From: an uncultured Victivallales bacterium
GTDB taxonomy: Bacteria > Verrucomicrobiota > Kiritimatiellia > UBA8416 > CAYRKB01
Assembly (NCBI GenBank): GCA_964424705.1
Contig: CAYRKB010000003.1
Coordinates: 1,956-65,955, forward strand
DNA length: 64,000 nucleotides
Direction of reading: 5' to 3'
Part shown: positions 1 through 64,000 of the stretch, one piece after another
How positions within the stretch are numbered: position 1 is the stretch's first letter
Layout: each line of letters starts with the position of its first letter
Position numbers and translations under genes: made by a program
Notes under the pieces: generated by a model
Databases searched by the model: none
Seen by the model: only the letters and a program-made list of their open reading frames with translations
What the model was told of the DNA's origin: nothing

Positions 1-60
1 AGGGCGGCTGTCCCCAGCCGCCGTCCGATGTCCCCAAGGGAGCTTAAGTAAGCGCCATTT

Positions 61-85
61 GAGGTAGAGCCCGCTTTATGCGGGC
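61..85. repeat. Single hairpin-repeat unit (gaggtagagcccgctttaYgcgggc) related to the palindromic element at 4783-4914
   Basis: Near-identical 25-mer with internal stem gcccgc/gcgggc; the same unit occurs twice in inverted orientation at 4.8 kb. Confidence 0.5.
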
Positions 86-304
86 GCCGCCAGGGCAGAG
101 GTACACATGTGGCACGCCTTCAGCGTGCGGGAAAGAGGGGCGCACGTATTGTTTCCAGTCCCAGGGATTCTCCCTGGGCTATGATGTTGCACGCCGTTGG
201 CGTGCGGGGAGGGCCGCTCCGTTGGCGTGCAGAAAAGGCTCGCTGAAGGCCTGTCCTGAGCATGTCGAAGGGTGAGCAACATCATAGCCCAGGCAGAACG
301 GCCG

Positions 305-1492
305 CTACTCTGTCCAGCCGGCGATGCTGATGTTATCTGCAGCAACTGCGTCCCCCGGGAGGGTCGGCACGGTACCACTGAACAGAACCACATCCGAAAC
401 GCCGCCCTTGTCGACGGTTCCGGCTACAATGAGCGAACCGATGAGGGTTCCATTCGCGGTTTGTTTGAAGTTTCCGGTCTTGGCATATACTAGCCCCGTA
501 AGCGTGCCACTCGACTGATTGTCAATATCGCCATCACGACTCACGGCTACGAACCCGCATGAGCCAGTGGCCGTGGTTACGTCAACTTTGCCGCTAAAAT
601 GAATGCTGCCGGTGGCGAAGATGGCACCGTTGATAACTCCGCCGTTTATTGTGCCTGAGTCTCCCTCTATCCAGATAATGCCACCGGGCGGAGTATAAGG
701 AGTGTAAGGCGGCTTCCATCCGGCGGGGAAGACTTGTCGCGGAGACGCGGCGTCCGCCACGGCGTAGTAAGGGCCAAGATCAATCTGTGGAATCTGCACT
801 ACCGGAACCGCTGCCGTGGTCTTTGTCCCAAGCACGGTTCCCTTTATGCTGTTAGCGGGCGAGGTAACATCCCCATTTACCGTATTGTTATTCTTGACCA
901 GAATGGAGACCGAAGATTCGAGGTCGAGTCGCGCCAGAGTTCCCCCAACGTTGGCATTGCCGCTGATAGTAATCGCCTTATTCGAATGGAAGATGGCGGT
1001 TTTGTTCGTGGGCGCGATGGTGCCGCAACCTCCAAAACCGAACGCTCCTCCGCAAAGGACGGCATACTGGAATTGATTTGAAGTCCAGCCAGGCGAGCCG
1101 GTGCCGGAGTTCCTGGCCTCGAGCGCGGCCACCGACGAGGCGGTGCCGCATCTGCCGGTGGAGACAATGGAGACGACTCGGCTTGTGATGCTGGGCACCT
1201 GCACGTAGGCAATGTAGCTGCCGCCGCCATAGTTTGTTGAGCTGACTGGAAACGTTGTTGAATTCGTCCGGAGGCCCCAGTTGGTCACAATGATGCTGTA
1301 GGCATGATTTGCGCCAGCCTCAGCCAGCGCCTGGGCGCGTATTCTATCGCCCAGCTTGACGGCGCTCCTCACGCGCTGGCCGGAAGTATAGGCGATTGTT
1401 CCCAGGCAAGCCGAGATCGTGACGACCACGATCATAGCCGTCAGCAAGGACGACCCGCTCCTGCCGGTGTCCGATCGCAGGCATGTTTTCAT
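305..1492 (-). CDS. PilX-N-like minor pilin-associated protein (hydrophobic N-terminal segment, then Gly/Thr/Ser-rich region)
   Basis: The most plausible start is MKTCLRSDTG... at 1492, preceded by a GGAGG RBS. The N-terminus SLLTAMIVVVTISACLGTIAYTSGQR resembles a PilX_N domain. It is last in an operon with two prepilin-domain genes. The six-frame ORF extends upstream to 1894, but that extension overlaps the upstream gene. Confidence 0.5.
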   Translation of the reverse strand: MKTCLRSDTGRSGSSLLTAMIVVVTISACLGTIAYTSGQRVRSAVKLGDRIRAQALAEAGANHAYSIIVTNWGLRTNSTTFPVSSTNYGGGSYIAYVQVPSITSRVVSIVSTGRCGTASSVAALEARNSGTGSPGWTSNQFQYAVLCGGAFGFGGCGTIAPTNKTAIFHSNKAITISGNANVGGTLARLDLESSVSILVKNNNTVNGDVTSPANSIKGTVLGTKTTAAVPVVQIPQIDLGPYYAVADAASPRQVFPAGWKPPYTPYTPPGGIIWIEGDSGTINGGVINGAIFATGSIHFSGKVDVTTATGSCGFVAVSRDGDIDNQSSGTLTGLVYAKTGNFKQTANGTLIGSLIVAGTVDKGGVSDVVLFSGTVPTLPGDAVAADNISIAGWTE

Positions 1493-1536
1493 CTTTCGCC
1501 TCCCTCTTTCCGCTTCAGAACGAGCGGCGCTCGCGA

Positions 1537-3642
1537 TCAGCGCTTCTTCCATTTGCCCGTGTTTCTCGGTTCGCACTCCACGTTCAACGCGGAGGTCAAC
1601 GTCTGTGTTCCGCTGCCGGTCGTGGGCGCTGATTCGTAGAGGGACAGGTCGATCCCGACTGCCTTTCGGAGGAGCTGCCCATCTACTGTTACCTGGAATA
1701 CGCCGTAATTCGGACCCTTTGTGAAGGAGCCGGAGATGTCGACGGCGTTGCTCGAACCCGTCCAGCCGATGGCGTTGCTCTTGAGCTTGGGCGATTCCAG
1801 GCAGTTGGAGTTTGCCGTGAACGCGGCGCCCCATTGGACGTATCTCCCGCTTTGCGAACTCATGTCGAGCGGCGTTGCTGCGCCAGCCGACCACACGGCG
1901 CCGGTCTGCCAGGTGGTGGCATCCGATAGGTCGTCGTTATTGCCCGTTCGTACCTTCATTTGCAGGGTTCCGTTGTGCAGCGTTGCGATCCAGGACATGG
2001 TGCTGTAGCTCACGGGAGCATCCGCGATCGTGGTGTCGAAAATGTCCGAGGTGTAAGTGCCGTTCGACGGGAACGAAACCGCGGCAGCCTGCACGCCGAC
2101 CAGGTATTGGTAAGGAACGCTGTTGGAGGTCCACACATCAAGCGCCATATCAGCGGCTGTTGCAGCAGGGATCAAGTAGCTGCCCGCCACGGCAGGGAAG
2201 GCGGCGTCTCGCCACAGCCACACGAGACCGTCCCCCACGTTTTCCCAAATGAAAGATACCACATAGCTGTTCGTGCTCGCCATCTCTTGCGGCACGGCCA
2301 CGTAGTCGCTCCAGAGCCCGCCGACGCCGCCGGGAACGACGCTGCCGGTTGCGCCGCCGAACGTCAGCGGCACGCTTGTCCCCGGCACAATGGCGACGCT
2401 GTTGGAAGAAGTGAGGGACATGTCCGCGAGCGCAATGGAGGCCGAACTGATCCTTCCCGGATGGGCACACGACCTGAAGTTCAACCTGCACCTCGGGCCG
2501 TCCTGCAAGATCCATCCCCCGGACGGACTGTCCTTTCCCCGAAGCACAACACGAACACCGTAGCCGCTCATGGCGGAAATGAGCGTGCCCACTGAATCGG
2601 AGGTTTGCATGGCGGCCTGCCAGTTGGTGCCCCCTTTCTTGAGAGAAACAATATAGTTGCTGGGATTGAGCGTGGTGTCCCAATAGACATCCGTCTTGTC
2701 GCAATCCTCTCCCAACCCGCGGAAGTTTGTGTCTTCCCACACGTCGTTCGCCATGGTGAGCGTGAAAGACTGCCCGATGTTGGTGGCGGGGAAGTAAAGC
2801 TGGTAGTTGCCATCCCAGGAGCCGTTGGCCATATAGTTGGTCTTCGGAGCTACCGACGCAAGGGATACGCGCTGGGCTTCGCCTTCGCGCCTGCTGCCGC
2901 TGCGCGAGACGCTCATGCTGTCAATTCCGATCTTGCAGCCGCCGCCCGTGCAACTGGCATTGTTGGTGACGACGGTAAACTTGAATGTATGATCGCCGGG
3001 GCCGAGGATTACCGTTCCCAGCTTGACGTTCGTTTCCCGCTGCGTGGTTGCCGCATAGGCGTCGTATTCGCCGCCTATTTCGCCGATGTTCCACGAGAAC
3101 AGATTCTCGAAGACTACCTCGGTGCTGCCGTTGGCGCGGTCCAGCACGCGCGAGTCGTTGCCGTTGCCATACAGGACGACCTGCGCGAGCTGCGTTTGCA
3201 ACTCGGTCAATGATCTGGCGTTGTTGCGCGGGCTGAACGTTGTGACGCGGAGCTGGTTCGAAAACGGAGCGGTCCAGGCGTGGTAGATGACGGTATTGCC
3301 CGCCGCGATCTGGCCGTTCGTATCCAGCACAATCAGGCCGGTCTGCGGGTTGACGGTGGGTACTGGAAAACTTACCGCAGTGTGGGTTATGCCTGTCCCC
3401 GGCGGATAGTATAGCATTTCGTTCCTGTCGGAAAGTCGCAGTTGGTACTTGAGCCGCTCCATGGCGATCTGGGCATCGCTATCGAGCTCGGTCTGAATGA
3501 GGCTGTGCTCCTGCGCGCGCAGCACATAGATGAAGCCGCCGGTGGCCATTGCCGCCGCCACGGCCATAATCGCTGCGGCGATCATCACTTCGACCAGGGT
3601 GAATCCGAGCTTTGCCGGATTGTTGCTCTTTGGGGTTGTCAT
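1537..3642 (-). CDS. Large (701 aa) prepilin-type N-terminal cleavage/methylation domain protein (pseudopilin/minor pilin-like)
   Basis: The N-terminus KLGFTLVEVMIAAAIMAVAAA carries the canonical G/FTLxE type IV pilin leader and methylation motif. Its start overlaps the stop of the upstream gene by 4 nt. Confidence 0.6.
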   Translation of the reverse strand: MTTPKSNNPAKLGFTLVEVMIAAAIMAVAAAMATGGFIYVLRAQEHSLIQTELDSDAQIAMERLKYQLRLSDRNEMLYYPPGTGITHTAVSFPVPTVNPQTGLIVLDTNGQIAAGNTVIYHAWTAPFSNQLRVTTFSPRNNARSLTELQTQLAQVVLYGNGNDSRVLDRANGSTEVVFENLFSWNIGEIGGEYDAYAATTQRETNVKLGTVILGPGDHTFKFTVVTNNASCTGGGCKIGIDSMSVSRSGSRREGEAQRVSLASVAPKTNYMANGSWDGNYQLYFPATNIGQSFTLTMANDVWEDTNFRGLGEDCDKTDVYWDTTLNPSNYIVSLKKGGTNWQAAMQTSDSVGTLISAMSGYGVRVVLRGKDSPSGGWILQDGPRCRLNFRSCAHPGRISSASIALADMSLTSSNSVAIVPGTSVPLTFGGATGSVVPGGVGGLWSDYVAVPQEMASTNSYVVSFIWENVGDGLVWLWRDAAFPAVAGSYLIPAATAADMALDVWTSNSVPYQYLVGVQAAAVSFPSNGTYTSDIFDTTIADAPVSYSTMSWIATLHNGTLQMKVRTGNNDDLSDATTWQTGAVWSAGAATPLDMSSQSGRYVQWGAAFTANSNCLESPKLKSNAIGWTGSSNAVDISGSFTKGPNYGVFQVTVDGQLLRKAVGIDLSLYESAPTTGSGTQTLTSALNVECEPRNTGKWKKR

Positions 3643-4100
3643 GATGCCGTGACCTTTGTGAAGAGCGACTGCACTTCGACAAAGTTGTTGGAGAATGCGT
3701 TCGCTTTTCTGTCCCAGATCGTAACGATTACTCTCACATCTGTCAGATTGGCCTTCGACGAGTAACTTGTGGTTACCTCCGTCCTTCTCCGGTATCTTCC
3801 GTCTGGATTTGCCGCCCCATTGCCATCGCAGACCGTAGCGGTTTCGCGCAGAGACGTGAGGCGGTCAAAGCCAAAGGTATAGGCCGTCTCAAGGCGGTTC
3901 TTGCAAAGCACCAGAGCCGCGTAGTGCTCACGTCCCGCATTGGTCGACTGGATGGACTGGAGGATCAACGCAAAAACTCCCGACATGAACATCCCAAGGA
4001 TCAAGACCGCGATCATGGTCTCGACAAGGGTCATGCCCTGATTCCTTGGAGCTTTGCGTCCTCCATTCAGCACAGGTTTCATGTGGTCTTTCTCGGGCAT
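3639..4100 (-). CDS. Prepilin-type N-terminal domain protein (GspH/FimT-like pseudopilin)
   Basis: Contains GMTLVETMIAVLILGMF, a prepilin cleavage/methylation motif. An alternative start at 4082 is possible. Confidence 0.6.
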   Translation of the reverse strand: MPEKDHMKPVLNGGRKAPRNQGMTLVETMIAVLILGMFMSGVFALILQSIQSTNAGREHYAALVLCKNRLETAYTFGFDRLTSLRETATVCDGNGAANPDGRYRRRTEVTTSYSSKANLTDVRVIVTIWDRKANAFSNNFVEVQSLFTKVTAS

Positions 4101-4248
4101 CGGTTTTGCACCCTATGCCGCAGCGTTTCAGAGCATTTATCGCGCCCATCAAGCGAAAACTAACAATTCCGATGATTCACGAGACGTTGCCCGGCTCTCG
4201 CTTCTCACATATGAGAAGGCGTTCCGATATCGTCGAGCCGCAACCGGA

Positions 4249-4653
4249 TCATTCTGAATCCTGATTGCGTCTGAAATAGGGTGCCACCAAGGTGACTCGC
4301 TTTTGTGGGACGCCGCAGTTCTCTACAATGGTCGTCGCGAACTTTAGCAGGTCATCCTGGGTGCCCTTGAGGGTGAAGTCGTAAGTCGTTCGATCCTTAA
4401 GCACGACAAAGGTATCCCCGGCCAGCACCTCAACTGAAGTAGAGAGCAATCTTGGTTTATGAGGTTTTCGTATGAAGACGTCTCCGGAGCCTTCCGATGT
4501 TTCGACGCGGACGCGCAGGGGATCGTCAGCCACGATCATAAGGCTTCTTACGCAGGGGAGTCGGTCCAGTGTTTCTGTCTTCTCCCTTGAGCCGCAGCCT
4601 GTCGACAGGCAGGTTGCGGCAAGAGCGAGAGCGATGGAAAATCGTTTCAGCAT
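4249..4653 (-). CDS. Small lipoprotein, function unknown
   Basis: MLKRFSIALALAATCLSTGC gives a signal peptide with a lipobox (LSTGC). Start chosen at the internal Met with the signal peptide. Confidence 0.45.
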   Translation of the reverse strand: MLKRFSIALALAATCLSTGCGSREKTETLDRLPCVRSLMIVADDPLRVRVETSEGSGDVFIRKPHKPRLLSTSVEVLAGDTFVVLKDRTTYDFTLKGTQDDLLKFATTIVENCGVPQKRVTLVAPYFRRNQDSE

Positions 4654-4782
4654 CAGTATTCTCCCGCTTGAAAGAAGGTTGCGAGCCGCCCGTCGCCTGC
4701 GCTGCCGGGTCCGCACACAAAGGCGCACCACTCGTGTTCAAGATAATCCTGTTGGGGTGACAGGCGCAAGCGTTTTCTGCCA

Positions 4783-4914
4783 GCAATTCGCATTACCGCA
4801 ATTCGCATTATGGCCGCGCAGCCCGCGTAAAGCGGGCTCTACTATGACAATTATCGAGGTAGAGCCCGCTTTACGCGGGCTATGGACTGAAATAAGTCGC
4901 AATAATGCGAATTC
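4783..4914. repeat. Compound palindromic element: two inverted arms, each containing a cccgcKtaaagcggg hairpin, plus flanking gcaattcgcatta tandem units
   Basis: Arm 1 (gcaattcgcattatggccgcgcagcccgcgtaaagcgggctctac) and arm 2 (gtagagcccgctttacgcgggctatggactgaaataagtcgcaataatgcgaattcc) are reverse complements, separated by a 14-bp spacer. Intergenic, between the lipoprotein gene and the ATPase gene. Confidence 0.6.
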
Positions 4915-4972
4915 CTGAAAGTGGCGAGACTGTACTTTGCATTTGATCGGATTATATGGTAAGTACGCTTTC

Positions 4973-6124
4973 ATGATAAAACGACCGTTCTGGATCATCA
5001 GAATTGAGGCTGCCTGGAAAGAAGCTCCGATCGTGTGGCTGTCCGGAGTCCGGCGCACCGGCAAGACCACCTTGGTGCAAAGCTTGGGATCTGACCTCAT
5101 TCAATATGTGAACTGCGACCTTCCGGTCGTCGAGGATCAGGTGCGAGACCCGGAGTTGTTCTATCGCAACTGCGCGCGGCCGGTGATCGTATTTGATGAA
5201 ATCCATCAACTCAAGGATCCTTCCCGCCTGCTGAAGGTGGGAGCCGACCTGTTTCCCAATCTGAAGATCCTTGCAACGGGTTCGTCAACGCTGACCGCGA
5301 ACCGGAAGTTCAAAGATACCCTCACGGGGCGAACGCGTACGGTGCACATGACGCCGGTTCTTTGGAACGAACTGGAGGCTTTCAAGCAGGCGCCCCTGCT
5401 CAAAAGGCTATTGCATGGCGGGCTTCCGGCCGCACTTCTCGACGAAATCAAGTCGCCTTCCTTCTATCGCGAATGGCTGGATTCCTTCTTTGCCCGGGAT
5501 ATTCAGAAAATGTTCGCCTTTCGCGATGCCGTCAAGTTCACGGTCCTGTTCGAGTACCTTCTCAAGCAAAGCGGCGGGCTCTTTGAGGTCACTCGCACGG
5601 CCAGCGCGCTGGGCGTAAGTCGGCCGACTGTGGAGCATCATCTGCGTGCGCTGGAAACTACGCACGCGATAACGCTGGTTCGTCCGTTTCACGGCGGGGG
5701 GCAGAAAGAAGTGGTCAAGATGCCCAAGGCCTATGGCTTCGACACGGGTTTTGTCAGTTTCTGTCGCGGCTGGGACCCGCTGCGGCCTGATGATTGCGGC
5801 CCCCTGTGGGAACACCTGGTGCTTGAAACACTTCAAGCGCACCGGCCCTATGGTCCGATTCACTACTGGAGGGATGCCGCCGGCCGCGAAATTGACTTCA
5901 TCCTCCCCGTGAGCCGAGATCAGGTTGACACCGTCGAGTGCAAGTGGAATGCGGATCAGTTTGATGCTACAGCGCTCAGGATCTTCCGCACCTATTATCC
6001 TCACGGCTCCAATTATCTCGTCACTCCTACAAGCTCTGCGAACTACACGAAGATGGTGGCAGGGCATGAGTTGTGCGTCTGCAATCCTGGCGGGTGGGCC
6101 AGCCGGAACGCTTCGCAGCGTTGA
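4973..6124 (+). CDS. AAA-family ATPase with DUF4143-like C-terminal region
   Basis: Walker A motif in LSGVRRTGKTTL. The architecture matches the widespread 'ATP-binding protein, DUF4143' family. Start taken at MIKRPFW (atg at 4973). Confidence 0.65.
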   Translation: MIKRPFWIIRIEAAWKEAPIVWLSGVRRTGKTTLVQSLGSDLIQYVNCDLPVVEDQVRDPELFYRNCARPVIVFDEIHQLKDPSRLLKVGADLFPNLKILATGSSTLTANRKFKDTLTGRTRTVHMTPVLWNELEAFKQAPLLKRLLHGGLPAALLDEIKSPSFYREWLDSFFARDIQKMFAFRDAVKFTVLFEYLLKQSGGLFEVTRTASALGVSRPTVEHHLRALETTHAITLVRPFHGGGQKEVVKMPKAYGFDTGFVSFCRGWDPLRPDDCGPLWEHLVLETLQAHRPYGPIHYWRDAAGREIDFILPVSRDQVDTVECKWNADQFDATALRIFRTYYPHGSNYLVTPTSSANYTKMVAGHELCVCNPGGWASRNASQR

Positions 6125-6607
6125 CCGCGGGCGGGAGGGCCGGCGCGGTTTTTCGTTGCAATCTTCGTCCAGCCCTTGCGGGATCCGGCCCGGCATCGCC
6201 GATGTGGGGCTTAGGCGCCGGTAATAAATAACATTTACAGCTATGCAAGAACTTGCTGTGGCACAGTCATGCATTTCCTTCGCTTCCGGGAATCGGGCAA
6301 GATCTTCATCTGGAACTCAGCCGACCGCGCGGCTGAGTTCCAGATTCAATCCGCTCCGTACGAAGTCCTGCGGGGATACCTGAAGGATGTGTAGATGCTA
6401 TTTCTTTACGGGGCCTAAGGGGCGACGAAGATCGGGACGAAAAGGGGAAAGACCAACCCGTTCCGCAGAATTGGAACGGTTGCTGCTATAGTGTCGCACC
6501 AGCGCGGGGCCGTTCGTTGGCAGGGCCTCAGGCGTGGGCGGGGCGTCATTTTTCTGTTGCGCAGGGGGCGATTTGCTTTTAGCATGAGTTGCAATCCATA
6601 GAGTTAC

Positions 6608-7639
6608 ATGAAGTCTATTAAAGAAATCATAAAGAATTTGCAGCGCGGGCCCGTGGATGTGGTGGGCCTTGACGTTGGCAGCAGCGGCATCAAGGCTGTC
6701 CGGATGCGGAAGAGCGAGGGCGGCATTACGGTGAATGCCGTTGATATCCTCCCGGCTGTTGATCTCGCGGGAGTCATGGCGGAAACCGCCGAAATTTCCG
6801 CGCTGGAGCTTCCTGTCCGGCTGCGGGCCAACTACGGATGCATTGCGCTGACAGGCGAGTCGGCGGTCGTGAAGCTGCTGACGTTCCCCGGGGCTTTTGA
6901 CGCGAAGGCGGAAGAGAAGCTGGTTGACAACCTGGGGGTTGAGGATGCCAGCAAGTGCCGCATCTCCTACAAGGTGATTACAGAAGGGCATGGGCGCGCC
7001 GAGTCGCGCGTGCTGTGCGTGGCGATCCCCGAGGCGCACGTGCGGTTCGGGCCGCTGATGCTGCCCGTGGGACGCCCCGCGCCCTTTTCGGTTGAGGTTT
7101 CCGGCATAGCGTCCATGACCGCGTTTCTTTCCTCAACGGTGGCACAGCAGAAGGAGGGATCGCTGGCTGCGATCGAGTTCGGGACCCGCACAAGCACGTT
7201 CGCCATCTTCAACAAAGGCGTCTTGTCGCTTGTGCGCCGCTTTTCTTTCGGCGCACAGGCGGTCCTGGACAAAGTGAGGGAGCGGCTCGGGGTGGACGCC
7301 GAAACGGCGCAGGGCATCGTGGCCGACGGCTCGTTCGACATCTCCCAGCCCCTGAACGAAGTGATGGATTCTTTCGTCAAGCAGCTTCTTGTTTCGCGCG
7401 ACTTCGTGGAGCGGCGCGAGAATTGTCACGTCGCCAAGCTGTACGTCGGCGGCGGGCTGGCGGGATCGGCGGGCGTTATCGAAGACATGCGCTCCTCGCT
7501 CGAGATCGACGTGGAGCGCTGGGATCCCTTTGAAGGCTTGCAGGTGGCGAAGGACGCCATGACGGAGCAGATGGCCGCCCAGCGCTGGCGGTTTGGCGCG
7601 GCGGTTGGCGCCTGCCTCGGAACGTTTGAGGAAACATGA
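6608..7639 (+). CDS. pilM: Type IV pilus assembly protein PilM (actin-like ATPase fold)
   Basis: VGLDVGSSGIKAV actin-like phosphate-1 motif, 343 aa length, and a position directly upstream of pilN/O/P/Q. Confidence 0.85.
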   Translation: MKSIKEIIKNLQRGPVDVVGLDVGSSGIKAVRMRKSEGGITVNAVDILPAVDLAGVMAETAEISALELPVRLRANYGCIALTGESAVVKLLTFPGAFDAKAEEKLVDNLGVEDASKCRISYKVITEGHGRAESRVLCVAIPEAHVRFGPLMLPVGRPAPFSVEVSGIASMTAFLSSTVAQQKEGSLAAIEFGTRTSTFAIFNKGVLSLVRRFSFGAQAVLDKVRERLGVDAETAQGIVADGSFDISQPLNEVMDSFVKQLLVSRDFVERRENCHVAKLYVGGGLAGSAGVIEDMRSSLEIDVERWDPFEGLQVAKDAMTEQMAAQRWRFGAAVGACLGTFEET

Positions 7640-8253
7640 ATCTGCGAATCGATCTAATCCTTGAGGACGAGAAGCGGAGCGGCAGCGCCGTCAGCGCGAA
7701 GTCGCTGATCCGGATGGTTTCGATTCTAGTGCCGGTTATCGTCGGGCTGCTGCTGGCGTGGCAGATCTATGGGTTCGTGGGCATCAAGGGCGAGCTGAAA
7801 TCGGCGGAGAGCCAATGGCAGGCCATGGAGCCGCTGGAGCGGAGCGCCAAGAAGCTGACCGTGGAAATCCGGGCGAACGAGAATCTGCTGGCCGAATTGA
7901 ACGGCTGGAAGAAGTCGCACGTGGACTGGCACAGCCACCTGTTGCAGCTCTTTGCCTGCGTGCCGGCGAACATCCAGGTGCAGAGCCTGCGGATCAGCCA
8001 GGCGCTGCCGCTGGTCAACGACAAGGTGCCGGCTCGCCAGTTCACAATGGATCTCGTCGGGCGGGCTCTTGGAGAAGACGCAGAGACCAGCGTCACGGGT
8101 TTCAAGCGGGCGCTGGATTCGGACGCCGCGCTGACAAATCTGATAAAGAAAGTGGAAGTCTCCAAGTTCGGCGCGGACACTACGGTGGGCGCCGCCAAAA
8201 CTGACCGTATCTTTGAACTGCGATTCGGTTACCGGGAGCGCCTTTTCGAATGA
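7636..8253 (+). CDS. pilN: PilN-like fimbrial assembly protein (single N-terminal TM, coiled-coil)
   Basis: Overlaps the pilM stop by 4 nt. Has an N-terminal TM helix (MVSILVPVIVGLLLAW) and the expected size and operon position. Confidence 0.6.
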   Translation: MNLRIDLILEDEKRSGSAVSAKSLIRMVSILVPVIVGLLLAWQIYGFVGIKGELKSAESQWQAMEPLERSAKKLTVEIRANENLLAELNGWKKSHVDWHSHLLQLFACVPANIQVQSLRISQALPLVNDKVPARQFTMDLVGRALGEDAETSVTGFKRALDSDAALTNLIKKVEVSKFGADTTVGAAKTDRIFELRFGYRERLFE

Positions 8254-8945
8254 AGCTGCCAGCGGACAAGAAAGAACGTGCGAAAGTGCTGATCGCGACA
8301 CTCATGGGCGCTGCGCTCGTGGTGTACGGGCTGGCGGTCGGGGTTGTGAAGCCGTTGCATACGGACAAGAAAGAGTTCATTGCAAAGACTGTGGCGATTC
8401 AGGAGAAGCTCACCCGCGCCAATATTGCATTGAAGCATATTGAAGGAGACAAAGCCCTCTGCGGGGAAACTCTTTCGCAGCTTGACTCTGCCGCCAGCGA
8501 AAAGGGCATGGTGTTGCGCCCCCGCCTTGGAAATTTCCTGCTTGGCGCCGCGGAGATCATTGAAACGCATGCCCGCTCGGCGAATATCTCCGGGCAGACG
8601 GTCACGGAGAACGGGATCTCGCAGATCCCCCTGGGCAAAGGGCGCGCGGCCGCGGCCTTCAACATATACTCGGTCACGGTGCGCCTGGAGGCGGGCGTGC
8701 ATGATCTCCTTTCCATGCTGCAAGCGCTGGAGCGCGGCAACCCGTACCTTTGCATTTCGAGCCTCACGATTACCGGGCAGGCCGCCAAGCCCGGCCAGCA
8801 TGTGATTACATTCGACGTGCAGTGGCCGATCTGGGTGGACCCCGGGATGCCTCAGAAGTTGCAGGATCAGATGAAGGACCTGGCCGTACCCACAGCCGCC
8901 CCGGCGGCAGCCGGGGCCGGGAGCATGGGGAAACCGTCCAAATGA
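8250..8945 (+). CDS. pilO: PilO-like pilus assembly protein
   Basis: Overlaps the pilN stop by 4 nt. Has an N-terminal TM helix (VLIATLMGAALVVYGLAV) and the expected operon position. Confidence 0.55.
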   Translation: MKLPADKKERAKVLIATLMGAALVVYGLAVGVVKPLHTDKKEFIAKTVAIQEKLTRANIALKHIEGDKALCGETLSQLDSAASEKGMVLRPRLGNFLLGAAEIIETHARSANISGQTVTENGISQIPLGKGRAAAAFNIYSVTVRLEAGVHDLLSMLQALERGNPYLCISSLTITGQAAKPGQHVITFDVQWPIWVDPGMPQKLQDQMKDLAVPTAAPAAAGAGSMGKPSK

Positions 8946-9367
8946 GAACACTCCTTGGAATCACCGTGTTCAGCCTGTGTGCTCTGTCGGCTTCAGTTGC
9001 GGCGCGCGCCGGGGATGTGGCAGAGACCAACGCCGCCTCAACGCTGATCCGCGATCCCTTCTGGCCCGTTGACTGGGTGCCGCCGCCACCTTTGGAGCAG
9101 GATGTGGGTGGCGGCACGAATGTGCCGAAGCGGGTTGTGAAGGTGGAGCAAGTGCGATGGGCCGAGGCCCAGGCCAGCCTGCAGCAGACCGGATACAGCA
9201 AGGGGCGGGACGGCAAGTATTTTGCGATCTTGAAAGGGATCGGGGTCGTGCAAGAGGGCGATACCGTGTCGGTCACTTTTGCGGGGAAGAACTACAGCTG
9301 GAAGATCGTATCCGTCACAGAAAAAGGGATCGTGCTGGAGCGTGGTGGAATGCGTCCGGCCAAGTGA
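8942..9367 (+). CDS. pilP: PilP-like lipoprotein/periplasmic protein
   Basis: Carries a signal peptide, and the C-terminal beta domain (VSVTFAGKNYSWKIVSVTEKGIVLERGG) resembles a PilP C-domain. Start overlaps the pilO stop. Confidence 0.5.
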   Translation: MRTLLGITVFSLCALSASVAARAGDVAETNAASTLIRDPFWPVDWVPPPPLEQDVGGGTNVPKRVVKVEQVRWAEAQASLQQTGYSKGRDGKYFAILKGIGVVQEGDTVSVTFAGKNYSWKIVSVTEKGIVLERGGMRPAK

Positions 9368-9396
9368 CTGGGCAGCAACGCAGCGGGGAATAACAA

Positions 9397-11610
9397 ATGA
9401 AAACACAATCGAAGGCGCTTGCAGTGGGCGTTTTGGCTTGGATGCTTGGAATCGGGCTGGCCAGCGTGCAGGGCCAGACGCCGGGAGCGGAGGCCGGGGC
9501 CGTGCCGGCAGAGATCGTGAACGCGCCCGCGCCCGTCGCAGAGCCCGCAGTTGCCGTGGAAGCAGAGGGGGTTGCGCCGGCCGCAGAGGCGGCCGCGCCT
9601 GTCGTGGCGCCCGCAGCGGCCGCGGAAGCAACGGCGGCCGCGCCGAGCGCGGCCCCGGCACCTGCCGTGGAAGAATCCGCAGCGGCCCCGGTGCCGGCTG
9701 CGTCTGCGGCCGTCACGCCGGCAGATGCTACGCCCGTTGGCGAACCGATCGCCCTTCCGGCGGGGAAGATGGTGATTGAGGCCGCGGAAAAGAAGGAGCT
9801 GATCAATGTCTCCGTTGACAATGAGACGCTCGAAAACGTTGTGACCATGTTCACGCGCCTCACCGGGGCGAATATCGTGGCCACCTCCACCAACTTGCGC
9901 GGCTTGGTGACCGTGAACCTTAGAGATGTCGAATGGAAAGCCGCCCTCACTTCGATTCTCGATCTGCACGGCCTGGCCCTGGTCGAGAAGATGCCCGGCT
10001 CCGCCGTCTACAGCATTATGCCGAGGCCGGCGGCGGACAGCCAGCCGCAGGTGGTGGAGACGATCTTCCTCAAATATACCACGGCGACCGAGCTCAGCCC
10101 CGTGATCAAGTCGATGCTTTCTGCCGCCTCCTCGAATGCGGCGCCGGCCACGATCATAACGTTTGCCTCGCGCAACGCGATGGTGGTCAAGACAACCGAG
10201 CCGAACATGCGCGAGGTGAAGCGCATGGTAGACATGATGGACATCGCGAGCAAGCAGGTCTGCGTGGAGACAAAGTTCGTTGAGCTCAGCGAACGCGCCA
10301 GCAAGAAGCTCGGCATAAGATGGGATTCGCTGGACGAATTCGGAGTCAAACTGCAAGCCGGGCCTTTCACGCACAGTCGTGACACTGCGAAGAACACGGA
10401 TCGCTCAAATACAAGAACATCAAGCGACAATGCCCGGCAGGGGACGACGGACAACGCTTCGCAGAGCACGTTCGATACCTCTTCGCGGAACGTGCAGGGC
10501 GGTTCTACCAGGACAACGACGCAAAGAACACAAGACGGGGAGGAGTCCGCTCAGGATTATGATTCGGCCGACGTGCCGATGGACCGCACCATCACGACCG
10601 TGGACGCCAACGGAGTCGTGACGGTAACGACGCTTCCGACGCGGACCGTGACTTCCGGCGGTTCGACTCTTCAGAACAACGGAGAGAGTTTCTCCGACAT
10701 CAGCGGCGCGAGCGTCGGCCGCAACAGCACAACGGCCAAGAGCCAGAACAACTCGACCGACCGCGCACAGGGCTACACCACGACGGACATGGATGGTTTC
10801 ACGCGGAGCATTGTGGATTCCCAGGCTGCGATCATGGAAGTGGACAGCCTCAACCTGGTGCTCAGCGCGCTGAAGCAGACGGCTGGCGTGCAAGTCGTTT
10901 CCAACCCCAAGATCATCGTGACCAGCGGATCCACGAACGCCATGTTCAACGTGGGCAGCCGCGAGCCGATCATCAAGACCTCGGTAACTCGCGGAAATGC
11001 GGCCAGCGGGCAAGGCGACCTTTACTCCTCGGAGCTGGATACAGGCATTGATACCGAGTTTATACGAGGCGGCTATCTGGAGACGGGCATCAGCCTCAAG
11101 GTGGTGCCCGTGGTGAAGACGGACGATATGATTCAGGCGCAAATCTGGCCGCGGCTCAGCCGCACGGATGCCGCCAAGGCGAAGATGAGCGCGGACGGGG
11201 TAAATAGCTGGCCGTTCATCCAAGTCAAGGAAATCAAGACGGACTTTACACTGCGCAGCGGGCAGACGGTGGCGATTGGCGGATTGACGGATACGACGGA
11301 TTCGAAGGCCGTGACGAAGATTCCGCTGCTGGGCGATCTTCCCCTCATAGGGAAGTATCTGTTCAGCCATACCGAGGATGTGAAGTCGCAGGTCGAAACG
11401 ATCATCTTTGTGACTCTGTCGCGCGCGGAGCCGGAGGACCTGCGGGAGAAGGCTGGCATTCCGGATGACTCCGAACTCATTCACAAGCGGATGATCCAGC
11501 GCAAGATGCGGCAGGACGAGTTTGGGCAAGAGCTCAAGGCTTTTGAAACGGCCGCCGAGGCCGACCAGGCGCGCAAGGCTCGCTCAGGCATCACCAAGCC
11601 GCGAAAGTAG
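9397..11610 (+). CDS. pilQ: Secretin PilQ (type IV pilus / T2SS outer-membrane channel)
   Basis: Signal peptide present. The secretin core is recognisable: LNLVLSALKQTAGVQVVSNPKIIVTSGSTNAMFNVG, then TDFTLRSGQTVAIGGL and KIPLLGDLPLIGKYLF. There is an Ala/Pro-rich N-terminal linker and an S/T/N-rich insertion. Confidence 0.85.
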   Translation: MKTQSKALAVGVLAWMLGIGLASVQGQTPGAEAGAVPAEIVNAPAPVAEPAVAVEAEGVAPAAEAAAPVVAPAAAAEATAAAPSAAPAPAVEESAAAPVPAASAAVTPADATPVGEPIALPAGKMVIEAAEKKELINVSVDNETLENVVTMFTRLTGANIVATSTNLRGLVTVNLRDVEWKAALTSILDLHGLALVEKMPGSAVYSIMPRPAADSQPQVVETIFLKYTTATELSPVIKSMLSAASSNAAPATIITFASRNAMVVKTTEPNMREVKRMVDMMDIASKQVCVETKFVELSERASKKLGIRWDSLDEFGVKLQAGPFTHSRDTAKNTDRSNTRTSSDNARQGTTDNASQSTFDTSSRNVQGGSTRTTTQRTQDGEESAQDYDSADVPMDRTITTVDANGVVTVTTLPTRTVTSGGSTLQNNGESFSDISGASVGRNSTTAKSQNNSTDRAQGYTTTDMDGFTRSIVDSQAAIMEVDSLNLVLSALKQTAGVQVVSNPKIIVTSGSTNAMFNVGSREPIIKTSVTRGNAASGQGDLYSSELDTGIDTEFIRGGYLETGISLKVVPVVKTDDMIQAQIWPRLSRTDAAKAKMSADGVNSWPFIQVKEIKTDFTLRSGQTVAIGGLTDTTDSKAVTKIPLLGDLPLIGKYLFSHTEDVKSQVETIIFVTLSRAEPEDLREKAGIPDDSELIHKRMIQRKMRQDEFGQELKAFETAAEADQARKARSGITKPRK

Positions 11611-11613
11611 AGC

Positions 11614-13290
11614 ATGAAGGGATTCCTGCGCGAGACACACAAGTATGCCATACTGCTGATCGTCCTTCTTGCGATTGCTTCGATCGCTGTATGGCAGACC
11701 CTCTCGTATTTGCAGGAGCGGCTCGCCACCCCGGAATTCAGCATCGTAGGCTCCCTTGTCTGGATTTTGACGCTGGGGTTCATGCTGATCGCGGGCGCTT
11801 TCGGGCTTGTTGCGACGCGGTCCTCGGCGCAGAGGGAGGGCCGGCGCCGTGTCGGTCAGCTCGTGGATGCGATGGACTACATCCACGACGGGCTGATGGT
11901 GGTCGATCGCACGGGCCGTGTCACCGGGTCGAATCCAGCTATTCGCAAGATTACCTCTCTTCCCAATGACGAGCTGATGGAGCTCCAGCGCGCCTTCCCT
12001 TGCCTCTCGGAGAGCGACGTGGCGCAGCTGGTTCAAGCCCGCGAGCCCGTGGAAATTGAGCGGCCGCACGCCTGCCCGGGTCTGGCCTGCGTGCTGCGGT
12101 TCCGCGCTCAGCCTTCCGGGGACATGGTGCTGGTGCTTATCAGCGATGTCACCGCCCAGAACGCAAAACGACGTCAGAACCGCCAGGTGGCGCGTCTGCA
12201 GCTGATCGGGCAGATTGCGCGCGGCGTGGCGCATGACTTCAACAACATTCTGTGTGTCATTTCCGGCAACGCGTCGCTCCTGCAGCGGATGACGTCCGGC
12301 TCGCCCGCCGCAACGGCGTTCCTGGATGCGATTTCTCAGAGCGTGGAGCGCGGCTCGGCCATGGCCACGCATCTCGTCGAACTGGCGCGCGCTGTGACAG
12401 GGGCGTCGGACGGCACCGCAGAGCACGAATCCCTGCGAAGCGCAGTGGTCGCGCTGGAGAACAGCCTGCCGCCCGAATGGAGCGTGGAGTCGACGATCGA
12501 AAAGATGGACCCGGCTGCGCTCTCGGAGGTGCAGGTCGAACAAGTCGTTCTGAATATCGGGCTGCACGCGGCGGAAGGGCTCGCCGCTCCCGGCGTGTTG
12601 CACGTATATAGCGGGCCGCCTTCAAAAGCCCACAGCGCCCTGTCGGCGGGCGCCAAGCACTGTGGCGTTGTGCTCATATCCACCAGCTCCATCTCGCAGA
12701 TGTTGCAGTCCGGCGTGGTGCTTCAGCAGCGCGAGGTGAGCGAGTCGGGCGTGATTCTCTCCGTGGTCAGCACTCTGGTGGAAGAGGTGGGCGGCACGCT
12801 GGACCTGCTTACGGCGCCCGGCGGCATTCTGGTGTACCGGGTCTTGCTTCCGCGTGTGACGGAGAAAGCAGCGGCGCAGGGATCATCCGTCGATATTCCG
12901 AAGGAACAGTCGGCCCAGGTCGTGGGCTGGAAGATCCTGCATGCTCGCGCGCCGGGGCGCGCGAGCCGCGTCGACCCGCTGCTTGATCGCCTGAACCTTG
13001 AGATGAGGCGGGTGGAGAGCGTGGCGGACATGGTCGCCACGATCACCGGCCCTGTTGCGTTTCAAGTGCTGCTCATCGACAAGGCGCTGCTCGAAAGGGA
13101 AGGCCATGGCATCCTTTGCGCAGTCTTGCGCCTGGTGCCTGCGACCGGCGTCGTGGTCCTTGGCGAAGGCGGCAGCGCCATTCTCGGCGAACTCGCGAAG
13201 GATGTGCTTGCCGTGCAGAAGCCTTCGGACTTCAAGGCCCTCATGAATGCCATACTCGAGGCGCGCAGCCTGGCCCTGCAGCGGAAGTAG
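11614..13290 (+). CDS. Sensor histidine kinase (2 TM, HisKA H-box, HATPase, C-terminal receiver-like region)
   Basis: The H-box is IARGVAHDFNNILCVISGNASLL. Two N-terminal TM helices are present. The C-terminal ~120 aa resemble a receiver domain but lack an obvious phospho-acceptor Asp. Starts 4 nt after the pilQ stop. Confidence 0.7.
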   Translation: MKGFLRETHKYAILLIVLLAIASIAVWQTLSYLQERLATPEFSIVGSLVWILTLGFMLIAGAFGLVATRSSAQREGRRRVGQLVDAMDYIHDGLMVVDRTGRVTGSNPAIRKITSLPNDELMELQRAFPCLSESDVAQLVQAREPVEIERPHACPGLACVLRFRAQPSGDMVLVLISDVTAQNAKRRQNRQVARLQLIGQIARGVAHDFNNILCVISGNASLLQRMTSGSPAATAFLDAISQSVERGSAMATHLVELARAVTGASDGTAEHESLRSAVVALENSLPPEWSVESTIEKMDPAALSEVQVEQVVLNIGLHAAEGLAAPGVLHVYSGPPSKAHSALSAGAKHCGVVLISTSSISQMLQSGVVLQQREVSESGVILSVVSTLVEEVGGTLDLLTAPGGILVYRVLLPRVTEKAAAQGSSVDIPKEQSAQVVGWKILHARAPGRASRVDPLLDRLNLEMRRVESVADMVATITGPVAFQVLLIDKALLEREGHGILCAVLRLVPATGVVVLGEGGSAILGELAKDVLAVQKPSDFKALMNAILEARSLALQRK

Positions 13291-13381
13291 CGCACCCGCT
13301 TCGCCCGTCGCCGCGGTCTTCGTCCCGATCGTTGTTTCCGGGGATCAGGACCTGCAAAGAGGACCAACCCAGACCGGAATG

Positions 13382-14221
13382 TTACAGGAGAAACGCGTTG
13401 TCGATAAGCCGTGCGCGCCCGAATCGGACGGCAACGGCGACAAGACATTTGTGCGCGACCTGGGCGACGGGCTGCAGCGTATCCCACGCGACGATTTCCA
13501 CGTATTCCACCTCGCCGGGCCCCGCGGCTTCGATGACCGCGCGCACGGCGGCCTTGAGGAAGGCGGCTTCGCGTTGGCCTTCCTGGACGAGTTGCACGGC
13601 GGACCGGAGCGCCTGGCTGAGGCATGCGGCGCGCGCACGTTCATCCGGGGCCAGATACATGTTGCGTGAACTCATGGCCAGGCCATCCGGCTCGCGCAGC
13701 GTAGGCGCGACAACGATGTCCACGCCGTAGCTCAGGTCGCTGGCCATTTGTTCGATCAGCCGTACTTGCTGAGCGTCCTTCTGTCCGAATACTGCGACGT
13801 CCGGCCTCACAACGTTCAGCAGCTTGGCTACCACGGTCAGCACCCCGCGGAAGTGCCCGGGCCGTGCGGCGCCGCAAAGCCCGTTCGCCAGATTGTTCTC
13901 GTCGACGTACACACTGTGTCCGCCCTGGTACATCTCCTCCACGGATGGATGGAAGATGGCGTCTGCTCCGGCGCTGCGGCACATCTCTGCGTCCCGGTCA
14001 AAGTCCCTGGGGTACAGCGCGAAGTCCTCTTTGGGCCCGAACTGGAGGGGGTTGACAAATATGCTTACGACGAGGCGGTCCGCTTTCTCCCGCGCCAGCC
14101 GCATCAGGGAGAGGTGGCCGGCGTGCAGAGCCCCCATGGTGGGCACCAGCCCGATGCGAGCCGTTTGGCGGGCCTCCGCCGCCCACGCGCGCATGGAGTC
14201 AGCTGTTCGAAGGATGTGCAT
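13382..14221 (-). CDS. panC: Pantoate--beta-alanine ligase
   Basis: PTMGALHAGHLSLM (HIGH-type motif), with FVNPLQFG and GHFRGV motifs. 279 aa. Confidence 0.9.
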   Translation of the reverse strand: MHILRTADSMRAWAAEARQTARIGLVPTMGALHAGHLSLMRLAREKADRLVVSIFVNPLQFGPKEDFALYPRDFDRDAEMCRSAGADAIFHPSVEEMYQGGHSVYVDENNLANGLCGAARPGHFRGVLTVVAKLLNVVRPDVAVFGQKDAQQVRLIEQMASDLSYGVDIVVAPTLREPDGLAMSSRNMYLAPDERARAACLSQALRSAVQLVQEGQREAAFLKAAVRAVIEAAGPGEVEYVEIVAWDTLQPVAQVAHKCLVAVAVRFGRARLIDNAFLL

Positions 14222-14257
14222 GGAGTTGTCTTCCTCTCCGCGTTATTCAGCGCGCTG

Positions 14258-14749
14258 TTATGCCGCCGTGCGCTGCAGCCGTGACTTTACGGCATCGAGG
14301 AGCACGTCTATGCCAACGGGCTTGATCAGCAGGCCGTGGGCGCTGTTCTCCTGCACAAATCCCATGACGCTGTCCGGCGGAGCGAATCCGGTGCAGAATA
14401 CAACCGCCGGCGGCTCCCAGTTCTTTTCAGTGCAGAGCTTCATGATTTCCTGAAATGCAGCTTGCCCGTCCATGATGGGCATATGCAAGTCCATAAGCAG
14501 CACCGAGTGATGGTCCTTGCCAAAAGACTCAAGCGCCTCCGCGCCGTTGCAGGCCTGGTCCACAGTGCAGTCTGGAATGCTCGAGGAAATAATGAGCCGA
14601 AAGAGCCGCCGAATGGACGGCTCGTCATCAACCAGCAAAATGCGATTGGCTTCACACTGTTGGGCGGTCGCTGTCACGACTCTGCATCGCTCCCGTTCGC
14701 TACGCTGTGAATATCGATTCGCCTTACCTAAGCCGTATATATCGTACAA
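14258..14749 (-). CDS. Single-domain response regulator receiver protein (CheY-like)
   Basis: ILLVDDEPSIRRL ... LLMDLHMPIMDG ... LIKPV are receiver-domain motifs. The true start may be the internal GTG near 14680. Confidence 0.7.
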   Translation of the reverse strand: MYDIYGLGKANRYSQRSERERCRVVTATAQQCEANRILLVDDEPSIRRLFRLIISSSIPDCTVDQACNGAEALESFGKDHHSVLLMDLHMPIMDGQAAFQEIMKLCTEKNWEPPAVVFCTGFAPPDSVMGFVQENSAHGLLIKPVGIDVLLDAVKSRLQRTAA

Positions 14750-14816
14750 TATCGAAAGGAGGCGTCAAGCGCTGCGACAAAGAATATTCGTACCATTCGT
14801 ACCCATTCGTACTCGG

Positions 14817-15008
14817 GCGCATGTGAGTTCCGGGGAGTTGTCCGTTCAGGCGCGTTTCTTTATCTCCGCGACGAGGGCGTCGCGACTCCAGAAACAAGCC
14901 GGGAGCGACAACGGGCAACTCCGACTGGAGATGCGGCGACCCCGCCGCGTCCTCTCCGAGCTTCGCCGCATCTCCCCGGGGCGGCGATCCCCGGAACTCA
15001 CATGCGCC
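14817..15008 (+). mobile_element. MITE-like element copy 1 (~192 bp, 20-bp terminal inverted repeats GCGCATGTGAGTTCCGGGGA)
   Basis: Termini gcgcatgtgagttccgggga ... tccccggaactcacatgcgc. One of 4 near-identical copies; lies between the response-regulator gene and rnfA. Confidence 0.8.
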
Positions 15009-15096
15009 CGCCTCGCCTCGGGCGCCCTGAATGTACTTTACGTGGCAGATAGGTTGGGGTAGCGTCCATTTGATATTCTGGCGTGAAGGAGCGGGC

Positions 15097-15678
15097 ATGG
15101 CATCGTACCTTTTGCTGATCATCAGCGCCGTCCTGGTAAACAACTTCGTGCTGACGAGGTTTCTTGGAATCTGTCCGTTTCTGGGAGTGTCACGGGACCT
15201 GCCGACGGCGCTGGGCATGGGGGGCGCTGTGATTTTCGTTATCACCTGCGCGTCCGCCGTCACCTGGGCGGCGCAGGCCTATGTGCTGGTGCCGCTGCAC
15301 GCCGAGTACCTTCAAACGATCGCGTTCATCCTGCTGATCGCCACGTTCGTGCAGTTCGTCGAACTGGTCCTGCGCAAGAGCAGCCCGGGCTTGCAGAAGT
15401 CGCTCGGGATCTACCTTCCGCTCATTACCACGAATTGCGCGGTGCTTGGCGTGAGCGTGCTCAACATCCAGAAGCAGTACGCGTTTCTCAAGAGCGTAAC
15501 GTTCGGATTCGGGGCCGCGCTCGGGTTCAGCCTGGCGCTTGTGATCTTTACGGGGCTGCGCGAAAAGATGGACCGTGCGGACCCCCCCAAGGCATTCAAA
15601 GGCACCGCGCTGGCGCTGGTTACGGCGGGGCTGCTCAGCCTGGCCTTCATGGGATTCTCGGGACTCGTCAAGCAGTGA
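15097..15678 (+). CDS. rnfA: Rnf electron-transport complex subunit A
   Basis: Polytopic membrane protein with the NqrE/RnfA signature ([10 protein letters not shown]...; [15 protein letters not shown]). Start taken at MASYLLL. Confidence 0.85.
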
Positions 15679-15697
15679 GGCGAAAGGCATCGGCTGC

Positions 15698-16510
15698 ATG
15701 GAGATGGCGGTTCAGGCGCTGATCATCGGCGGGCTCGGGCTTCTGGCGGGGGCCATTCTTGCCATTGCCTCGAAGTACCTGTCGGTTTACGAGGATCCCC
15801 GCATCGAGCAGCTCACAGCGCTCCTGCCGGGCCTTAATTGCGGAGCCTGCGGCTTTGCGGGCTGCGCGGGCTATGCCGGGGCGCTCGTTGCGCAGGGCGC
15901 ACAGGTGGACCGGTGCAGCCCCGGGGGGGGCGAGACGGGAAAGAAGCTCGCGGCGTTCCTGGGCGTGGAGGCGCGCATGCCGCAGCGCCAGGTCGCGCTG
16001 GTCCTGTGCGGCGGAAGCAGCGCCCTGGCGGGGCGCGCCTCGCGCTACAATGGCATCGCCGACTGCGCGAGCGCAGAGCTTGTGGCGGGCGGTGGAAAGG
16101 CCTGCCGCTACGGCTGCATGGGGCTCGGAACATGTGCGCGGGTCTGTCCGGCGGCGGCCATTGAGGTGGCTGACGGGCTGGCGGCGGTGCATCCCGACCT
16201 TTGCATTGGATGCAGGAAATGCGTCGATGCCTGCCCGCGGCGTTTGATCAAGCTTGTTCCGGAAGAGCGCTTCATCCACGTGCTTTGCAGCTCCCCGGAG
16301 CGTGGCGCGGACGTGAAGAAGGTCTGCGATGTGGGTTGCATCGGCTGCACGCTCTGCGCGAAAACCGTAAACAGCCTGGGCATCCAGATGAAAGGCGCGC
16401 TGGCGGTCGTGGACTACGGTGTCGCGCTGGACAACGAGGAAACGATCGCCAAGTGCCCCCAGCATACGATCGTCCGCCGTGACGGGCTGCGGAAGGAGGC
16501 GGCGGCGTGA
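15698..16510 (+). CDS. rnfB: Rnf complex subunit B (Fe-S)
   Basis: N-terminal TM helix. LPGLNCGACGFAGCAGYA, followed by multiple 4Fe-4S ferredoxin CxxCxxCxxxCP motifs. Confidence 0.85.
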   Translation: MEMAVQALIIGGLGLLAGAILAIASKYLSVYEDPRIEQLTALLPGLNCGACGFAGCAGYAGALVAQGAQVDRCSPGGGETGKKLAAFLGVEARMPQRQVALVLCGGSSALAGRASRYNGIADCASAELVAGGGKACRYGCMGLGTCARVCPAAAIEVADGLAAVHPDLCIGCRKCVDACPRRLIKLVPEERFIHVLCSSPERGADVKKVCDVGCIGCTLCAKTVNSLGIQMKGALAVVDYGVALDNEETIAKCPQHTIVRRDGLRKEAAA

Positions 16511-17874
16511 AGACTTTGCGCGCGCTGTTCCGGCCCCGCGGCGGGGTGCATCCGCGGTACTGGAAGGACCTGACGTCCGCCTCGCCGATTGAACGCCTGC
16601 CGCCCTCCGCGTCGGCGTTGTCTGTGTCGACCAGCCAGCATCTGGGAGCGCCCGCGAAGCCGCTCGTCAAGAAGGGGGATGCCGTGCTGCGGGGCCAGCC
16701 GATCGCGGAGCCCAGCGGGTTCGTGTCCGCATGGATCCATGCGCCCGCATCGGGAACGGTGAAGAATATTGCCAGCCGGCTCACCGCGAGCGGCGCGTGG
16801 GCGCCGGCCATCGAACTGGAGCCGGACGGCCAGAATCGCGCCTGCGAGCCGCTGCCCGCCATCGCGGACTGGGCGGCCGCCGGGCCTGCCACGCTCGTGG
16901 ACCGCGTGATGAAGGCCGGCATTGTCGGCATGGGCGGCGCGGGGTTCCCAACCCATGTAAAGCTCAGCCCCCCCCCTGGGAAGACGATTCATACGCTCAT
17001 CATCAACGGGGCGGAATGCGAGCCGTACCTGACCGCGGACCATCGTTTGATGGTTGAACAGGCCGCGGCGATCTGGCAGGGAGCTTTGATACTGCGCCGC
17101 ATTCTGGGCGCGGGCGCCCTGCGGTTTGCAGTCGAATCCAACAAGCCCGAAGCGATTGCCGCGCTGCAGAACGTCATGCGGGATCAGGAGGGGGATGTCG
17201 AGCTCGTGATTCTGAAGGCCCTGTATCCCCAGGGGGCGGAGAAGCAGCTGATCTATTCCGTCACGCGCGCGGAGGTGCCGTCGGGGGGATTGCCGATGGA
17301 TGTCGGGTGCCTTGTCGAGAATGTAGGCACGGCGGCGGCGGTGGCAAACGCCGTGCTGCGCGGGATTCCGCTGACCGAACGCGTCATCACGGTTACGGGG
17401 AGCGGGATTGCCCACCCACGGAACCTGCTGGTGCCAGTCGGCACGCCATTCCGCGATCTGATTAGCTTCTGCGGCGGAACGCGCGGGGATATCGGCAAGG
17501 TGATTTGCGGCGGGCCGATGATGGGCATCACCCAGAGTTCGGCGGACACGCCTATCACAAAGATCTCATCGGGGCTGCTCGTGCTGCCACGGTCCGAGGT
17601 CCGCAACTACATATCCATGCCCTGCATCAGCTGCGGCCGCTGCGTGGCGGCCTGTCCGGCGGGCCTTCTGCCTTGCACGCTGAGCGAGGCGATGGAAGCG
17701 GAGAAGCTCGAACTGGCCGAAGAGCTCAATGTAACGGACTGCATCGAATGCGGGTGCTGCGCCTACGAATGCCCCGCCCGCCGGCCGCTGGTGCAGCACA
17801 TGCGCCGGGGCAAGGCGGCGGCCCTGGCGCGGCGCCGGCAAAGCGCCGAGAAGAAGAAAGAGCAGGCCGCATGA
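16507..17874 (+). CDS. rnfC: Rnf complex subunit C
   Basis: GGAGFPTHVKL, then IINGAECEPYLTADHRLM, plus two C-terminal ferredoxin CxxCxxCxxxCP motifs. GTG start overlaps the rnfB stop. Confidence 0.85.
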   Translation: MKTLRALFRPRGGVHPRYWKDLTSASPIERLPPSASALSVSTSQHLGAPAKPLVKKGDAVLRGQPIAEPSGFVSAWIHAPASGTVKNIASRLTASGAWAPAIELEPDGQNRACEPLPAIADWAAAGPATLVDRVMKAGIVGMGGAGFPTHVKLSPPPGKTIHTLIINGAECEPYLTADHRLMVEQAAAIWQGALILRRILGAGALRFAVESNKPEAIAALQNVMRDQEGDVELVILKALYPQGAEKQLIYSVTRAEVPSGGLPMDVGCLVENVGTAAAVANAVLRGIPLTERVITVTGSGIAHPRNLLVPVGTPFRDLISFCGGTRGDIGKVICGGPMMGITQSSADTPITKISSGLLVLPRSEVRNYISMPCISCGRCVAACPAGLLPCTLSEAMEAEKLELAEELNVTDCIECGCCAYECPARRPLVQHMRRGKAAALARRRQSAEKKKEQAA

Positions 17875-18881
17875 GCACGCCCGCGGACCTGTGGATGACC
17901 AGCTCTTCGCCGCACGCGCACTCCGGCGATTCGGTGCAGGGCATCATGCGGGCCGTGCTCCTGGCCATGGCGCCCGCGCTGCTGGTGGCGGTGTGGCTGT
18001 TCGGATGGAACGCGATCCGGCTGACGCTGGTTTGTGTGGCGACGTGCGTTGCCTGCGAGTGGGCATGCAGGAAGTTGATGCGGCGCGAGGGCGGCATCGG
18101 CGACCTGAGCTCCGTTGTAACGGGAGTCCTGCTTGCTTTCAACCTGCCCCCCACGCTGCCCGCGTGGATGGCCGTGCTGGGCTCAGCCGTATCGATCATT
18201 GCGGCCAAGCAGCTGTACGGCGGCATTGGCTACAATCTGTTCAACCCGGCCCTGATCGGGCGGGCCTTTCTGCTGGTTTCTTTCCCGGTCGCCATGACCC
18301 TCTGGGCCGCGCCGCTCCAGGGATTCTTTCCGGGCCCCGACGCCGTGACCTCTGCCACGCCGCTGGGGGCGTGGAAGACGGCCTGGTCCGCCGGCAGCGC
18401 CCCCGCGGGATTTGCGGAGCAGTTCTGCGTACGGGACCTTCTGCTGGGCCTGCGCACAGGCTGCCTCGGCGAGACGTCGGTCGTTGCTCTTGCGCTGGGC
18501 GGCGCGTACCTCCTCTGGCGCCGCTGCATCAGCTGGCATACGCCGGCCGCCTATATCGGCAGCGTGCTGCTTGGCGCTGCCATGCTGTACAAGCTGGATC
18601 CGGCTCACAACCTCAGCCCGCTTTACCACCTCACGACAGGCGGGCTCTTCCTTGGAGCCTTCTTTATGGCCACCGACATGGTGACGACCCCCGTCACCCG
18701 CCCGGGCCTGCTGATCTTCGGCGGCGGATGCGGCGTCCTCACCCTCGTGATCCGGCGCTGGGGCGGATACCCGGAGGGCGTCAGCTTTGCGATTCTGATC
18801 ATGAATGCGCTTACGCCGCTGATCAACCGTGCGACGAGGCCGCGGGCGTTCGGGCACACGAAGCGGACGCCGAAACGATAG
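17871..18881 (+). CDS. rnfD: Rnf complex subunit D
   Basis: Polytopic membrane protein of the NqrB/RnfD family (the FMN-attachment region GLFLGAFFMATDMVTTP is present). Confidence 0.85.
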   Translation: MSTPADLWMTSSSPHAHSGDSVQGIMRAVLLAMAPALLVAVWLFGWNAIRLTLVCVATCVACEWACRKLMRREGGIGDLSSVVTGVLLAFNLPPTLPAWMAVLGSAVSIIAAKQLYGGIGYNLFNPALIGRAFLLVSFPVAMTLWAAPLQGFFPGPDAVTSATPLGAWKTAWSAGSAPAGFAEQFCVRDLLLGLRTGCLGETSVVALALGGAYLLWRRCISWHTPAAYIGSVLLGAAMLYKLDPAHNLSPLYHLTTGGLFLGAFFMATDMVTTPVTRPGLLIFGGGCGVLTLVIRRWGGYPEGVSFAILIMNALTPLINRATRPRAFGHTKRTPKR

Positions 18882-18908
18882 ACAGGGCCCGCGCGCAGCG
18901 GGAAAGAC

Positions 18909-19490
18909 ATGAAAGAGATTGTCAGGCTCGTTGGGGTGCTCACCCTTATCAGCGCCGTCGCAGGGGTGCTGCTCGCGTACACCGCCAAGGTGACCCGCGC
19001 GCCCATCGAGCAGGCCCGCCGGCAGGAGATGCTCGATGCGCTGGCGCAGGTTCTGCCCCCGTTCGATAATCAGCCCGACACGTGCCTCAAGGCGGAATCC
19101 GATGGAGGAGCGGACTGGCTGTTCTATGTCGCCCGCAAGGGGAGCCGGTTCGCGGGAACGGCGTTCGTCACGACCTCGACGAAGGGCTATGCCGGCCCGA
19201 TCACGATCATGGCAGGGCTGAATGCGGATGACACGGTGCGGAAGATACGGATTCTTTCCCACCAGGAAACCCCGGGCCTGGGCGCCAAGATCACACATGA
19301 GCTGTTTGTCGCCCAATTCGACGGCAAATCCATTCCGAATACCCGCTGGGCCGTCCGGAAGGACGGCGGCGAGATCGATGGCATCACGGGTGCGACCCTA
19401 TCCTCGCGGGCCGTGGCGGACGCCATCCGGCGCGGCTGTGACGTATACGCGAGGCACAAGGGCGAAATCTCCGAGACAGGCCGGCAATAG
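18909..19490 (+). CDS. rnfG: Rnf complex subunit G (FMN-binding)
   Basis: N-terminal TM anchor and FMN-binding domain (GYAGPITIMAGL...; TGATLSSRAV). Confidence 0.8.
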   Translation: MKEIVRLVGVLTLISAVAGVLLAYTAKVTRAPIEQARRQEMLDALAQVLPPFDNQPDTCLKAESDGGADWLFYVARKGSRFAGTAFVTTSTKGYAGPITIMAGLNADDTVRKIRILSHQETPGLGAKITHELFVAQFDGKSIPNTRWAVRKDGGEIDGITGATLSSRAVADAIRRGCDVYARHKGEISETGRQ

Positions 19491-19498
19491 GGGCGACT

Positions 19499-20185
19499 AT
19501 GGCTTTTCTGAAAGAATTGAAGAAGGGGCTGTGGGACGAAATTCCGGTCTTTCGCGTCGTGCTCGGCATGTGCCCCACGCTGGCCGTGACCACCTCCGTG
19601 GAAAATGGAATTGGCATGGGCGTTGCCGCGACGTTTGTGCTTCTGTGCTCCAACATCGCGGTGTCGGCCCTGCGCAACGTGATTCCCGGGAAGGTGCGCA
19701 TTCCCTGCTTCATTGTCATCGCCGCAACGTTCACGACCATCACGGATCTGATGATGAACGGGTTCGCGCACGAGGTGCACAAGAGTCTTGGGATCTTCAT
19801 TCCCCTGATCGTGGTCAACTGCATCATCCTTGGACGCGCGGAAGCCTTCGCCTCCAAGAACCGGGTATTGGACTCCGTCGCGGATGCCGTGGGCATGGGC
19901 CTGGGCTTTACGCTGGCCCTGTGTGTGGTGGGGCTGATCCGCGAGGTGCTGGGCAACGGAACCCTCACCCTGTGGCGCGATCTGGGGCTGCAGTGGACGA
20001 TTCCCGGCGCGACAAGCCCCGCGCTGATGATGGTGCTGGCGCCGGGCGGATTCATCACGCTCGGCTGCATCCTGGCGCTGATGAACCGGATTGAAATGGC
20101 GCGCGCGGCGCGGCGCGGCGCCTCCTACTCTCCTCCGGCCGGGATGGACTGCCGCCACTGCATGATCTGCAAGTGGGGCGAGTAG
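19499..20185 (+). CDS. rnfE: Rnf complex subunit E
   Basis: RnfE/NqrD family membrane protein (LGMCPTLAVTTS...; IFIPLIVVNCIILGR). Confidence 0.85.
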   Translation: MAFLKELKKGLWDEIPVFRVVLGMCPTLAVTTSVENGIGMGVAATFVLLCSNIAVSALRNVIPGKVRIPCFIVIAATFTTITDLMMNGFAHEVHKSLGIFIPLIVVNCIILGRAEAFASKNRVLDSVADAVGMGLGFTLALCVVGLIREVLGNGTLTLWRDLGLQWTIPGATSPALMMVLAPGGFITLGCILALMNRIEMARAARRGASYSPPAGMDCRHCMICKWGE

Positions 20186-20199
20186 CGGCGCGGCGGGGG

Positions 20200-20631
20200 C
20201 TACGCCGCTTTCACGCGACGTGTGTAATGCGTCACGAAATTCCGGATGATCTCGTCCTTCGTGATATCTGTGAGGGTGTAGGGCGGCGTGGCGCTGCGGA
20301 ACATACTTTCCGTGGTCACGTAGCGCAGGCCCTTGCGTTCCCGGGTCCGGACTTCGGCAAACGGCAGGATGCGGTTCGGCATGGTCTTGGCCTGGATGCG
20401 GAACAGCATTTCCTCCTCGCCGTTGTAGCTCACGAGAATCTGCGCCGAGGCCGCGGAGCTGCGCACCGTGGCGCTTCGGCCGTGCTTACCGAGTTCAAGC
20501 ACCAGTTCTTCGAACGCAGGGATCACGACCGACGTGAGGAAGAGCGACCATTCGCCCGCCTCCTTGTCCTGTCTCGCTTTCTTATCCGTTGCGGCAATAA
20601 AGCCGCCAAGCCGATCGCGCCAGTCAGCCAT
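20200..20631 (-). CDS. Hypothetical protein
   Basis: ORF with a strong GGAGG RBS 6 nt upstream of the ATG at 20631 (MADWRDRLGG...). No recognisable motif. Confidence 0.45.
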   Translation of the reverse strand: MADWRDRLGGFIAATDKKARQDKEAGEWSLFLTSVVIPAFEELVLELGKHGRSATVRSSAASAQILVSYNGEEEMLFRIQAKTMPNRILPFAEVRTRERKGLRYVTTESMFRSATPPYTLTDITKDEIIRNFVTHYTRRVKAA

Positions 20632-20722
20632 GGCCCCTCCTTCAGGGTGGATGTGGGGTCGTTTATACCATCCGGCCGTCGACAAATCAAGCCAGTTGGA
20701 CAATAACAGTCGGTCTGGGGTG

Positions 20723-20952
20723 CGATAGCAATAAGTTGCAATCGCACAGAATTCAGAAGCCAGAAGCTAGAATTCAGGAGTCAGGAGGGCAAGTCGAAGC
20801 TTAATGCCACTTTTCATAATGTTGTGTGCGTCCTCTTTGTTGAGGACACGATATTGGACGGCAAGTTCTGATGTAACGTTTTGGGAATCAATGCTGAATT
20901 CTGGCTCCTGTATTCTGACGCCTTGGTGCGATTGCAGCTTATTGCAATCGCG
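20723..20952. repeat. 230-bp segment bounded by inverted, individually hairpin-forming 26-bp repeats (gcgatNgcaataagNtgcaatcgcac)
   Basis: Repeat 1 is at 20723-20748. Repeat 2 (20927-20952) is its reverse complement with 2 mismatches. The enclosed region contains EcoRI-like gaattc-motif repeats and a 69-aa ORF of doubtful reality. Confidence 0.5.
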
Positions 20953-21018
20953 CCCTTTGCCTTTCTTTCGGGGCATTCAGGCTGGCGTTCACCCCGAGCG
21001 GTTTGATAATCTGCGTCG

Positions 21019-22254
21019 ATGCCTGCAACAGGGAACCTGTTTCGAACTGCGAGGCGCGTGTTTCCAGCGGCAATCTGGTGCGTTGCCGCGTGCGCTGCGT
21101 ATTGGCTGCCGCCGGTGGCGGTCGCCGCGCCGCCGCCGGCAAGAAACATCATCCTCTGCATCGGCGACGGCACGGGGCTGGAGCAGATCAAGGCTGGCGG
21201 CTGGTTCATGGGCACAAATCTCTGCTTCGAAGCATGGACGAACACTGCCTCTGTGACGACCTGCTCTGCCAGCGACGCCACCACCGACTCCGCCGCGGCC
21301 GGCACGGCCCTGGCGACAGGGCACAAGGTTAACAACGGCGTCATTTCCATGGCCATCCCAGGCGACGGCGGGGACTATGAGACCTTTCTGGAATACGTGA
21401 AGAGCCTTGGGAAAAGGACCGGCCTCGTCACCACGACGCGCGTCACCGATGCCACGCCCGCTGCATTTGGTGCGCACGAGCCGAGCCGCGGGAACACCTC
21501 GCAAATCGCCGAGGACTACATGGCGCGGAGCCGGCCGAACGTGCTTCTCGGCGGCGGCGAGGCCGGCATGTCCGTCGCGGGCGCTGCCGCCGCAGGCTAC
21601 GCCGTGGTTACGAACCTTGCCGGACTTCAGGCCCTGAATACGGCGACGGAGGCCTTTGTATCCGGCCAGTTCGGCTCGGGCGACATGCCCTACGAGCAGG
21701 ACGGCTTGGGCGCCCTGCCGCATCTTGCTGACATGGCCGCTGCGGCCCTGAACATTCTGCAGCACGGAACGAACGGCTTCTTCCTGATGGTCGAGGGCGG
21801 GCTGATCGACCATGCGTGTCATGGCAACGACATAGGGCGTTGCGTGCGGGAAGTCGCCGAGTTTGACAAGACCGTGCGGGCCGTCCTGAACTGGTGCAGC
21901 AACCGGACCGATACGCTCGTTCTGGTGACGGCAGACCACGAAACCGGAGGGCTCGCCGCCGCGGGCAACAATGGTGCGGGGAACAATCCCGCGGCTACGT
22001 GGACGACCACCGGGCACACGCCGGCGAACGTCGGGCTCTGGGCGCGCGGCCAGAACGCAGAATTGTTCGCTGGCGTTTTGGACAACACAGACGTAGCCAG
22101 AATCATGAGAGTCGCCGTCACGGAGAGCCCCGCCAGAAAAGCAGAAGCCCTGCAAAAAGCAAAAACCGCAGCACCCAGGCCGCGGCGTTTGCTTACGCCC
22201 AAAGGGCGCTCCTGTTGGTCAGTAGGACGAGGAAGTAAATCCACCTCTCGGTAG
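21019..22254 (+). CDS. phoA: Alkaline phosphatase (PhoA family), secreted
   Basis: CIGDGTGLEQI (Asp/Thr metal-binding region), TDSAAAGTALATGHK (nucleophile Ser region), LMVEGGLIDHACHGND and TADHETGG. Confidence 0.8.
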   Translation: MPATGNLFRTARRVFPAAIWCVAACAAYWLPPVAVAAPPPARNIILCIGDGTGLEQIKAGGWFMGTNLCFEAWTNTASVTTCSASDATTDSAAAGTALATGHKVNNGVISMAIPGDGGDYETFLEYVKSLGKRTGLVTTTRVTDATPAAFGAHEPSRGNTSQIAEDYMARSRPNVLLGGGEAGMSVAGAAAAGYAVVTNLAGLQALNTATEAFVSGQFGSGDMPYEQDGLGALPHLADMAAAALNILQHGTNGFFLMVEGGLIDHACHGNDIGRCVREVAEFDKTVRAVLNWCSNRTDTLVLVTADHETGGLAAAGNNGAGNNPAATWTTTGHTPANVGLWARGQNAELFAGVLDNTDVARIMRVAVTESPARKAEALQKAKTAAPRPRRLLTPKGRSCWSVGRGSKSTSR

Positions 22255-22793
22255 CCTTCCTATTTGTCAAACCAACCAGAGGACGCCTTTTTTGAAAGCA
22301 CCGTCTGTGCCATTCTTCAAAGTGCTTCGCGATTCTTGCGACTCTTCTTTATGATGGGGCCCGTGCACAATGATCTTGTCGGGGCACTTTGATGTATACT
22401 TTCAACACAACAAGATTTAGTGCAAAAACTTGCAATCATGTAGCGGCTGATATGTTTCCGCGTTATTCAACATTCTCAGACGTGATTCAGGATAACAATC
22501 CTGACCATATAGACGTCCAAGCCATTTCGAGGAATCCTCTCCGCTCGCGCGTGTCTCACTGAGTGTCTCATTTCTGACTGGTGATACACCGGCGGATAGG
22601 TCCGTTCACCATCAGAGGCCTCTGGGCATACGGGCAGGCCGGACATGGCGCAAAAGTCACGCGAGGCATGCTCAAGAATTGAGGTTGACCTGAGGCCCGA
22701 AATCCTTACCATACCTCACTTGTTTGAACAGCGGGCACGGCCTCGCTCGAAGGTCGGCCGGTGCAATAAGACATCAAGGCGAAGGATCAAGCT

Positions 22794-23894
22794 ATGGCAA
22801 TGATTGATTTTGGCGGAACGCAGGAGCGTGTGGTGACGCGTAAAGAGTTTCCCATGAGCCGCGCGAAGAAGGTGTTGAAGAAGGAAACGATCGCAATTAT
22901 CGGATATGGCGTGCAGGGCCCTGCGCAAGCCCTGAACCTTAAGGACAACGGGTTTGGCGTCATCATAGGGCAGGACCCGAAGTTCAAGCGTGACTGGGAG
23001 CGCGCGTGCAAGGACGGCTGGGTTCCCGGGAAGACTCTTTTCGACGTGCCGGAGGCCACGCGCCGCGGCACCGTGATTCAGGTGCTGATCAGCGACGCAG
23101 CCCAGCGCGAGGTGTGGCCTGTGATCCGGCGGAATCTGAAGCCGGGCGATGCCCTCTATTTTTCGCACGGCTTCTCCATCGTATACAAGGAGCAGACCCG
23201 TGTCGTTCCGCCGCGGGACGTGGACGTGATCATGGTCGCGCCCAAGGGCTCGGGCACGTCTGTGCGCCGGAACTTCCTCTCGGGTGCGGGAATCAACTCC
23301 AGCTACGCCGTCTTTCAGGATGCGACCGGCCGCGCCGAAGAACGCTGCATCGCCCTCGGGATCGGCATTGGCTCCGGATATCTCTTCCCGACCACGTTCC
23401 AGAACGAGGTCTTCAGCGACCTGACGGGCGAGCGCGGCGTGCTGATGGGCGCGCTGGCGGGCGTCATGGAGGCGCAGTACGAAGTGCTGCGGAAGAACGG
23501 GCACAGCCCCAGCGAAGCGTTCAACGAGACGGTGGAGGAGCTGACGCAGAGCCTGATTCGCCTCGTCGACGAGAACGGGATGGACTGGATGTTCTCGAAC
23601 TGTTCGGCCACGGCCCAGCGCGGCGCGCTGGACTGGAAGCCAAAGTTCAAGAAGGCCACGCTGCCGGTTTTTCACGCGCTCTACAAGGCGGTCAAGATCG
23701 GCAAGGAAACCCGCCGCGTGATCTCCGCGTGCGGCAAGCCGAACTACAAGCAGCTGCTCGACAAGGAGCTAGCCATCATGGGCAATTCGGAGATGTGGCA
23801 AGCCGGCGCGGCGGCGCGAAGCTTGCGCCCGCACGAAAAGGCCAAGGCGATTACCGGAATGACGAAGGGTATCTCCGGCCGCAGGTCGAACTGA
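22794..23894 (+). CDS. ilvC: Ketol-acid reductoisomerase (class I)
   Basis: IAIIGYGVQGPAQALNLKDNG Rossmann motif, GFSIVY, and the C-terminal helical domain. Confidence 0.9.
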   Translation: MAMIDFGGTQERVVTRKEFPMSRAKKVLKKETIAIIGYGVQGPAQALNLKDNGFGVIIGQDPKFKRDWERACKDGWVPGKTLFDVPEATRRGTVIQVLISDAAQREVWPVIRRNLKPGDALYFSHGFSIVYKEQTRVVPPRDVDVIMVAPKGSGTSVRRNFLSGAGINSSYAVFQDATGRAEERCIALGIGIGSGYLFPTTFQNEVFSDLTGERGVLMGALAGVMEAQYEVLRKNGHSPSEAFNETVEELTQSLIRLVDENGMDWMFSNCSATAQRGALDWKPKFKKATLPVFHALYKAVKIGKETRRVISACGKPNYKQLLDKELAIMGNSEMWQAGAAARSLRPHEKAKAITGMTKGISGRRSN

Positions 23895-23980
23895 CGATCT
23901 TTGGCGGCGGGGGGCGCGGAAGCGCGCCTCCTCCGGCCGTGACCACGCGATGAGAAGCAGGACTTAGGGGAACACTCACG

Positions 23981-24727
23981 ATGAGCGAGCAAGAAGGCAA
24001 GGGCCCGTCCGCGGAACAAGTGCGCGTCGCATCGACCGAGCACGACGAGCTGCGCATGATCAGGCAGCAGTTCGATACGCACGGCAAATCGCTCCTGATC
24101 GTGATCGCTGTTGTGATTGTGGCCGCGTTGGGCTTTTCATTCTTCAAGGGGAGGAAAGAAGCCGCCAGCGCGGAAGCCGCCGCAATGCTTTCCAAGACGA
24201 AGGGCGTGCCCGACCTTGACAACTTGGTCTCGCACTATCCGTCCGCCCCCGTGGTGCCGCTGGCCCTTCTGAAGCTTGCGAAAGCGCACTTCGACGCAGG
24301 CAGCTACGATCTGGCCATCAGCAAGTATGATGAGTTCAGCCAGAAGCATCCGCAGCATCCGTTCGTTCTTGCCGCTGCGCTCGGCAAACTGCATTGCCAG
24401 GAGGCGCAGGGCCTGACGGAGCAGGCGCTGGCTGGCTTTGCTGCGTTCGTCACCGATCATCCGAAGCACTTTCTGGTGACGGAGGCCGTATTCGGCAAGG
24501 GGCGGTGCCTCGAGGCTCTCGGCCGCACGCAGGAAGCGAAGGTGCTATACGAGGATCTTCTGGCGCAGGATCGCGAGGGCCCGTGGGCCAGCCGGGCGGA
24601 AGAGCAAATCGCAATCCTCAGGAGGAAGCTTGGGGAGAACCCTCAAGAAGTTCCGGAAGCAAAGCTGATCGTGAACCAACCCGCCGGGGACGATGACCCC
24701 GCGGCGCCCCCCCCTGCAGAGCCTTAA
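23981..24727 (+). CDS. Membrane-anchored tetratricopeptide-repeat protein (YfgM-like)
   Basis: One TM helix (LLIVIAVVIVAALGFSFF) followed by TPR-like helical repeats and a Pro-rich tail. Confidence 0.55.
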   Translation: MSEQEGKGPSAEQVRVASTEHDELRMIRQQFDTHGKSLLIVIAVVIVAALGFSFFKGRKEAASAEAAAMLSKTKGVPDLDNLVSHYPSAPVVPLALLKLAKAHFDAGSYDLAISKYDEFSQKHPQHPFVLAAALGKLHCQEAQGLTEQALAGFAAFVTDHPKHFLVTEAVFGKGRCLEALGRTQEAKVLYEDLLAQDREGPWASRAEEQIAILRRKLGENPQEVPEAKLIVNQPAGDDDPAAPPPAEP

Positions 24728-24743
24728 GGAAGTGCCCGGCGGC

Positions 24744-24977
24744 TCAGCCCGCGCCTTTGTCTTTGCTGTCCTTTGCGTCGTCGGCATCCTTCGCTTCGCC
24801 GTCGGGCTTGCCGGGACCTTCTTCGCGCCCCTTCTTAAACTCGCTCAGGCTCTTGCCCAGCGAGCGGGCCAGATCGGGAAGGCGCTTTGCGCCGAAGAAC
24901 AGCATCACGACCAACAGGATGGGAATCCACTCTCCCGGGCCGGGAAGACTTAGTGCGATACAAGGCAGTAGGTTCAT
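24744..24977 (-). CDS. tatA: Twin-arginine translocase subunit TatA/E
   Basis: [34 protein letters not shown] gives a TM helix plus the conserved FG-hinge amphipathic helix. Confidence 0.75.
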
Positions 24978-25069
24978 GTTGGCGCTCTCTCTTGTCCTCT
25001 TGTCTTGGACAGCGATACTTCGAAAGCATCCCTATTGCAATCTCAAACTGGCCTGCGCCCGCGCCCGGG

Positions 25070-25262
25070 GCGCATGTGAGTTCCGGGGATCGCCGCCCGG
25101 GGGAGGATGCGGCGAAGCTCGGAGAGAACGCGGCGGGGTCGCCGCATCTCCAGTCGGAGTTGCCCGTTGTCGCTCCCGGCTTGCTTCTGGAGTCGCGACG
25201 CCCTCGTCGCGGAGATAAAGAAACGCGCCTGAACAGACAACTCCCCGGAACTCACATGCGCC
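25070..25262 (-). mobile_element. MITE-like element copy 2 (opposite orientation to copy 1)
   Basis: Same 20-bp TIRs and the same internal sequence, reverse-complemented. Flanked by ccgcgccc on both sides (putative 8-9-bp target-site duplication). Confidence 0.8.
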
Positions 25263-26105
25263 CCCGCGCCCGCCGCTTCACGGCTTGGACGCAGTGCGTG
25301 CTTGATTGGCCGGGAACTCTGCATTCTCGCTCCAGTAGCGGCCCAGTTCCTTCATACCGGGCATGTTGCGAATCCATGAGGACAATGTCAGGCCGGTTGG
25401 TGCGCGTGCGCGTGTTCTCAGTGCCTTTTCAGGGACTTGAGCAGCTCCTCGCCATTGGGTCCACGCTTCCCTTTATGATGGCCGGTTCGTTGGCCGGTGT
25501 CAACGCGAAGAAGACCGACCGGCGGAAATGCCTCAGTGACGCAGGGGGGCTTCGGTAGGGACGCCTCTCCGAGGCCACCGCGGACGGTCCGGAGGTCCGT
25601 CCCTACCTCTGAGCGCCACCCGGTGACTGAGACGATACCCGGCGCGCCGGTCGTAAAAGAAGTGGGCCGCCGCGTCAGCGCGACGGCCCCGGCACCGAAC
25701 ACCCTGCAGAGCGCCCTACCAATCTCCTTTGTGCCCTTACGTAAGCACCACTACTTGCTTGCTGACTGAGGCCGCTCATCAGGGCCATCATTACAGAAAT
25801 CCTAACCCCACCTTTCACCCTCCTTTCGCTAAGAGAGTTTACCGACACCCGTCATGTAGCATAGCGGATGCCAAGATCGATCAGCTGCAGCGACAACTGT
25901 AAGTTGCTGTAGGACAGTATGGTACATTCAGACACCGATCGCCTATCGGACTGCCATGTCTCGCGAAGGTGTCAGGCGAATGTGTCGGTCGTGTCTCGCG
26001 GTGGCACCGGCTCTTCGGCGGCAATCGGCGTGACCCGGCGCAGTCTTTGACAAACCCGTGTTGGACTGATAAGTAGAGGCGCGGATTACCGAGCAAGGAG
26101 ACAAC

Positions 26106-27461
26106 ATGATTCGGTGGGCACTGGCGATTCTCATGGTGGGTTCGGCTGCGTTGGCGGATGCGTCGCCCGGCGCCGCGCCGAGTAAGCTGGGCGAGCTTGA
26201 AAAGCCAGGCGCTGTGCTTCTGCCGGGCGACGTTGCGGCGGTCCGCGCCCTTCTGTGGCAAAGGTATCGGGCCGAGGCGTCGCGCGATCCCGTGCGGATC
26301 GAGGAGAACAAGGCCTGTCAGCTGCGCTTTGGCTCCGTCATGCGCTACTCGTGCAAGAAGGCGGGCGAGAAGCCGGCCGCCGGCTATCCGCTCTATATCG
26401 CGCTGCACGGCGGCGGATCGGCCCCGGCCGAAGTGAACGAAGGCGCGTGGCAGAGCATGTCGAGCTGGTATCTCGGCAGCATCAAGCAGGGCCTCTACGT
26501 GGCGCCGCGCGGCATAGCCGATGAATGGAACCTGCACTCCCTGCCGGACTCGTTCCCGATGTACGACCGCCTGATCGAGAACATGATCCTGTTCGAGGAC
26601 GCCGACCCCAACCGCGTGTACCTGCTCGGGTATTCCGCGGGCGGCGACGGCGTCTACCAGATAGCGCCCCGCATGGCCGACCGCCTCGCGGCGGCCAACA
26701 TGTCCGCCGGCCACCCCAACGGCGTCGGCGGCTTGAACCTGTACAACCTGCCGTTCCTGATCCAGATGGGCGAGGTGGACACCGCCTACGACCGGCACAA
26801 GGTCGCGGCCGGCTACGCCCTGGGCCTGGATGCGCTGCAGAAGGAGTGCGGCGGAGGCTTTGTACACGACTGCTTCCTTCACCTCGACAAGGGGCACGGC
26901 ATCATTGAGCGCGATCCGGCGGAGACGCCGCAGGCCGTGATCGCGGACGTGGGAGCGTGGCTGCAGAAGGGCGACCGCACCGCCAGGCAGGTCAACGCCA
27001 ACGCCATCGTGTGGGTCCGGCAGTACGTGCGCAACCCGTGGCCCACGCGGGTGGTCTGGGACCTCAATACGCGCGCGGACCGGTCCGGCGTGAAGAGCTC
27101 AGGCGAGAAGCTGCTGTCCACGCCCAACCGCGGCAACCTTTTCTACTGGCTGGACGTCACCCAGGCGAAGGACATCGCGCCCGGGAACGATCGCATCGAC
27201 GTGCACCTGGACAAGGCGGCCAATGCCCTGGTCATCGACAAGACGGTCGGATGGCTGCGCCTGCTTCTCAACGGCAGCATGTTGGACCTGTCGAAGCCCG
27301 TGACCGTGATCGTGGGAGGGAAGACGTTCGCCGTCCCGGTAAAGCCGAGCCTGGGCACGATGCTGCGCACGCTTGAGGACCGGGGCGATCCGAACTACTG
27401 CTTCGAAGCGGCGATCACGGTCAAGAAGGACGGCGACACGTGGGCGGTGTCCGGCTCGTGA
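26106..27461 (+). CDS. Secreted alpha/beta-hydrolase family esterase
   Basis: Signal peptide and nucleophile elbow GYSAGG (GxSxG). The surrounding regions are consistent with esterase/depolymerase-type hydrolases. Confidence 0.6.
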   Translation: MIRWALAILMVGSAALADASPGAAPSKLGELEKPGAVLLPGDVAAVRALLWQRYRAEASRDPVRIEENKACQLRFGSVMRYSCKKAGEKPAAGYPLYIALHGGGSAPAEVNEGAWQSMSSWYLGSIKQGLYVAPRGIADEWNLHSLPDSFPMYDRLIENMILFEDADPNRVYLLGYSAGGDGVYQIAPRMADRLAAANMSAGHPNGVGGLNLYNLPFLIQMGEVDTAYDRHKVAAGYALGLDALQKECGGGFVHDCFLHLDKGHGIIERDPAETPQAVIADVGAWLQKGDRTARQVNANAIVWVRQYVRNPWPTRVVWDLNTRADRSGVKSSGEKLLSTPNRGNLFYWLDVTQAKDIAPGNDRIDVHLDKAANALVIDKTVGWLRLLLNGSMLDLSKPVTVIVGGKTFAVPVKPSLGTMLRTLEDRGDPNYCFEAAITVKKDGDTWAVSGS

Positions 27462-27480
27462 AGACCGGTGAGGTGCGCAG

Positions 27481-28671
27481 GTGAAGCTGAACACAATGGC
27501 GGCATATCTTTCCGCAGCCGCGCTGCTGCTTGCCGCGCTCGGGTGCGTCCGAACCGCCCCGCTTGCCGATCATCTGTCCGCGGACGTCGCGCAGGCGCTT
27601 GCCGCCGCCGGGACAAACCGGCCCCAGCTGGTGGCCGCCATGGAAGGGGTGCCGCCTTCGCAGCGCGACGGGATGCGGTTCCTTATCTCCAACATGCCGC
27701 CGGGGGACGCCGCTTCTTTGCGCGCCGGCTTTCTGGTCGACCACGTCACGAACGCATACGCGGTGATGGATGAAGTGGCCTGGGGCCGCAGCATTCCCGA
27801 TGATGTCTTTCTCGACAGCATCCTGCCCTACGCGGTGGTCAACGAGCGCCGCGAAACCTGGCGCGCCGACTTCCGCGCCCGGTTCCTGCCCCTTGTGCGC
27901 GACTGCGCGACGCCCTCGCAGGCCGCCGTGCGCCTGAACCAGAAGATTTTCGGGACCTTCGGCGTCTTCTATTCCCCGGAGCGGCTCAAGCCCGACCAGA
28001 GCTCTTACGAGTCCATCGAGTACAAGAAGGCGTCCTGCACGGGCCTGTCGATCCTGCTCATTGCCGCCTGCCGGTCGGTCGGCGTGCCGGCGCGCTTCGC
28101 GGGGACGCCGCTGTGGGCCGACGGCAGCGGCAACCATTCCTGGGTGGAGATCTGGGACGGCGGCTGGCACTTCACCGGCGCGGCCGAGCCCGCCGGCGAT
28201 GCCCTGGACCGCTCCTGGTTCGTGCGCCGGGCCTCGGAGGCGCAGCGCGATAACCCGACGCAGGCAATCTATGCAGTCTCGTTCCGGCGCACGCCCCTGT
28301 ACTTCCCCATGGTGTGGGCTCCCACGAACCGGGAGGTGGCGGCGGTCAATGTGACGGACCGCTACACGCGCGGCAGCGCGGAGCCCCCCGCCGGCGCGCG
28401 CCTCGTGGGCTTCGCCGTCCTGGCGGCGCCGGGTGGCCGCCGTGTCGCCGCGCGCGTTCGCGTGACCGCGGCGGAGACCGGCGCGCCGGCCTTCGAGGGC
28501 GAGGCCAAGGATGACCGCTTCGACCTGAACGATGTTCTGGAGGCCTACCTGCCGTCCAGCGGAACCTATCGCGTCGAGGCCCTCTACAAGGACCAGCGCG
28601 TGGAGACGAATCTGCCGCCGGGCTCCGCCGCGGGGAGCGTTGTGCTCGCGTTCCCCGGCCCCGGCAAGTGA
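27481..28671 (+). CDS. Transglutaminase-like superfamily lipoprotein
   Basis: Lipobox LAALGC. The Cys-His core ASCTGLSILLIAACRSVGVPAR ... GNHSWVEIWDGGWHF is characteristic of transglutaminase-like cysteine proteases. Confidence 0.65.
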   Translation: MKLNTMAAYLSAAALLLAALGCVRTAPLADHLSADVAQALAAAGTNRPQLVAAMEGVPPSQRDGMRFLISNMPPGDAASLRAGFLVDHVTNAYAVMDEVAWGRSIPDDVFLDSILPYAVVNERRETWRADFRARFLPLVRDCATPSQAAVRLNQKIFGTFGVFYSPERLKPDQSSYESIEYKKASCTGLSILLIAACRSVGVPARFAGTPLWADGSGNHSWVEIWDGGWHFTGAAEPAGDALDRSWFVRRASEAQRDNPTQAIYAVSFRRTPLYFPMVWAPTNREVAAVNVTDRYTRGSAEPPAGARLVGFAVLAAPGGRRVAARVRVTAAETGAPAFEGEAKDDRFDLNDVLEAYLPSSGTYRVEALYKDQRVETNLPPGSAAGSVVLAFPGPGK

Positions 28672-28694
28672 GGTGCGCATCGTGACAAAGAGAA

Positions 28695-28996
28695 TGAATC
28701 GCGCCGCCTGGTCCATCACGATGGCGGTTGTTCTGCTGGCCGTGTCGGCGGGGGTCTACTGGCTCCAGCTGGCCGTCTTTCACCTCGCCGACGAGCTGGC
28801 CCATCGGTCGGATCTCGCATCGCTTCCGGACGCCGACCGGAAGCACCTCGCCGGCGACCTCGACCGCGCCTACAAGTGTGTCGCGGCGGAATGGCTTTTG
28901 CACATGATGAACCTGAAGCGGGATTACCCGTATCTGTTCTCGCTGGCCCTGCGCACGAACCCGTTCGATGCGTCCGCCCGCGTGGAAGTAGGGTAG
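28695..28996 (+). CDS. Small membrane protein, hypothetical
   Basis: One TM helix (WSITMAVVLLAVSAGVYWLQLAVF), between two same-strand genes. Weak evidence. Confidence 0.3.
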
Positions 28997-29005
28997 GAGC
29001 TGCGC

Positions 29006-30904
29006 ATGGCTTCGCAGGACAAGGCGGCGGGCGGCGGCAAGCCGTGGTTTATCGACCAGGTGGCGCCCGGCCTGTGGACGGGCGGCGCGGATAGCGCGCC
29101 GGCCGTGGCGTGCCGCCTCACGGACCTCACGGAAATGGCCGCGGTCTTCTGCCGGTGCACGGAGGAATGCCGGGACGCGGTCCGTCGGCTGGAGCGGCTG
29201 GTTGAGGTGCGCGACGACCTGCCGGCGGACGAGGCCTGGGGCCTGGCGGAAAGGATGTGGCAGAGCCGCGGCGAGGCGCCGCCGTACGACAGGCGCGCGT
29301 TCGTGGCGCTGATCGCCGCGTGCCGACGGGAGGGCACGGGCAGGCTTCTCCATGCCCGGGATGCGGACGGCCGCCCGGCTGCGATCGCGCTCTTCGTCCA
29401 CGACTGTAACACGGCCTACTACGTGCTGGGCGCCGAGGATCCCGGCGGCCACGCCGCCGGGGCCGGGCTGGTGCTGATCTGGCGCGCCATCCGGTTTCTG
29501 CAATGCGAAACGAAGGCCATCGATTTCGGCGGCCCCGTCGGCCTGTTCTTCGGAGCCACACAGGCAAGTCCGGCCGCGATCGTGACGCCGAAGGGCAACG
29601 GGTCCATCTTCTACAAGGCCCGCGCGGCGGACACCGGCAACATGTGGGACACGTGGGGCTACTTCCACGAAGGGACGTACTACCGCTTCTACCTTGCGAA
29701 CAGCGGCGAGACCGGGTGGGATAATATTTCGCTGGCCACGTCCCCGGACGGTGTGAACTGGCGGGAGCGGGGCCCCGTCCTGCGCCGGCGGCCGAGCTCC
29801 ATCTGGATGGGCACCGGCTCCACGTGGAAGTCGCCGGCCTTCAGTCGCAACGGGAAATTCATGATGAACTTTTCCGCCAGCGAGGGCGCGCTGACGAGGC
29901 AGACGATTTTCTTCGCGGAGTCGACCGACCTCGTGCACTGGACGCGACTTGGCGACGAGTTCGAATTCAAGGGCGGCGGCCCGTGGTACGAGCCGTTCGG
30001 GCGCTGGGATTGCATCTTCACCATCCCGCGGCCGGGCGGCGGGCTGTATGGCTACTGGACCGCGCAGTCGCGGGACCGCACGCGCCATTTCGGGTTCGGG
30101 CAATCTGATGACGGCATCCGGTGGGAGGCGCTGGAGGCCCCGCAGGCCGATTGCCCCGCCGAGGGCGAGGTGGGCGCCGTGGCGCAGATGGCGGGTCGCT
30201 ACTACATGATGTACGGGACCGGGGGATCGATGGGCATGCTCACGATGGTGGCGGATCGGCCCGGGGGGCCGTTCCTGCGCGCCCGCAGGAACTTCACGCT
30301 CCTGAGCGGCCACACCTATTTCACAAGATTCTTTGAGTCGCCCGACGGAATGCTTGTCACGTACCACTGCATTGCCCGCGACGGGCAGGTCTACGCCGCC
30401 CCTTTCACGCGGGCGGACGTCGATGGGGAAGGCACGCTCCGGCTCTGCTGGTGGCGCGGGAACGAGAATATGAAGCGCGCCGCCGTGCCGCTTGTCGCGC
30501 CGGCCCCGTCCGCCTCGCCTGTTGCGATGCTCGGGAATACGCTGGACGTTGCGGGCGGAGTGATCCTCGAGGGCACACTTGCGCTGCCCGGGGCCGGCAC
30601 GTTGACAGGTCTCTACATCGAATGCGAGGAAGGGCAGGCCGTGGCAATCGTGCTTTCCTCCGATGGCACGGTGCAGGTCGGCCCGATCGGGCCGGACGCC
30701 ACAGGCTTCATGCCCGACAAGAAGGCCAACCGCGACGTTGCGTTCGGGAGGTCGGTCGCGTTCCGCCTGCTCCTGGAGCACTCGCTCCTGCAGTTCTACC
30801 TCCACGACGTGCTTATGGAAAGCTACAGCCTTCCCGCCAGCGCGACGGGAAGGATCGGCCTCCTCGGCGAGGCGGCCGCACAGCTCGCCTGGGCCGCGAA
30901 GTGA
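29006..30904 (+). CDS. Two-domain protein: N-terminal acyltransferase-like (GNAT/FemAB-like) region fused to a GH32/GH43-like five-bladed beta-propeller glycoside hydrolase domain
   Basis: MWDTWGYFHEGTYYRFYLANSG resembles the GH32/43/68 N-terminal catalytic WMNDPNG...YHLFYQ region. SPDGVNW and a beta-sandwich-like C-terminus are also present. Confidence 0.5.
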   Translation: MASQDKAAGGGKPWFIDQVAPGLWTGGADSAPAVACRLTDLTEMAAVFCRCTEECRDAVRRLERLVEVRDDLPADEAWGLAERMWQSRGEAPPYDRRAFVALIAACRREGTGRLLHARDADGRPAAIALFVHDCNTAYYVLGAEDPGGHAAGAGLVLIWRAIRFLQCETKAIDFGGPVGLFFGATQASPAAIVTPKGNGSIFYKARAADTGNMWDTWGYFHEGTYYRFYLANSGETGWDNISLATSPDGVNWRERGPVLRRRPSSIWMGTGSTWKSPAFSRNGKFMMNFSASEGALTRQTIFFAESTDLVHWTRLGDEFEFKGGGPWYEPFGRWDCIFTIPRPGGGLYGYWTAQSRDRTRHFGFGQSDDGIRWEALEAPQADCPAEGEVGAVAQMAGRYYMMYGTGGSMGMLTMVADRPGGPFLRARRNFTLLSGHTYFTRFFESPDGMLVTYHCIARDGQVYAAPFTRADVDGEGTLRLCWWRGNENMKRAAVPLVAPAPSASPVAMLGNTLDVAGGVILEGTLALPGAGTLTGLYIECEEGQAVAIVLSSDGTVQVGPIGPDATGFMPDKKANRDVAFGRSVAFRLLLEHSLLQFYLHDVLMESYSLPASATGRIGLLGEAAAQLAWAAK

Positions 30905-30910
30905 TCCTGG

Positions 30911-31783
30911 CTACTTGCCTACCAGCTGGCCGTCCTTGAACGCGCCGGATGTCAAGGATCCATCGGCAGCAACGAACGTTCCCTGGCCATCCATCTTGTC
31001 GGCCCTGAACTGCCCCTCATAGTAGCTCTTGTCGGGGAAGGTGAGTCTGCCGCTTCCGTCCATGCAGTCCTGCTTGAAGGTCCCGGCATAGCGGGTTCCG
31101 CCGGCGAACTCGAGGACCCCCGAGCCATCGAATTGGCCCATCGAGAATGTGCCCGCGTACCGATTTCCGTTGGCGAACGTCTTCACGCCCTTCAGCGGCA
31201 GGTTCCCGTCGAAAGTTCCCTCATACTTGTCGCCGTTGGCCCAGGTATAGACGCCCCTGTAGTGGTGGTTCTTCGCAAACTCGCCCTCGTACTTGTCGCC
31301 GTTCGTGTAGGTCCTGATTCCGCAACCGAACGCCAGCCCGTCGCGGCACTCGGCGACGATGGTGAACACGCCCACGAGCTCCTGCGTTGCCACACCGTCC
31401 GCCTTGTCCGCGACGAAGGAGCCCGTGTACTTGCACGGCTTGCCATCGTAGGTGCGCATCAGGATGCCCTGGCCATGCCTCTTGCCATTCTTGAAATCGC
31501 CGGCGTACGTGTCCCCGTTGGAGTAACGGAGCCGGCCCTTGCCTTCCATAGCGCCCTTCTTGAACTCTCCCTCATACTGGTTTCCATCCGCAAACGTCAG
31601 GGTTCCTCTTCCCTGCGCAACGCCCTTCACGAGCTCGCCTTCGTATTTGCTGCCATCCGCGAACATCACAACGCCGCTGCCGGCCGGGGCTGCGGATGAT
31701 GCGTTGCGCGTGTTCGATGTTGTGCTGCATCCCAACGGGAGCAACAGGGCCGCCAACGCGCATAAAGTCAGGACCTTCTTCAT
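30911..31783 (-). CDS. MORN-repeat lipoprotein
   Basis: Lipobox LPLGC followed by about 10 tandem MORN repeats (YEGEF.KG...G.G). A strong AGGAGG RBS precedes the ATG at 31783. Confidence 0.75.
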   Translation of the reverse strand: MKKVLTLCALAALLLPLGCSTTSNTRNASSAAPAGSGVVMFADGSKYEGELVKGVAQGRGTLTFADGNQYEGEFKKGAMEGKGRLRYSNGDTYAGDFKNGKRHGQGILMRTYDGKPCKYTGSFVADKADGVATQELVGVFTIVAECRDGLAFGCGIRTYTNGDKYEGEFAKNHHYRGVYTWANGDKYEGTFDGNLPLKGVKTFANGNRYAGTFSMGQFDGSGVLEFAGGTRYAGTFKQDCMDGSGRLTFPDKSYYEGQFRADKMDGQGTFVAADGSLTSGAFKDGQLVGK

Positions 31784-32075
31784 ATCGCACTCCTCCTGAG
31801 ATTCAGGACACAATCTATCGAGTTGGAAATCTAGCACTTCGCAGCGGAATTGCAAACGGACTCTCCGGGCCCGGCGGCGGGGCAGCCCGCATCAGCAGGT
31901 GGAACACCGGGGAAAGGAGATGCGTCTTCCCTCGCTGCGCCCGCGCAGGGCGCGCGAGGCGAGAATACTTTTTGAAACTCCCCGGTCGTTGTGGTAGCGT
32001 CCCCCAAATTATGGTTCACATTGCACAGTCGTCGGCCGCCGGTGTGCGGCAGAGGCGGAACGGAGCACAGCAGAT

Positions 32076-33572
<1,497 letters not shown>

Positions 33573-33593
33573 GCCCGGGCAACAGGCTTTGAA

Positions 33594-36371
33594 ATGTCCG
33601 CCGAAGACGTCCTGAAATCCTTCCATTCAGACCCTGTCTCTTTGGAAAACATTCTCGCGACGGGCGACGCCGGGTACATGGGACGGGCCGCCGCCTTCAT
33701 CCAGGTTCTCAACCGGCACGGCATCGCTCGCAGCCACATCGATGTGGAAGACTTCGCTGTCTTCCGGCACGAAGGCCTCGCGGGCGCGATCGAGCAGTTC
33801 CTGCGCGACAGCCCGCTCGACGCGCTCCCCCTGGAGCGCATCACGGTAAACCAGTATGTCGCGCCGGACACCTGCCGGGATGACCTGGCGCTGATCCGCC
33901 GGCAGCTGGGCGGGCATCAGGCGCGCATGGCGCATTACGCCACGCGCTTCAACATCGACATCCACGTGCGCCTTTTCGTCCGGGGGCTTGATGCGGAGCA
34001 GGCCGCCGCCATCGCGGGCTTCGCGGGCACCGGGGCGGTCGATTCGATCGGCTTCTTTCTCGACTTCGCCCGGTGCGAGCCGGGCTCCGCGCCCGCGCTG
34101 AGGGCCGCCCTCCGGGAGCTGTGCGCCCACGCTGCCGTCCGCAACCCCAAGGTAAGCTTTGGCAATTTCCCCTTCTGCTTCCTGCCGGCGGAGCATTTCA
34201 AGTGCCTGTACCGCGATGCGCTGGGCGCGCTGAAAGGGCAGATCGGCGCGCAGCGCAGCCTGCTTCGCGAGCTGCGGGCGCGGGAGCAGGCCTGCCACGC
34301 CCCATGCCGGGAATGCCGCTGCCGCACGCCCTGCTACGCCTACACGCAAATGGGAGAGTTTCCGGAATGGGCCCCGCAGGCGGTTCCGCGCCGGGAGCGG
34401 ACGCTGGCCTTTGCGGGCGGGAGCCTGGCGCCAGCGGAGCGTCCGGCCGGCGGCGATATCGTCTGGGCCGCTCCGGCGGCGCAGGGCGACCTGCTGGCTG
34501 CGGTGCTTGAGGGATTTGAAAACCTGCTGATCATCGACGGCTATTTCTATTCAAGATTCCCTTGCACGACGTTCGAGGTGATGCTGGCCCTGGAGGAAGG
34601 CGTCAACGTTTTCGGCGCGGCCAGCATCGGCGCGCTCAGGGCGGCCGAGCTGGACCGCTACGGCATGGTGGGCGTCGGCTACGTGTACGAATACCTCGGG
34701 CAGCGGGCCGTCAAGCCGTACCATGTCGTCGCCCAAACCTACGAAGAAGCGGATCGCCCGCTGACCTTGCCCCTGATCCAGGTTATCTACCTGCTGGAGT
34801 GCGCGCGGCGGGAAGGCGTTGTGGACGAGGCCGCGCAGGAGGCGCTGGGCGCGCTGGCGGAAGAGATTCACTTTACGGTTCTTTCCTTCGAGCACTTCTT
34901 CCGGCGGGCCGGGGCGGAGCCGCGCCTGGTGTCGGCGGCGCAGCGGCTGGAGGCCTACTATCGGGACAGGGGCCGTGCGTATTTCGACATCAAGCGCCGC
35001 GACGCGCTGCTGCTGCTGGACCGCTATCAGGCCATCCTGGCAGGGCGTCCGGGCAACTTCGTCCTGCAGGCGATGGACAAGGCGCGCATCGGATACCTGG
35101 GCGCCATAGGCGCCCGGTATCCCGCGGGACGCGACCTCGCGCTGCCGAAGCAATGGATGGCGCCGGCCGCCGGGCGCGGCCCGCTGCCGCCGATCGCGCG
35201 CGACAGCCGGGATGTGCCGGCGGAGCGGACGTGCGACCGGGCTCTGCGGTTCTTTCATGGCCTCGATGTTGTGGTCGCCGATACCACGCGCTACGACCCG
35301 GGCGGCAGCTACATTCTCAGCACCTTCTTTCTGCCTTTCTACTTTCTCGATTACTACCCGTCGTCCGCCACCGGCAACGGGAGTGCGCTTCCGGAGGCTC
35401 TGGCGTCGGCTTACATGGAGCTTGTTGAACGCCTATCGGCCTGCGCGGTGCACGTCGAGGGGCAGAAGGAAGGCGCGCGCGATGCGCCGCAGTTCCCGCT
35501 TGAGCTGATCCCGCAACTGTACAACTGGGGCGCGGATGCGGCGGAGAAGCAGCAGGCGGTGGAAACCTATGGCCGCGTCCTCGTCACGGACATCAGCGCC
35601 GGGCGGGACGTGCGCATACCTGCGCTGGCCATCCCTTTCAGGTATTCCGGCACGGACGGCTACGCGGCCGGCAATTCCCTGCCGGAAGCCATCCTGTATG
35701 GCGTGTATGAGGTCATCGAGCGGGATACGTGCCAGATTCACCACCTCGACCCCGTATGCCGCAAGGCGCTGCCGCAGTTCCAGGTCGACAAGGCTCGCAT
35801 CACGGACCCGCGCTGCCGCGCTCTGATGGCGCAGGCGGAGGAGAAGGGGTGCGACCTCGCGCTGTTCAGCCTTCCCAATCTCAGCGGGCTGCCCTGCGTG
35901 ATGTGCCACGTCTACGATCGCAATCGCCGCATCCAATGCCACGGCGGCATCGCCGTGCGTGCGGATTTCAACGCCGCGCTCCACGCCGCGCTGCACGAGG
36001 CGTACATGCAGTACATCACGTATTTTGTCGGCACGCGGGACGACTACACCTCCCATGCCCCGACGAAGCGCGCGCGCGTTGCGTATGAGAACGCGCAGCA
36101 GCTGTTTCTGGACGGGCCTGCTGCCTGCCCGGCGCTGCCGGCGCCGGTGCGGTTTGAGTCAGTTGGCGCGGAGCTCGCGCATGTTCTGGCGAAGGTGAAG
36201 GGCTCCGGGGCAGAGCACGTTCTGGTCGCCAACCTGAGTCCGCGCGATGAATACGAAGTCAAGTGCGTCAAGGTCATCATTCCCACCTGCGAGTTGTGGT
36301 TCTGTCCGCAGTACAGGCCCTCGTCCTTTCTCCCGGAGCGCGCGCGAAGAACGCGGGCTGCATTCCAGTAG
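33594..36371 (+). CDS. Tripartite fusion protein: unknown N-terminal domain (~290 aa) + TfuA-like domain + YcaO (cyclodehydratase/thioamidation) domain
   Basis: TfuA signature LLIIDGYFYSRFPCTTFEVMLALEEGVNVFGAASIGALRAAELDRYGMVGVGYVYEY. YcaO signatures SSATGNGSALPEALASAYMELVERLSA and SGTDGYAAGNSLPEAILYGVYEVIERD. Confidence 0.75.
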   Translation: MSAEDVLKSFHSDPVSLENILATGDAGYMGRAAAFIQVLNRHGIARSHIDVEDFAVFRHEGLAGAIEQFLRDSPLDALPLERITVNQYVAPDTCRDDLALIRRQLGGHQARMAHYATRFNIDIHVRLFVRGLDAEQAAAIAGFAGTGAVDSIGFFLDFARCEPGSAPALRAALRELCAHAAVRNPKVSFGNFPFCFLPAEHFKCLYRDALGALKGQIGAQRSLLRELRAREQACHAPCRECRCRTPCYAYTQMGEFPEWAPQAVPRRERTLAFAGGSLAPAERPAGGDIVWAAPAAQGDLLAAVLEGFENLLIIDGYFYSRFPCTTFEVMLALEEGVNVFGAASIGALRAAELDRYGMVGVGYVYEYLGQRAVKPYHVVAQTYEEADRPLTLPLIQVIYLLECARREGVVDEAAQEALGALAEEIHFTVLSFEHFFRRAGAEPRLVSAAQRLEAYYRDRGRAYFDIKRRDALLLLDRYQAILAGRPGNFVLQAMDKARIGYLGAIGARYPAGRDLALPKQWMAPAAGRGPLPPIARDSRDVPAERTCDRALRFFHGLDVVVADTTRYDPGGSYILSTFFLPFYFLDYYPSSATGNGSALPEALASAYMELVERLSACAVHVEGQKEGARDAPQFPLELIPQLYNWGADAAEKQQAVETYGRVLVTDISAGRDVRIPALAIPFRYSGTDGYAAGNSLPEAILYGVYEVIERDTCQIHHLDPVCRKALPQFQVDKARITDPRCRALMAQAEEKGCDLALFSLPNLSGLPCVMCHVYDRNRRIQCHGGIAVRADFNAALHAALHEAYMQYITYFVGTRDDYTSHAPTKRARVAYENAQQLFLDGPAACPALPAPVRFESVGAELAHVLAKVKGSGAEHVLVANLSPRDEYEVKCVKVIIPTCELWFCPQYRPSSFLPERARRTRAAFQ

Positions 36372-36819
36372 TACATTGCAGGCGGCGTCAAGCGACCACT
36401 GCCAGAATCAGGACTGAGACCACAATCCGTATGCCCCATGGTTTCGTTGTGGGCGACCCGCTTCCGTTCGCTTCTTCCTCCAGTTGCAGAGTGCGTCAAT
36501 TGCGCATGCCACGAGGACTCGGATTCCAGCTGCTCCGCCTTGTCGTGCCTCAAGGGGAAGAGGTGGTAGACCTCAAGCTTGAGGCGGTATCGGTCGCAGA
36601 GCAGCGCCCCGTCCATACTTCTCCCGAATCGCGGGGCGCTGTGCCGCCTCCGCGATGCGCTTTTGCCGTTTTCGTTAAGGTCTGGTCGCCGACAAGGTTC
36701 GGCGCCGGTCGCCGCATTCTCCGGGCGCCCTTACTCCGCTCCGTTTTGCAGCTGAACGAAAGAGGAAGACACAAACGACCGCAGACGAACAAGGACGCGG
36801 AGGATGTGGTGGCGTTAGG

Positions 36820-37011
36820 GCGCATGTGAGTTCCGGGGATCGCCGCCCGGGGGAGATGCGGCGAAGCTCGGAGAGAACGCGGCGGGGTCGCCGCATCTCC
36901 AGTCGGAGTTGCCCGTTGTCGCTCCCGGCTTGCTTCTGGAGTCGCGACGCCCTCGTCGCGGAGATAAAGAAACGCGCCTGAACGGAGAACTCCCCGGAAC
37001 TCACACGCGCC
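36820..37011 (-). mobile_element. MITE-like element copy 3
   Basis: Same TIRs. Flanked by a perfect 9-bp direct duplication gtggcgtta. Lies immediately upstream of aroD. Confidence 0.85.
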
Positions 37012-37087
37012 CGTGGCGTTATAGGTGGTCGTTTCTTTGTTGCCTGCCGTCCCGATCTGCCGTTACATATCCCGATTCGGGAGAAAT

Positions 37088-37849
37088 ATGAACCGCTTCT
37101 GTATTGGCAACCTAGTGCTGGGAGCGCTGCCGCGAGTCGTCGGCACGCTGTGCCGCCGCGACTCTCTTGCGGCGACGCATGATGCCGCAGGCTACGCCTG
37201 CGACATCGTGGAGGTCAGATTGGATGTGCTGGGCCATGGCTCGCTGGCATGGCTGCAGGAGTGCCAGGCGATCGAGCGCGCCGGATTCCCTGTCATCCTG
37301 ACCTTGCGGCTGGCGGCCGAGGGCGGCAAGTGGGAAGCGACCGACGAGGCAAGGGAAGCCATTCTCTCGGCTGCCGTGAAACATCTTGCGTGCGTGGACA
37401 TCGAGCTGACGAGCGTTCTCCGGGCCCGGCTCTCCAGCGCGGCCGAGCGGCTGAGGAAGCCCGTTATCATCTCCTATCACAACTTTGAGCGGACGCCCGA
37501 CTTCCCGGAGCTGCGGGAGATTCTCGAGCGGATCCTGGCGGTCCCCTCTGCCATCCCGAAGATCTCCACTATGGTGACCGGGGATGCAGACGTGGACACC
37601 TTAAAGAGGCTGTTCGACATTCAGCGCGCGCGGCCGCGCTGCATCATCGGGATGGGTGACAAGGGGACCACGACGCGCGTTCTATTCCCTTCTCTGGGCG
37701 GCTGCCTTGCCTACGGCTATTTCGATTCGCCGGTCGCGCCCGGGCAGATTCCATCCGGGGAGCTGATGCAGCGCCTCGGGGATTTGATCCCGGCGTATAA
37801 AGAGGACCTGATCGCCAGGAAGAAACGCGCGGGGAATGTCTCCGAATAG
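37088..37849 (+). CDS. aroD: 3-dehydroquinate dehydratase, type I
   Basis: Motif VIISYHNFERTP, the TIM-barrel length, and the active-site Lys region KISTMV. Confidence 0.75.
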   Translation: MNRFCIGNLVLGALPRVVGTLCRRDSLAATHDAAGYACDIVEVRLDVLGHGSLAWLQECQAIERAGFPVILTLRLAAEGGKWEATDEAREAILSAAVKHLACVDIELTSVLRARLSSAAERLRKPVIISYHNFERTPDFPELREILERILAVPSAIPKISTMVTGDADVDTLKRLFDIQRARPRCIIGMGDKGTTTRVLFPSLGGCLAYGYFDSPVAPGQIPSGELMQRLGDLIPAYKEDLIARKKRAGNVSE

Positions 37850-37965
37850 TCCCCGAATCCCTGCATAGCTCCGGATTGCTCGATCTGGAACTCAGGAACG
37901 GAAGTCTCTCCGCCAGAGGCGGCCCAGGCATTCAGCACCCTTGCGAATTGGAGCTTCCTCGTTGG

Positions 37966-38664
37966 CTATTGGCTCGCGCGCATGAGGAGGAGGCGGTTGG
38001 CGAAGGCTTTTGTCTTCGGGTCGCTGGCGGCGCGCGCGGCCTGCACGGTGCGCCAGTACGCGGCATCTCTGATCCAATAGCCCCAGTACATTCCGGCCCG
38101 CCGCACCAGTTCGTCCTTGGACTGCATGCAGACCTGGCAGAATCCGCGGCATCCGCTCATGTCCGGGAAGAAATCGACGGCCTGTTGCCATTGCTGCCCC
38201 TGTTCCAGGGAGCCCGTCATCGCCGCGGTGTCGCCTACCATCGTTGTGAGCCAGGCGCGTTTGCCGGGGCTGGTCTCCAGCTCGGCCCGCATGCGCTTGT
38301 GATCTATTGTCTGGCCGTGCATGGCCGTGTAAGCACCGGAAAGAAAGGCCTCATTCGGATCGCGCGTCTGGAGGAACTTCTTGCGCATGTAGGGCACGCC
38401 GCTGGGCCCGAAGTTGAAGAGGCGCAGCGCCAGGAGCGAGCCGCGCGCCCAGTCGCCCATGCCCCAGTCGCCCTGCCGGGTCATCTCAACCAATTCGTCA
38501 AAGAGCGGGGAGATCTGCGCCCCCCCTGCCAGAACGTCTTGCGCTGGTGCGGCCGGGGGCGGCTTGGACGCTGGAGTCCTGGCAGCGGGCGTCTGGGCCG
38601 CCGCCTGGCCGCCGCAAAGCGCTGCGCAAGCGGCGGTCAGCAAAACCATTCTCATTCCATGCAT
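37966..38664 (-). CDS. Secreted hypothetical protein
   Basis: Signal peptide MVLLTAACAALCGGQAAAQ. No recognisable domain. Confidence 0.45.
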   Translation of the reverse strand: MHGMRMVLLTAACAALCGGQAAAQTPAARTPASKPPPAAPAQDVLAGGAQISPLFDELVEMTRQGDWGMGDWARGSLLALRLFNFGPSGVPYMRKKFLQTRDPNEAFLSGAYTAMHGQTIDHKRMRAELETSPGKRAWLTTMVGDTAAMTGSLEQGQQWQQAVDFFPDMSGCRGFCQVCMQSKDELVRRAGMYWGYWIRDAAYWRTVQAARAASDPKTKAFANRLLLMRASQ

Positions 38665-38791
38665 ACTGTAACCTGCGGTCGTCCCCATTTCGGAGAACTG
38701 CCGCGGAGTTGCGCGGATCAAAACGCTGCCGCCTCAGATCCGCGTGGCTCCCGCGTTAATCCGCGGCTTCCCCATCTTGCCTTTTCTTTGC

Positions 38792-39659
38792 TCAAATCCC
38801 GACGCGCGAAACAAACTCCGGCACGCCCTGGACTCCCGGCCGCAGCACGAAGAGCGCGCCCGCCGCGGGCCCGTTTTCCGCCCGCCTGTCTCCGCCCGCT
38901 GTGGTGACGTACAGGTCGCGGCAGTCGTCGCCCCCGAACGCGATGCATGAAACGCGGCGTGCGGGGAAGGGGATGCGCAGGATCTCGCCGCCGTCCGGCG
39001 CATAGCGCACAACGCACCCGCCGTCCCAGCGCGCCGACCAGACGCAGCCCTCTGCATCGACGGTGAGCCCGTCTGGCTTGCCTTCCCCCGCGGTTTCAGG
39101 AACTCGTGCGAACACGCGCTGGTTGGAGATGGCGCCCGTTGCGCGGTCATAGTCGAACCGGTAGATCACGAGGCGCCCGGTGTCGGTGTAGTAGAGCCCT
39201 CCGTGATCGGGCGTGAAGCCCAGGCCGTTTGAGGTGCCGATCCCGTCGAGCAGGACGGTCAGCGAAGCGTCGCGGTCGAGGCGATACAGCCGTCCCGGGT
39301 GCGTGGGGGAGGTCATGGTTCCGCAGAACACGCGTCCCTCCGGGTCGGCTATGACGTCGTTGAAACGGTTGTCCGCTTCGTAGGGGATGTCCGCGACGAC
39401 CGGCGTGAGCGTGCCTTTACGCCAGCGCTGCACCGCGCCGCGCGCCATGAACAGCAGCAGGTCCCCGTCGGCTTGCAGGGTGAGCCCGCCGATGGGAATT
39501 CCGAGCTCGAACACTTCGCTCGAGCGCGCCGCCGGGTCGTAGCGCAGGAGTCGCCCGCGGGGGATGTCCACCCAGTAGAGGCGCTTTTCAACCGGATGCC
39601 ACAAAGGCCCTTCGCCGGTAATGCACTGATGGTCGGCAACAACTTCGGGCTGCATCATG
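38792..39659 (-). CDS. SMP-30/gluconolactonase/LRE-family beta-propeller protein
   Basis: EGPLWHP...LYWVDI, then NDVIADPEGRVFCGTM and PDGLTVDAEGCVWSA. Start taken at MMQPEVV (39659). Confidence 0.75.
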
Positions 39660-39765
39660 ATCGCTCGGCATCCTTCCGCATTGGACTTGCCCCGCGCATT
39701 GGTTATCCTTTCCAAACGCCCGAAACAAGTGGAATCGCGCGCCGCGCAAGCGCAGGAGAAAGAGA

Positions 39766-40242
39766 ATGAACGCAGCCCGCCCGATTGCTGTCCTGGCATT
39801 TCTCACGGTTTTGTTCCCGGCCCTGGCGGCGGACAACATGAAGGCGTTCCCGCCCGCCGACGCCGGCATGGTGCGCCATGTCCTGCTGCTTCCGCAGCAG
39901 AACGACGAAGCGGCCTTCAAGGTGGAGCTGATTGTCGGCAAGACGGTGGAGTTGGACGAGGGGAACAGGTATTTCTTTGCCGGCAAGATCGAGGAGGAGA
40001 CGATTGAGGGCTGGGGGTTTCCGCGCTACATGGTGAAGAAGCTGGGGCCGATGGCGGGCACGCTGATGGCGGTCGATCCGGACGCGCCCAAAGTGAGCCG
40101 TTTCATCACGCTGGGCGGCGAGCCGTATCTTATCCGGTACAACAGCCGCCTGCAGATCGTGGTGTATGCGCCCGAGGGCGTTGAAGTGCGTTACAGAGTG
40201 TGGAGCGCCGGGCCGGAAGCGAAGGCCATCGAGAAGGGCTGA
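39766..40242 (+). CDS. eco: Ecotin (periplasmic serine-protease inhibitor)
   Basis: Signal peptide, then AFPPADAGMVRHVLLLPQQNDEAAFKVELIVGKTVELD...EGWGFPRYMV...LIRYNSRLQIVVYAPEGVEVRYRVW, which aligns closely with E. coli ecotin. Confidence 0.85.
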   Translation: MNAARPIAVLAFLTVLFPALAADNMKAFPPADAGMVRHVLLLPQQNDEAAFKVELIVGKTVELDEGNRYFFAGKIEEETIEGWGFPRYMVKKLGPMAGTLMAVDPDAPKVSRFITLGGEPYLIRYNSRLQIVVYAPEGVEVRYRVWSAGPEAKAIEKG

Positions 40243-40269
40243 TTCTTAACTCCACCATCCGGGCGCAAC

Positions 40270-41397
40270 ATGTCACACGACCAGGCAAGCGAAGACGCGA
40301 CGCCCGACGGCCCGTCCCCGCTGGATATTCTGGCCCTGACCTGTGCCCAGGTTGCCGCGGAAATGGAGCGGCGCTATGGCCGGGGGCTGCACCACGCGGC
40401 GGGTCTCTGCCGCGAGGTGTTCAAGCGCGGGCAGACCACGATCGGCGCGGCGCCCGAATTTGGAGGCCCCGCGGAGTGGGCCGAACGGCTCCGTAGCGAT
40501 CTGTGGTTCCCTCCCTGTCGCATTGCCGGGCAGCTGGAGGATGGCGGCGTGGTGAAGTTTGTGACAAGCCTGGCCGACCGCAGGACCATCGAGTCGGTCG
40601 TCATTCCATCCAACGGCCGCAGCACGCTGTGCGTTTCGTCGCAAGTGGGTTGCGCGATGGGCTGCACGTTTTGCGTGACTGGCGCGATGGGATTCATCCG
40701 GCAGCTGGAAGTCCATGAGATCGTCTGGCAGGTGTGGGCCGCACGCTTCCTCCTGGGCTGCGCCGTCGACAATGTGGTCTTCATGGGCATGGGTGAGCCC
40801 CTGGACAACTTCGACAACGTGGTTCAGGCAATTCGCGTTCTGAGCGATCCGCGTGGGCTCGATATCGTCTGCCGCCATATCACGCTCTCCACCGCCGGGC
40901 ATGCGGACGGAATCCGCGGGCTGGCCGGGCTGGGGCTCCCGCACCTGCGCCTGGCGGTATCGATCAACTCGGCGAACGATGCCCGGCGCAGCGAAATCAT
41001 GCCGATCAACAAGATCTATCCTCTGGCCCGGGTTCTGGAGGAACTGCGGGCCTTCCCTCTCGGAAAGAAGGGGGTTGTCTTTGTCGAGTACGTCCTGCTG
41101 GCCGGCGTGAACGACTCGCGCGCTGACGCGCAGGCGCTGGCGAGCTGCCTCCGGGGAATTCCCGTCCGCGTAAACGTCATTCCACTGAACTGCGGAGATT
41201 CCGCCTCTGCGCATGAGAGCCCGGGCCCGGGCCGCGTGGAAGATTTCAAGCGCTGGCTGGTCGACGAGCATCTGTTCGTGCGCTTGCGCCGGCCAAGGGG
41301 CGCTGGCGCCATGGCCGCCTGCGGGCAGCTGGGCGCGGCGGGCGGCCAGATCGCCAGGGATCACGAAGGGAAAACAACAACCGCGAATGAGCGCTAA
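40270..41397 (+). CDS. rlmN: Radical SAM 23S rRNA/tRNA adenine C2-methyltransferase
   Basis: CVSSQVGCAMGCTFCVTG (CxxxCxxC), FMGMGEPLDN and a C-terminal Cys. The architecture is typical of RlmN/Cfr. Confidence 0.85.
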   Translation: MSHDQASEDATPDGPSPLDILALTCAQVAAEMERRYGRGLHHAAGLCREVFKRGQTTIGAAPEFGGPAEWAERLRSDLWFPPCRIAGQLEDGGVVKFVTSLADRRTIESVVIPSNGRSTLCVSSQVGCAMGCTFCVTGAMGFIRQLEVHEIVWQVWAARFLLGCAVDNVVFMGMGEPLDNFDNVVQAIRVLSDPRGLDIVCRHITLSTAGHADGIRGLAGLGLPHLRLAVSINSANDARRSEIMPINKIYPLARVLEELRAFPLGKKGVVFVEYVLLAGVNDSRADAQALASCLRGIPVRVNVIPLNCGDSASAHESPGPGRVEDFKRWLVDEHLFVRLRRPRGAGAMAACGQLGAAGGQIARDHEGKTTTANER

Positions 41398-41670
41398 GGG
41401 ACGCGAAGCCTCTCCCCGCTTGCTCTTTACGTCATCTACGATGCTAGAAGACCGAGAGCCGTTTCGCTTTCCCCTCGCGTGCAGGCTGAGCCGCTTCTTC
41501 CTTTTCACGTCCCTTCGGTGCGCCAGTTACGCGCCTTCCGTCACCATCCAAATAAATCGTCCGCCTTAGTCATAAAGCGGGGAAGCCACACGAGCCTTTC
41601 CAAATCCGTCCGCTCCTGCTACACAGGAGTGAAGCAACATGGGCGTAAGCGGCGCGCAGGGGGCGAGGCA

Positions 41671-43125
41671 ATGAAAGACAAAGCAGATGTGGGGCTGATC
41701 GGCCTGGCCGTGATGGGCGAGAACCTGGTGCTGAACATGGCGGGCAAGGGCTTCACCGTGGCGGCGTACAACCGGACGACGGAGAAGGTGGACGCCTTCG
41801 TGGCCGGGCGGGCGAAGGGGATGAACGTCATCGGCTGCCACAGCGTCCGCGAGCTCTGCGCGAGGCTGGAGCGGCCGCGCAAGATCATGATGCTCGTCAA
41901 GGCCGGCAAGGCCGTGGACGAGCTGGTCGATCAGCTGCTGCCGTGTCTCGAGCCCGGCGACATTCTCATCGACGGCGGCAACAGCCATTTTCGGGATACG
42001 ATCCGCCGCGCGCAGTATGTTGAGAGCAAGGGCCTGCTGTATGTCGGCGCTGGCGTTTCGGGCGGCGAAGAAGGCGCGCTGAAGGGGCCGTCCCTGATGC
42101 CGGGCGGCAGCCCGGCGGCCTGGCCGTACGTGAAGAATATCTTCCAGTCCATTTGCGCCAGGGCGCCGGAGGGCGAGCCGTGCTGCGAGTGGATCGGCGA
42201 GAACGGCGCGGGTCACTTCGTGAAGATGGTTCACAACGGCATCGAGTATGGCGACATGCAGCTCATCTGCGAAACGTATGACCTGCTCAAGCGTGGCCTC
42301 GGGCTATCGAACCGGGAGATGCACGACGTGTTCGCCGTGTGGAACCAAGGCGAGCTCGACAGCTATCTGATCGAGATCACCCGCGACATCCTGGGGTACA
42401 GGGACGAGGGCGGCCGGGAGGTCGTCGACCTGATTCTCGACGCCGCCGGCCAGAAGGGAACGGGCAAATGGGCCATCGACGCGGCGCTGGACGAAGGGCA
42501 GCCGCTGACTCTGATCGGCGAGGCCGTGTTTGCGCGCTGCCTGTCCGCGGCGAAGGGGGAGCGCGTCGCGGCGGCGCAGCAGCTCAAGCCCAAGGCCCGC
42601 GTGTTCAAGGGTGACCGGGCGAAATTCATCAACGACCTGCGCGCGGCGCTTTACGCGTCGAAGATTGTCAGTTACGCGCAGGGCTACCAGCTCATGCGCG
42701 GTGCGGCGGCGACGTACAAGTGGAATCTGAACTACGGCGGGATTGCGCTCGTCTGGCGCGGCGGGTGCATCATCCGTTCCGTCTTTCTTGGCGACATCAA
42801 GAAGGCCTTCGCGCGCGAGCCCGCCCTGGTGAACCTGCTGCTCGACAAATTCTTCAAGAAAGCCGTCGCCAGCCGGCAGGTCGCGTGGCGGCGCGTGATC
42901 GTGGCCGCCACGAAGCTGGGCATCCCCGTGCCGTGTCTCGGCAGCGCGCTGACCTACTTCGACGCCTACAGCAGCGCGCGGCTGCCGGCCAACCTGCTCC
43001 AGGCGCAGCGCGACTACTTTGGCGCCCACACCTATGAGCGTGTGGACAAGCCGCGCGGGGAATTCTTCCATACCAACTGGACCGGCCGCGGCGGCACCAC
43101 CACGGCCAACACTTATGCCGTGTAA
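41671..43125 (+). CDS. gnd: 6-phosphogluconate dehydrogenase, decarboxylating
   Basis: GLIGLAVMGENLVLN NADP-binding fold, then GAGHFVKMVHNGIEYGDMQLI, then WRGGCIIRS. Start at MKDKADVG (41671). Confidence 0.9.
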   Translation: MKDKADVGLIGLAVMGENLVLNMAGKGFTVAAYNRTTEKVDAFVAGRAKGMNVIGCHSVRELCARLERPRKIMMLVKAGKAVDELVDQLLPCLEPGDILIDGGNSHFRDTIRRAQYVESKGLLYVGAGVSGGEEGALKGPSLMPGGSPAAWPYVKNIFQSICARAPEGEPCCEWIGENGAGHFVKMVHNGIEYGDMQLICETYDLLKRGLGLSNREMHDVFAVWNQGELDSYLIEITRDILGYRDEGGREVVDLILDAAGQKGTGKWAIDAALDEGQPLTLIGEAVFARCLSAAKGERVAAAQQLKPKARVFKGDRAKFINDLRAALYASKIVSYAQGYQLMRGAAATYKWNLNYGGIALVWRGGCIIRSVFLGDIKKAFAREPALVNLLLDKFFKKAVASRQVAWRRVIVAATKLGIPVPCLGSALTYFDAYSSARLPANLLQAQRDYFGAHTYERVDKPRGEFFHTNWTGRGGTTTANTYAV

Positions 43126-43196
43126 GGCATTTCCGGCTTGTTTCCGCCCCAAACACCATGTAGTGTCCGCCTTGCTTTTTCTGGAACGCCGCCGTT

Positions 43197-43270
43197 TGCC
43201 GGATAGTGTAATGGTAGCACAACAGACTCTGAATCTGTTTGTCTAGGTTCAAATCCTAGTCCGGCAACCA
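43197..43270 (+). tRNA. tRNA-Gln (anticodon CUG)
   Basis: Cloverleaf resolved by hand. Acceptor stem tgccgga/tccggca, D-arm gtgt..gcac, anticodon stem acaga/tctgt with loop ctCTGaa, T-arm ctagg-ttcaaat-cctag, and a 3' CCA. Confidence 0.8.
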
Positions 43271-44104
43271 TCCTTAACCCCGTGAAATCACTGGAAATCC
43301 CCACATAATTGCCATATCTACGGCCTATTCGTTGTCGCCACGTGTCGGCTCTTGTTCGTTCGTATTCCATCCCAGGTTGGCCTAGTTAAGCCGTGTTAAG
43401 CCGTGCGAGGTCCCTCTCTGCACGCTTCTTGGCCTGCATCCGTCTCAAATCGCCACCACCGCGTACCGGTTGCCCCCTGGCGGCTTGTGGGCGGGTGGCG
43501 CGTGTGTTCGTGCGTCTGGCCTGGTCGGGGCGTTGTGGGGCGTTCTGGCGGCTGCGATGTACGTGATGCCGGGGGTGGTTCGACGGCCTTGGCCTTGCGC
43601 GCCGAGACGTTGGTCAGGTTCTTCTTTGCCGACCGCCGCTCTGTTTCGCGGACGCCCTTGGCGACCGTGATCTTGCCGCTGCGGACGTCCTCGTACAGGT
43701 CGGGCGCCTCGCGCTTGACCATGGCCGCGTCCTGGACCGTCCGGCCCTTCGCGTTTGCGGCCTTGGCGGCCTGGTCGCGGGATGTGGCTGGTTCAACCTC
43801 TGGCAATAAAGAATCCGCCGCCCTTCGCCGGCAGACTTATCAGCGGCGGGAGCGTCGGAAGGTTGGGGCGTTTGGCGTCTAGCGTGGAACAGACCCCCAG
43901 CATCGGGACAATGACAGGCTGCTCGCCCTTGATAGACACTGGCACGAACCACTCAATTAGGGAGGTGGCGGATGACATTCGTGCATAGAGAATATAGTCG
44001 CCCAGTTTCTAAGTCTCTACTGCCTATCACGGATGTGCGCCTGAACACCTCGGAATCGTCTGTTGAGCTGAGAGCAACCGACTACACCTTGCCGGACGTT
44101 CTCG

Positions 44105-44767
44105 CTAAGGACAGATGCCATTCCGCCGCAGTGCTTCCTCGGCTCGCCGCAGCTTATCTGCATCGAGCTGCCGATAAAGCTCCTCTGTGGGGTCTGGTTT
44201 CGCACGCTTTTCCAGAGCGGCATCTGCATCACGCTGTGCTTGGGCTGCAGCTCTCTGCGCATCCTCAGCTCTTCCCTGTGCAATTAATGATTCATCCTCG
44301 GCGTTCTTGGCAGCTGCTTCTGCTTTCTTTGTTCGTTGCTCCAGTTCAACAATCTTGGCAGCTCCCGGATTGGCTTTCGCCCACTCCTCGAACTCCGCCT
44401 TCTTAATGAGAGCCAGTTTCTGCTCTGCGACAGCGACCTGAGTTCTTGCGGTCCTCAGGTAATGCTCCAGCGATGCTCTTGCCGCTTCTCTGGTCTTTGT
44501 CGTTCGCGAAGTCAGGCTGCGCCATGCGTCACGTTGTTGCATCATGGCGTCCAACGTCTTACGAGCAGCGGCGATATCCGGGGAGGCGAGGCCATAAGCT
44601 GTAAGTGACGCATCCAGTTCGTCAGCGCATTGAAGCGCCTTTTCGCGCTGGCTCTTGAGTTCTGCCTGAGTTCTAGCAGCTCTTTCCAACTGTGAATCTG
44701 CGCCAACGGCCAGCGATGTGCCAATCACGAGGACTGCCAAGTAGGAACTAATTCTCATCAACCGCAT
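44105..44767 (-). CDS. Secreted coiled-coil protein, hypothetical
   Basis: Signal peptide, then extended Ala/Glu/Lys/Arg-rich heptad-like sequence. Confidence 0.45.
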   Translation of the reverse strand: MRLMRISSYLAVLVIGTSLAVGADSQLERAARTQAELKSQREKALQCADELDASLTAYGLASPDIAAARKTLDAMMQQRDAWRSLTSRTTKTREAARASLEHYLRTARTQVAVAEQKLALIKKAEFEEWAKANPGAAKIVELEQRTKKAEAAAKNAEDESLIAQGRAEDAQRAAAQAQRDADAALEKRAKPDPTEELYRQLDADKLRRAEEALRRNGICP

Positions 44768-44882
44768 CGCGTTCTCCCTTCACCGTACGAGCTGTGTACA
44801 TCCCCGGCTGCAGTTGGCGGCCGGCATCGCTTGAACATCGGCTGGTTCACTGTTGGCAAACTACCCACAAGGCGCGGGGGAG

Positions 44883-45263
44883 TCAACGGATATGAACCCG
44901 CGATGTGGCCGATCTTCCCGTTAACCAACGGGCGAGCTCGCCCTCCGTGATCTTGGGGTGGGCTCCGGCGTACGGGTGGAAGGCTTGCAGCGAACCAGCG
45001 GCAAGCGTCCTATACAGGGACGGGCGCGACAGACCTGCCCGCTTCGCCGCCGTTGTGATATTCAGTTCGCGCCCTTCAGTGACTGCGTCGTTCCTCGCGT
45101 CACGCCGGAGCCTGTCCACCGCTTCAAGACGCGGATCGTCTTCTGGCAGTGTCGCAATCCGAGTTATGAGTTCCAGCTTGTTCATGTCCATCGAACAGCG
45201 TGATGCCATGAGGTGACGGTCGGCCTGGTCACTGTTGGGAACGTAAGCCCCAGGCGGCGTCAT
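44883..45263 (-). CDS. Small helix-turn-helix DNA-binding protein (Fis/resolvase-type HTH at the centre)
   Basis: ITTAAKRAGLSRPSLYRTL resembles Hin/Fis-type HTH motifs. Start uncertain among several in-frame Met codons. The gene ends 50 bp from island repeat copy A. Confidence 0.5.
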   Translation of the reverse strand: MTPPGAYVPNSDQADRHLMASRCSMDMNKLELITRIATLPEDDPRLEAVDRLRRDARNDAVTEGRELNITTAAKRAGLSRPSLYRTLAAGSLQAFHPYAGAHPKITEGELARWLTGRSATSRVHIR

Positions 45264-45311
45264 GTCAACGCCTGCGCGTCACGCGTTCGGGTGGGCTTCA
45301 ATGTGCGCGGT

Positions 45312-45449
45312 CAGAGGCGTTTGGGAGGCTCAAAGGTATACAGTAAGGTATACAATTTTAGCGCGATGTCTGGAGCCTGTCGGACGCAAAGCACCTCCTT
45401 GCAAGTTCAACGCTACGGGAAATGACGCGGACTTTGCATCCGCTGTAGC
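45312..45449 (+). repeat. 138-bp direct repeat, copy A (left border of accessory island)
   Basis: About 95% identical to 49996-50133. Contains two GTATAC palindromes spaced 6 bp apart (aaaggtatacagtaaggtatacaat). Confidence 0.8.
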
Positions 45450-45562
45450 CCTTTCGCCATCCCGTAGACTGCCGCCGAATCTGACCCGGCAATTGGTGTC
45501 ATCTTCCGCCCTGAATCGGCCTTCCTCTGGTCATCGGCAGGGCATCGTGGTAGCCTCTCCCA

Positions 45563-46744
45563 ATGAGAACCCCGCTCGTTCTTTCCCTCGTCATGGTAGG
45601 TAGCATTCTGGTAGGCACCGTCCATACATCATCAGCGGCGGGAGAGGCTCTGGTTGGCGGCTACTCGAATGCACCGGTCACGAACATGGCGGCGGAGATG
45701 GTCAAGAGCCCCGTGATTCTCAAAGGACTCTTCCGCAACCCCCGCTCGCCAACCAACGGCCTCTCGTCCGCCATGTTGCCTGAGAGAGCCGTCATGCTAA
45801 GCCTCAGATGGCTCCGGGAGATGCAGAATGCCGATGGGTCTTGGAGCACCGACCAAGACCCGAAAGCTGTCGGAACCGCCCTCTCCGTCCTGACACTTCT
45901 CAGCCACGGAGAAACCCCAGCCTCGACAGGATTCGGCGATTCGGTGCGGAAGGGTCTGGAGTTTCTTGTTTCCGCCCAGCAAGAGAATGGCACCTTTGAG
46001 GAAGCAGGTACGCATCCGGCCATCGCCCACGGCATCGTCACTTTGGCCCTCTGTGAAGCCTATGGGATGACAAGGGTCCCAAGGCTGCGTGATGCTGCGG
46101 AGAAGGCATTGGAGGTCATTCTCTCAACCCAGAGAGGAACGGGGCTGTGGGATGCTCAGTATCGGCCCGCTAACGGCGGCGATGACAACCTTGAGGCGTC
46201 TGCGTGGCAAGTCCGAGCGGTGTTCGCAGGCCGCTTGGTGGGGTCGCAAATGAACGGGCTGGCTGAAGCACTGAAGGCCGCCGCCGATGGTTTCGCCGTT
46301 GCCGCTGGAACTCCAGATGCATCGACTGCACCCTTTGCCATTCAGCCGCTCTTGATGCTTCATCGCAACAGGGATGCCGCCTACATTACCGCCCTCGATG
46401 CAATGAAGGGGATGCAGATTGATTGGGCAGAGCCGCAGTGCGACGACCCGATTGTGCATTGGTACTTCACTGGACAGGCTCTCTTCCGGCATGGTGGGGA
46501 GGCGTGTTTTGCGTGGAATCGGTCATCGGTGCCAAACCTCGTTAGCAACCAGACGGTGTCGCAGCGTGAGAAGGGCGGCGGGGTCGGATACTGGGACTCT
46601 CCGGGCAAGGCCGAGAAGTACGGGCGGGTTTACACGACGGCCCTTTGTTCCCTCATGCTTCAGGTCTACAGTATGAGGGCTTACGTGCCTGAGCAGCCCA
46701 AGCAGGATGCAAAGGATGAAGACATCAGAGTTGAAATTAGGTAG
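45563..46744 (+). CDS. Secreted protein: cystatin-like N-terminal module followed by prenyltransferase/squalene-oxidase (QW-type) repeats
   Basis: Signal peptide. The N-terminus ALVGGYSNAPVTN...MLPERAVMLSL parallels the downstream cystatin. Repeats QNADGSWS, QQENGTFEE and TQRGTGLWD are alpha-alpha toroid QW motifs. Confidence 0.6.
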   Translation: MRTPLVLSLVMVGSILVGTVHTSSAAGEALVGGYSNAPVTNMAAEMVKSPVILKGLFRNPRSPTNGLSSAMLPERAVMLSLRWLREMQNADGSWSTDQDPKAVGTALSVLTLLSHGETPASTGFGDSVRKGLEFLVSAQQENGTFEEAGTHPAIAHGIVTLALCEAYGMTRVPRLRDAAEKALEVILSTQRGTGLWDAQYRPANGGDDNLEASAWQVRAVFAGRLVGSQMNGLAEALKAAADGFAVAAGTPDASTAPFAIQPLLMLHRNRDAAYITALDAMKGMQIDWAEPQCDDPIVHWYFTGQALFRHGGEACFAWNRSSVPNLVSNQTVSQREKGGGVGYWDSPGKAEKYGRVYTTALCSLMLQVYSMRAYVPEQPKQDAKDEDIRVEIR

Positions 46745-46771
46745 TCGGTGTTCCGGGGGGTGTCCTTGAGC

Positions 46772-47407
46772 ATGAAACAGAACGTCGCCTCCGTCCTCGT
46801 GCTGACCCTCATCGCCCTGATTGTTGGCACCGCTCAGCCATCACCAGCGGCAGAGACTCTGGTTGGCGGCTACTCCAAGGTATCTGTCACGAACGAACAG
46901 GTCATCGCCGCAGCCCAGTTCGCCGTCAAGACCTTGGCAGCCATGCCGGAGAGGGCGGTTGTTGTCTCCCTTGTCGAGATTAAGGAAGCCGAGCAGCAGG
47001 TCGTGGCGGGAATGAACTACCGGCTGCGGCTCAGGGTGCTGGGGGATGACTTGGTCAGGCAAATGATTGTGGTGGTCTGGTGGCAGGCGTGGAGAAAGCC
47101 AGACCCTTATCGGCTGACATCGTGGGCGTGGAAGCAGGGCGTGCAAATGACGGTGCGCCCAGTCCGGTTCGACCCCAAGGGAGAGCCTCGCAAGGTGTTT
47201 ATTGGCGAGAACACGAACGCCATCAGCACGGTTGAGGAACTGCAAGCACGCATCACGGCTCTGCCAGCGGGAACCGAGCTGTCTTGGAACAGCGGTTGTT
47301 ACCTCTACGAGTTCGTTCCGGTGGGCACGAACCGCATTCCGATGAAGGACTTCGTGAACATGTGCGAGAAGGCTGGGGTGACATTCTCGTATTCCTGCGG
47401 GTTCTGA
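46772..47407 (+). CDS. Cystatin-family cysteine-protease inhibitor-like secreted protein with C-terminal extension
   Basis: After the signal peptide: LVGGYSKVSVTNEQVIAAAQFAVKTL...EQQVVAGMNYRLRLRV. This gives the canonical cystatin G, FAV and QxVxG motifs. A Trp-rich segment follows, then a ~110-aa C-terminal domain. Confidence 0.7.
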   Translation: MKQNVASVLVLTLIALIVGTAQPSPAAETLVGGYSKVSVTNEQVIAAAQFAVKTLAAMPERAVVVSLVEIKEAEQQVVAGMNYRLRLRVLGDDLVRQMIVVVWWQAWRKPDPYRLTSWAWKQGVQMTVRPVRFDPKGEPRKVFIGENTNAISTVEELQARITALPAGTELSWNSGCYLYEFVPVGTNRIPMKDFVNMCEKAGVTFSYSCGF

Positions 47408-47623
47408 GCCGGATGTCTGTTGTGCGCACGGGAGAGGCGGTCTGGCGGCCACTATCTCTTCCACACGCCGGGAACAGATCTCATGGACGTCAGGATGTCA
47501 GTCGCCGATAACTGTAGTAATATATTTATCATAAGATAGTTGCGCACTATATAACATTATCTTGCACTATAACGAGGCAAGTGTTATCGTGCGCTACGAA
47601 GTTGTGATTCGGGAGCTTCTCGT

Positions 47624-48628
47624 ATGAGAGAAATCGTCCAGTCTCTAGCCCGGCATATTGAGGCGGTGGCCGGCCGCGTGCCCAAACTGCAGCCGGTGCC
47701 TGAGGCAATTCATAAACTGCCGGCCTATTTCGGCGGCCTGTATGAGGCGTGGCAAGCCGACTTGTTTGAGCATCGATACCTGTTCCTTGTCAGCAAGGGA
47801 AAGGAGCACTCTACTCCCGCCGAGGTATCGGGGCACTATCGTGTGGCGATGCGGGAAATCCATGACCGGGTAGCTTTTGTCTTCCTGAATCTTGAGGCTT
47901 TCGCACGCCAGCGCCTTGTTCAATACCGCGTGCCGTTCGTCGTTCCGGGCCGGCAAGTGTATCTGCCACAGACCTTGATCGATCTGCGGGAAGGCGCCTC
48001 GGCGCGAACTGGGCAAAGCTCGGAGGAAATCACTTACCTATCGGGCGCGGCCCAGGCCATCCTCCTTTGTTTACTCCAGAAACCGAAGGCGCCTGAATTG
48101 CTCTCACTTCGAGAGTGGTCAGCAGTGCTCGGCTACTCAGCCATGACTGCCACGCGCGCCGCGAGTGAACTAGCCGCGACTCAACTTTGCAGAATCGAAC
48201 CAAGAGGCAGGAAGACGCTCCTGAATTTCGACGACAAGCGTCGTGAGCTGTGGGAGAAGGCCCTGCCTTTTCTTCGCACTCCGGTGCGGGGTCGGTCGTA
48301 TGTGCGGCTGAAGACAAAGGGAGAGTTGCCGTGGTTGCAGGCGGGTCTTCCTGCATTGTCTCGCCATACCATGCTCGCGGACGACGGGCGCCCCGTCTTC
48401 GCCATAGGCACATCGGAATACACCAAGCTTGTGACCGAAAGGCGGGTTCAGGCAATTCCCTTCTGGGAGGAGGATGCTGTGTCGGTTGAGCGGTGGCGAT
48501 ATCGTCCGGGCGTTCTGTCCGGCGGACCAACCGTTGATCGCCTTTCCCTGTATTTGTCCCTATATACCGAACGAGACGAACGGGTGCAGGCAGCACTCAA
48601 AGAGCTGGTGGAGGGTATTCCATGGTGA
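47624..48628 (+). CDS. abiEi: AbiEi-like type IV toxin-antitoxin antitoxin (HTH transcriptional regulator)
   Basis: About 334 aa. It immediately precedes, and overlaps by 7 nt, a nucleotidyltransferase-toxin gene. Size and organisation are typical of AbiEi. Confidence 0.6.
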   Translation: MREIVQSLARHIEAVAGRVPKLQPVPEAIHKLPAYFGGLYEAWQADLFEHRYLFLVSKGKEHSTPAEVSGHYRVAMREIHDRVAFVFLNLEAFARQRLVQYRVPFVVPGRQVYLPQTLIDLREGASARTGQSSEEITYLSGAAQAILLCLLQKPKAPELLSLREWSAVLGYSAMTATRAASELAATQLCRIEPRGRKTLLNFDDKRRELWEKALPFLRTPVRGRSYVRLKTKGELPWLQAGLPALSRHTMLADDGRPVFAIGTSEYTKLVTERRVQAIPFWEEDAVSVERWRYRPGVLSGGPTVDRLSLYLSLYTERDERVQAALKELVEGIPW

Positions 48629-49401
48629 AAGGGTTACAGCGGTTTGTTGACCATTTCAAAGGGTTCGCGGACTCATATGTCCTTATCGGCGGGGCGGCCT
48701 GCGACATCTGGCTGACCGACCGTGGGCTTACATTCCGTGCCACCAAGGACATTGATCTTGTTCTTGTCGTAGAAGCGTTGCGGCCCGCTTTCTTCACATG
48801 CTTCTGGGAATTCATCAGGGGCGGCCGGTACAAGAGTCACCAACAAAGCGCCGTCCGTCCCGTCTTCTACCGTTTCCAGGATCCGATGACGGCCGAGTAT
48901 CCCTACATGATTGAACTCCTGTCCAGAACGGGGCTGGAGTTGCCTGCGGATGCGCGCATCACACCGATTCCCGCCGGCGATGACATTTCCAGTCTCTCGG
49001 CCATCCTGCTGGATGACACCTACTATCGGTTCGTCGTTCAGAGCCGAACGATGGTGAACGGCGTTCCCATTCTCCCGGCCCAATGCCTCATCCCGCTCAA
49101 GGCGCGTGCATGGCTCGACCTTACCGTGCGCAAGGAGCGCGGTGACGTGACTATCAAGAGCGACGACATAAAGAAGCACCGCTACGACGTGTTTCGGCTC
49201 TACCTTTCGATTGCACCGGCCGACCGGTTTGAGCTGCCTCCAAGCATCCTGGCTGATCTTGGCAGCTTCCTCGACAGGCTCCCCCGTGATTCTGCGGACT
49301 GGTCCTCAATACGGGAGGCCGTCGGTAGGTCGGCCCTGCCCGAAACGGCAACAGTTCTTACCCAGATCCGCGCGATCTTCGGACTTCCTGGGAAGGGGTA
49401 A
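48622..49401 (+). CDS. abiEii: AbiEii/AbiGii-family nucleotidyltransferase toxin
   Basis: N-terminal minimal NTase motif YVLIGGAACDIW...RATKDIDLVLVV (hG[GS]...DhD), with a C-terminal helical domain. 259 aa. Confidence 0.7.
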   Translation: MVKGLQRFVDHFKGFADSYVLIGGAACDIWLTDRGLTFRATKDIDLVLVVEALRPAFFTCFWEFIRGGRYKSHQQSAVRPVFYRFQDPMTAEYPYMIELLSRTGLELPADARITPIPAGDDISSLSAILLDDTYYRFVVQSRTMVNGVPILPAQCLIPLKARAWLDLTVRKERGDVTIKSDDIKKHRYDVFRLYLSIAPADRFELPPSILADLGSFLDRLPRDSADWSSIREAVGRSALPETATVLTQIRAIFGLPGKG

Positions 49402-49995
49402 TGCGCGCCGTAAAGTCGGCCCATCGAGCAAAAGATCAATTTCGGGAGGGTGTCGCTTCCAGGACGATCTGCCGGAACCGTATAAGAATGTCGGAGTGCT
49501 TCTCTTGGAGGTATTCCTCAAACAAGGCCCTCAATGGCAGCGGCCTGTTCTGCAGGCGGATTCCTTGCCGATCGAGCAGGTGTATCAGGCTCCAGTTGAG
49601 GGCATGCTGACCGGGTTCGGGATGACGGACCCCTGGGCTTGGCACGCGCGGTGACAGGGCGTTGCCGGAGGCTCTCCCAAAACCCAAAAGTATACAATTC
49701 TGTCCTGGAAGAGTATACAATGACATAATTCCTTAGGAAAGACGCGCGCGCGACCGGCCATTGCAACAGTGGTGATGTAGAAAGGTCACGCGGCAAGCTA
49801 GACTCTTCGGTTGCAACACACGAGGAGCGACATGGCTTTCAAGCGCGTGACCGAGGAAGAACGTAGACTGGTGTCCTATTGGCGTTCCAAGCCGTTCACC
49901 CCTAGCAGCCAACAGCTTACACAAGCGATTGAAGAGCCTGCGCCTGCTCGTTTGCACCCCGTTTGTCGCAACCTGACAATCGACTGCACCCCTGT

Positions 49996-50133
49996 CAGAG
50001 GCGTTTTGGAGGCTCAAAGGTATACGGTAAGGTACACAATGTTAGCGCGATGTCTGGAGCCTGTCGGACGCAAAGCACCTCCCTGCAAGTTCAACGCTAC
50101 GGGAAATGACGCGGACTTTGCATCCGCCGTAGT
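49996..50133 (+). repeat. 138-bp direct repeat, copy B (right border of accessory island)
   Basis: Matches 45312-45449 in the same orientation, including the GTATAC-containing segment. Confidence 0.8.
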
Positions 50134-50135
50134 CC

Positions 50136-50339
50136 TCACTGCCCTTTCTTCTGATCGCCAGCGGTAGTTTCCCTGTACATCAAAGGCCGCAGCAGAAAAG
50201 GCGCGACAACCATCAGCGCCACCGTGCACACCGCCCGCCCCGTGACTCCATTGCCCAGCCAAAGATATGTTCCTTCACATATCCCGTACACAATTACAGC
50301 CGACATCAAAAGCCAGAGAATCACTTTCACCGCACGCAT
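50136..50339 (-). CDS. Small two-TM membrane protein, hypothetical
   Basis: 67-aa ORF with two hydrophobic helices (VILWLLMSAVIVYGI; VCTVALMVVAPFLL). Abuts repeat copy B. Weak evidence. Confidence 0.25.
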   Translation of the reverse strand: MRAVKVILWLLMSAVIVYGICEGTYLWLGNGVTGRAVCTVALMVVAPFLLRPLMYRETTAGDQKKGQ

Positions 50340-50700
50340 AAAGCTCCCGCCTCCTCACCCATTTATGGGTTACCAGTTACATACTGAATAAGTTTCTTCC
50401 CGATATCAGTATTGTCCTTGAGCCCGCCCAGCTCTGCAGATCCAGGCCCGAACGCGAACAGAGGTTGCAGCGGTGTGTTGACCATTTCAAAGGGTTCGCG
50501 GACTCATATGTCCTTACCCGTGATCCCACGGTCAATGAATTCCTTGATGATCTCAATGCCATTGCCGCTGGCAAACGTGCGTACTTGGTCCTGCTGGATC
50601 TCAACGCTATTCTCCTGTCTGTCTTGTGCGTAATCCGTCACTGATACGTGCCGGACCAAAGGCGTTCCAGAAACACGGCCAGCCGCAGTGGGTGATCGAT

Positions 50701-52389
50701 TTAGGTTCTGTGTTTGCCGCCTGGTGCAACCTGCCTGAATGTCTCACCCAACTGCTTCAAGCCGGCCGAGCAGTCTCGGTCTGGCAGGCAGAGCTCTATC
50801 AAAAAGAGTTTATTGTGCTCTCTGGCGGCCCATTCCAGGGCCCGGCCCAACTCACCCTCAGTTGTCACCTTGATGCCCACGGCATAATCGCCGCCACCTA
50901 GCGCAGCAGGCAGGCCGGCATAGTTCCACATCTGGATATCGTTGTACGGGCCGTCCTCATGCAGCACCCGCTCAACAAGGTAGCCGTCATTGTTGATAAT
51001 CAGGATTATGGCAGGACAGCGCTGTCGTATTAGCGTGGACACTTCCTGGGCGGTCATCTGGAAAGCGCCGTCTCCGGTCAGTACAACAGGGCGCTTTCCG
51101 GGACGGGCCAACGCCACTCCCAGGGCAGCAGGGGTGCAGTATCCAATGGAAGAATAGTACGCCTGGACGATAAAGTTCTCGGGCTCCTCTATATGAAAAT
51201 CAAGGGCCGCGCAAAAGGCATCACCCGGCTCGGCAAGCAGGACCATAGTATCATCGAGGAAAGCGTCCAGTCGTTCGTACAGGCGAAGCGCTGTGAGTGT
51301 CTGCGTCGCAACAGGCGTAAACGTTGCCCTGCGGTTCTGTGACTCAACCGGATGCGAGTTCAGGTACGAACGGGGCTTTACGCTGGTCAACAGCCCGTGG
51401 ATAAAGTCGCCCAACTGCACGCTTGGATAGTAGTGGTCGCCAATATGCACCTGACCATTTGTAGCAACGATCATGCGACTGGCATCAAGATGGTCGCTGA
51501 ACAGCCCTGTATCAAGATCCGTCATCCAGGCTCCAAGCGACAGCAGGCAATCGGAACACTCGACTTGACGTCGGACCGCTTCCCGGCTCCACCCTCCCTG
51601 ATAAATGCCAATGAACTGGGGGTGGAGTTCCGGCAGCACGGATTTGCTGCTGAGCATGGTGGCAAAAGGAAGTTCCGCGGTTTCAACAAGCTGCAGCAAC
51701 CTGCCTCCCAGGCCGAAGCGCTGTAACTCTATGCCGGCCAGTATGACGGGGTTGTCAGCGCGGTCAATGCGAAGCAGCGCCTCTTTCAGGCAACTCTTCA
51801 GACTCTCCTCGTCGGAGTGCAGCGCGACGGAACCGGCAGGCGCAATTGGCTGGCGGCACGGCGCATGCGCCATGTCCGCGGGAAGCTCGAGGTAAACAGG
51901 AAGCTTGTGAAGAATCCCGTTACTGATCACCCTATCAATTTCATCAGGTGCGGCTATGGGATCGATGAGAATCGCCGCATCAACCGTCACTTTCTTGAAT
52001 ATATCCAGCTGCAAATAGTAATCGGTAACCAAGTGATGAACCAGTGCTCCCGCATCTCTGCGCCGGGCAGGTGGAGCGCCGCTGATGACTATCAGCGGGA
52101 CACGTTCGGAAAAGGCTCCCGCCACAGCGTTCAATATACTCAACCCGCCGACACAGTATGTTACCACGGCCGCACCGGCGCCGTTCAATCGTGCGTAGCC
52201 ATCGGCCGCGTAGCCTGCGTTCAACTCATTGCAGGTGCCGACCCACTGGATTGGACTGGCGATTACCTCGTCAAGAAAATCAAGGACATAATCGCCGGGC
52301 ACTCCGAACAGATGTCCAACACCCGCTTCCCGAAGGCGCTGGAGCAGATACCGGGATATGGTGCAGCTCTGTCCGCTGGTCTCCGTCAT
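50701..52389 (-). CDS. Thiamine-diphosphate-dependent 2-keto-acid decarboxylase (indolepyruvate/phenylpyruvate decarboxylase family)
   Basis: N-terminal Pyr domain (HLFGVPGDYVLDFLD), central domain, and C-terminal ThDP-binding GDGAF...NNDGY motif. Confidence 0.8.
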   Translation of the reverse strand: MTETSGQSCTISRYLLQRLREAGVGHLFGVPGDYVLDFLDEVIASPIQWVGTCNELNAGYAADGYARLNGAGAAVVTYCVGGLSILNAVAGAFSERVPLIVISGAPPARRRDAGALVHHLVTDYYLQLDIFKKVTVDAAILIDPIAAPDEIDRVISNGILHKLPVYLELPADMAHAPCRQPIAPAGSVALHSDEESLKSCLKEALLRIDRADNPVILAGIELQRFGLGGRLLQLVETAELPFATMLSSKSVLPELHPQFIGIYQGGWSREAVRRQVECSDCLLSLGAWMTDLDTGLFSDHLDASRMIVATNGQVHIGDHYYPSVQLGDFIHGLLTSVKPRSYLNSHPVESQNRRATFTPVATQTLTALRLYERLDAFLDDTMVLLAEPGDAFCAALDFHIEEPENFIVQAYYSSIGYCTPAALGVALARPGKRPVVLTGDGAFQMTAQEVSTLIRQRCPAIILIINNDGYLVERVLHEDGPYNDIQMWNYAGLPAALGGGDYAVGIKVTTEGELGRALEWAAREHNKLFLIELCLPDRDCSAGLKQLGETFRQVAPGGKHRT

Positions 52390-52463
52390 AAGGATACCTC
52401 CCGAGGCAGGTTCAAAGTATGCATCCTAGGCCTTCTCTCTAATGGCTGCTGTCCGCCGCTGTG

Positions 52464-52880
52464 TCAGACGCGCAGGAATGTCATCTGCAGAATATTTCTA
52501 TTGTTTTCCCGTCGATAGCTTACGCTGTCACACAAGGTGCGGATAAGATGAATTCCCAGTCCACCGACAGCACGATCCGTTGCATCCAGAGTTGTGTCAG
52601 GCTCAGGGAGTGATAGGACATTAAACGGACTTCCGCTGTCGGCGATTGCCAGCAAAAACGCATCGCCACTTGTCGTGCAGGAAATCTCAACGCTGCCCTT
52701 ACCACCAGTATAGGCGTAGTGGCAGATATTGACGAACGCTTCCTCAACTGCAACCAGCAGGCCCGATGTCCTCTTGGGTGCCAACCCACAGCGGCCGGCG
52801 CACTCCCCGACGAATGCGGTCAGTACGTTTAGATTTCCAAGGGTGGCCGCACAGGTCATTCTGTCCGGGCTGAGTTCCAT
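52464..52880 (-). CDS. Anti-sigma factor / serine-protein kinase of partner-switching module (RsbW/SpoIIAB-like GHKL ATPase)
   Basis: N-box EEAFVNICHYA, with DSGSPF and GGLGIHLIR G-boxes. About 139 aa. Start taken at MELSPDR, 2 nt downstream of the STAS gene stop. Confidence 0.7.
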   Translation of the reverse strand: MELSPDRMTCAATLGNLNVLTAFVGECAGRCGLAPKRTSGLLVAVEEAFVNICHYAYTGGKGSVEISCTTSGDAFLLAIADSGSPFNVLSLPEPDTTLDATDRAVGGLGIHLIRTLCDSVSYRRENNRNILQMTFLRV

Positions 52881-52881
52881 G

Positions 52882-53217
52882 TCAGACCAGCGTGGCCAGG
52901 GCCGCTGCCACAGAGTCATCCATCTTGAAGATCGAGCCGAACCCCGAGATGTCAAAAACCTCTTTGACCGTACCTTTGACATTGGCGCAACGTACCTGCC
53001 CGCCTTTCGCCTTGAGTTGCTTTGCGGTCATCAGCAGCACACGCAAACCTGCGCTGCTGATGTAATTCAGACCGTCAAAATCAAAGACTAGAGCGTTCGC
53101 GCCGCTGCTAATCAACTCGTTGAGCGCTTTCCCGCAGTCTGCCGCGGTTACAGCATCGAGTCTGCCAGTTACCGTGACAACGGTCGCGGCTGCTTCCTTC
53201 TCTGTCCGGATTTCCAT
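52882..53217 (-). CDS. STAS-domain anti-sigma-factor antagonist (RsbV/SpoIIAA-like)
   Basis: 111 aa. Contains DFDGLNYISSAGLRVLL with the conserved phosphorylatable Ser. Confidence 0.8.
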   Translation of the reverse strand: MEIRTEKEAAATVVTVTGRLDAVTAADCGKALNELISSGANALVFDFDGLNYISSAGLRVLLMTAKQLKAKGGQVRCANVKGTVKEVFDISGFGSIFKMDDSVAAALATLV

Positions 53218-53430
53218 GGTTAGCTCCCTTTTGCGATTCTTACTTCGTCGTGCTGTCGGTCTGTTTCAGCATTAGAGTCACCCCGTTATTGCCATTCACT
53301 CGCCGGAACTCCATACTTTCCGTCAGCTTCGGGATAGCGTTAAGTCCCAGCTGATCCGATGTTAGTAAGTGACTAATGCGCTTGACTATGCCAGACGCCA
53401 CGGAAGATGTCCAGATCACCATCACAACGG

Positions 53431-53622
53431 GCGCTTGTGAGTTCCGGGGAGTTGTCCGTTCAGGCGCGTTGTTGTACCTCCGCGACGAGGGCGTCGCGAC
53501 TCCAGAAGCAAGCCGGGAGCGACAACGGGCAACTCCGACTGGAGATGCGGCGACCCCGCCGCGTTCTCTCCGGGCTTCGCCGCATCTCCCCCGGGCGGCG
53601 ATCCCCGGAACTCACATGCGCC
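53431..53622 (+). mobile_element. MITE-like element copy 4
   Basis: Same TIRs (one mismatch, gcgcTtgtgag). Flanked by atcacaac/ctcacaac near-identical 8-bp duplications. Lies between the rsbV-like start and the SBP gene. Confidence 0.8.
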
Positions 53623-53964
53623 CCCCTCACAACCATCTGAACCGTGAGCTCCAATGGGGCGGAAGAGGGGATCCCGTTCCTGCCGCGAGCGGCTACTCCC
53701 GGCCGAAACGGCTTTGCCGCTTACGTAGGGACTAGTCTCCGCGCCTTCGTGTCCCGCGTTAGGTCCTCCAGGCGAGAGGTGCACTCCTTGTAACGGGGTA
53801 GATGCCGATCTGAGCGCCCGTGATGCATTGCTGAATGCGCTGCATACTTGCTATTGGAGCGGCAGCTGTGCTATTAGGCTCCAAACGGCACGCGCTAGCC
53901 ACATCCGTGTGCGACCATCATTAGCGGCTATGTGTTTGTGCCAACAAAAGAGGGGGTAGTTATT

Positions 53965-54753
53965 ATGCCGCGCGGAATTGTTGCAATGTTATGCATCAGT
54001 GTAAGTTGTATTGTTGCCTTCATCAATACCGGCTGCAGCAAGAGAGAGATGATTACACAACTCCAACAATTGGACGGGAAAGAGTTTGCTGTCCCCACAG
54101 GAACCGCAGCCGACAAACTGGTATTATCCAGATTTCCCAATGCGAAGTTCAAGTACTTCAACAGTGTGATGGACGCCGCCTTGGCAGTAAAGACCGGGAA
54201 GGCCGATGCAGCGGCCTATGACGAACCCATTCTGAAGAACATTGCAGCAAACAACAGCGGGCTTACCGTCCTGCCGGAGATGATAACAATCGATAACTAC
54301 GGCTTTGCCGTGCAACAGAACAACCAACTGTTGAAGGCTAGCATTGATCTCGTTATAAGTGAGCTACATAAGAATGGCGGATATGATGCCATGCTGCTGC
54401 GTTGGCTCCCCAAGACAGGGCGCCCTGGCGTCATGCCGGAAATTGTGTCAAGTGGAAGCAAGGGTGTTTTAAGGCTCGGAACGGCGGCGGTAACTGAGCC
54501 GTTCTCATTTGTAGATGGCTCTCAGCAAATCGTCGGTCTGGACATCGAAGTGGCAGGTTATGTCGCCCGACAACTTGATATGACACTTGAGATCGTCAAC
54601 ATGGATTTCGGTGCAATGATCCCGGCGCTGATGGCTGGCAAAGTGGACATGATTGGAGCCTGCATCACCATTACCGGGGAGCGGGCACAAAAGGTGCTAT
54701 TTTCCGAGCCGTATTATACAGGGGGGATTGCTGCTCTAGTCAGGGAAAAGTAA
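53965..54753 (+). CDS. Amino-acid ABC transporter substrate-binding lipoprotein (apparently permuted or truncated SBD)
   Basis: Lipobox NTGC. The sequence reads as an SBP C-lobe-like segment followed by an N-lobe (GVLRLGTAAVTEPFSFVDGSQQIVGLDIEVAGYVARQL...GKVDMIGACITIT), ending at the usual hinge position. Confidence 0.55.
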   Translation: MPRGIVAMLCISVSCIVAFINTGCSKREMITQLQQLDGKEFAVPTGTAADKLVLSRFPNAKFKYFNSVMDAALAVKTGKADAAAYDEPILKNIAANNSGLTVLPEMITIDNYGFAVQQNNQLLKASIDLVISELHKNGGYDAMLLRWLPKTGRPGVMPEIVSSGSKGVLRLGTAAVTEPFSFVDGSQQIVGLDIEVAGYVARQLDMTLEIVNMDFGAMIPALMAGKVDMIGACITITGERAQKVLFSEPYYTGGIAALVREK

Positions 54754-54952
54754 CCCGGGCCTGTGTTCATAGAGTTTCCAGGGACGCGCAAGGATCATTG
54801 TCTCCGGGTTTCTCAGGCTCTGGTGAGGTTACAGCCTCTGAGAGCCTGCCAGTGGCCGCTACAATGGTTGCGGCTGCTTGCTTCTTTGTTTGGCTGTTCA
54901 TGGTCGGCCTTCTTTTCGCTCTTGCTCCAGCGCGCCGTCGATCGTGTAACCG

Positions 54953-56056
54953 TCACCGGACGCTTACGGCCTGTCGCATCATTAGCGTCACCCTGTTACA
55001 GCCATTGACCCGCTGGTACTCAATACTGTCTGTCAGGCTGTTGATAATGCTCAGCCCCAGCTCATCAGGCAGAAGATCCTTGTCAAGCGGGTTCAGTTCG
55101 GCCCCCGTGCTTTCGAAGGCAAGCTCCAGGCTCTTTTTCTTTTCAGAATAGGCAAGTGTCAGATCAAGGCGTGCCGAGGGGAGATAGGGGTTGTAAATCT
55201 GGAGCAGCTCCTCCACCAATAGCAGCAGATCGGATCTGGTCTTGCGCGGCAATATCTGCTTTTCGCAAAACGCTTCAATTTCCGAGTTCAGGGCATAGAG
55301 ATCATATTCCGGCGAACAGATCTGATAATGGAAGCTGCGAGTCCTTTGGATAAACGCCTTCGTTTTCACTTTATGAGGATTGTCAAATATCTGCTGCGGC
55401 GTGCCCTCTTCATAGATCAGCCCCTCATCCATGTATAAGATGCGGCTGGCGACGTCACGGGCAAAATCCATTTCGTGGGTGACAATCACCATGGTCATCC
55501 CTTCTTTGGTGAGGCGCCGGATCACCGAGAGGACTTCACTCACCATGGTCGGATCAAGTGCCGAAGTCGGCTCGTCAAACAGGATGATTTCTGGATCCAT
55601 GGCCAGACAGCGCGCAATGGCCACGCGCTGTTTTTGCCCGCCGGAAAGCTCGTCCGGGTAGTTGTCGGCCTTCTCAGCCAATCCTACCAACTTGAGAAGG
55701 TCCCGCGCTTTGACCTCCGCATCCTTCGCGCTCATCCCTTTCAATTTGACCGGACCAAGCGTCAGGTTGTCCAGTACGCAAAGGTGGGAAAACAGATTGA
55801 AAGACTGGAAGACCATGTTCATCTTTTGGCGTAGCTTCGGCACATCCGTATTCTTGCCGAGCATGTCGACTCCGTCAACACGGATGGAGCCGCCGCTCGG
55901 ATGATCCAGGAGATTGAGGCAGCGCAGGAAGGTGCTCTTGCCGGTGCCGGAGGGGCCGATGATGGCGATAACCTCTCCTTTGTGAATTTCGATGGAGATG
56001 TCCTTCAGGACGCTCAAATCCCCATATTGTTTCGAGAGATGTTCCACCGCTATCAT
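54953..56056 (-). CDS. Amino-acid ABC transporter ATP-binding protein (GlnQ/HisP-like) with C-terminal RsbW-like (GHKL-fold) extension
   Basis: Walker [10 protein letters not shown], signature [15 protein letters not shown], and Walker [12 protein letters not shown]. The C-terminal ~120 aa ([15 protein letters not shown]...[27 protein letters not shown]) align with the RsbW-like protein at 52464-52880. Confidence 0.8.
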
Positions 56057-58368
56057 ATCGCGGCCCTCTTTCTTCGTCTCTGTCTCGGGTCGGTCCGACG
56101 CTCAAGATATTCCAGCCCCTGCATCAGGAACCACGATACCGCGAAGTAGAGTATCGCCACCATGACCAGCGGAAAAAAAGCGTCAAAGGTTCGACTGCGG
56201 ATGATGTCGCTCGCCTTGGTCAGATCCTGTACGGCGATGTAGCCGACAATGGACGTCATTTTGACCAGCGATATGAATTCGCCCTTGAATACCGGCAGAA
56301 TACGCCGCACGGTCTGCGGGAGCACAATATGGAGAAACGTGGACACCTTGGTGAACCCTAGCGAGTGTCCGGCTTCCGCCTGCCCCCGGTCCACACTCTC
56401 GACGCCGGTTCTGAATATTTCCGCCGAATAGGCCGCAAAGTTCATCCCGAAGGCGATGACGGCAACGAGCACGGGGTTGATATTGATTGAGGCGAAGACG
56501 ACGTAGAAAAGAATCATTAGCAGCACCAGCACCGGAACACCGCGCAGGACCGAAATGTAAATTGCGGCCGGCAGATTGAGCGAAGCTCTTTTCGACATGC
56601 GCATAAAACAGACCAGTGCCCCAAGCAAGGTTCCGAACCCCGCCGCCAGTACGGAAATTACAACCGTGGTCTTGAGGCCGTCAAGAATGAGCAGATAGCG
56701 GTCTTCCTGTATGATATTGCTCTGGAAGCTGTTGGCTATGCCCTTGAAGAAGGATGTCGTGGTGGGCGCTGAATCTGCCGCCACTACAGTACCGGCAATA
56801 CGTTCCTTAAGGGCAAAGAAGGTGGCGTTAAGATCATAATAGATATCCGAAAAATCGATCTTTTGCTTTCGTTCCTCGGTCATCATCAAGGTGCTGGCAA
56901 TCATGTCAATCTTGCCAGCTAAAAGCGCAGCAATGAGACTGCCAAACTCCATGTCCTCAAATTGGATTTCTTTCCCGATGGAGGCCGCGAATCTTTGGGC
57001 GAGCTCAATGTCAAATCCGATCAACCGGTTATCCTTGACCACGGTAAAAGGAAGACCCTTGTCGCTCACATTGCCAACAACCAGTACGCCGTCGGTTTTC
57101 CCGTGGGCAATCTCCGGCATGTGCAAGCTGCCGTTTGTTATCCAGCGGTTGACCATGTCATCGTATACGCCGCTTTGCTTAATCAGACGCAGGAATTGGT
57201 TGAATTGGCTGCGGAAGCGATCGTCGCCCTTGTTAAACCCCATGCCCAGGTGTGAGACAAACAATGAGTCCCCCAGGAGTCCCAATGCGCTGTCATCGTG
57301 GAGAATGACAATCATTGATTCTCGGATGTACATGCCCGCATCCACCTTCCCCGACTTCACGGCCAGGATCAGGTCGGAGGGCGATTTGTATTGGAGAATC
57401 GTGGCCCTCTTAAAATGTTCCATTGCATATGTATCGTGAACTGTACCGAGCAGCACGCCGATCCGTTTATCACTGAGATCGGCCGCCGAGGTGAGTGTTG
57501 TCCCGCGGGCCTGATTAACGAGCGCCGAGCCGGGAGCAGGCTGAGTGGATCGTCTTACCAAGGCGGAAGTATCGTTTCTGATATAGGACTGCGAAAAGCT
57601 GACCAGTTTCTTCCGCTCTTCCGTAACATTGAAGTTCGAAAACGCGAAATCTATCTTTCCTGATTGCAGTGCAGGAATCAGGGCTTCAAAAGTCATGTCA
57701 ATGATTTCGATCTGTTTCCCGAGGCGCAAGCCTATCATCCGGCCAAGTTCAATATCCAGACCGGTAAGAATGCCATCTGCTTGAAACGAAAACGGTTCGT
57801 CTGTGGCGCAGGTCCCCATTCTAAGCACGCCCGTGGTATTAGTGTTGATGATGTCCGGCAGCGGTGGTGTTGCCTCATAATTGGAATCCACCCATTTGTC
57901 TCTCAGCCGTTGCAAGACTCCTTCCGATGTCAGATCCTGCAGCGCACGGTTCACTTCAGAAAGCAGCGCCGTATTGTCCTTGTTTATAGCCGCCGCGACG
58001 TCAAGGCTATCTAACGGCTGGTCAAGAATGACCAGTTCCGGGTTCTTCTTGACTAGTTTCATCAATACGATTCTGTCAAAAACAAAGGCGTCTGTCTTTT
58101 TGCCCTTGATCGCCAAAACAGCATCTGCTGGAGCGTTCAGCACCTGAAAAACGGCGTGGGGAAACCGCTGCCGGGCCGCCAGGTCGCCCGACGACCCCGA
58201 CAGGACGCATATCCTCTTGCCATCGAGTTGCTCCAACTGTGAGATGGCGTCCTTTGGGTTTGAAGCGGGGTCATCAAAACTGGTTATGGGGCGCTCATGC
58301 CGGCTGCAGCCGGCAATGCTCGTCACAACTACCACACAGGCGAATGTGTTTAGAAACGTGATTTTCAT
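56053..58368 (-). CDS. Fused amino-acid ABC transporter: tandem periplasmic substrate-binding domains + permease (GlnP-like SBD-SBD-TMD)
   Basis: Lipobox IAGC. Repeated SBP type-3 regions follow (three N-lobe-like segments GVLRMGT..., RIGVLLGT..., GVLVVGN...). The C-terminal HisM/GlnP permease carries the EAA-like loop ...[15 protein letters not shown]. Its stop overlaps the ATPase gene start. Confidence 0.8.
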
Positions 58369-58391
58369 GGTTATCGCTTTTGCTGTGTGCT

Positions 58392-60335
58392 TTAAACTCC
58401 CCTATATGTAATCGCGAGCATGGTGACATCGTCGGACTGCGGGGCCCCATTGGCGTGCCGTTGGACGTCGACACGGATATGGTGAACCATCTCCGCAAGC
58501 TTTCCCCGGGGCCCGTTCTGCAGAGCCGCGAGCAGTTGCCGTTCGCCATAGAGTTCATCTGCAGAATTGGCCGCCTCGGTCACGCCATCGGTATAGAGGA
58601 AAAGGGTGTCGCCCGGTTGTAGGGTGAGCTGTTCGGGGTCAAAAACCCGGTCCTCCATAGGGCCCAGCACAAATCCCGCCTTCGGCGTCATGTACTGTAT
58701 TCCGCGGGCGTCGATAATCAACGGCGGGTTATGGCCCGCATTAGAATACCGCACGACGCCGGTCCGGGTATCGAGAATGGCGCAGAACACCGTGGCAAAC
58801 ATGCAGGTGTCATTGTCGGCCGCAAGAACATTGTTTACGCAGGAAAGGATCTGGCCAGGTTCGCCCAGGCGTTGCCCCTCTGATTTCAACAGGGTCTTTG
58901 TCACCATCATGTACAGGGCCGCCGGCACCCCCTTGCCGGCCACGTCGGCAATCAGGAAGCAAAGGTTGTTGTCATCAACAAAGAAGAAATCGTAGAAATC
59001 GCCGCCCACTTCTTTCGCCGGATCCATGGAGGCAAAAATGTCGAATTCGGAACGGTGCGGGAAAGCGGGAAACAAGCGGGGCAGCAGGCTGGCCTGGATA
59101 TCGGTGGCCACGTTGAGCTCGCTCTGGATGCGCTCCTTGGCGGCAGTAGTCTCGGTCAGATTCCTAATGTACTCCTTCAGCGATTCCGTCATGACCTGAA
59201 AGCTGCGAGAAAGCACGCCGACCTCATCATTCGAGCGTACCGCGGGCAGTGTCAGATCGAATGTGCCCGAGGCAATCACATGCGTCGCCGCCGCCAGTGA
59301 TCGGAGGGGCTGGGTGATGGAACGGGCAATGAACACCACTGCCAACGTAAGCAACAGGATTCCCGCCAGCCCCATACTTGCCATGGTGATGCTAAGAGAT
59401 CTGACATTCTCGAGAAGTTCCTTCTCGGGGAACACCACCGCAATGGTCCACCCCGCCGACTGGACTGGCGCATAATACATCCAGCTTCTGACGCCAACGA
59501 GGCTCTTGTAGAGAATGAAACCTGACTCTCCCCTGACCATTTTCCTGCCCAATGTCCTTAGGTGTGGATCATTACGAGCTTCTGCGATGCTAAAGAAGGT
59601 TTCGTTCATGATGGCGTCTTTGAGCGGATGGGCGAGCACCATGCCGTTTCGTGAGAGCAGGGCGGCGTAACCGGTTCGAAGTATCTTGATGGATGAGATC
59701 AGTTGTGTCAGCGAATCAAGCGCGATGTCGGCAGTCACAATCCCTTTAAGGCGCCTCTCTCCGCTAATCTCCCCGTAAAAGGGGGCTGAACAGGTAGACA
59801 TGGCAATATTGCCCGCCCCCTCGTCGAAGTACGGTTCACTCCATTCAGTCTTGCCCAACGCTTTCGGAATTTGATACCAGTCCCAGTTTGGATAGGGAAC
59901 AAACTTGTACGAGTCCTCCAGGCGGCAGAAGGCGATCTTCCCTTTGTCGCGATAATAATAGGGGGCATACAGGCAGGATTCGGCCTTGAAGGCGAATGGC
60001 TCAAAGGCAACGCCAGAGCCGCATATTTCCGGAGTCTTTTCGACCGTGGTTCTGATCAGAGAATGGAGTTCTTCCTCCGAATATCGGCCGGTTTCAAGTG
60101 CACGAGCGACCCCTTCCGTTATCTTGGCAACCGCGGTAAGCTCCGTCTCCACCCGGTTGACCAGCGACATGGCCAGGTTACGCGCATTACCTTCCAGCTC
60201 TTTCTCCAGAATGAGGCGGGAGTGGTAATAGTTATATCCGAGCGTCACGGCAAAGATGAGCGAACTGCAGAGCGTGATAACCAGGACCAGTCTGAGGAAG
60301 ATGCTATTGTGTCCCGGCATCAGCCCTCCCGGCAA
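58392..60335 (-). CDS. Membrane-bound PP2C-family phosphatase (SpoIIE/RsbU-like) with periplasmic Cache-type sensor and HAMP domain
   Basis: TM1, a ~270-aa periplasmic domain, TM2, and HAMP (SLAAATHVIASGTFDL). The PP2C/SpoIIE region is VGGDFYDFFFVDDNNLCFLIADVAGKGVPAAL...YTDGVTEA...SDDVTML. Confidence 0.8.
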   Translation of the reverse strand: MPGGLMPGHNSIFLRLVLVITLCSSLIFAVTLGYNYYHSRLILEKELEGNARNLAMSLVNRVETELTAVAKITEGVARALETGRYSEEELHSLIRTTVEKTPEICGSGVAFEPFAFKAESCLYAPYYYRDKGKIAFCRLEDSYKFVPYPNWDWYQIPKALGKTEWSEPYFDEGAGNIAMSTCSAPFYGEISGERRLKGIVTADIALDSLTQLISSIKILRTGYAALLSRNGMVLAHPLKDAIMNETFFSIAEARNDPHLRTLGRKMVRGESGFILYKSLVGVRSWMYYAPVQSAGWTIAVVFPEKELLENVRSLSITMASMGLAGILLLTLAVVFIARSITQPLRSLAAATHVIASGTFDLTLPAVRSNDEVGVLSRSFQVMTESLKEYIRNLTETTAAKERIQSELNVATDIQASLLPRLFPAFPHRSEFDIFASMDPAKEVGGDFYDFFFVDDNNLCFLIADVAGKGVPAALYMMVTKTLLKSEGQRLGEPGQILSCVNNVLAADNDTCMFATVFCAILDTRTGVVRYSNAGHNPPLIIDARGIQYMTPKAGFVLGPMEDRVFDPEQLTLQPGDTLFLYTDGVTEAANSADELYGERQLLAALQNGPRGKLAEMVHHIRVDVQRHANGAPQSDDVTMLAITYRGV

Positions 60336-61329
60336 AGGTGCTGTAGTCAGGATAATTCTGGATCAAACCCTCCTGTTTCAGGGCCGTTCCAACCGCTTCG
60401 TAATCCTGCTCCTTGAGTAGGCCGGGCGAGCCTTGGGAAGGACCTGGCATGATCAGGTCCCGCATCCGGTCAAGCATCCATTTCTGGTGAATCCGGTTGG
60501 CGGGCACTTGTGCTTGGCGCATGCACTTGATGACAATCTCCAGCGCCTCGTTGGGATGATCAAAGGCATAGCACCACCCCTCCAGTGACGCGCTGACAAA
60601 GGCCTTCGCCAGCGCCGGGTCTTTCCGGAGAGTTTCGTCCAGAGCGTAGAGCCCGTCTTCCGGAAAATTCATTCCCTGTTCATGGAGGGCGACAATATTC
60701 AATTCTTCCCGATCAACTCCCGAGTTGAGGATGGTATGATACTCGTTATACCACATGGCGGAGGTCACATCGACGCCGCCCCTGAGGAAGAGGTTGACGG
60801 TGTGGGACTGGGGCACCTCAAAGACCGTGACCCCATTTTGGGCAAACAGTAAGTGGGGAAGGATTGACAGGTCTCCCCCCCACAGCCCCACCTTCTTGCC
60901 GTTCATGTCTTTTATTGTTTTGATGCCGCTCGATCTTCTGGAAATCAGCAGGATGGATGAGCGCTGAACCATTTGGGCCAGATGGACGAGCTTCATGCCG
61001 GCGGAACGGTGCTGCAGGGCCGTTGTCAGCCAGAGCACGGCAAAATCGGCCTGGCCGTCTTTCAAACCTTGTATTGGGGACTGACCGGGCCCCGCCTTGC
61101 GGATGGTCAGGTCGATGCCATGCCGGGCATATATTCCCTTGTCGAGAGCCACGTAATATCCGGCAAACTGCGATTGAGGACTCCAGAGAGGCATGAGGGA
61201 GGCTTTTTTCAGGGGGGCTTCGGCTCCAGTTACACGGGACACGGTAGAGCAGAGCAGAAGAATTACACAGCACGTCGTCAGCGCCCAGCATTCCCTGATA
61301 AGTATTGCTGTCTTCGTGAACGCGCTCAT
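60304..61329 (-). CDS. ABC-type periplasmic substrate-binding protein (NMT1/SsuA/THI5-like)
   Basis: Signal peptide, then LWSPQSQFAGYYVALDKGIYARHGIDLTIRKAG...DFAVLWLTTAL, typical of NitT/TauT-family SBPs. The 3' end overlaps the phosphatase gene by about 30 nt. Confidence 0.65.
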   Translation of the reverse strand: MSAFTKTAILIRECWALTTCCVILLLCSTVSRVTGAEAPLKKASLMPLWSPQSQFAGYYVALDKGIYARHGIDLTIRKAGPGQSPIQGLKDGQADFAVLWLTTALQHRSAGMKLVHLAQMVQRSSILLISRRSSGIKTIKDMNGKKVGLWGGDLSILPHLLFAQNGVTVFEVPQSHTVNLFLRGGVDVTSAMWYNEYHTILNSGVDREELNIVALHEQGMNFPEDGLYALDETLRKDPALAKAFVSASLEGWCYAFDHPNEALEIVIKCMRQAQVPANRIHQKWMLDRMRDLIMPGPSQGSPGLLKEQDYEAVGTALKQEGLIQNYPDYSTFAGRADAGTQ

Positions 61330-62142
61330 CTGGATCCAATTTGCCGTATTCGGCCGATTGCATCAAGCTTTCCTCTTGAGAAGTTGCGGCCGTTTTCCTG
61401 TTTTTATGCCGGCAGGCGCTCATTGAGCTCCACGACACAGCAGCCCAAAATTCTCGCCTAAGGCTCATTGCGGGAGCTGATAGGGTGCGAACGTGGCAAC
61501 GGCCGCGGCGAGTGTGGTCAAAACGAGGCACATTTGCTCGGTCTATAGCGGGTTCTCCGATGGCCAGGGCGGGGGCGGGGGTGATCATTGTCAGGCAGTT
61601 CTCGACTGTCGCTCGCATCCTATAGAGCCCCCCATCCCGAGGCGCTACGGCGAGGGTCTGCTCAGCGCTTTGACCGAGGTCGCGTTGGTCTTCAGAGGGA
61701 AGACCTTCCAGACGTTCAGCATGCGTTTGATCGCTTCAACGGGCACGCATAGCCGCAACCCATCACGCAGTTGTTGCGGTTCATCCGGCCGGCAAGGTGG
61801 ACCAGAAGCAATCGATACTTCTTAACGCGAACCGGGCGCTCCCGGGCCTGAGCCTTCTGGCTGACCCAGGGCGACGCCTTGGCAACGGTCTGGCTCGCAC
61901 AAGACTGGCCGCTGCAGTCAAGGAGCGACTATACGGGGAGCTGTCTCATTCGGCGGCACGCCGTATTTCTTCTTTCGCGCCCGCCCGGAGGGGCAGCCGC
62001 CGAACGTGACCGCCATCTCTACCTTCTGCAAAAGTATGGCAAGCCGGTTGCCTTTTCTGGCACTCGTACAGAGCGGGCAGCGCGATTCGCAAAAGTCAGC
62101 AGACTCGAGCTTCATGGATGGCCATCCTCCGCAAGGACATGC

Positions 62143-63093
62143 TCAGAACGCGTAGCCGAAAGACGCGCCGGCGGTGATTGAAGTGAGGGAGTAGTCTTCA
62201 TCTATTTCCGCTTCAAAGTCTTGATTCCCGCCATACCCCGTTTGAGTCTGGGTGCCCGAGGCCTCAATCAAGAGCACGGCAACCCTGGCTAGCACAAAGA
62301 AATCCTTGGGCAAGTCGTATCGGATCTCGCCGCTCCCCCGGACACCGATTCCGCTCATATCCCCGGTTGAACGTTTCTCCGTGAAAATATGATTGTCCTC
62401 GTCCTGCACAATCGCCATGCCGACCCCGAGGTCGAAACACGTGCTAAGCCGGTTGAATCTCATGCGGGCGGCGACGTCCATGTAGCCCATGAAAACATCG
62501 GACTCATAGGTCAGTGCACTCTCTTGTATGTGCCTTTCGGGATACTCCTGGTGGGAAGGCGACCACTGCGTTGTGTTGCTCACGGTCCAGTCCAAGTGCT
62601 GGTATGACACGCCCGGCCCGACGCCCATGGACCATGCCACGCGATTGCTCGCCGACGGTTGAAACCAATAGCGGACACCCGTGTTCGCCGCCCACGCCGA
62701 AAGAGTAGCGTCGGACTCAGAATAGATGTCCAGCGTGCTTTCGTCGCTTCCGTCAAAGATTCCGAAATCCGAGTCTTCGACCTTCGCCGAAGGATCGGTC
62801 AGGTTGGCCATGGCACAGCCATGCATTTCCAGCCGCCTGTTCCACGTTACACTGCCGCCCATTGACGCGTAGGCGACGCCGAGCGGGAACTTGAGCTCGC
62901 TGAGTTTGTCGTGGAGCCGCATGCTCTCACCCTCCGCCCGCACCATGCCCCCGATGGAATAGGTGGCGTCACCCGCCCAATACCCCTGCTCGACCTCTAG
63001 ATTGCCATCCCACTTCCCCGCAGACGCCAGCCCCGCCGTCAGAAGCCAGACTGCCCCGACCGCAGAAACAGCAACTTGCCGCGCTTTCTTCAT
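62143..63093 (-). CDS. Outer-membrane beta-barrel protein, hypothetical
   Basis: Signal peptide MKKARQVAVSAVGAVWLLTAGLASAG, alternating amphipathic beta-strand pattern, and a C-terminal ...ASFGYAF aromatic terminus. Confidence 0.6.
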   Translation of the reverse strand: MKKARQVAVSAVGAVWLLTAGLASAGKWDGNLEVEQGYWAGDATYSIGGMVRAEGESMRLHDKLSELKFPLGVAYASMGGSVTWNRRLEMHGCAMANLTDPSAKVEDSDFGIFDGSDESTLDIYSESDATLSAWAANTGVRYWFQPSASNRVAWSMGVGPGVSYQHLDWTVSNTTQWSPSHQEYPERHIQESALTYESDVFMGYMDVAARMRFNRLSTCFDLGVGMAIVQDEDNHIFTEKRSTGDMSGIGVRGSGEIRYDLPKDFFVLARVAVLLIEASGTQTQTGYGGNQDFEAEIDEDYSLTSITAGASFGYAF

Positions 63094-63284
63094 TGCGTCT
63101 TCTCCTTTATTGAACATCGCCCCTGGGCCACGAACCACGATGATTCGGAAAGCCTACTGTGACTCCGGCGGGATGTCCACATCTTCTCTTTATTGTGTTG
63201 TGCGCCTTATGGGCCACCGTTACATTTATGGGCGCGTTCGCACAGAGCGGAACGAGGGCGCGGCGTCCAAGGAACGGGAAGGCA

Positions 63285-64000
63285 ATGACCGGACGGCAAG
63301 AGGATATGATCGTGGGCGCGGTGCCGGAGTCCATTGCGGCCCAGGCGGCAGCGCTGGGCCTGACGGATTCGACCTGCCTTTTTTGTGCGCGCGGCGATCT
63401 CGGCGCGGACGGCGCTGCCCGTGAGGTCTGGCTGGTGGTGGGCAAGGCCTTCCTCGTCGCGCTGGCGCCGGATGCCACGGCCGGCAAGCCCGTGGCCGGC
63501 CCCTTCGAGTATACGGGCACTCAAAAGGTGCGCACGTTTCAATTGGTCGGCGGCGCGGTGCTGCAGGTGATGATTGACGGGTTCTTTGTCAGCGTGCTGC
63601 GGTACAGCAATGCGAGGCGTGAGACGTTCAGCCGTGCGCGGGTTCAGCTCGACCGGGTCCTCAAACACAAGGAGTTTCAGCCCGCGGCGCTCCGGAAGCC
63701 CAGCGAACGCGAGTGCGCGCGCTGCGGTACTCCGCTGTCCGAAACGGGCGGCAGCTGCCTGCGCTGCTCCCGGCGCCACGGGATTCTGCTCCGCTCGATC
63801 GGCCTGATGCGCCCGTACTGGAAGTCCATTGCGATCCTTCTCGCGCTGATGCTGACGGGGGTGGCCGTGGACCTCGTGCCGCCGCAGCTGCAGCGCATCC
63901 TGGTGGACCGCGTGATTGTGCCACGCGCGCACGTCGAGTGGATGATGTGGATCCTCCTCGGCATCGTGGTGATCTCCCTGTTCCGCGCCCTGCTGCAGAT
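63285..64000 (+). CDS. ABC exporter (MsbA-like TMD start) with ~165-aa N-terminal extension containing a CxxC...CxxC zinc-ribbon-like motif; partial, continues beyond window
   Basis: Open frame with no stop to the window end. ...CARCGTPLSETGGSCLRCSRRHG is followed by LMRPYWKSIAILLALMLTGVAVDLVPPQLQRILVDRVI, the typical first TM helix of ABC exporters. Alternative starts exist at 63228 and 63159. Absent from the ORF track because it is unterminated. Confidence 0.55.
   Translation, partial: MTGRQEDMIVGAVPESIAAQAAALGLTDSTCLFCARGDLGADGAAREVWLVVGKAFLVALAPDATAGKPVAGPFEYTGTQKVRTFQLVGGAVLQVMIDGFFVSVLRYSNARRETFSRARVQLDRVLKHKEFQPAALRKPSERECARCGTPLSETGGSCLRCSRRHGILLRSIGLMRPYWKSIAILLALMLTGVAVDLVPPQLQRILVDRVIVPRAHVEWMMWILLGIVVISLFRALLQ

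Follow-up and report, generated by a model that had tools for sequence, protein, structure and literature searches.

A probable new family of miniature inverted-repeat elements in an uncultured freshwater PVC-group bacterium

Results

A non-coding repeat of about 195 bp, dispersed through the genome of an uncultured Lake Mendota freshwater bacterium of the PVC group (Kiritimatiellia or Verrucomicrobiota-like), is best read as a MITE spread by a transposase acting in trans, an interpretation to which we assign a probability of roughly 0.85. The repeat combines the features by which a MITE is recognized: small size, no coding capacity, terminal inverted repeats, target-site duplications (TSDs) of fixed length and variable sequence, and dispersed copies. 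It constitutes a new family of a well-known type, and a literature search not specific to this lineage returned no report of such an element within it.

Exactly four copies, 94–98% identical to one another and individually distinguished by private substitutions, lie in the window (the whole 64-kb stretch of DNA analysed; Table 1), a density of roughly one per 16 kb. Searched with an nhmmer profile of the repeat, the window yielded these four and no degenerate extras, while a 20-mer of the inverted repeat, allowing up to three mismatches, occurs there eight times against 0.02 expected from shuffled sequence. A preliminary description of this DNA had placed four near-identical copies at essentially these positions, but with a length of ~192 bp and 20-bp inverted repeats; each boundary lies 2 bp further out, giving a unit of 195–196 bp whose terminal repeats span 22 bp (GGGCGCATGTGAGTTCCGGGGA / TCCCCGGAACTCACATGCGCCC) and are perfect or carry a single mismatch in all copies. 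Between them lies a 151-bp core that contains no gene and is built of nested and tandem GC-rich palindromes; a long variant of ~300 bp has, in addition, a second, diverged internal hairpin module.

All four window copies are intergenic, as first described, and three of the gene contexts originally proposed also stand: copy 1 precedes rnfA, copy 3 directly precedes aroD, and copy 4 is flanked by the rsbV-like gene, which encodes a STAS anti-anti-sigma protein, and the SBP gene, for a solute-binding protein. Copy 2, by contrast, had been put downstream of tatA and is in fact upstream of it, because tatA is encoded on the minus strand.

Table 1. Positions, termini, duplications and neighbours of the element copies in the window and of three found elsewhere in this organism (contigs L008, L011)
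Copy	Position	Strand	Length (bp)	Inverted repeats	Target-site duplication	Match	Neighbouring genes
1	14815-15009	+	195	14815-14836, 14988-15009	none	2/9	response-regulator gene (start 14677, minus strand); rnfA (start 15097), 87 bp downstream of the copy
2	25068-25263	-	196 (1-bp insertion)	25068-25089, 25242-25263	25059-25067 + 25264-25272; CGGGCGCGG, first half CCGCGCCCG on + strand	9/9	tatA (24744-24977, minus strand, Pfam TatA_B_E); copy 90 bp upstream of tatA start
3	36818-37012	-	195	36818-36839, 36991-37012	36809-36817 + 37013-37021; TAACGCCAC, first half GTGGCGTTA on + strand	9/9	TfuA-YcaO gene end (36371), 446 bp before; likely aroD start (ATG 37088), 75 bp after
4	53429-53623	+	195	53429-53450, 53602-53623	53419-53428 CCATCACAAC / 53624-53633 CCCTCACAAC	9/10, or 8/9 with an extra C at the junction	STAS anti-anti-sigma gene (start 53217, minus strand); solute-binding-protein gene (start at or beyond 53932)
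other	L008:4093-4392				CACAGGCAA	perfect 9 bp	
other	L011:9656-9850				CCGCCCTAT	perfect 9 bp	
other	L008:447-641				none convincing		

Among seven complete copies, four in the window and three elsewhere, the bordering 9 bp match perfectly in four and at 9/10 in a fifth, with two lacking a duplication; the duplicated sequences are unrelated from site to site, and their length is fixed at 9 bp. At 61% GC, we estimate that any one 9/9 match would arise by chance with a probability of ~6e-6. Across the seven copies 41 of 63 flank positions match, a figure that drops to 20–25 when the boundaries are moved by 1–3 bp. The duplications of 8–9 bp first reported thus hold for copies 2, 3 (where a perfect 9-bp repeat had already been seen) and 4 (whose 8/9 match is equivalently 9/10), and fail for copy 1. 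The preliminary description had made its reading depend on the duplications recurring at other genomic copies; two more copies, on separate contigs of this organism, are flanked by perfect 9-bp duplications, and the reading therefore stands on this point.

Outside the window, the organism's contigs hold at least five additional copies. Spurious open reading frames led to copies in further gene contexts of this organism, in two NCBI genome assemblies and in one ENA metagenome contig. Between two strains compared over 20 kb, three of the five substitutions fall inside one 195-bp copy, and the element looks like a hotspot. Same-organism contigs encoding identical PanC, TatA, STAS and RnfC proteins include no empty site, all of them either carrying the element or ending inside it, and show no presence/absence polymorphism at copies 1, 2 and 4. 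Outside the organism, the best RnfC relatives reach 65% identity in species-representative genomes and the nearest, at 75% in a set of 5.8 billion proteins, is on a 1.7-kb contig; the locus of a 68% relative has no element and a different gene order, and the element is likewise absent from the loci of the other 80 relatives.

Four of the six reading frames of the element are free of stop codons. Pfam searches found no match at E≤1 to any translation of the element, nor any to two public 'hypothetical proteins' that span copies (P0004 and P0006). Since no protein family is represented and four of six frames run open, we reject real small protein genes and agree with the original view that the frames across the copies are spurious translations of a GC-rich, stop-poor element.

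The folding of the element raises the possibility that transposition has spread a cassette now kept for regulating adjacent genes, be it as a structured small RNA, a 5′-UTR element or an array of protein-binding palindromes. Both strands are predicted to fold very stably (−124 and −121 kcal/mol; z = −8.7 and −7.0), a start codon follows 75–125 bp downstream of six of the seven copies, and module B, the second hairpin module of the ~300-bp form, retains its hairpins while its sequence has changed, GCGGCG/CGCCGC having become GCGGTG/CACCGC and CGGGAG/CTCCG having become CGGAA/TTCCG. Against this, Rfam returned no match in the element at the gathering score or even at E≤1, neither a sigma-70-like promoter nor an intrinsic terminator was found inside the two copies scanned (1 and 3), and orientation relative to the downstream gene varies, being the same at rnfA and tatA and opposite at aroD; the upstream-distance pattern, moreover, was spotted post hoc and is weakly significant. 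The seven short copies contain no compensatory pair and several broken ones, a comparison for which they are too similar to be informative, and the pattern of substitution fits young copies decaying neutrally. Template switching can create apparent compensation in DNA palindromes without selection. A functional cassette is, in our judgement, unlikely. We give equally little credence to the idea that the three-hairpin core, its pairing maintained as sequence diverges between modules A and B, is a dispersed regulatory site (a protein operator or 5′-UTR RNA); were it so, the element would be more than selfish DNA, and a cassette seeded about 75–125 bp upstream of many unrelated genes, among them rnfA, tatA, aroD and lpxI, would draw them into a common regulon.

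Less probable still is a REP/BIME-like palindrome, or a repeat spread by recombination or by a Y1 (RAYT) transposase rather than by cut-and-paste. The element is intergenic, GC-rich, palindromic and of high copy number, and no transposase was found, all of which speaks for such a repeat. REP, BIME and REPIN sequences, however, are defined by an imperfect palindromic unit of 20–40 nt that is accompanied by a RAYT gene and leaves the target unduplicated. A unit of 195 bp with 22-bp terminal inverted repeats and exact 9-bp, variable-sequence TSDs at its boundaries has no counterpart in REP or REPIN, and the window holds no RAYT/Y1 transposase gene. We reject a REP-type repeat because of the size, the inverted repeats and the TSDs, the same features that support the transposase-mediated insertion proposed from the outset.

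At the sites of copies 1 and 2, independent Logan assemblies of at least eight runs all break within the inverted repeat, 21–28 bp in, and contig L005 shows the same type of break at copy 4, behaviour typical of a repeat and in line with the MITE reading. Such breaks, together with the metagenome-type data from which the window derives, might point to chimeric joins or a collapsed repeat, yet an artefact of assembly or binning is very hard to credit, because the junctions are reproducible, recovered with their flanks at 99.8–100% identity where JGI and Logan assembled different samples independently, and because the copies differ by private substitutions and bear site-specific TSDs.

A source for the transposase was sought at several levels. 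Pfam analysis of 40 window open reading frames (nearly all the long genes) found no transposase, in keeping with the earlier statement that no cognate enzyme is encoded in the window, and the gene lists of ~50 kb of other contigs from the same organism include none bearing matching inverted repeats. An exact scan for the inverted repeat (GCGCNTGTGAGTTCCGGGGA) gave no match in a genome collection, two in a metagenome collection, both unrelated single chance matches, and one chance match in a viral collection, to the same unrelated sequence as in the metagenomes. Against plasmids, BLAST of the element yielded chance matches of 37–42 bp (E≥0.6) only.

Discussion

In the MITE interpretation, the transposase and its family are inferred, and the element may still be mobile. 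The enzyme, presumably a DDE transposase whose gene lies elsewhere in the genome, would bind both 22-bp terminal inverted repeats and insert the element at a target cut with a 9-bp stagger, whose repair would leave a 9-bp direct duplication of target DNA. Copies would be tolerated in intergenic DNA, mostly 75–125 bp upstream of start codons. Several insertion sequence families (the IS5/IS903 group, IS256, ISKra4, IS1595/IS1016, IS4 and IS1) combine 9-bp duplications with G-rich termini in the ISfinder tables; they resemble the element in TSD length and in a terminus that starts GGG or GGC, and are a lead to candidate families.

Short, intergenic, strongly folding repeats are familiar from other bacteria, among them pneumococcal BOX, Correia, ERIC and RUP, though we know of no sequence relation between any of these and the element. 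BOX elements vary in the number of their internal modules, a modularity paralleled in the one- and two-module forms described here. Correia elements duplicate TA, and neither BOX nor ERIC is known to make a 9-bp duplication of fixed length.

The closest architectural parallel is QMITE2 of Coxiella burnetii, which measures 150–190 bp, has inverted repeats of 23–29 bp and variable direct repeats of 7–11 nt, is mainly intergenic, is predicted to fold very stably at about −113 kcal/mol and exists in large and small versions (PMC5896051; PMC10969869). It contains a GTAG REP targeted by IS1111 and is the source of a small RNA (PMC5896051; PMC10969869). The two are near-identical in architecture, and their hosts belong to different phyla. 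MITEAba12 of Acinetobacter is 113 bp long and 78% AT, with 16-bp inverted repeats and 9-bp TSDs; its parent is ISAba12, and its transposition has been observed experimentally (PMC6382973). Both it and our element are non-autonomous and non-coding, end in terminal inverted repeats, are flanked by 9-bp TSDs and can adjoin host genes, whereas ours is 195 bp long and GC-rich, has 22-bp inverted repeats and is an orphan in the sequences searched.

In practice, short-read assemblies of the host organism are broken at the element, and spurious 'hypothetical protein' entries derived from it (P0001–P0006) already stand in public databases, while the copies are usable for telling strains apart through the Lake Mendota time series. 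These points aside, this is an ordinary type of mobile element of modest significance, its main practical effects being the broken assemblies and the false annotations; it adds an orphan MITE family, apparently of high density, to a deep, uncultured PVC lineage.

Architecture and insertion of the element

Alignment of the four copies (94-98% pairwise identity) revealed abrupt edges to the shared sequence, marked by GGGCGC at one end and GCGCCC at the opposite end. These sharp limits define an element of 195-196 bp with 22-bp terminal inverted repeats; the preliminary description had recognized the repeats but set them at 20 bp, and the element at ~192 bp. When ≤3 mismatches are allowed, the 20-mer given in that description is present eight times in the window, two in each copy, whereas shuffles give an expectation of 0.02. 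Within the inverted repeats only base 7 of the left one varies (A, G or T). As first described, the window holds four near-identical copies, and exactly four: repeat finding and a seven-copy nhmmer profile concur with the alignment, and neither found degenerate relics there. Other copies were sought by concatenating consensus ORFs into one query against a protein collection, which recovered six spurious 'hypothetical proteins' (P0001-P0006) whose contigs yielded five more copies from the same organism. These public proteins (196-222 aa; NCBI GCA_041445565.1 and GCA_041442895.1, JGI, and ENA ERZ1426830) are annotation artefacts, read-through translations of the element and its flanks.

Using the corrected boundaries, we compared the flanks of the seven complete copies, four in the window and three on L008 and L011, other contigs of the organism (see table). 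The flanking duplications originally reported hold at copies 2 and 3, and with one mismatch at copy 4, but not at copy 1; their recurrence at other genomic copies, set beforehand as a test, was perfect at two sites. In-register flank matches number 41 of 63 over the seven copies and fall to 20-25 when the boundaries are shifted by 1-3 bp, while the duplicated sequences share no common motif. Duplication of fixed length but variable sequence is the signature of a transposase's staggered cut. With its size, inverted repeats, duplications, multiple copies and lack of coding sequence, the element has the structure that defines a MITE, and we put the probability of that identity at roughly 85%.

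Beside copy 1, a 10-bp tandem repeat has a period near the duplication length, and the right flank contains GGGCGCCC, resembling two inverted-repeat tips fused; these could be footprints of earlier insertion and excision, or coincidence.

Coordinates of element copies and neighbouring features (window positions unless a contig is named)
Feature	Position	Strand	Setting	Flanking duplication
Copy 1	14815-15009	+	Between divergent response-regulator gene (start 14677) and rnfA (start 15097), starts from 139-aa and 193-aa gene calls; 87 bp upstream of rnfA	None
Copy 2	25068-25263	-	90 bp upstream of tatA (24744-24977, minus strand)	CGGGCGCGG, 9/9
Copy 3	36818-37012	-	After TfuA-YcaO fusion gene; 75 bp before likely aroD start (ATG 37088)	TAACGCCAC, 9/9
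Copy 4	53429-53623	+	Flanked by divergent genes for STAS (211 bp away) and a solute-binding protein (about 308 bp away)	CCATCACAAC / CCCTCACAAC, 9/10
L008 copy	447-641			No clear duplication
L008 two-module copy (300 bp)	4093-4392			CACAGGCAA, perfect
L011 copy	9656-9850			CCGCCCTAT, perfect
L011 two-module copy, degenerate, left-truncated	~8915-9183			
Tandem repeat ATTCGTACCC x 2.8	14786-14812		Ends 2 bp from left end of copy 1	
143-bp direct repeat	45310-45452; 49994-50136			
54-bp direct repeat GGTTACAGCGGTTTGTTGACCATTTCAAAGGGTTCGCGGACTCATATGTCCTTA	48632-48685; 50463-50516		First copy at start of 259-aa ORF (48622-49401)	
Third repeat family	20827-20951; L008 314-439			
Fourth repeat	about 4781-4915; L011 9184-9263			
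TfuA-YcaO gene	33594-36371	+		
MoxR-type ATPase gene	32076-33572		Directly upstream of TfuA-YcaO gene	

A longer form of the element carries a diverged second three-hairpin core inserted after position 142. It was found complete once and degenerate once, and the P0004 and P0006 peptides imply more such forms. Its second module retains the hairpins with altered sequence, which is compatible with structural constraint and also with correction of palindromes by template switching. Apart from the copies themselves, the window contains none of the hairpin motifs.

Coding, folding and genomic context

The ORFs crossing the copies had been dismissed as genes, and our searches agree: Pfam gave no match at E≤1 for the element's translations or for P0004 and P0006 among the public ORFs, and the GC-richness of the sequence leaves four of six frames free of stop codons. 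Rfam returned no match in the element at gathering score or E≤1, and copies 1 and 3, the two scanned, contain no sigma-70-like promoter or intrinsic terminator. The predicted fold of either strand is very stable (-124 and -121 kcal/mol; z = -8.7 and -7.0), as expected from the inverted repeats and internal palindromes. Comparison of the seven short copies revealed no compensatory changes, and some predicted pairs are disrupted by several of the substitutions, so that the copies look young and neutrally decaying.

All four window copies are intergenic, and the neighbours originally named for copies 1, 3 and 4 stand; copy 2 had been placed downstream of tatA, but since that gene lies on the minus strand the copy is actually upstream. 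A start codon lies 75-125 bp downstream of six of the seven complete copies: those of rnfA, tatA and aroD, of an EF-hand gene (84 bp), of a 318-aa gene (125 bp) and of lpxI (109 bp). This pattern is post hoc and, given intergenic lengths, only weakly beyond chance. Together with one or two apparent compensatory changes, it is what would favour reading the element as a regulatory cassette of hairpins, dispersed to sites upstream of many genes, a reading we consider very improbable. Size, inverted repeats and duplications exclude the element from the REP/BIME repeats, and these features support the original preference for transposase-mediated insertion over a REP-type repeat.

The TfuA-YcaO gene preceding copy 3 encodes a single 925-aa polypeptide in a PVC bacterium, with TfuA-like (residues 315-428) and YcaO (594-899) regions after about 300 N-terminal residues without domain assignment; the adjacent MoxR-type AAA_3 ATPase has an N-terminal FHA domain.

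The window also contains repeats of other kinds. The 143-bp repeat, unrelated to the MITE, is 95% identical between copies, both in stretches without a confidently called gene; the 54-bp repeat is 96% identical. The third family (about 125 bp, 90% identical) ends in the palindrome GCGATTGCAnnTTATTGCAATCGC, and one MITE copy in L008 has inserted 7 bp away. The fourth, whose 80-bp core is 95% identical and has a long palindrome (GCCCGCGTAAAGCGGGCTCTAC...GTAGAGCCCGCTTTACGCGGGC), adjoins the degenerate two-module copy in L011; in the window, inverted ATTCGCATTAT / ATAATGCGAAT flank it, and it is thus possibly another MITE.

Distribution, mobility and origin

Proteins identical to those of the window occur in Lake Mendota metagenome assemblies (Ga04851xx), several Logan assemblies of public runs, and NCBI assemblies. 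Copies 1, 2 and 4 are present on JGI contigs that share 99.8-99.95% identity with the window, and Logan contigs regularly terminate 21-28 bp into the inverted repeat, as is typical of a repeat with multiple copies. No empty insertion site was found on any contig of the organism examined. Among species-representative genomes (PVC-group, Kiritimatiellia and Verrucomicrobiota assemblies) the closest RnfC is 65% identical, and in a 5.8-billion-protein set 75%; the element is absent from a relative with 68% RnfC identity, where gene order differs, and from the loci of 80 other relatives.

Over 20,336 bp, a JGI contig matching window 42888-63217 at 99.946% identity differs by five substitutions and one gap. 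Three of the five (T>G, A>G, A>G) fall within 20 bp inside the 195-bp copy 4 (L003 9595-9789, also L004, L006 and L007) and introduce bases found in no other known copy. This makes the element a local hotspot of change, for which gene conversion from a copy not yet sampled, or mutation associated with palindromes, may be responsible. Contig L106 is a strain variant from the same Lake Mendota sample, in which a 26-bp deletion (window 11883-11908) splits a 558-aa histidine-kinase gene into 109-aa and 437-aa ORFs.

Consistent with the preliminary description, the window has no cognate transposase: Pfam scans detected none among 40 ORFs, nearly all of its long genes, and gene lists for ~50 kb of the organism's other contigs contain none. 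Exact inverted-repeat scans of genome, metagenome and viral collections gave single chance matches at most, and plasmids no element match. The 9-bp duplication and GGG/GGC terminus single out no DDE family, being compatible with several, namely IS5/IS903, IS256, ISKra4, IS1595/IS1016, IS4 and IS1.

In architecture, QMITE2 of Coxiella is a close parallel, with 150-190 bp, 23-29-bp inverted repeats, 7-11-nt duplications, large and small versions, and a fold of about -113 kcal/mol (PMC5896051; PMC10969869, Fig. 2); MITEAba12/ISAba12 shares the duplication length of 9 bp (PMC6382973). The copies constitute a new and orphan family of MITEs, one that may still be mobile, whose host is an uncultured freshwater PVC bacterium.

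Follow-up and report, generated by a model that had tools for sequence, protein, structure and literature searches.

The locus downstream of the tRNA-Gln(CUG) gene of an uncultured PVC-superphylum bacterium appears to be an ordinary decayed, strain-variable islet. We analyzed it within a 64-kb stretch of DNA, here called the window. The explanation that we favor, and consider probable, is that the tRNA gene is a hot spot with a decayed element beside it, that the direct repeats in the region are scars of duplication, and that the unit varying among strains runs from 43271 to about 45526. The features are given in Table 1.

TABLE 1 Features of the locus, in window coordinates (R1 and R2, repeat copies; E1 and E2, copies of the abiEii-like 5' end)
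Feature	Coordinates	Strand	Basis
tRNA-Gln(CUG), encoded CCA, anticodon CTG	43197-43270	+	ARAGORN; Rfam tRNA, 71.6 bits
Segment that seems to vary among near-identical strains, "type A" only	43271-45526	.	
136-aa ORF, orphan	43396-43806	-	ORF
220/222-aa protein, N-terminal signal-like segment, coiled-coil-like	44105-44773	-	ORF, translation
126-aa (or 102-aa) HTH protein, weakly excisionase/HTH_17-like	44883-45263	-	
R1, left copy of 143-nt direct repeat	45310-45452	+	
393-aa secreted alpha/alpha-toroid, terpene cyclase/mutase-like family	45563-46744	+	
211-aa secreted cystatin-domain protein, extra C-terminal domain	46772-47407	+	Pfam
334-aa partner, central MarR/ArsR-type winged helix, one uncharacterized domain on either side	47624-48628	+	
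259-aa DUF1814 (AbiEii/MenT-like) nucleotidyltransferase	48622-49401	+	
E1, duplicated portion of abiEii-like 5' end	48632-48685	+	
Region c, without a credible gene	49402-49993	.	Six-frame translation
R2, right copy of 143-nt direct repeat	49994-50136	+	
67-aa hydrophobic ORF abutting R2	50136-50339	-	ORF
E2, 54-nt copy of abiEii-like 5' end, broken on both sides	50463-50516	+	
Serine recombinase 5' stub, ~47 codons	50517-50659	-	Pfam, PHROG, six-frame reading frame

RESULTS

The accessory region begins at the last base of the tRNA

The original prediction described a change in gene content downstream of a tRNA-Gln(CUG) gene. ARAGORN and Rfam agree on the tRNA, and the change is borne out at its 3' end by both composition and strain comparison. 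When codon usage in the island and its flanks was compared, GC3 was 0.79 to 0.89 to the left of the tRNA 3' end and 0.53 to 0.76 to the right, with the drop exactly at that point. Contig L006 is 100% identical to the window from 40827 to 43270 and unrelated to it from the first base past the tRNA. The accessory region thus has its left edge at the final tRNA base (43270). The end of Logan contig L108 at 43241, 30 nt inside the tRNA, fits a k=31 branch at 43270/43271.

The right limit of 50.5 kb proposed earlier was arbitrary, since GC3 stays low to at least 60.3 kb. It is possible, if rather doubtful, that this locus is only the left end of a larger and older island reaching from the tRNA to ~61 to 62 kb, whose cargo would include genes for a TPP decarboxylase, RsbW/RsbV/SpoIIE-type partner switching, and an ABC transporter. 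From 43.4 kb onward, both GC3 and GC are low at least as far as 60.3 kb, recovering only after ~62 kb, and the codon usage at 43 to 50 kb is nearer to that of the right-hand genes than to that of the left-hand core. However, the tRNA 3' end (≥12 nt) is not repeated elsewhere in the window, so that attR is lacking. The genes checked at 50.7 to 64 kb have ordinary housekeeping or sensory functions, and no integrase is among them. Because GC is also lower at 1 to 6 kb and at 22 to 24 kb, composition alone is weak evidence for a larger island.

The segment that varies among strains

The interval from R1 to R2 had been proposed as the movable unit. The unit that differs between ~99.9% identical strains seems instead to be 43271 to ~45526, which includes R1. 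It contains the 136-aa ORF, a 61-aa ORF, the coiled-coil and HTH genes, R1, and 74 nt past R1. L006 has other DNA after the tRNA, without a branch at that point. In type A samples, Logan contigs break at 45387, 30 nt into the run common to R1 and R2; contigs L095 and L096 span R2 and show none of the k=31 breakage seen elsewhere. These unbroken crossings come from SRR21524777 and SRR21524760, and L006 is also from SRR21524777. The "type B" strain was pieced together from short, separate contigs, all from one sample, and does not represent a single molecule. The segment's right end, 45526/45527, is placed by contig ends: three Logan contigs begin at 45527, about where homology to contig L099 starts, and contig L109 stops at 45550 (expected, 45556). 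For gnd, the top match has 77% identity. With no genome of a close relative available, synteny was judged from short strain-level contigs only.

All of the genes originally listed are present as ORFs at their positions, but several of their names fail. The "ParB-HTH-like fragment" (the 136-aa ORF) was unsupported in every search, with no match in Pfam, PADLOC, NCBIfam, or PHROGs and no tblastn match in plasmids or phages. The coiled-coil gene is also called on metagenome contigs and has a 6-nt indel in some strains; its family matches are at chance level only. Instead of the "Fis/Hin-type" label, the profile matches of the HTH protein are weakly HTH_17/excisionase-like: Pfam HTH_17 (E = 6e-4, under the cutoff), the TIGR01764 excisionase domain (E = 7e-4), PHROG 66 excisionase/regulator (E = 8e-4), and PADLOC mad1 (E = 1e-4).

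The direct repeat resembles toroid promoter DNA

The pair of direct repeats reported at ~95% identity is real, but each copy is 143 nt long rather than 138. R1 and R2 differ at 7 positions (95.1% identity) and have sharp edges on both sides. They recur unchanged in several independent metagenome assemblies (L001, L005, L093, and L097), so they are not an artifact of a single assembly. A check for further copies found R1 and R2 alone within the 64-kb window. The repeat had no match in the viral or metagenome collections searched, nor did the R2-containing stretch 49402 to 50700 in plasmids or phages.

The 5' half of R1 (45310 to 45381) is promoter-like and carries two GTATAC boxes. It aligns with DNA preceding the toroid ortholog of L099, with a score reached by 1 of 2,000 shuffles, in two conserved blocks that are identically spaced. 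Conserved there are a -35-like GAGGCTCAAAGG, a 16-nt spacer, and a TACAAT -10-like box. The -35-like box agrees with TTGACA at 3 of 6 positions and was missed by the promoter scan, and the promoter assignment comes from one diverged relative (L099). A sigma-70-like site also lies on the minus strand of R1, at 45383 to 45355. These similarities suggest that the repeats are a duplicated stretch of the toroid upstream region, with a putative promoter function.

We consider it unlikely that the repeat has been kept as a working regulatory module, in which a promoter and paired GTATAC operator boxes, with a third, degenerate copy at 49666 to 49721, would bring several transcription units under a shared regulator, for example the partner with the winged helix or the HTH_17 protein. 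What speaks for such a module is the enrichment of GTATACAAT-like boxes in the window (11 matches versus 2.3 expected), six of which are in the island, paired and in one orientation. The second pair is in region c, at 49690 to 49721, GGAGGCTC precedes the boxes at all three places, and the promoter-like sites in R1 point both ways. However, no intact plus-strand gene follows R2; only the antisense of the 67-aa ORF lies there, along with the stub at E2. In L099 the GTATAC palindromes as such are not kept, statistical support for the third copy is weak, and the 3' half of the repeat has no proposed role. The 96-aa and 111-aa ORFs of region c gave no family matches, and the 111-aa ORF, which crosses R2, had no real homolog among 1.84 billion representatives.

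The length and the intergenic position of the repeat would also suit a gene for a small structured RNA, a folded recombination site of the attC kind, or a dispersed repeat of the MITE type, but all three are very improbable. Rfam gave no match at E values up to 1, and the folding z-scores, -0.6 to +0.1 on both strands, showed no RNA fold signal. The window has 2 copies of the repeat versus 4 of a real MITE-like 197-nt family, and the k=31 contig that spans R2 unbroken in one strain argues against further copies in that genome.

The repeats do not appear to be borders of a mobile cassette

In the original prediction, the repeats were island borders between which a cassette may have moved by homologous recombination. 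Such a 4.7-kb cassette (toroid, cystatin, partner, and toxin genes) could be bounded by att-like sites and be mobilizable in cis by a recombinase supplied in trans, or it could enter and leave by homologous (Campbell-type) recombination. The repeats are indeed direct and sharp-edged and enclose whole genes; edges of just this kind would result if a circle underwent one crossover with a resident copy, and the recombinase stub and the excisionase-like gene flank the interval. Allele sharing hints at recombination between R1 and R2: R2 in L095 and L096 has the R1 allele at 50026 (G>A), and L098 has 45399 T>C. New mutations in one copy explain this sharing equally well, however, and L098 is possibly an assembly switch.

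No recombinant, empty, or circular junction was found among the contigs covering R1 or R2, and no excised or deleted form of the interval was seen. The strain in which the repeat is seemingly single copy still has abiEii and region c to the left of R2. In addition, the interval combines two modules that are found apart from each other elsewhere, the 5' half of the repeat resembles native toroid promoter DNA, no intact recombinase is present, and a shared length of 143 nt is not normal for serine recombinase sites. Bordering repeats are therefore improbable, and the breakpoint in composition and among strains lies at the tRNA. We interpret R1 and R2 as duplication scars, neither att sites nor island borders.

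A second duplication joins a recombinase stub

A 54-bp copy of the abiEii 5' end was correctly reported at E2, but it has 2 mismatches to its source rather than 3, and the source is shifted by one position. With gaps, the similarity extends to 48627-48685/50456-50516. This copy marks a past rearrangement, as had been proposed. Logan contig L105 stops at 48674, 30 nt into the run common to E1 and E2. The two pairs have diverged alike (3.7% for the E copies and 4.9% for the R copies); nothing between R1 and E1 corresponds to the 327 nt from R2 to E2.

The statement that no integrase is present was wrong in detail, because E2 is joined at 50516/50517 to the N-terminal stub of a serine recombinase. 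The stub matched the Pfam Resolvase N-terminal domain at E = 3.9e-4 (21.0 bits versus a cutoff of 23.3, over profile positions 10 to 46 of 145) and PHROG 95 integrase at E = 4.8e-4. The 67-aa ORF between R2 and E2 is also called as a gene on metagenome contigs; family searches gave no match.

Two intact gene pairs

Of the two secreted proteins described as having cystatin modules, one has the domain and the other is a toroid. The 211-aa protein (219 aa if the ORF begins at GTG 46748) matched Pfam Cystatin at E = 2.4e-7 (31.3 bits versus a cutoff of 22.2), and a QVVAG motif is visible in its translation. The 393-aa protein matched Pfam SQHop_cyclase_C (E = 3e-6) and has 405 homologs, which their sources name terpene cyclase/mutase or prenyltransferase repeat proteins. 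Orthologs with 68% identity to it are found in L099 and L100. In L100 the toroid gene again has a cystatin gene beside it, whose protein is 54% identical to ours. A third short direct repeat (45630-45685/46839-46894, 84%) links the 5' ends of both secreted-protein genes. The 211-aa protein shares with PF00031 inhibitors an N-terminal Gly region and a QVVAG loop; unlike them, it is bacterial and secreted, has an extra ~100-aa C-terminal domain, and is paired with a toroid protein, which shares its leader alone. Protease inhibition by this protein is putative.

The abiEi/abiEii assignment held for the putative toxin, at the level of family and fold, but the partner is not a canonical AbiEi. By itself the 259-aa protein fell short of significance against Pfam AbiEii (E = 0.083). 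It has 6,320 homologs, however, and PF08843 was matched by 23 of the 44 aligned family members, in which G23 G24 ... D43 x D45 is invariant. Its AF2 model (pLDDT, 86.9) has MenT1 in 8an5_A as its best PDB fold match (E = 5e-5). The two genes overlap by 7 nt, and similar overlapping pairs are found elsewhere within a type I R-M operon (L092), adjoining an MmeI-type enzyme (L089), and adjoining SNIPE and DUF6088/AbiEii (L088). The two-gene module is thus conserved.

DISCUSSION

As in tRNA-linked islands and islets, for which the tRNA 3' end is attB, the accessory region begins where a tRNA gene ends, composition and strains differ there, the cargo is of defense and secreted types, and remnants of recombination genes are present. 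Unlike these islands, the window has no attR copy and no intact integrase, its recombinase remnant is of the serine and not the tyrosine type, and its atypical composition has no clear right-hand end. CIMEs and the tandem accretion of integrative elements are known from the ICESt1-type elements of Streptococcus thermophilus. The window resembles a CIME in having a gene set without a recombinase, between direct repeats, next to the stump of a recombinase element. In contrast to CIMEs, its repeats are unrelated to the tRNA target and partly promoter-like (native), no product of excision was observed, and another interval is the one that varies among strains.

The earlier idea of a decayed integrative element fits the gene content, namely the recombinase stub and the excisionase-like HTH gene. 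We propose that the 3' end of tRNA-Gln(CUG) is a hot spot for integration and recombination, and that one or more integrative elements have decayed downstream of it, leaving a weakly excisionase-like HTH gene, a recombinase stub, and orphan ORFs. One local episode of duplication or illegitimate recombination may have made both the R and the E copies and cut the recombinase short; any order of events leading to the R1-E1-R2-E2 layout is tentative. The cargo that would have stayed intact is the secreted toroid and cystatin gene pair, which appears typical of the lineage, and the DUF1814 nucleotidyltransferase module with its noncanonical winged-helix partner.

As in AbiE of Streptococcus agalactiae (AbiEi/AbiEii) and mycobacterial MenAT (PMC7450476, PMC10435456, PMC11375011), a DUF1814 nucleotidyltransferase lies downstream of a predicted DNA-binding winged-helix protein, and the genes overlap, travel together, and have defense contexts in relatives. 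In contrast to those systems, the partner (334 aa) exceeds the toxin (259 aa) in size, its winged helix is in the middle of the protein, between two further domains, and it gave no match to a Pfam AbiEi family, to another AbiEi model, or to any solved structure of AbiEi or MenA. The literature also names COG4861-type partners. If it acts as its AbiE and MenAT counterparts do, the DUF1814 toxin would block translation by modifying the 3' end of tRNA unless restrained by its partner, and the outcome for the cell may be either stability resembling plasmid addiction or abortive infection.

Composition and strain junctions at tRNA-Gln

The value of GC3 was 0.79 to 0.89 in the eight genes left of tRNA-Gln versus 0.53 to 0.76 to its right, and, as GC3 and GC profiles both showed, it stayed at 0.53 to 0.76 in every gene from 43.4 to 60.3 kb. 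The break in composition is located exactly at the tRNA, and GC3 does not rise again at 50.5 kb. This DNA is atypical in both base composition and codon usage, and because the shift extends to at least 60 kb, composition does not define the proposed right border; the limit of about 50.5 kb in the original prediction was not borne out. The genes checked farther right did not include an integrase. The low-GC3 block right of the islet also holds a partner-switching set consisting of an RsbW-like kinase (HATPase_c_2), a STAS-domain antagonist, and a Cache-HAMP-SpoIIE phosphatase (52464-53217 and 58392-60335), with ABC-transporter genes between them.

The breakpoint between strains is at the same place. 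Contig alignment gave a 100% match of metagenome contig L006 (SRR21524777) to the window over 40827-43270 and unrelated DNA beyond, so that identity ends at the last base of the tRNA, 43270; the k=31 branch is at the identical point. Logan contigs, which are k=31 assemblies, stop exactly 30 nt into runs common to two loci, as k=31 predicts, and L108 accordingly ends at 43241, inside the 3' end of the tRNA and 30 nt into such a run. In type A strains, which have the window's DNA from 43271 onward, the tRNA is followed by TCCTTAACC, versus ATCATCTTTC in type B, which has other DNA after the tRNA. The alternative DNA after the same tRNA-Gln (L006, 2445-4473) has no similarity to the window; it encodes an HTH_31 protein of 81 aa, and its three other ORFs match no family.

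As in a tRNA-linked integrative island, the accessory DNA is inserted where a tRNA gene ends, at its 3' side, and the claim that tRNA-Gln lies beside a change of gene content holds, with the composition break and the strain-variant breakpoint both at the tRNA end. A second stretch of tRNA-Gln of at least 12 nt (a copy of the attL/attR type) was found nowhere in the entire window, and the tRNA has no relation to the 143-nt repeats; flanking repeats derived from its 3' end are therefore lacking. The strain-level differences just 3' of the tRNA were seen on short separate contigs; the nearest genome, from a scan of gnd across 185,579 species, had 77% gnd identity, and tRNA-Gln was beside gnd in 0 of the 20 related loci checked.

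Features of the tRNA-Gln region and repeat copies in the window
Feature	Position (nt)	Strand	Description
tRNA-Gln(CUG)	43197-43270	+	ARAGORN and Rfam agree
Coiled-coil gene	44105-44773		222 aa
R1	45310-45452		Left copy of 143-nt direct repeat R
HTH protein			126 aa; weak, sub-threshold matches to HTH_17 and excisionase models
Toroid protein			393 aa; terpene-cyclase/prenyltransferase-like alpha/alpha toroid
Cystatin protein			219-aa ORF (211 aa by gene call); Pfam cystatin match above cutoff
Partner gene	47624-48628		334 aa
Toxin gene	48622-49401		259 aa; DUF1814, abiEii-like
E1	48632-48685		5' end of toxin gene
Region c	49402-49993		
R2	49994-50136		Right copy of R
E2	50463-50516		54-nt copy of E1
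Serine-recombinase stub	50517-50659	-	N-terminal, ~47 codons; frame enters E2, then stops
197-nt repeat	14814-15014	+	
197-nt repeat	53428-53628	+	
197-nt repeat	25097-25263	-	
197-nt repeat	36818-37014	-	

Direct repeats

According to the repeat finder, R1 and R2 differ at 7 of their 143 nt (4.9% divergence) and are the only two copies of R in the window. Ungapped comparison that included the flanks showed that their similarity ends sharply at both edges. E1 and E2 have 2 mismatches (3.7% divergence), and the 5' ends of both secreted-protein genes share another direct repeat (56 nt, 84% identity). Several metagenome contigs, assembled independently and ~99.9% or more identical to the window, have the same repeat arrangement, which, together with the repeat finder and the ungapped comparison, confirms the paired direct repeat and the copied abiEii 5' end. 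The repeats are interleaved in the order R1-E1-R2-E2. This interleaving, and the similar divergences of R and E, point to a single local duplication or insertion episode. Nothing in the first unit corresponds to the 327 nt that separate R2 from E2.

Two other repeats were observed. A 21-nt stretch that spans the right edge of R1 (45440-45460; 13 nt inside R1 and 8 nt beyond it) matches, in reverse complement, the start of the abiEii-like gene (48622-48642) at 19 of 21 positions (blastn E value, ~0.045). It may be one more fragment of the abiEii-like 5' end, the third, or a coincidence. A 197-nt family with four copies (94 to 97% identity), in both orientations and with 22-nt terminal inverted repeats (GGGCGCATGTGAGTTCCGGGGA...), looks like a MITE and is unrelated to R.

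The probable strain-variable unit

The strain inferences that follow rest on assembled contigs, not reads. Both L108 and L110 end at 45387, within a 41-nt run common to R1 and R2, and L105 ends at 48674, within a run common to E1 and E2. L095 and L096 (SRR21524777 and SRR21524760) span R2 unbroken but break at E, and therefore R seems to be single copy in that strain, in which abiEii and region c are still left of R2. Three toroid-gene contigs from three samples all begin at 45527, which is roughly the start of DNA homology to the relative L099. From these contigs we infer that the unit that varies among strains is 43271 to ~45526, R1 included, and not the R1-R2 interval.

The repeats had been proposed as the borders of an island, with the DNA between them as a cassette. 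Neither a deletion nor a circle junction through R was found on any contig, and every contig spanning R1 or R2 had identical flanks. The excised circle or empty site of a cis-mobilizable cassette was thus not seen, in a weak test that covered assembled contigs. With the variable unit elsewhere and no such junction on the contigs, the repeats did not hold up as borders. L095 was rejected as a circular molecule, since the overlap of its two ends is the k-1 overlap that arises at E.

Two strain variants hold, at a position that distinguishes R1 from R2, the allele of the other copy, which is compatible with gene conversion between the R copies or with recent mutation. The L095/L096 allele cannot be a k-mer chimera; the L098 allele could be. 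In some strains the coiled-coil gene differs by an indel of 6 nt, so that its product has 220 instead of 222 aa, and this is the sole difference over 1.4 to 2.2 kb in L108 to L110.

Identity of the 143-nt repeat

Several possible identities of R were considered. That R is a structured RNA was rejected: Rfam gave no match to R at E values up to 1 (the tRNA alone was found), and folding z-scores were ~0 on both strands. Coding DNA was also rejected; for a 111-aa ORF across R2, a search of 1.84 billion representative proteins gave no true homolog, and its two extra matches were repeat-protein artifacts. Dispersed repeat, phage, or plasmid DNA was rejected as well: the R core had no matches in the metagenome_contigs and viral_contigs collections (a weak null for the former, as the metagenome collection evidently lacks this organism), and blastn of 49402-50700 against plasmids and phages gave none. 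An integron attC site was rejected because R has no hairpin-forming symmetry and there is no integrase among the ORFs tested.

The 5' half of R aligns with DNA upstream of the toroid gene in L099, with a score reached by 1 of 2,000 shuffles. The alignment has an identical GAGGCTCAAAGG, 16 nt, and then TACAAT in the window versus TGTAAT in L099, and we read the aligned block as a predicted toroid promoter. Between the promoter-like block and a 36-nt leader, the window is ~145 nt longer than L099; the additional DNA is made up of the 3' half of R and 45453-45526. Boxes like GTATACAAT are enriched, and are paired in R1, R2, and 49690-49721; a minus-strand promoter-like site in R1, at 45383-45355, faces the HTH gene.

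That the abiEii 5' end is a conserved cis site was rejected: homologs are no more alike at third codon positions there than in the rest of the gene, and therefore E2 is a recent local copy.

Recombinase remnant

The original prediction that no integrase is present needs correction: the ~47-codon serine-recombinase stub remains, while the other ORFs tested yielded no integrase, and no recombinase gene is intact. It matches profile positions 10 to 46 of 145 with 21.0 bits (Pfam cutoff, 23.3) and lacks the complete catalytic and DNA-binding domains of a serine recombinase. For a 136-aa ORF that had been called ParB-like, neither tblastn nor any of four HMM libraries gave a match.

The DUF1814 toxin and its partner

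By itself the toxin barely matched Pfam AbiEii, with an E value of 0.083. It has 6,320 homologs at E values up to 0.001, and 23 of 44 aligned homologs (53 to 83% identity) match PF08843, the best at 3.6e-7. Its AlphaFold model (pLDDT, 86.9) is most like MenT1 of M. tuberculosis (8an5_A; E value, 5e-5). In the pol-beta-type GG...DxD motif, G23 G24 and D43 x D45 are invariant among the homologs; these residues fit the G[GS]...DxD motif of the DUF1814/AbiEii domain. The DUF1814 nucleotidyltransferases include AbiEii and MenT1 to MenT4; modification of tRNA acceptor ends has been demonstrated for MenT1 and MenT3, and the family pairs with several kinds of antitoxin (PMC7450476, PMC10435456, PMC11375011).

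The partner and toxin genes overlap by 7 nt (ATGGTGA), and the same partner-first order, with stop and start codons overlapping, occurs in L088, L089, and L092, as in a two-gene operon. The partner is not of the AbiEi type (COG5340), in which the antitoxin has an N-terminal winged helix and a C-terminal antitoxicity domain. Thus, of the predicted AbiE pair, the toxin can be filed under DUF1814 from its homologs' PF08843 matches and its MenT1-like predicted fold, but the pair is not filed as a canonical AbiE. PDB sequence searches with both proteins were uninformative except for a winged helix. The partner has a MarR-type winged helix at its center, between an N-terminal domain with a possible XisH/restriction-endonuclease-like fold and an uncharacterized C-terminal domain.

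The partner gene is upstream of the toxin homolog in 3 of 3 neighborhoods examined, and all three are defense-island contexts: the pair lies between hsdM and hsdS in a type I restriction-modification operon (L092, 629-5299), adjoins an MmeI-type enzyme (L089, 3415-8843), and adjoins SNIPE and a canonical DUF6088/AbiEii pair (L088, 2-6939). By analogy, the pair would most likely function like an AbiE system. A more tentative proposal, which we consider somewhat less probable than its converse, is that the partner family is an undescribed class of antitoxin or regulator for DUF1814 (AbiEii/MenT) toxins and forms, with the ~260-aa toxin, a distinct and widespread defense module.

The secreted proteins

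Both secreted proteins had been thought to carry cystatin modules. The 211/219-aa protein is a cystatin (PF00031, 31.3 bits versus 22.2; E value, 2.4e-7), and the QVVAG loop is seen in its translation, but the 393-aa protein is a toroid. Because the latter has no Pfam cystatin match, and because its gene has only a 56-nt leader in common with the cystatin gene, it is not a member of the cystatin family. A cystatin gene again adjoins a toroid gene on a further contig (L100, 2214-4668; L099, 332-2027), whose source sample also contains this organism; the gene order there is DUF4838, cystatin (353 aa), toroid (459 aa), and a 174-aa membrane protein. This arrangement suggests that cystatin and toroid form a functional pair. 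The high-GC3 core left of the tRNA encodes a 925-aa YcaO-TfuA fusion protein and the serine-protease inhibitor ecotin (33594-36371 and 39766-40242). Since the ecotin gene is ~7 kb or less from the cystatin gene, a second kind of secreted protease inhibitor is encoded nearby.

Discussion

The region is an ordinary decayed tRNA-linked islet with a DUF1814 module, which is a known kind of locus; the partner-protein family alone may be new. Of the overall interpretation, a decayed-element islet beside a tRNA stands, but the 143-nt repeats are probably scars of rearrangement that include predicted promoter DNA, not the borders of an element. In the history that we propose, the tRNA 3' end would be a recombination hot spot, and what lies beside it would be the remains of at least one integrative element together with two cargo modules of independent origin. 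Deletions would have followed a single local duplication or insertion, and one of them would have fused E2 to recombinase codon 47.

The region is a worked example from an uncultured PVC bacterium in which conspicuous 143-nt repeats are best read as rearrangement scars in an ordinary decayed integration hot spot, and in which the ends of k=31 assembly contigs can be read as evidence on repeat copy number and strain junctions. The toroid-plus-cystatin pair recurs in Verrucomicrobiota-, Lentisphaerota-, and Kiritimatiellota-like genomes, which hints at a function related to protease inhibition. The partner family is conserved and uncharacterized, and it is a candidate for antitoxin and defense roles.

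Follow-up and report, generated by a model that had tools for sequence, protein, structure and literature searches.

Why would a bacterium carry, side by side, two genes for exported proteins that begin alike, one of which bears the motifs of a cystatin? The pair lies in a stretch of 64,000 nucleotides (hereafter the window), whose host we place in the Verrucomicrobiota because the 6PGD encoded there is 76–81% identical to those of named MAGs. An earlier note on this DNA read the second product as a canonical cystatin with family-2 hallmarks and the first as starting with a paralogous cystatin module, and took the cystatin and an ecotin in the same window as suggestive of defence against host or predator proteases. 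The sole survey of bacterial cystatins in the literature searched dates from 2009 and reported them from four genera, namely Vibrio, Photobacterium, Polaribacter and Geobacter (G. lovleyi); Verrucomicrobiota were scored negative, and the bacterial proteins were proposed to be “emergency” inhibitors of foreign cysteine proteases (Kordis and Turk, 2009; PMC2784779). No biochemical data on any bacterial cystatin were found in the literature searched. The two reading frames are where the earlier note had placed them, on the same strand and separated by 27 nt (Table 1), and signal peptides are predicted on both products. According to gene callers and homologues, ORF2 starts at the ATG at 46772 and not at the GTG at 46748, and its leader is probably cleaved between SPA and AE, as read from the sequence.

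Table 1. Features of the locus and its surroundings, in window coordinates.
Feature	Position	Strand	Description
Ecotin with signal peptide	39766-40242	+	core-genome part of the window; outside the cassette
tRNA-Gln(CTG)	43197-43270	+	ARAGORN; Rfam tRNA 71.6 bits; start of lower-GC islet
Excisionase-like HTH protein	44883-45263	-	126 aa; below curated thresholds
143-nt direct repeat, left copy	45310-45452	+	upstream of ORF1
ORF1	45563-46744	+	393 aa; exported alpha/alpha-toroid protein
ORF1, leader common to the cystatin gene	45563-45685		residues 1-41
ORF1, DNA segment coding SSAAGEALVGGYSNAPVTN	45630-45685	+	homologous to ORF2 46839-46894
ORF1, QW-repeat toroid			residues ~75-375
ORF2	46772-47407	+	211 aa; cystatin domain and C-terminal domain
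ORF2, signal peptide	46772-46849	+	residues 1-26; n-, h- and c-regions and AXA-type site read from the sequence
ORF2, cystatin domain	46853-47134	+	residues ~28-121; profile, sequence and predicted-fold matches
ORF2, C-terminal domain	47129-47404	+	residues ~123-211; Cys 176, 198, 209; ends ...SYSCGF
Two overlapping downstream genes	47624-49401	+	334 aa and 259 aa; between the two 143-nt repeats
143-nt direct repeat, right copy	49994-50136	+	95% identical to left copy

ORF2 is a genuine exported cystatin fused to a small C-terminal domain without known match, and its identity is supported by profile, by solved cystatins and by predicted fold. The cystatin profile PF00031 scores 31.4 bits (GA 22.2; E 2.3e-7) on residues 32–90, which correspond to profile positions 1–58 of 92 only, that is, the first two thirds of the domain. 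A phmmer search of the PDB returned solved cystatins at E 1.2e-4 to 1e-3, with LVGG and QIVAG (QxVAG) of mialostatin (E 1.2e-4) in register with LVGG and QVVAG of ORF2. All motifs listed in the earlier note are present, LVGG at residues 30–33, FAV at 50–52 and QQVVAG.NY.L at 75–85. The AF2 model of the domain (pLDDT 87–98) consists of a helix (42–57) and four strands (65–77, 81–91, 94–104 and 113–120), in keeping with the cystatin fold, in which a helix packs against a twisted antiparallel sheet. It places QVVAG (76–80) where the first hairpin has its tip, in the turn between the first two strands. When this model was searched against the PDB with Foldseek, cystatins filled ranks 1–29, with TM 0.59–0.83 relative to target except for one 199-residue entry. 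Across 116 homologues, G32, G33, Q76–G80 and W103 are near-invariant or invariant. The invariant W103 ends strand 4 of the model, W104 and W107 fall within or close to the loop at 105–112, and W107 is missing in short-loop relatives.

Family-2 cystatins carry a signal peptide and two conserved disulfides in the C-terminal half of the domain. ORF2 has the signal peptide but is not a canonical family-2 cystatin: the only Cys residues of the protein (176, 198 and 209) are all in the appended domain, leaving a Cys-free and disulfide-free cystatin domain as in close relatives, the second hairpin is Trp-rich (W103, W104, W107) with no PW dipeptide, and an extra C-terminal domain follows. Eukaryotic family-2 cystatins (chicken 1cew, cystatin C 3gax, and tick 3l0r, 6ztk and 3lh4) are likewise secreted, have LVGG and Q-x-V-A-G in register with ORF2 and share its predicted fold (TM 0.6–0.7); however, identity is 17–23%, neither conserved disulfide nor the PW dipeptide has a counterpart in ORF2, and the second hairpin is divergent. 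The bacterial cystatins of the 2009 survey have the signal peptide, the conserved N-terminal Gly and the QxVxG hairpin in common with ORF2, and their patchy, HGT-like distribution resembles that of the present family (Kordis and Turk, 2009; PMC2784779). Geobacter, a genus already in that survey, is also among the matches to the ORF2 family (loci L010 and L013). What sets ORF2 apart from these proteins is its Verrucomicrobiota source, its C-terminal fusion, its co-transcription with a toroid gene and its position on a tRNA-Gln islet. A parallel in architecture is tarocystatin (3ima), a group-2 phytocystatin in which an extra C-terminal domain also follows the cystatin domain (TM 0.74–0.75 relative to target), but the phytocystatin extension is itself cystatin-like, whereas that of ORF2 is an unrelated three-Cys alpha/beta domain without fold match.

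This C-terminal domain of 90 aa belongs to an uncharacterised family of small alpha/beta exported proteins, with 44 representatives at E ≤ 1e-3 among 1.84 billion sequences, most of them stand-alone exported proteins of 85–200 aa. It gave zero matches in Pfam and NCBIfam. Modelled in isolation by AF2 it reaches pLDDT 87.6 and pTM 0.78, and a fold search of the PDB returned no match (best E 0.04, query-normalised TM ≤ 0.42). It probably serves as a tether for the inhibitor or provides a second binding activity.

ORF1, in turn, is not a cystatin but a non-catalytic QW-motif alpha/alpha toroid of a PVC-specific family. The toroid repeats that the earlier note had recognised were borne out by SQHop_cyclase_C (PF13243; 26.7 bits, GA 26.1), by Pec_lyase (24.3 bits, GA 22) and by QW motifs (Q...G.W/F) at residues 88, 139 and 190, and the profile of the toroid family finds squalene-hopene cyclase in the PDB at E 3.7e-16. 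We collected 405 homologues, of which the named ones come from Lentisphaerae, Verrucomicrobia and Kiritimatiellia. Two enzymatic or structural assignments were considered and rejected: a class II terpene cyclase, as ORF1 has no D.DD (DxDD) motif anywhere, is exported and has a single domain; and an alpha-2-macroglobulin TED, as CxEQ is absent and TED_complement stays at 14.4 bits (GA 22), the family profile matching A2M at E ~0.1. PVC envelope proteins annotated as “terpene cyclase/mutase family” or “prenyltransferase/squalene oxidase repeat” are 30–40% identical to most of ORF1 and resemble it in the QW motifs, an ALCEAYG motif and an acidic C-terminal tail. Typical members measure ~545 aa and have a cytoplasmic N-terminus that leads into a TM helix and a linker rich in Glu and Pro; in L085, two of them stand in tandem behind MotA_ExbB-ExbD-ExbD. 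ORF1 has a cleavable, cystatin-derived leader instead, which would stand in for the membrane anchor and linker of these long forms.

How, then, did a toroid come to begin like a cystatin? The similarity of the two N-termini is real: BLASTP aligns them at E 3e-7, in residues 5–89 only and with an 18-residue gap, and none of 20,000 shuffles reached the score, whether the whole N-terminus or the mature part alone was used. What is shared, however, is the signal peptide plus ~11–17 mature residues and not a cystatin-fold module, as the earlier note had it. The two leaders contain a 56-nt DNA repeat that is 84% identical, and since 11 of 12 identical leader residues also have the same codon (P=1.4e-4), the sharing is at the level of DNA; agreement of this kind speaks for recent gene conversion rather than selection. 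The ORF1 leader scores 125 against the leader of cystatin P0002 and 59–67 against other toroid leaders. A second stretch taken as common, MLPERAVMLSL in ORF1 and AMPERAVVVSL in ORF2, turned out to be native to each family: toroids of this family conserve E.AV...LRWL as their first helix, including long forms without a cystatin-like start, and by our reading of the sequence the codon is the same at only 2 of 8 non-Met identical residues (Ser, for example, being AGC in one and TCC in the other). Residues of ORF1 after position 41 carry toroid-family motifs (MVKSPV.LKG... and E.AV..SLRWL), and the long homologues with these motifs start with a cytoplasmic segment and a membrane anchor, not with a cystatin-like leader.

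These data bear directly on the version of the earlier note in which ORF1 is a partial cystatin paralogue whose LVGG N-terminus aids protease inhibition alongside ORF2. Although LVGGYS..VTN is intact in the ORF1 of the window, the same position reads TVCVVS, ASVAAS or PLAVAS in orthologous toroids, so that LVGG has decayed there (to TVCVV, ASVAA and PLAVA), and ORF1 has no match to PF00031 or PF16845 at E ≤ 1 and neither a cystatin helix nor a QxVxG hairpin. Together with the toroid nature of everything behind the leader and the codon evidence for conversion, this largely refutes the paralogue version, which we regard as highly improbable. ORF1 is rather a toroid gene that took over the start of a cystatin gene (signal peptide and ~11–17 codons), its leader apparently being kept similar by gene conversion with that gene.

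The pair sits in a lower-GC islet of ~43.4–50.2 kb, GC falling from ~0.64 to ~0.58 past 44 kb, and tRNA-Gln(CTG) adjoins related toroid/cystatin genes in two other loci as well, L005 (8065–8138) and L091 (42–115). Upstream of the pair, an excisionase-like HTH protein matches Pfam HTH_17 at 20.4 bits (GA 27), TIGR01764 at 19.9 bits (cut-off 28.8) and the PHROG 66 excisionase at E 7.8e-4. The left copy of the 143-nt repeat is probably the upstream or promoter region of the cassette, its first 64 nt recurring with 73% conservation ahead of the L003/L004 toroid gene. The right copy is followed, at 50463–50516, by 54 nt that match the 5′ end of the 259-aa gene (48632–48685) at 96%. That both repeats keep their order and orientation suggests either a second tandem copy, now degraded, or the tandem accretion of two related cassettes. 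An Rfam scan of the 143-nt repeat and the islet found the tRNA only, and a scan for promoters and terminators gave nothing above shuffle expectation. As for the two overlapping genes downstream, the 259-aa product is faintly AbiEii-like (Pfam 13.2 bits, GA 22.5, E 0.083; PADLOC 10.9 bits, E 0.05), and the 334-aa product has no match in Pfam, PADLOC or NCBIfam. An AbiE type IV toxin-antitoxin pair was rejected, the AbiEii score being below threshold and the 334-aa partner lacking an AbiEi match.

Nor does the islet qualify as a tRNA-targeting integrative island: in the window there is no integrase homologue or remnant, no homologue of the HTH/integrase genes of L003 and L092, and no second copy of the 3′ 25-mer of tRNA-Gln that would serve as an att repeat. 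Relatives, on the other hand, adjoin HTH_17 and integrase genes, with integrases beside them in L003 and L092. A phage origin received little encouragement, with no cystatin relatives in IMG/VR and only the weak PHROG excisionase match. The circumstantial evidence of tRNA adjacency, GC drop, 143-nt repeats, excisionase-like gene and integrases of relatives is consistent with the pair riding as accessory cargo in a small islet on the 3′ side of tRNA-Gln, where ORF1 and ORF2 would form a two-gene operon.

Rarity, which the earlier note had assumed for bacterial cystatins, fits the 2009 survey (PMC2784779) but no longer describes the family. Our protein search returned 308 clusters (E ≤ 1e-3). 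A narrow scan for two motifs, based on 16 sequences and thus setting a lower bound, confirmed the family in at least 111 species genomes; PVC genomes make up 34 among the best 80 of these. The family is widespread, though patchily distributed among species genomes, in environmental Verrucomicrobiota, Lentisphaerae, Planctomycetota, Acidobacteriota and Proteobacteria, and the relatives come from environmental metagenome assemblies. The pairing with a toroid is confined to three lineages, represented by the window, by L003/L004 and by L005. It is tight in all three and occurs in both gene orders (13-nt gap in L003/L004; cystatin first in L005), and the toroid partner is absent from 77 of 80 cystatin loci. 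A scan of metagenome contigs yielded no further pairs, as none of its three toroid loci held a cystatin. When neighbours were clustered across the 80 cystatin loci, none recurred beyond generic families (hybrid kinases and AMP-binding enzymes, for example).

What could the cystatin be for? From the LVGG segment, the QVVAG first hairpin and the Trp-bearing second hairpin that the domain keeps, we infer an inhibitory activity: Sec-exported, ORF2 would most likely bind papain-like (C1) cysteine peptidases tightly but reversibly, as other cystatins do, and block them by wedging into the cleft of the active site. Its most likely role would be to protect the cell envelope from exogenous cysteine proteases, e.g., the digestive cathepsins of protist grazers. 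The defence against host or predator proteases proposed earlier is plausible, and grazers are likelier than a host because the relatives come from environmental metagenome assemblies. Counting against this account are a profile match that ends after two thirds of the cystatin domain, the missing PW dipeptide and disulfides, and a sub-threshold score (25.5 bits, cut-off 31) for SQAPI, an aspartic-protease inhibitor of the same fold. No target is indicated by the neighbourhood, because neither the window nor 84 related loci contain a papain-like peptidase gene (tblastn, with an approximate papain query). All things considered, we think the complete account probable, if by no means secure: an operon on an islet, a C1-inhibiting ORF2, a toroid ORF1 that acquired its leader, and protection of the envelope.

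The same absence bears on a different possibility, that the cystatin domain regulates exported papain-like peptidases of the bacterium itself. Many C1-family peptidases are encoded by bacteria, although the endogenous role has been argued to be filled by chagasins (PMC2784779). Hundreds of free-living bacteria show strong conservation of the wedge residues, and the visible part of this genome amounts to only 64 kb; yet no C1 peptidase gene accompanies the 84 loci or the window, no neighbour recurs across the 80 cystatin loci, and an accessory-island location with patchy distribution speaks against endogenous control, which we consider unlikely, albeit the strongest competitor to envelope protection.

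Ecotin would serve the same protective task against serine proteases, independently encoded. Its identity stands (PF03974, 148.8 bits, GA 22.2), with the NCBIfam equivalog NF002987 at 143.3 bits, below the cut-off of 162. Like ORF2 it is a Sec-exported bacterial inhibitor, thought to shield the envelope from exogenous proteases, but fold and target class are unrelated. Nor do the two form one unit: they lie ~5.3 kb apart with a radical-SAM gene, 6PGD and tRNA-Gln between them, and ecotin belongs to the higher-GC core genome among housekeeping genes, neither co-located nor co-inherited with the cassette.

A further reading takes the cystatin fold as a binding or immunity module, e.g., against papain-fold amidase or peptidase toxins that competitors deliver to the periplasm, with the toroid and shuffled C-terminal domains providing the targeting. 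The cassette is indeed mobile and variable. Cystatin and toroid genes have exchanged C-terminal domains (EFVYTVGTD.NGVPIQ.VEW is common to P0007 and P0126), P0010 carries an ORF2-type C-terminal domain without cystatin, and elsewhere cystatin domains are fused to a PBP-transpeptidase-like domain or occur in giant proteins. TA-like genes flank the cassettes, and in L005 a permuted papain-like amidase gene (Peptidase_C92) lies 2.7 kb from the pair, but on the opposite strand and in this one locus only. Moreover, no secretion-system or toxin gene is adjacent, the seven islet proteins gave no significant match to known defence families (best E 0.04), and the canonical inhibitory motifs are exactly what inhibition of a C1 peptidase requires. 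We hold immunity to be distinctly unlikely. Still bolder, and in our opinion a long shot, is a picture of the pair as a modular cassette of PVC bacteria that is mobile and protects the envelope, in which two unrelated exported proteins are kept on one export leader by gene conversion, C-terminal targeting domains are exchanged, the cystatin acts on periplasmic papain-fold enzymes (grazer cathepsins or competitor toxins), and the soluble toroid would be a decoy or adaptor derived from an undescribed family of TonB-like, ExbBD-coupled toroid transducers.

Returning to the account we prefer, the locus departs only modestly from a known family of inhibitors, the differences lying in the fusion and the toroid pairing. 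The attractive view of its neighbour as half a cystatin has been corrected, ORF1 being a toroid that shares the leader. The family keeps its inhibitory wedge residues, and recombination on mobile islets joins it to other exported modules. The locus offers constructs, bearing or lacking the C-terminal domain, for asking whether free-living bacteria use cystatins against the digestive proteases of grazers.

ORF1, the toroid protein (QW-repeat alpha/alpha family), and ORF2, a cystatin fusion, lie on the same strand in the interval reported in the earlier note, and because their gap of 27 nt contains no convincing terminator or promoter, they likely form one operon that links ORF2 to an exported non-catalytic toroid. 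Gene calls of three public assemblies and all homologues start ORF2 at the ATG at 46772, with a GTG at 46748 as an alternative. As judged by eye from the sequence, both N-termini are typical Sec signal peptides ending in an AXA-type site.

Features of the window discussed in the text
Feature	Position	Strand	Remarks
ecotin	39766-40242	+	genuine, with signal peptide
tRNA-Gln(CTG)	43197-43270	+	lower-GC stretch begins after tRNA
143-nt direct repeat	45310-45452 and 49994-50136	+	95% identical
ORF1	45563-46744	+	393 aa
ORF2	46772-47407	+	211 aa
ORF2 C-terminal domain	47129-47404 (ORF2 residues about 120/123-211)	+	separate three-Cys alpha/beta domain
54-nt start of a 259-aa gene	48632-48685, copied at 50463-50516		copy lies after right-hand 143-nt repeat; 96% identical

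Judged from its sequence and predicted structure, ORF2 is an exported protein with a genuine cystatin domain, fused to an unannotated one. The Pfam profile PF00031 gives 31.4 bits against a gathering score of 22.2 (E 2.3e-7), spanning just profile positions 1-58 of 92, and the related SQAPI model scores 25.5, under its cut-off of 31. A phmmer search of all PDB sequences returned nearly exclusively cystatins, including mialostatin (E 1.2e-4), amacstatin, OmC2 and sialostatin L2, the weakest match being a cystatin-derived scaffold; LVGG of ORF2 pairs with LVGG, and QVVAG with QIVAG. In the AlphaFold2 (AF2) model, with an input alignment of 116 homologues, residues 31-120 reach pLDDT 87-98, and a single helix (42-57) lies against four long antiparallel strands, the first hairpin carrying QVVAG at its tip. 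When the model was compared with the PDB by Foldseek, ranks 1-29 were all cystatins, chicken cystatin, cystatin C, cystatin E/M and the tarocystatin-papain complex among them, with target-normalised TM-scores of 0.59-0.83 except for one 199-residue phytocystatin entry. The protease-binding wedge residues G32, G33, Q76-V-V-A-G80 and W103 show little or no variation among the 116 homologues. Since the profile match is significant and the predicted fold is that of a cystatin, this identification by the earlier note stands. Its description as a canonical family-2 member does not: Pfam coverage is partial, the cystatin domain contains no Cys (ORF2 has only 176, 198 and 209) and therefore lacks the two family-2 disulfides, ORF2 has no PW dipeptide, its second hairpin being Trp-rich, and there is the extra C-terminal domain.

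This C-terminal domain joins the cystatin part through a low-confidence linker in the AF2 model, and modelled alone it gives a confident fold (AF2; pLDDT 87.6, pTM 0.78). It has no match in Pfam or NCBIfam, and its model has no significant fold match in the PDB. Its family is unannotated: among 1.84 billion representatives, an exhaustive HMMER search found 44 relatives, nearly all of them exported proteins or lipoproteins that stand alone and measure 85-200 aa, with a common motif at the C-terminal end, LP.G(S/T).L.W.SGC..Y...P......F..FC...G(V/I).F.Y..G(F/Y/W); the sequences end in ...F.Y.CG(F/Y/W). The domain is modular. Its homologue in P0010 follows a different N-terminal region with no cystatin, the close cystatins P0007, P0009, P0012 and P0014 carry other C-terminal domains, and the majority of the cystatin relatives consist of a bare cystatin (about 120 aa). 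A C-terminal module, EFVYTVGTD(S/T)NGVPIQ(P/Q)VEW..., is common to a toroid (P0126, L086 6001-7446) and the cystatin fusion P0007 (L093 944-1924), which lie on different contigs, and thus C-terminal domains, like leaders, are swapped between toroid and cystatin genes. P0126 sits after an MNT/HEPN toxin-antitoxin pair. Other cystatin domains were seen in a 359-aa fusion with a PBP-transpeptidase/beta-lactamase-like domain (L009 4923-6002), C-terminally in a 1556-aa Planctomycetaceae protein (L080 645-5315) and N-terminally in a 705-aa Akkermansiaceae protein (L017 247-2364).

ORF1 exceeds the Pfam thresholds of SQHop_cyclase_C (26.7 vs 26.1) and Pec_lyase (24.3 vs 22) and has three QW motifs, in agreement with the QW-type alpha-alpha toroid proposed earlier. 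Its family profile matches squalene-hopene cyclase with E 3.7e-16 and the alpha-2-macroglobulin TED domain with an E of just about 0.1. Neither DxDD nor CxEQ is present in ORF1, which rules out a cyclase and a thioester domain, respectively. All named ones among the 405 homologues detected belong to Lentisphaerae, Verrucomicrobia and Kiritimatiellia, and in a typical member of about 545 aa a cytoplasmic N-terminus is followed by a TM helix, a Glu/Pro-rich linker and the toroid, a TonB/TolA-like topology with the toroid as distal domain. In a Lentisphaerae MAG (GCA_021413965.1, L085 4223-9598), two long-form toroid genes stand in tandem right after TPR-MotA_ExbB-ExbD-ExbD. The same gene position, after a MotA_ExbB-ExbD context, is held by PVC vWA force transducers newly described in a 2025 survey of periplasmic force transducers, which does not mention toroid proteins (PMC12204202).

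BLASTP pairs residues 5-89 of ORF1 with 9-75 of ORF2 at E 3e-7 and 38% identity, with a gap of 18 residues, and this alignment consists of two parts of different origins. The first 41 residues, the signal peptide followed by AAGEALVGGYSNAPVTN in ORF1 and AAETLVGGYSKVSVTN in ORF2, are homologous in their DNA as well; the 5' parts of the two genes contain a 56-nt repeat with 84% identity, and the codons agree at 11 of the 12 identical leader residues (P=1.4e-4 given the codon usage of the window). The ORF1 leader is closer to cystatin leaders of other genomes than to those of its own orthologues, scoring 125 against P0002 (MRTPLVLSFLMMGSILFGIVQPSSAAETLVGGYS), 100 against P0003 and just 59-67 against other toroids. 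In the related locus L003, LVVGTVQSSAAA is also common to the toroid and cystatin genes. Toroid orthologues have TVCVVS, ASVAAS or PLAVAS at the position of LVGGYS in ORF1, so LVGG is not under selection in toroids. Taken together, the DNA homology, leader scores, sharing in L003 and replacement of LVGG fit an exchange of DNA in which the toroid gene would have gained the 5' end of the cystatin gene, followed by repeated gene conversion.

The second part, MLPERAVMLSL in ORF1 and AMPERAVVVSL in ORF2, exceeds shuffles of hand-picked segments, with an estimated E of its own of only about 0.03. As read from the sequence, the codon agrees at only 2 of its 8 identical residues other than Met, and the two genes encode Ser by different codons, AGC and TCC. 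E.AV...LRWL(K/R) is the first helix of the toroid family, present also in long-form members without a cystatin-like start, (A)MPER...(I/V)(S/T)LVEI is the cystatin strand just before QVVAG, and MVKSPV.LKG, between the two parts, is another toroid-family motif. The second part is native to each family, and we read its likeness as a coincidence. Of the N-terminal module described in the earlier note, what the two genes share is the leader with its signal peptide, and not the PERAV..SL piece; nor is ORF1 a partial cystatin paralogue, since beyond the leader it is toroid-family sequence, and by profile and QW motifs a half-cystatin is rejected.

The pair occupies an accessory, tRNA-associated location. 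Within the lower-GC stretch lie hypothetical genes, an HTH gene resembling excisionases, the pair, and two genes that overlap each other and are only faintly AbiEii-like. The 143-nt repeats, which have no match in Rfam, enclose a 4.7-kb block of the toroid, the cystatin fusion and these two downstream genes; the 54-nt copy from the start of the 259-aa gene comes after the right-hand repeat in the same order, an arrangement that suggests either that a tandem duplicate has degraded or that related cassettes have accreted in tandem. Upstream of the L003/L004 toroid, the repeat is conserved over its first 64 nt. The same tRNA-Gln(CTG) adjoins the pair in L005 (8065-8138), with about 80 nt upstream of it conserved between L005 and the window, and in L091 (42-115) the toroid P0122 lies 217 nt downstream of it, which suggests a common integration hotspot in three lineages. 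HTH_17 and a tyrosine integrase flank the L003 pair and also, in L092, the cystatin fusion P0009. Neither an integrase nor a tRNA-derived att repeat was found within the 64-kb window, so that its status as an island is circumstantial.

The ecotin gene, which the earlier note had combined with the cystatin, is real; it belongs to the higher-GC core, where its neighbours are dehydroquinase, radical-SAM and 6-phosphogluconate dehydrogenase (6PGD) genes, and is an independent gene outside any combined inhibitor locus. A 156-aa ORF upstream (39299-39769), without family match, overlaps it by 4 nt and has a lower GC3 (0.63 vs 0.84). No Cys lies near the putative reactive loop of this ecotin (GPMAGTLMAVDP), unlike in E. 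coli ecotin. The 6PGD is 76-81% identical to its named matches, all Verrucomicrobiae or Verrucomicrobiota MAGs, and so assigns the window to Verrucomicrobiota; its longest ORF (41479-43125, 548 aa) is probably over-extended, and the start is placed near 41671 because all homologues and the public gene call have 484 aa. A 925-aa TfuA-YcaO fusion protein (33594-36371), just preceded by an FHA-MoxR (AAA_3) ATPase (32076-33572), may mark a thioamidation or RiPP-type locus.

In 2009, a survey reported bacterial cystatins in Vibrio, Photobacterium, Polaribacter and Geobacter lovleyi only, and none in Verrucomicrobia, Lentisphaerae, Planctomycetes or Acidobacteria (PMC2784779). A word-indexed search now gives 308 cystatin clusters at E<=1e-3, some members already named "cystatin domain-containing protein" by NCBI, and a scan of 185,579 species genomes, restricted to two short motifs, confirmed a cystatin in 111, so the rarity claimed earlier no longer holds. 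The best 80 of these 111 comprise 24 Verrucomicrobiota, 6 Lentisphaerae, 4 Planctomycetota, 13 Acidobacteriota, 24 Pseudomonadota, 4 Desulfuromonadales or delta-proteobacteria and 5 others. Some environmental MAGs with cystatin relatives are labelled Akkermansia muciniphila (L014, L016, L024, L074) or Klebsiella (L039, L075), which looks implausible for GTDB species representatives from lake or co-assembly samples, and taxon names in record titles call for caution. Linkage to a toroid is much rarer than the cystatin itself. Besides the assemblies of the window itself, it was found in just L003/L004, where identity is 73% for the toroid and 40% for the cystatin and the genes are 13 nt apart, and in L005, where the toroid has 68% identity and the cystatin gene comes first; the toroid is absent from 77 of 80 cystatin loci, and a metagenome scan added no further pair. 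Around the bacterial cystatin genes examined, neither a papain-like gene nor any recurring neighbour was found.

The ORF2 cystatin would reversibly inhibit papain-like cysteine peptidases, and its targets would be exogenous enzymes, most plausibly digestive cathepsins of grazers. Less probable rival explanations are endogenous regulation and immunity against papain-fold toxins. The cystatin itself is a new member of a family now large and still uncharacterised. The locus holds no surprise for the specialist, and the fusion, toroid partner and shared leader make it a variant deserving modest follow-up.

Follow-up and report, generated by a model that had tools for sequence, protein, structure and literature searches.

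We propose, with a probability of roughly 0.55, that a gene cluster on contig CAYRKB010000003.1 (window positions 52464-61329) codes for a partner-switching module which has an ABC importer as its partner and probably as its output. All positions refer to the window, the whole 64-kb stretch of DNA that was analysed. The ATPase of the importer carries a fused C-terminal domain (CTD) that is descended from the anti-sigma kinases of the RsbW/SpoIIAB type. Because a dead RsbW domain is joined to the ATPase and shares an operon with a STAS protein, a phosphatase and a kinase, the transporter is probably a docking site for a phospho-switch.

In the proposed mechanism, the stand-alone RsbW kinase would phosphorylate the serine of the STAS protein and switch it off. 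The membrane PP2C phosphatase would remove the phosphate upon a signal at its periplasmic dCache domain, perhaps jointly with an NMT1-like binding protein. The unphosphorylated STAS protein could then bind to the pseudokinase CTDs, which would hang as a dimer under both nucleotide-binding domains (NBDs), and this binding would alter the ATPase and transport activity. The STAS protein would alternate between the kinase and the transporter. Homology and gene order point to the docking of the STAS protein on the CTD as the putative physical coupling to the transporter.

The cluster encodes a partner-switching module and an amino acid importer

The first gene of the cluster (60304..61329, minus strand) encodes an NMT1/SsuA-like periplasmic binding protein (Pfam NMT1, E 5.7e-41) and overlaps by 32 nt with the gene of a membrane sensor phosphatase (58392..60335, minus strand). 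The phosphatase consists of a periplasmic dCache domain, a HAMP domain and a PP2C domain of the SpoIIE/RsbU type, with Pfam matches to SpoIIE (2.9e-52), MCP-like_PDC_1 (1.1e-27), dCache_1 (1.7e-17) and HAMP (7.6e-13). Its top NCBIfam model was SiaA, with a score far under the SiaA cut-off. The following gene (56053..58368, minus strand) encodes a GlnP-like importer permease with tandem substrate-binding domains (SBDs) fused to its N-terminus, where Pfam found SBP_bac_3 in three stretches (2.4e-63) together with BPD_transp_1 (5.3e-20). The permease stop overlaps by 4 nt with the start of the GlnQ-like ATPase gene (54953-56056, minus strand). Residues 1-237 of the ATPase (55346..56056) form a GlnQ/TcyN-like NBD (Pfam ABC_tran, 1.5e-35) that matched positions 1-238 of the 240 in the NCBIfam GlnQ model (E 3.5e-91) and scored under every NCBIfam equivalog cut-off. 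With this NBD, the BPD_transp_1 permease and the family-3 SBDs, the transporter belongs to the polar amino acid importers of the GlnPQ/HisP type.

Further downstream, a single-domain STAS protein of the anti-sigma-antagonist type with the phosphorylatable serine motif YISSAGLR is encoded at 52882..53217 on the minus strand (Pfam STAS, 1.7e-20); it exceeded the cut-off of the NCBIfam anti-sigma factor antagonist model. Its stop codon is overlapped by the start of the stand-alone RsbW-type serine kinase gene (52464..52880, minus strand; Pfam HATPase_c_2, 1.8e-28). A PP2C phosphatase, a STAS protein with the serine motif and an RsbW-type kinase, by which a partner-switching module is recognised, are all co-encoded in the window. 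The genes named in the preliminary description were found at these positions and confirmed by Pfam, all on the minus strand except that of the stand-alone substrate-binding protein (SBP).

Partner-switching is taught mainly as a sigma-factor mechanism. A phmmer scan of the 64-kb window with RpoE, SigF and RpoD queries, which were approximate and of uncalibrated sensitivity, detected no sigma-70-family ORF, in agreement with the preliminary description, which had listed no cognate sigma factor there. In 83 related loci, each of ~20 kb, the same approximate queries also detected no sigma-70 gene at distances of up to about 10 kb. These results support the proposed mechanism and bear on an alternative that we consider rather unlikely, in which the transporter is itself the sensor. 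The conformation or bound nucleotide of the NBD dimer would report whether substrate is being transported and would decide whether the CTD captures or releases the STAS protein. This would determine how much free STAS the RsbW kinase/anti-sigma protein encounters, and that protein would in turn control an unlinked sigma factor or another regulator. Such a role, which matches the framing of the preliminary description, fits with the intact RsbW beside the STAS gene in the window and in 28 other loci (29 in total). It also fits with the occurrence of NMT1-PP2C-STAS-RsbW cassettes without a transporter, which show that the module has other outputs. However, no conserved sigma factor or regulator was found near the cluster, several loci have no RsbW beside STAS, and the dCache-PP2C protein is already a dedicated extracytoplasmic sensor.

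The C-terminal domain has the fold of an anti-sigma kinase

The CTD comprises residues ~238-367 and the stop codon (54953..55345, minus strand) and has a GHKL fold of the RsbW/SpoIIAB type with degenerate ATP-binding motifs. The preliminary description had recognised this RsbW-like C-terminus correctly but placed its start about 10 residues too late; the domain begins at residue ~238 (nt 55345). BLASTP of the CTD with the neighbouring RsbW-like protein gave 27% identity (E 2e-7). In hhalign, the CTD matched the neighbouring RsbW kinases with 98.2% probability (E 4.5e-14), and this profile-profile alignment covered the whole length, the N-terminal strand and helix included. The similarity noted earlier by eye is therefore beyond chance. 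Pfam HATPase_c_2, with a cut-off of 27.4 bits, matched the isolated CTD over profile positions 8-125 of 127 with 27.8 bits, whereas in the context of the whole ATPase the score of 23.8 bits was under the cut-off; 20 of 21 members of the CTD family were matched. The NCBIfam models of GlnQ, HisP, ArtP and TcyN have 240-257 positions and end at residue ~238, which bears out the earlier statement that the extension is not the usual GlnQ C-terminus.

The predicted structure showed the Bergerat alpha/beta sandwich, nearer to the anti-sigma kinases than to the CA domains of histidine kinases. In Foldseek, the top 23 matches were all anti-sigma kinases, and no TOBE, NIL, CBS or other solved ABC regulatory domain was among the fold matches of the CTD. 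The full-length model of the ATPase (pTM 0.74) has no flexible linker, suggesting that the CTD is rigidly joined to the NBD as a fixed unit. Taken together, profiles, profile-profile alignment, predicted structure and synteny support the earlier claim of an ATPase with a fused RsbW-like domain in a partner-switching cluster.

Judged by its motifs, the CTD is a catalytically dead pseudokinase and not a kinase, because the N-box Asn, the G1 Asp and the G2 glycines are lost and the ATP lid is 11 residues shorter than in the kinases. The G2 Arg is missing as well. The kinase motifs EExxxN, DxGxxF and RxIGGLG, which are conserved across the neighbouring kinases, correspond to VEELL-Q, S-T-G and D-E-L-G in the CTD. 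The N-box Asn is replaced by Gln286, at a position that varies between Q, R, A and E across the family, and the G1 Asp by Ser316, where S, T, N and C occur. In contrast, the N-box, G1 and G2 are intact in the stand-alone RsbW, and its alignment to RsbW of B. subtilis (6m36) showed that EExxxN, DxGxxF and GGLG are kept. Loci L001, L029, L034 and L082 hold only the PP2C, the transporter with the CTD and STAS, and no separate kinase gene nearby, which supports the transporter as the partner of STAS. Loci of this kind could also be accounted for if the CTD were an active serine kinase which phosphorylates the STAS protein itself. With the N-box Asn, the G1 Asp, the G2 Arg and two glycines missing, a short lid and substituted positions that vary within the family, we regard such an activity as extremely improbable.

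The whole-length homology would also suit a reading in which the CTD pairs with the stand-alone RsbW instead of STAS, and the heterodimer of two RsbW folds tethers or sequesters this kinase on the importer. A division of binding and kinase roles between RsbW paralogues, as known from M. smegmatis, is a precedent for our main reading, and RsbW3 acts there via its binding to RsbW1 (PMC7693655). A pairing of CTD and RsbW is very unlikely here, as 12 of the 41 loci with a linked STAS gene lack an RsbW gene beside it, the neighbour that is conserved is STAS, and the two CTDs of one transporter are expected to pair with each other.

The fusion is conserved and often linked to STAS

The fusion of NBD and CTD is kept in relatives and occurs in 128 species-level genomes of many phyla; of 83 loci, 80 encode the two parts within a single ORF. 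The family extends over Desulfuromonadales, Chlorobiaceae, methanotrophs, nitrifiers, Syntrophomonas, Acidobacteriota and anammox bacteria, and cultured hosts are Methylobacter tundripaludum, Methylovulum miyakonense HT12, Nitrosomonas communis Nm44 and Trichlorobacter thiogenes. In the databases, the proteins are named only 'polar amino acid ABC transporter ATP-binding protein'. As far as we found, this widespread arrangement of the fusion with a partner switch has not been described in the literature.

A STAS gene follows the CTD at a distance of 24-135 nt in 41 of 77 loci, and in most of these, distant phyla included, the distance is 24-40 nt. If the two were not directly linked in function, this close position across distant phyla would be difficult to account for. 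Ser54 and Ser55 of the YISSAGLR motif were invariant in all CTD-adjacent STAS proteins (47/47). The genes of the dCache-HAMP-PP2C and NMT1-like proteins are usually positioned upstream, and in 24 of the 57 loci with sufficient upstream sequence the NMT1 gene immediately precedes that of the PP2C. Among the 55 loci having both flanks, STAS and PP2C were both present in 27 and neither was nearby in 17. The latter suggest that the CTD may work without a dedicated STAS protein or may have another primary role.

The 17 loci without STAS and PP2C also favour a reading in which the CTD is an ordinary regulatory or dimerisation domain, like the TOBE domain of MalK, NIL of MetN or CBS of OpuA. It would hold the NBDs together, or a small ligand in the degenerate ATP pocket would cause trans-inhibition, and the partner-switch genes would merely be co-regulated neighbours. 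SpoIIAB and RsbW are dimers, and the rigid connection of NBD and CTD in the predicted structure would suit this role. The most strongly conserved CTD motifs, a ten-residue motif with an invariant Cys and YSEK, are equally conserved in the STAS-less loci and are probably not the STAS interface; the family-specific invariant residues D252, E259, C264 and S304-E305-K306 are kept whatever the STAS linkage. On the other side, the short STAS distance is found in most linked loci of distant phyla, and the fold is specific to the STAS-binding kinases. In addition, only the STAS-linked loci conserve the helix of the CTD that corresponds to the G2/lid region, which in complexes of the kinases lies beside the STAS serine, a contrast that is confounded by phylogeny: G334 is kept at 0.98 in the linked and 0.53 in the unlinked loci, I337 at 1.00 and 0.58, and L341 at 0.91 and 0.42. 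We consider an ordinary domain unlikely.

Comparison with known systems

The post-translational control of bacterial ABC importers is known from few cases, namely MalK-EIIAGlc, MetN trans-inhibition, OpuA and MlaB. We hold tentatively, at slightly worse than even chances, that a widespread group of SBP-dependent importers is gated post-translationally by a phospho-switchable STAS protein that docks on an RsbW-derived pseudokinase 'receptor' of the ATPase. If true, this would be the first partner switch with membrane transport as its direct output, and it would show how an unrelated machine took over the fold of an anti-sigma kinase as a module for protein docking. The phosphorylation of STAS, which would act on the transporter itself, would be set by an extracytoplasmic sensor phosphatase, and the family would join the post-translational regulation of ABC importers with partner-switching.

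An extra domain after the NBD is known from the type I importers with MalK (TOBE), MetN (NIL/C2), ModC and OpuAA (CBS), where it is positioned to dimerise below the NBDs and relays a regulatory input. The GHKL/Bergerat fold of the CTD is entirely unlike these domains, and its presumed ligand is a phospho-regulated protein. Compared to the RsbW, SpoIIAB and UsfX kinases of Pfam HATPase_c_2, the domain is here fused to the C-terminus of an ABC NBD and is found without a sigma factor; its lid is shorter, and the N-box Asn, G1 Asp and G2 glycines are missing. In GlnPQ of Lactococcus lactis, tandem SBDs are fused to the permease, and the SBD-SBD-permease architecture and the GlnQ-like NBD are shared with the cluster described here; canonical GlnQ, however, has about 240-250 residues (240 positions in the NCBIfam model) and no C-terminal domain.

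SiaC, the switch protein of SiaABCD, is not a canonical STAS protein. Modules that resemble partner switches but have outputs other than sigma factors are known (bioRxiv 10.64898/2026.04.08.717354). In SiaABCD of P. aeruginosa and HenR/All4160 of Anabaena (bioRxiv 10.64898/2026.04.08.717354), as proposed here, a membrane or sensor PP2C and a kinase set the phosphorylation of a switch protein whose direct target is an enzyme and not a sigma factor. The likeness to SiaABCD extends to the PP2C, which is nearest to SiaA among the NCBIfam models, and to the CTD, for which SiaB was the second-best fold match. Those modules act on a diguanylate cyclase or a glycosyltransferase, targets into which no RsbW-like receptor domain is built. 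MlaB is a STAS protein that binds to the ABC ATPase MlaF, and here too a small STAS protein would be the dedicated partner of an ATPase, in the case of MlaF one required for stability and function (PMC7367683). In contrast to the proposed docking, MlaB binds on the NBD itself, MlaF has no RsbW-like domain, no PP2C/kinase pair is co-encoded with Mla, and Mla is a lipid transporter and not an SBP-dependent amino acid importer.

A rearrangement separates the ATPase and STAS genes

The gap of 1.7 kb between the ATPase and STAS genes contains an inverted SBP gene, a MITE copy and a remnant of an ATPase-CTD gene, a local rearrangement that the preliminary description had not mentioned. It had listed an SBP gene, but this gene (53932..54753), which encodes the stand-alone substrate-binding lipoprotein of the transporter, lies on the plus strand and is an inverted, displaced gene of the operon. 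Its product is 33% identical to the N-terminal region of the permease. The orthologue in locus L007 has 78.6% nucleotide identity, and in relatives the orthologue precedes the permease gene and has the orientation of the operon; the inverted order was also seen in one independent metagenome contig. The MITE-like repeat at 53427..53628 is one of four copies in the window, the others being at 36818-37014, 14814-15014 and 25067-25263 with 95-96% identity to it in blastn. The repeat is ~195 bp long, and terminal inverted repeats of 22 bp are visible in the alignment.

Adjacent to the repeat, a decayed 3' remnant of a second ATPase-CTD gene was found at 53240..53425 on the minus strand. It is 55% identical to the C-terminal end of the CTD over 38 residues (E 2e-11; phmmer 1e-8), and a search upstream of it gave no further coding similarity. 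Only 22 nt lie between the end of the remnant and the STAS start downstream, and this boundary is the ancestral CTD-STAS junction.

The gene cluster and its conserved neighbourhood

The minus strand of the window carries a co-directional gene set from 61329 to 52464. It starts with an NMT1/SsuA-like periplasmic binding protein (60304-61329), followed by a membrane phosphatase that combines dCache, HAMP and PP2C/SpoIIE domains (58392-60335, here PP2C) and a permease with N-terminally fused tandem family-3 substrate-binding domains (56053-58368). A GlnQ-like ABC ATPase of 367 aa (54953-56056), a single-domain STAS protein with the serine motif YISSAGLR (52882-53217) and an RsbW-type HATPase_c_2 protein (52464-52880) complete the set. 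Start and stop codons overlap at the NMT1/PP2C, permease/ATPase and STAS/RsbW junctions, which is consistent with an operon. When the stand-alone RsbW was aligned with B. subtilis RsbW (PDB 6m36), the N-box EExxxN, the G1 motif DxGxxF and the G2 motif GGLG were all found intact. Directly downstream on the same strand lies a TPP-dependent decarboxylase-like gene (50701-52389). A homologue is located upstream of the cluster in the related locus L012, and the association may therefore be a loose linkage rather than chance.

The conservation of the neighbourhood was followed by translating all ORFs of 83 related loci and searching them with the window proteins. The nucleotide-binding domain (NBD) and the C-terminal domain (CTD, residues ~238-367) of the ATPase were encoded in a single ORF in 80 of the 83 loci, the exceptions being frameshifted or truncated contigs. 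The canonical order was NMT1, dCache-HAMP-PP2C, (SBP), permease with substrate-binding domains, NBD::CTD, STAS and (RsbW), where SBP is a stand-alone substrate-binding protein and brackets mark genes not always present. Among the 77 loci with at least 1.5 kb of downstream sequence, 41 had a STAS gene 24-135 nt after the NBD::CTD gene. Where both flanks were available (55 loci), STAS and PP2C were found together in 27, STAS only in 2, PP2C only in 9 and neither in 17. Ser54 and Ser55 of STAS were invariant in all 47 proteins. The preliminary description had stated that the window encodes no cognate sigma factor; this was borne out, as approximate query sequences detected no sigma-70-family ORF either in the window or across the 83 loci.

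In 16 loci STAS was followed by a co-oriented RsbW kinase. The Methylobacter clade (13 loci) had the kinase gene in convergent orientation; its motifs were intact and it encodes a genuine kinase. L001, L029, L034 and L082 had no separate kinase beside STAS. We regard it as quite improbable that the partner of the CTD is the RsbW kinase, a pairing modelled on that of RsbW3 with RsbW1 in M. smegmatis (PMC7693655).

In the Trichlorobacter clade (L053 10417-14903 and L002 5781-8047) genes for an MR_MLE enolase-superfamily enzyme resembling dipeptide epimerases, a membrane protein of the DUF819 family and another, distinct Cache-HAMP-PP2C come after ATPase::CTD; STAS is not adjacent. These neighbours may hint at the transported substrate.

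The C-terminal domain of the ATPase is related to RsbW

The ABC models of NCBIfam and Pfam stop at about residue 238 of the ATPase and about 125 residues remain beyond. The preliminary description had taken this extension for an RsbW-like domain that differs from the usual C-terminus of ABC ATPases, and both parts of the claim were upheld. Pfam HATPase_c_2 covered the C-terminus with its profile positions 8-125 of 127, scoring 23.8 bits in the whole ATPase, which misses the 27.4-bit cut-off, and 27.8 bits for the CTD scanned by itself. The same model matched 20 of 21 members of the CTD family with E <= 0.01. By BLASTP, the CTD was 27% identical to the adjacent RsbW (E 2e-7), and hhalign aligned 83 CTDs with 34 RsbW kinases of the same loci over 119 columns with 98.2% probability (E 4.5e-14). 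A CTD model computed with AlphaFold2 from a 21-sequence alignment (pLDDT 91.7, pTM 0.85) was submitted to Foldseek, and the best 23 PDB matches were all anti-sigma-type serine kinases; UsfX, SpoIIAB, RsbW, the RsbW domain of Rv1364c and SiaB were matched. RsbW, SpoIIAB and UsfX are the closest precedents for fold and homology. The TOBE, NIL and CBS domains of importer ATPases occupy the same position as the CTD but have a different fold, and such regulatory domains were absent from the fold-match lists. A search of the PDB sequences with the CTD family profile gave nothing significant (best E 0.31), so the CTD is tied to solved structures by fold comparison only.

In the full-length ATPase model (pLDDT 89, pTM 0.74) the first CTD strand (239-246) comes straight after the last NBD helix (230-236) with no flexible linker, and the fusion is accordingly modelled as rigid.

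The catalytic motifs of the kinase are replaced in the CTD

Profile-profile alignment showed that the residues shared by 80% or more of the neighbouring kinases lack a counterpart in the CTD. The position of the N-box Asn is occupied by Gln286 and is variable (Q in 62, R in 7, A in 5 and E in 3 of 83), Ser316 aligns with the G1 Asp at a position that varies between S, T, N and C, and D331-E-L-G334 stands opposite the kinase motif RxIGGLG. Compared with the kinases, the ATP-lid segment lacks 11 residues. The CTD family has invariant residues of its own, namely D252, E259, F263, C264, S304, E305 and K306. Since the catalytic motifs are replaced and the lid is shortened, ATP binding and kinase activity of the CTD are very unlikely, and the domain is classed as a pseudokinase. 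The reading of the CTD as an active kinase was rejected on this motif evidence and retains next to no probability.

The helix equivalent to the G2/lid region differed between loci with and without STAS. Conservation was 0.98 versus 0.53 for G334, 1.00 versus 0.58 for I337 and 0.91 versus 0.42 for L341 in STAS-linked and unlinked loci, respectively. The strong conservation in the STAS-linked loci only points to this G2-like helix as a candidate STAS contact, with the contrast confounded by phylogeny. The YSEK motif and a 10-residue motif of the CTD were kept in linked and unlinked loci alike. A CTD that works without STAS, as a dimerisation or ligand-binding domain, is in our view unlikely.

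Distribution of the fusion and probable origin of the CTD

The identical ATPase protein was found in JGI and NCBI metagenome assemblies (protein P0173), with the gene order of the window. Over 120 clusters of full-length proteins of ~363 aa, with 72-88% identity, have no more specific database name than 'polar amino acid transport system ATP-binding protein' or 'ATP-binding cassette domain-containing protein'. An exhaustive profile search collected 395 clusters at the 50% identity level, and many of these are fragments. When one genome was scanned per species, the fusion was detected in 128 species. The hosts include Geobacteraceae and other Desulfuromonadales, Desulfobulbales, Chlorobiaceae, Nitrosomonas, Ca. 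Nitrotoga, Methylococcaceae (Methylobacter, Methylovulum, Methylomicrobium), Methylophilales, Burkholderiales, Sphingomonadales, Syntrophomonas, Peptococcaceae, Bryobacteraceae, Solibacteraceae, Ignavibacteriaceae, Rhodothermales, Verrucomicrobiota and Ca. Kuenenia. Every CTD found was joined to a transporter of the polar-amino-acid ABC importer type, in rare cases as one polypeptide with the order permease-NBD-CTD (P0157, 569 aa) or SBP-permease-NBD-CTD (P0127, 882 aa). The top match of the exhaustive search, the 140-aa protein P0011, joins the first 23 STAS residues to a CTD. It was set aside as a STAS-CTD fusion because it lies on a 590-bp ENA contig and its junction falls in the shared motif T-P-(D/E)-Y; it is probably an assembly chimera, with a true recombinant as the alternative.

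When metagenome contigs were searched with a STAS alignment, 80 loci with 37-63% identity were recovered. STAS adjoined an NBD::CTD gene in 7 of these, and many others were NMT1-PP2C-STAS-RsbW or STAS-RsbW-NMT1-PP2C cassettes without a transporter. An NMT1-like protein, dCache-HAMP-PP2C, STAS and RsbW occurred with no ABC transporter in L089, L090, L095, L096, L109, L115, L121, L124, L126 and L149, showing that the cassette of sensor phosphatase, STAS and kinase is an independent, autonomous module. In the CTD family, PP2C and STAS flank the nested transporter genes. The most plausible origin of the CTD is the fusion of an RsbW gene to the NBD. In L130 (6374-8209, minus strand) an ABC ATPase of 243 aa without a CTD precedes a tandem STAS-STAS protein, whose Ser motif is degenerate, and an intact RsbW kinase, which hints that the association of ABC ATPase, STAS and RsbW may also exist in an unfused form.

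A possible control of the transporter by STAS

We propose that the stand-alone RsbW would phosphorylate STAS and that the dCache-PP2C would remove the phosphate upon an extracytoplasmic cue. The unphosphorylated STAS could then bind the CTD pair beneath the NBD dimer and modulate ATP hydrolysis and transport, either up or down. The transporter might instead be the sensor and not the target, reporting its own state to the switch, which we consider possible, if rather unlikely. The proposed binding of STAS to the ATPase resembles MlaF-MlaB, where a STAS protein sits on an ABC ATPase, but that system has neither an RsbW-like domain nor phospho-switch genes (PMC7367683). Precedents with non-sigma outputs are SiaABCD and the Anabaena HenR/All4160 module (bioRxiv 10.64898/2026.04.08.717354). 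Full-text searches of the literature turned up no report of an ABC ATPase that bears an RsbW-like domain. The fusion is widespread and lacks annotation, and bacteria in culture would allow it to be tested directly.

The gap between the ATPase and STAS genes is rearranged in the window

The 1.7-kb gap between the ATPase and STAS genes contains an SBP gene, a MITE-like repeat and a gene remnant. The stand-alone SBP gene of the operon (53932-54753, plus strand) has moved downstream of the ATPase and lies on the opposite strand to the operon; in relatives its orthologue precedes the permease gene and has the orientation of the operon, with 78.6% nucleotide identity in L007, the closest genome relative. 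The protein aligns to just part of the permease N-terminus, and a truncated remnant was ruled out by the stand-alone orthologue of the same length in relatives. In the Pfam match, residues 180-272 correspond to SBP_bac_3 positions 1-92 and residues 39-130 to a lobe-2-like segment; compared with classical SBPs, the domains thus look permuted or offset in their order.

The MITE-like repeat of ~195 bp (53427-53628, minus strand), upstream of STAS, has perfect terminal inverted repeats of 22 bp (GGGCGCATGTGAGTTCCGGGGA ... TCCCCGGAACTCACATGCGCCC). Further copies with 95-96% identity are at 36818-37014 (plus), 14814-15014 (minus) and 25067-25263 (plus). Rfam, applied to the whole window and to 53200-54000, returned only a tRNA and a sub-threshold 'VA RNA' match, which is the repeat itself and was discarded as an RNA.

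A 61-codon ORF (53240-53425, minus strand) is what is left of the 3' end of a second, decayed ATPase-CTD gene. Its C-terminal 38 aa are 55% identical to the CTD end, and 22 nt separate its stop from STAS, the ancestral distance between CTD and STAS. This implies that the transporter genes were replaced or duplicated in this lineage. An independent metagenome contig showed the same order of the gap, which excludes an artefact of the window's assembly. STAS and RsbW may now be transcribed apart from the transporter; promoter-like matches are present in the gap and carry no weight as evidence of function. In L007 (4320-5372) a gene for a 350-aa lipoprotein, Bmp/PnrA-like by eye from its sequence, lies between ATPase::CTD and STAS, which marks the CTD-STAS junction as a recurrent insertion point.
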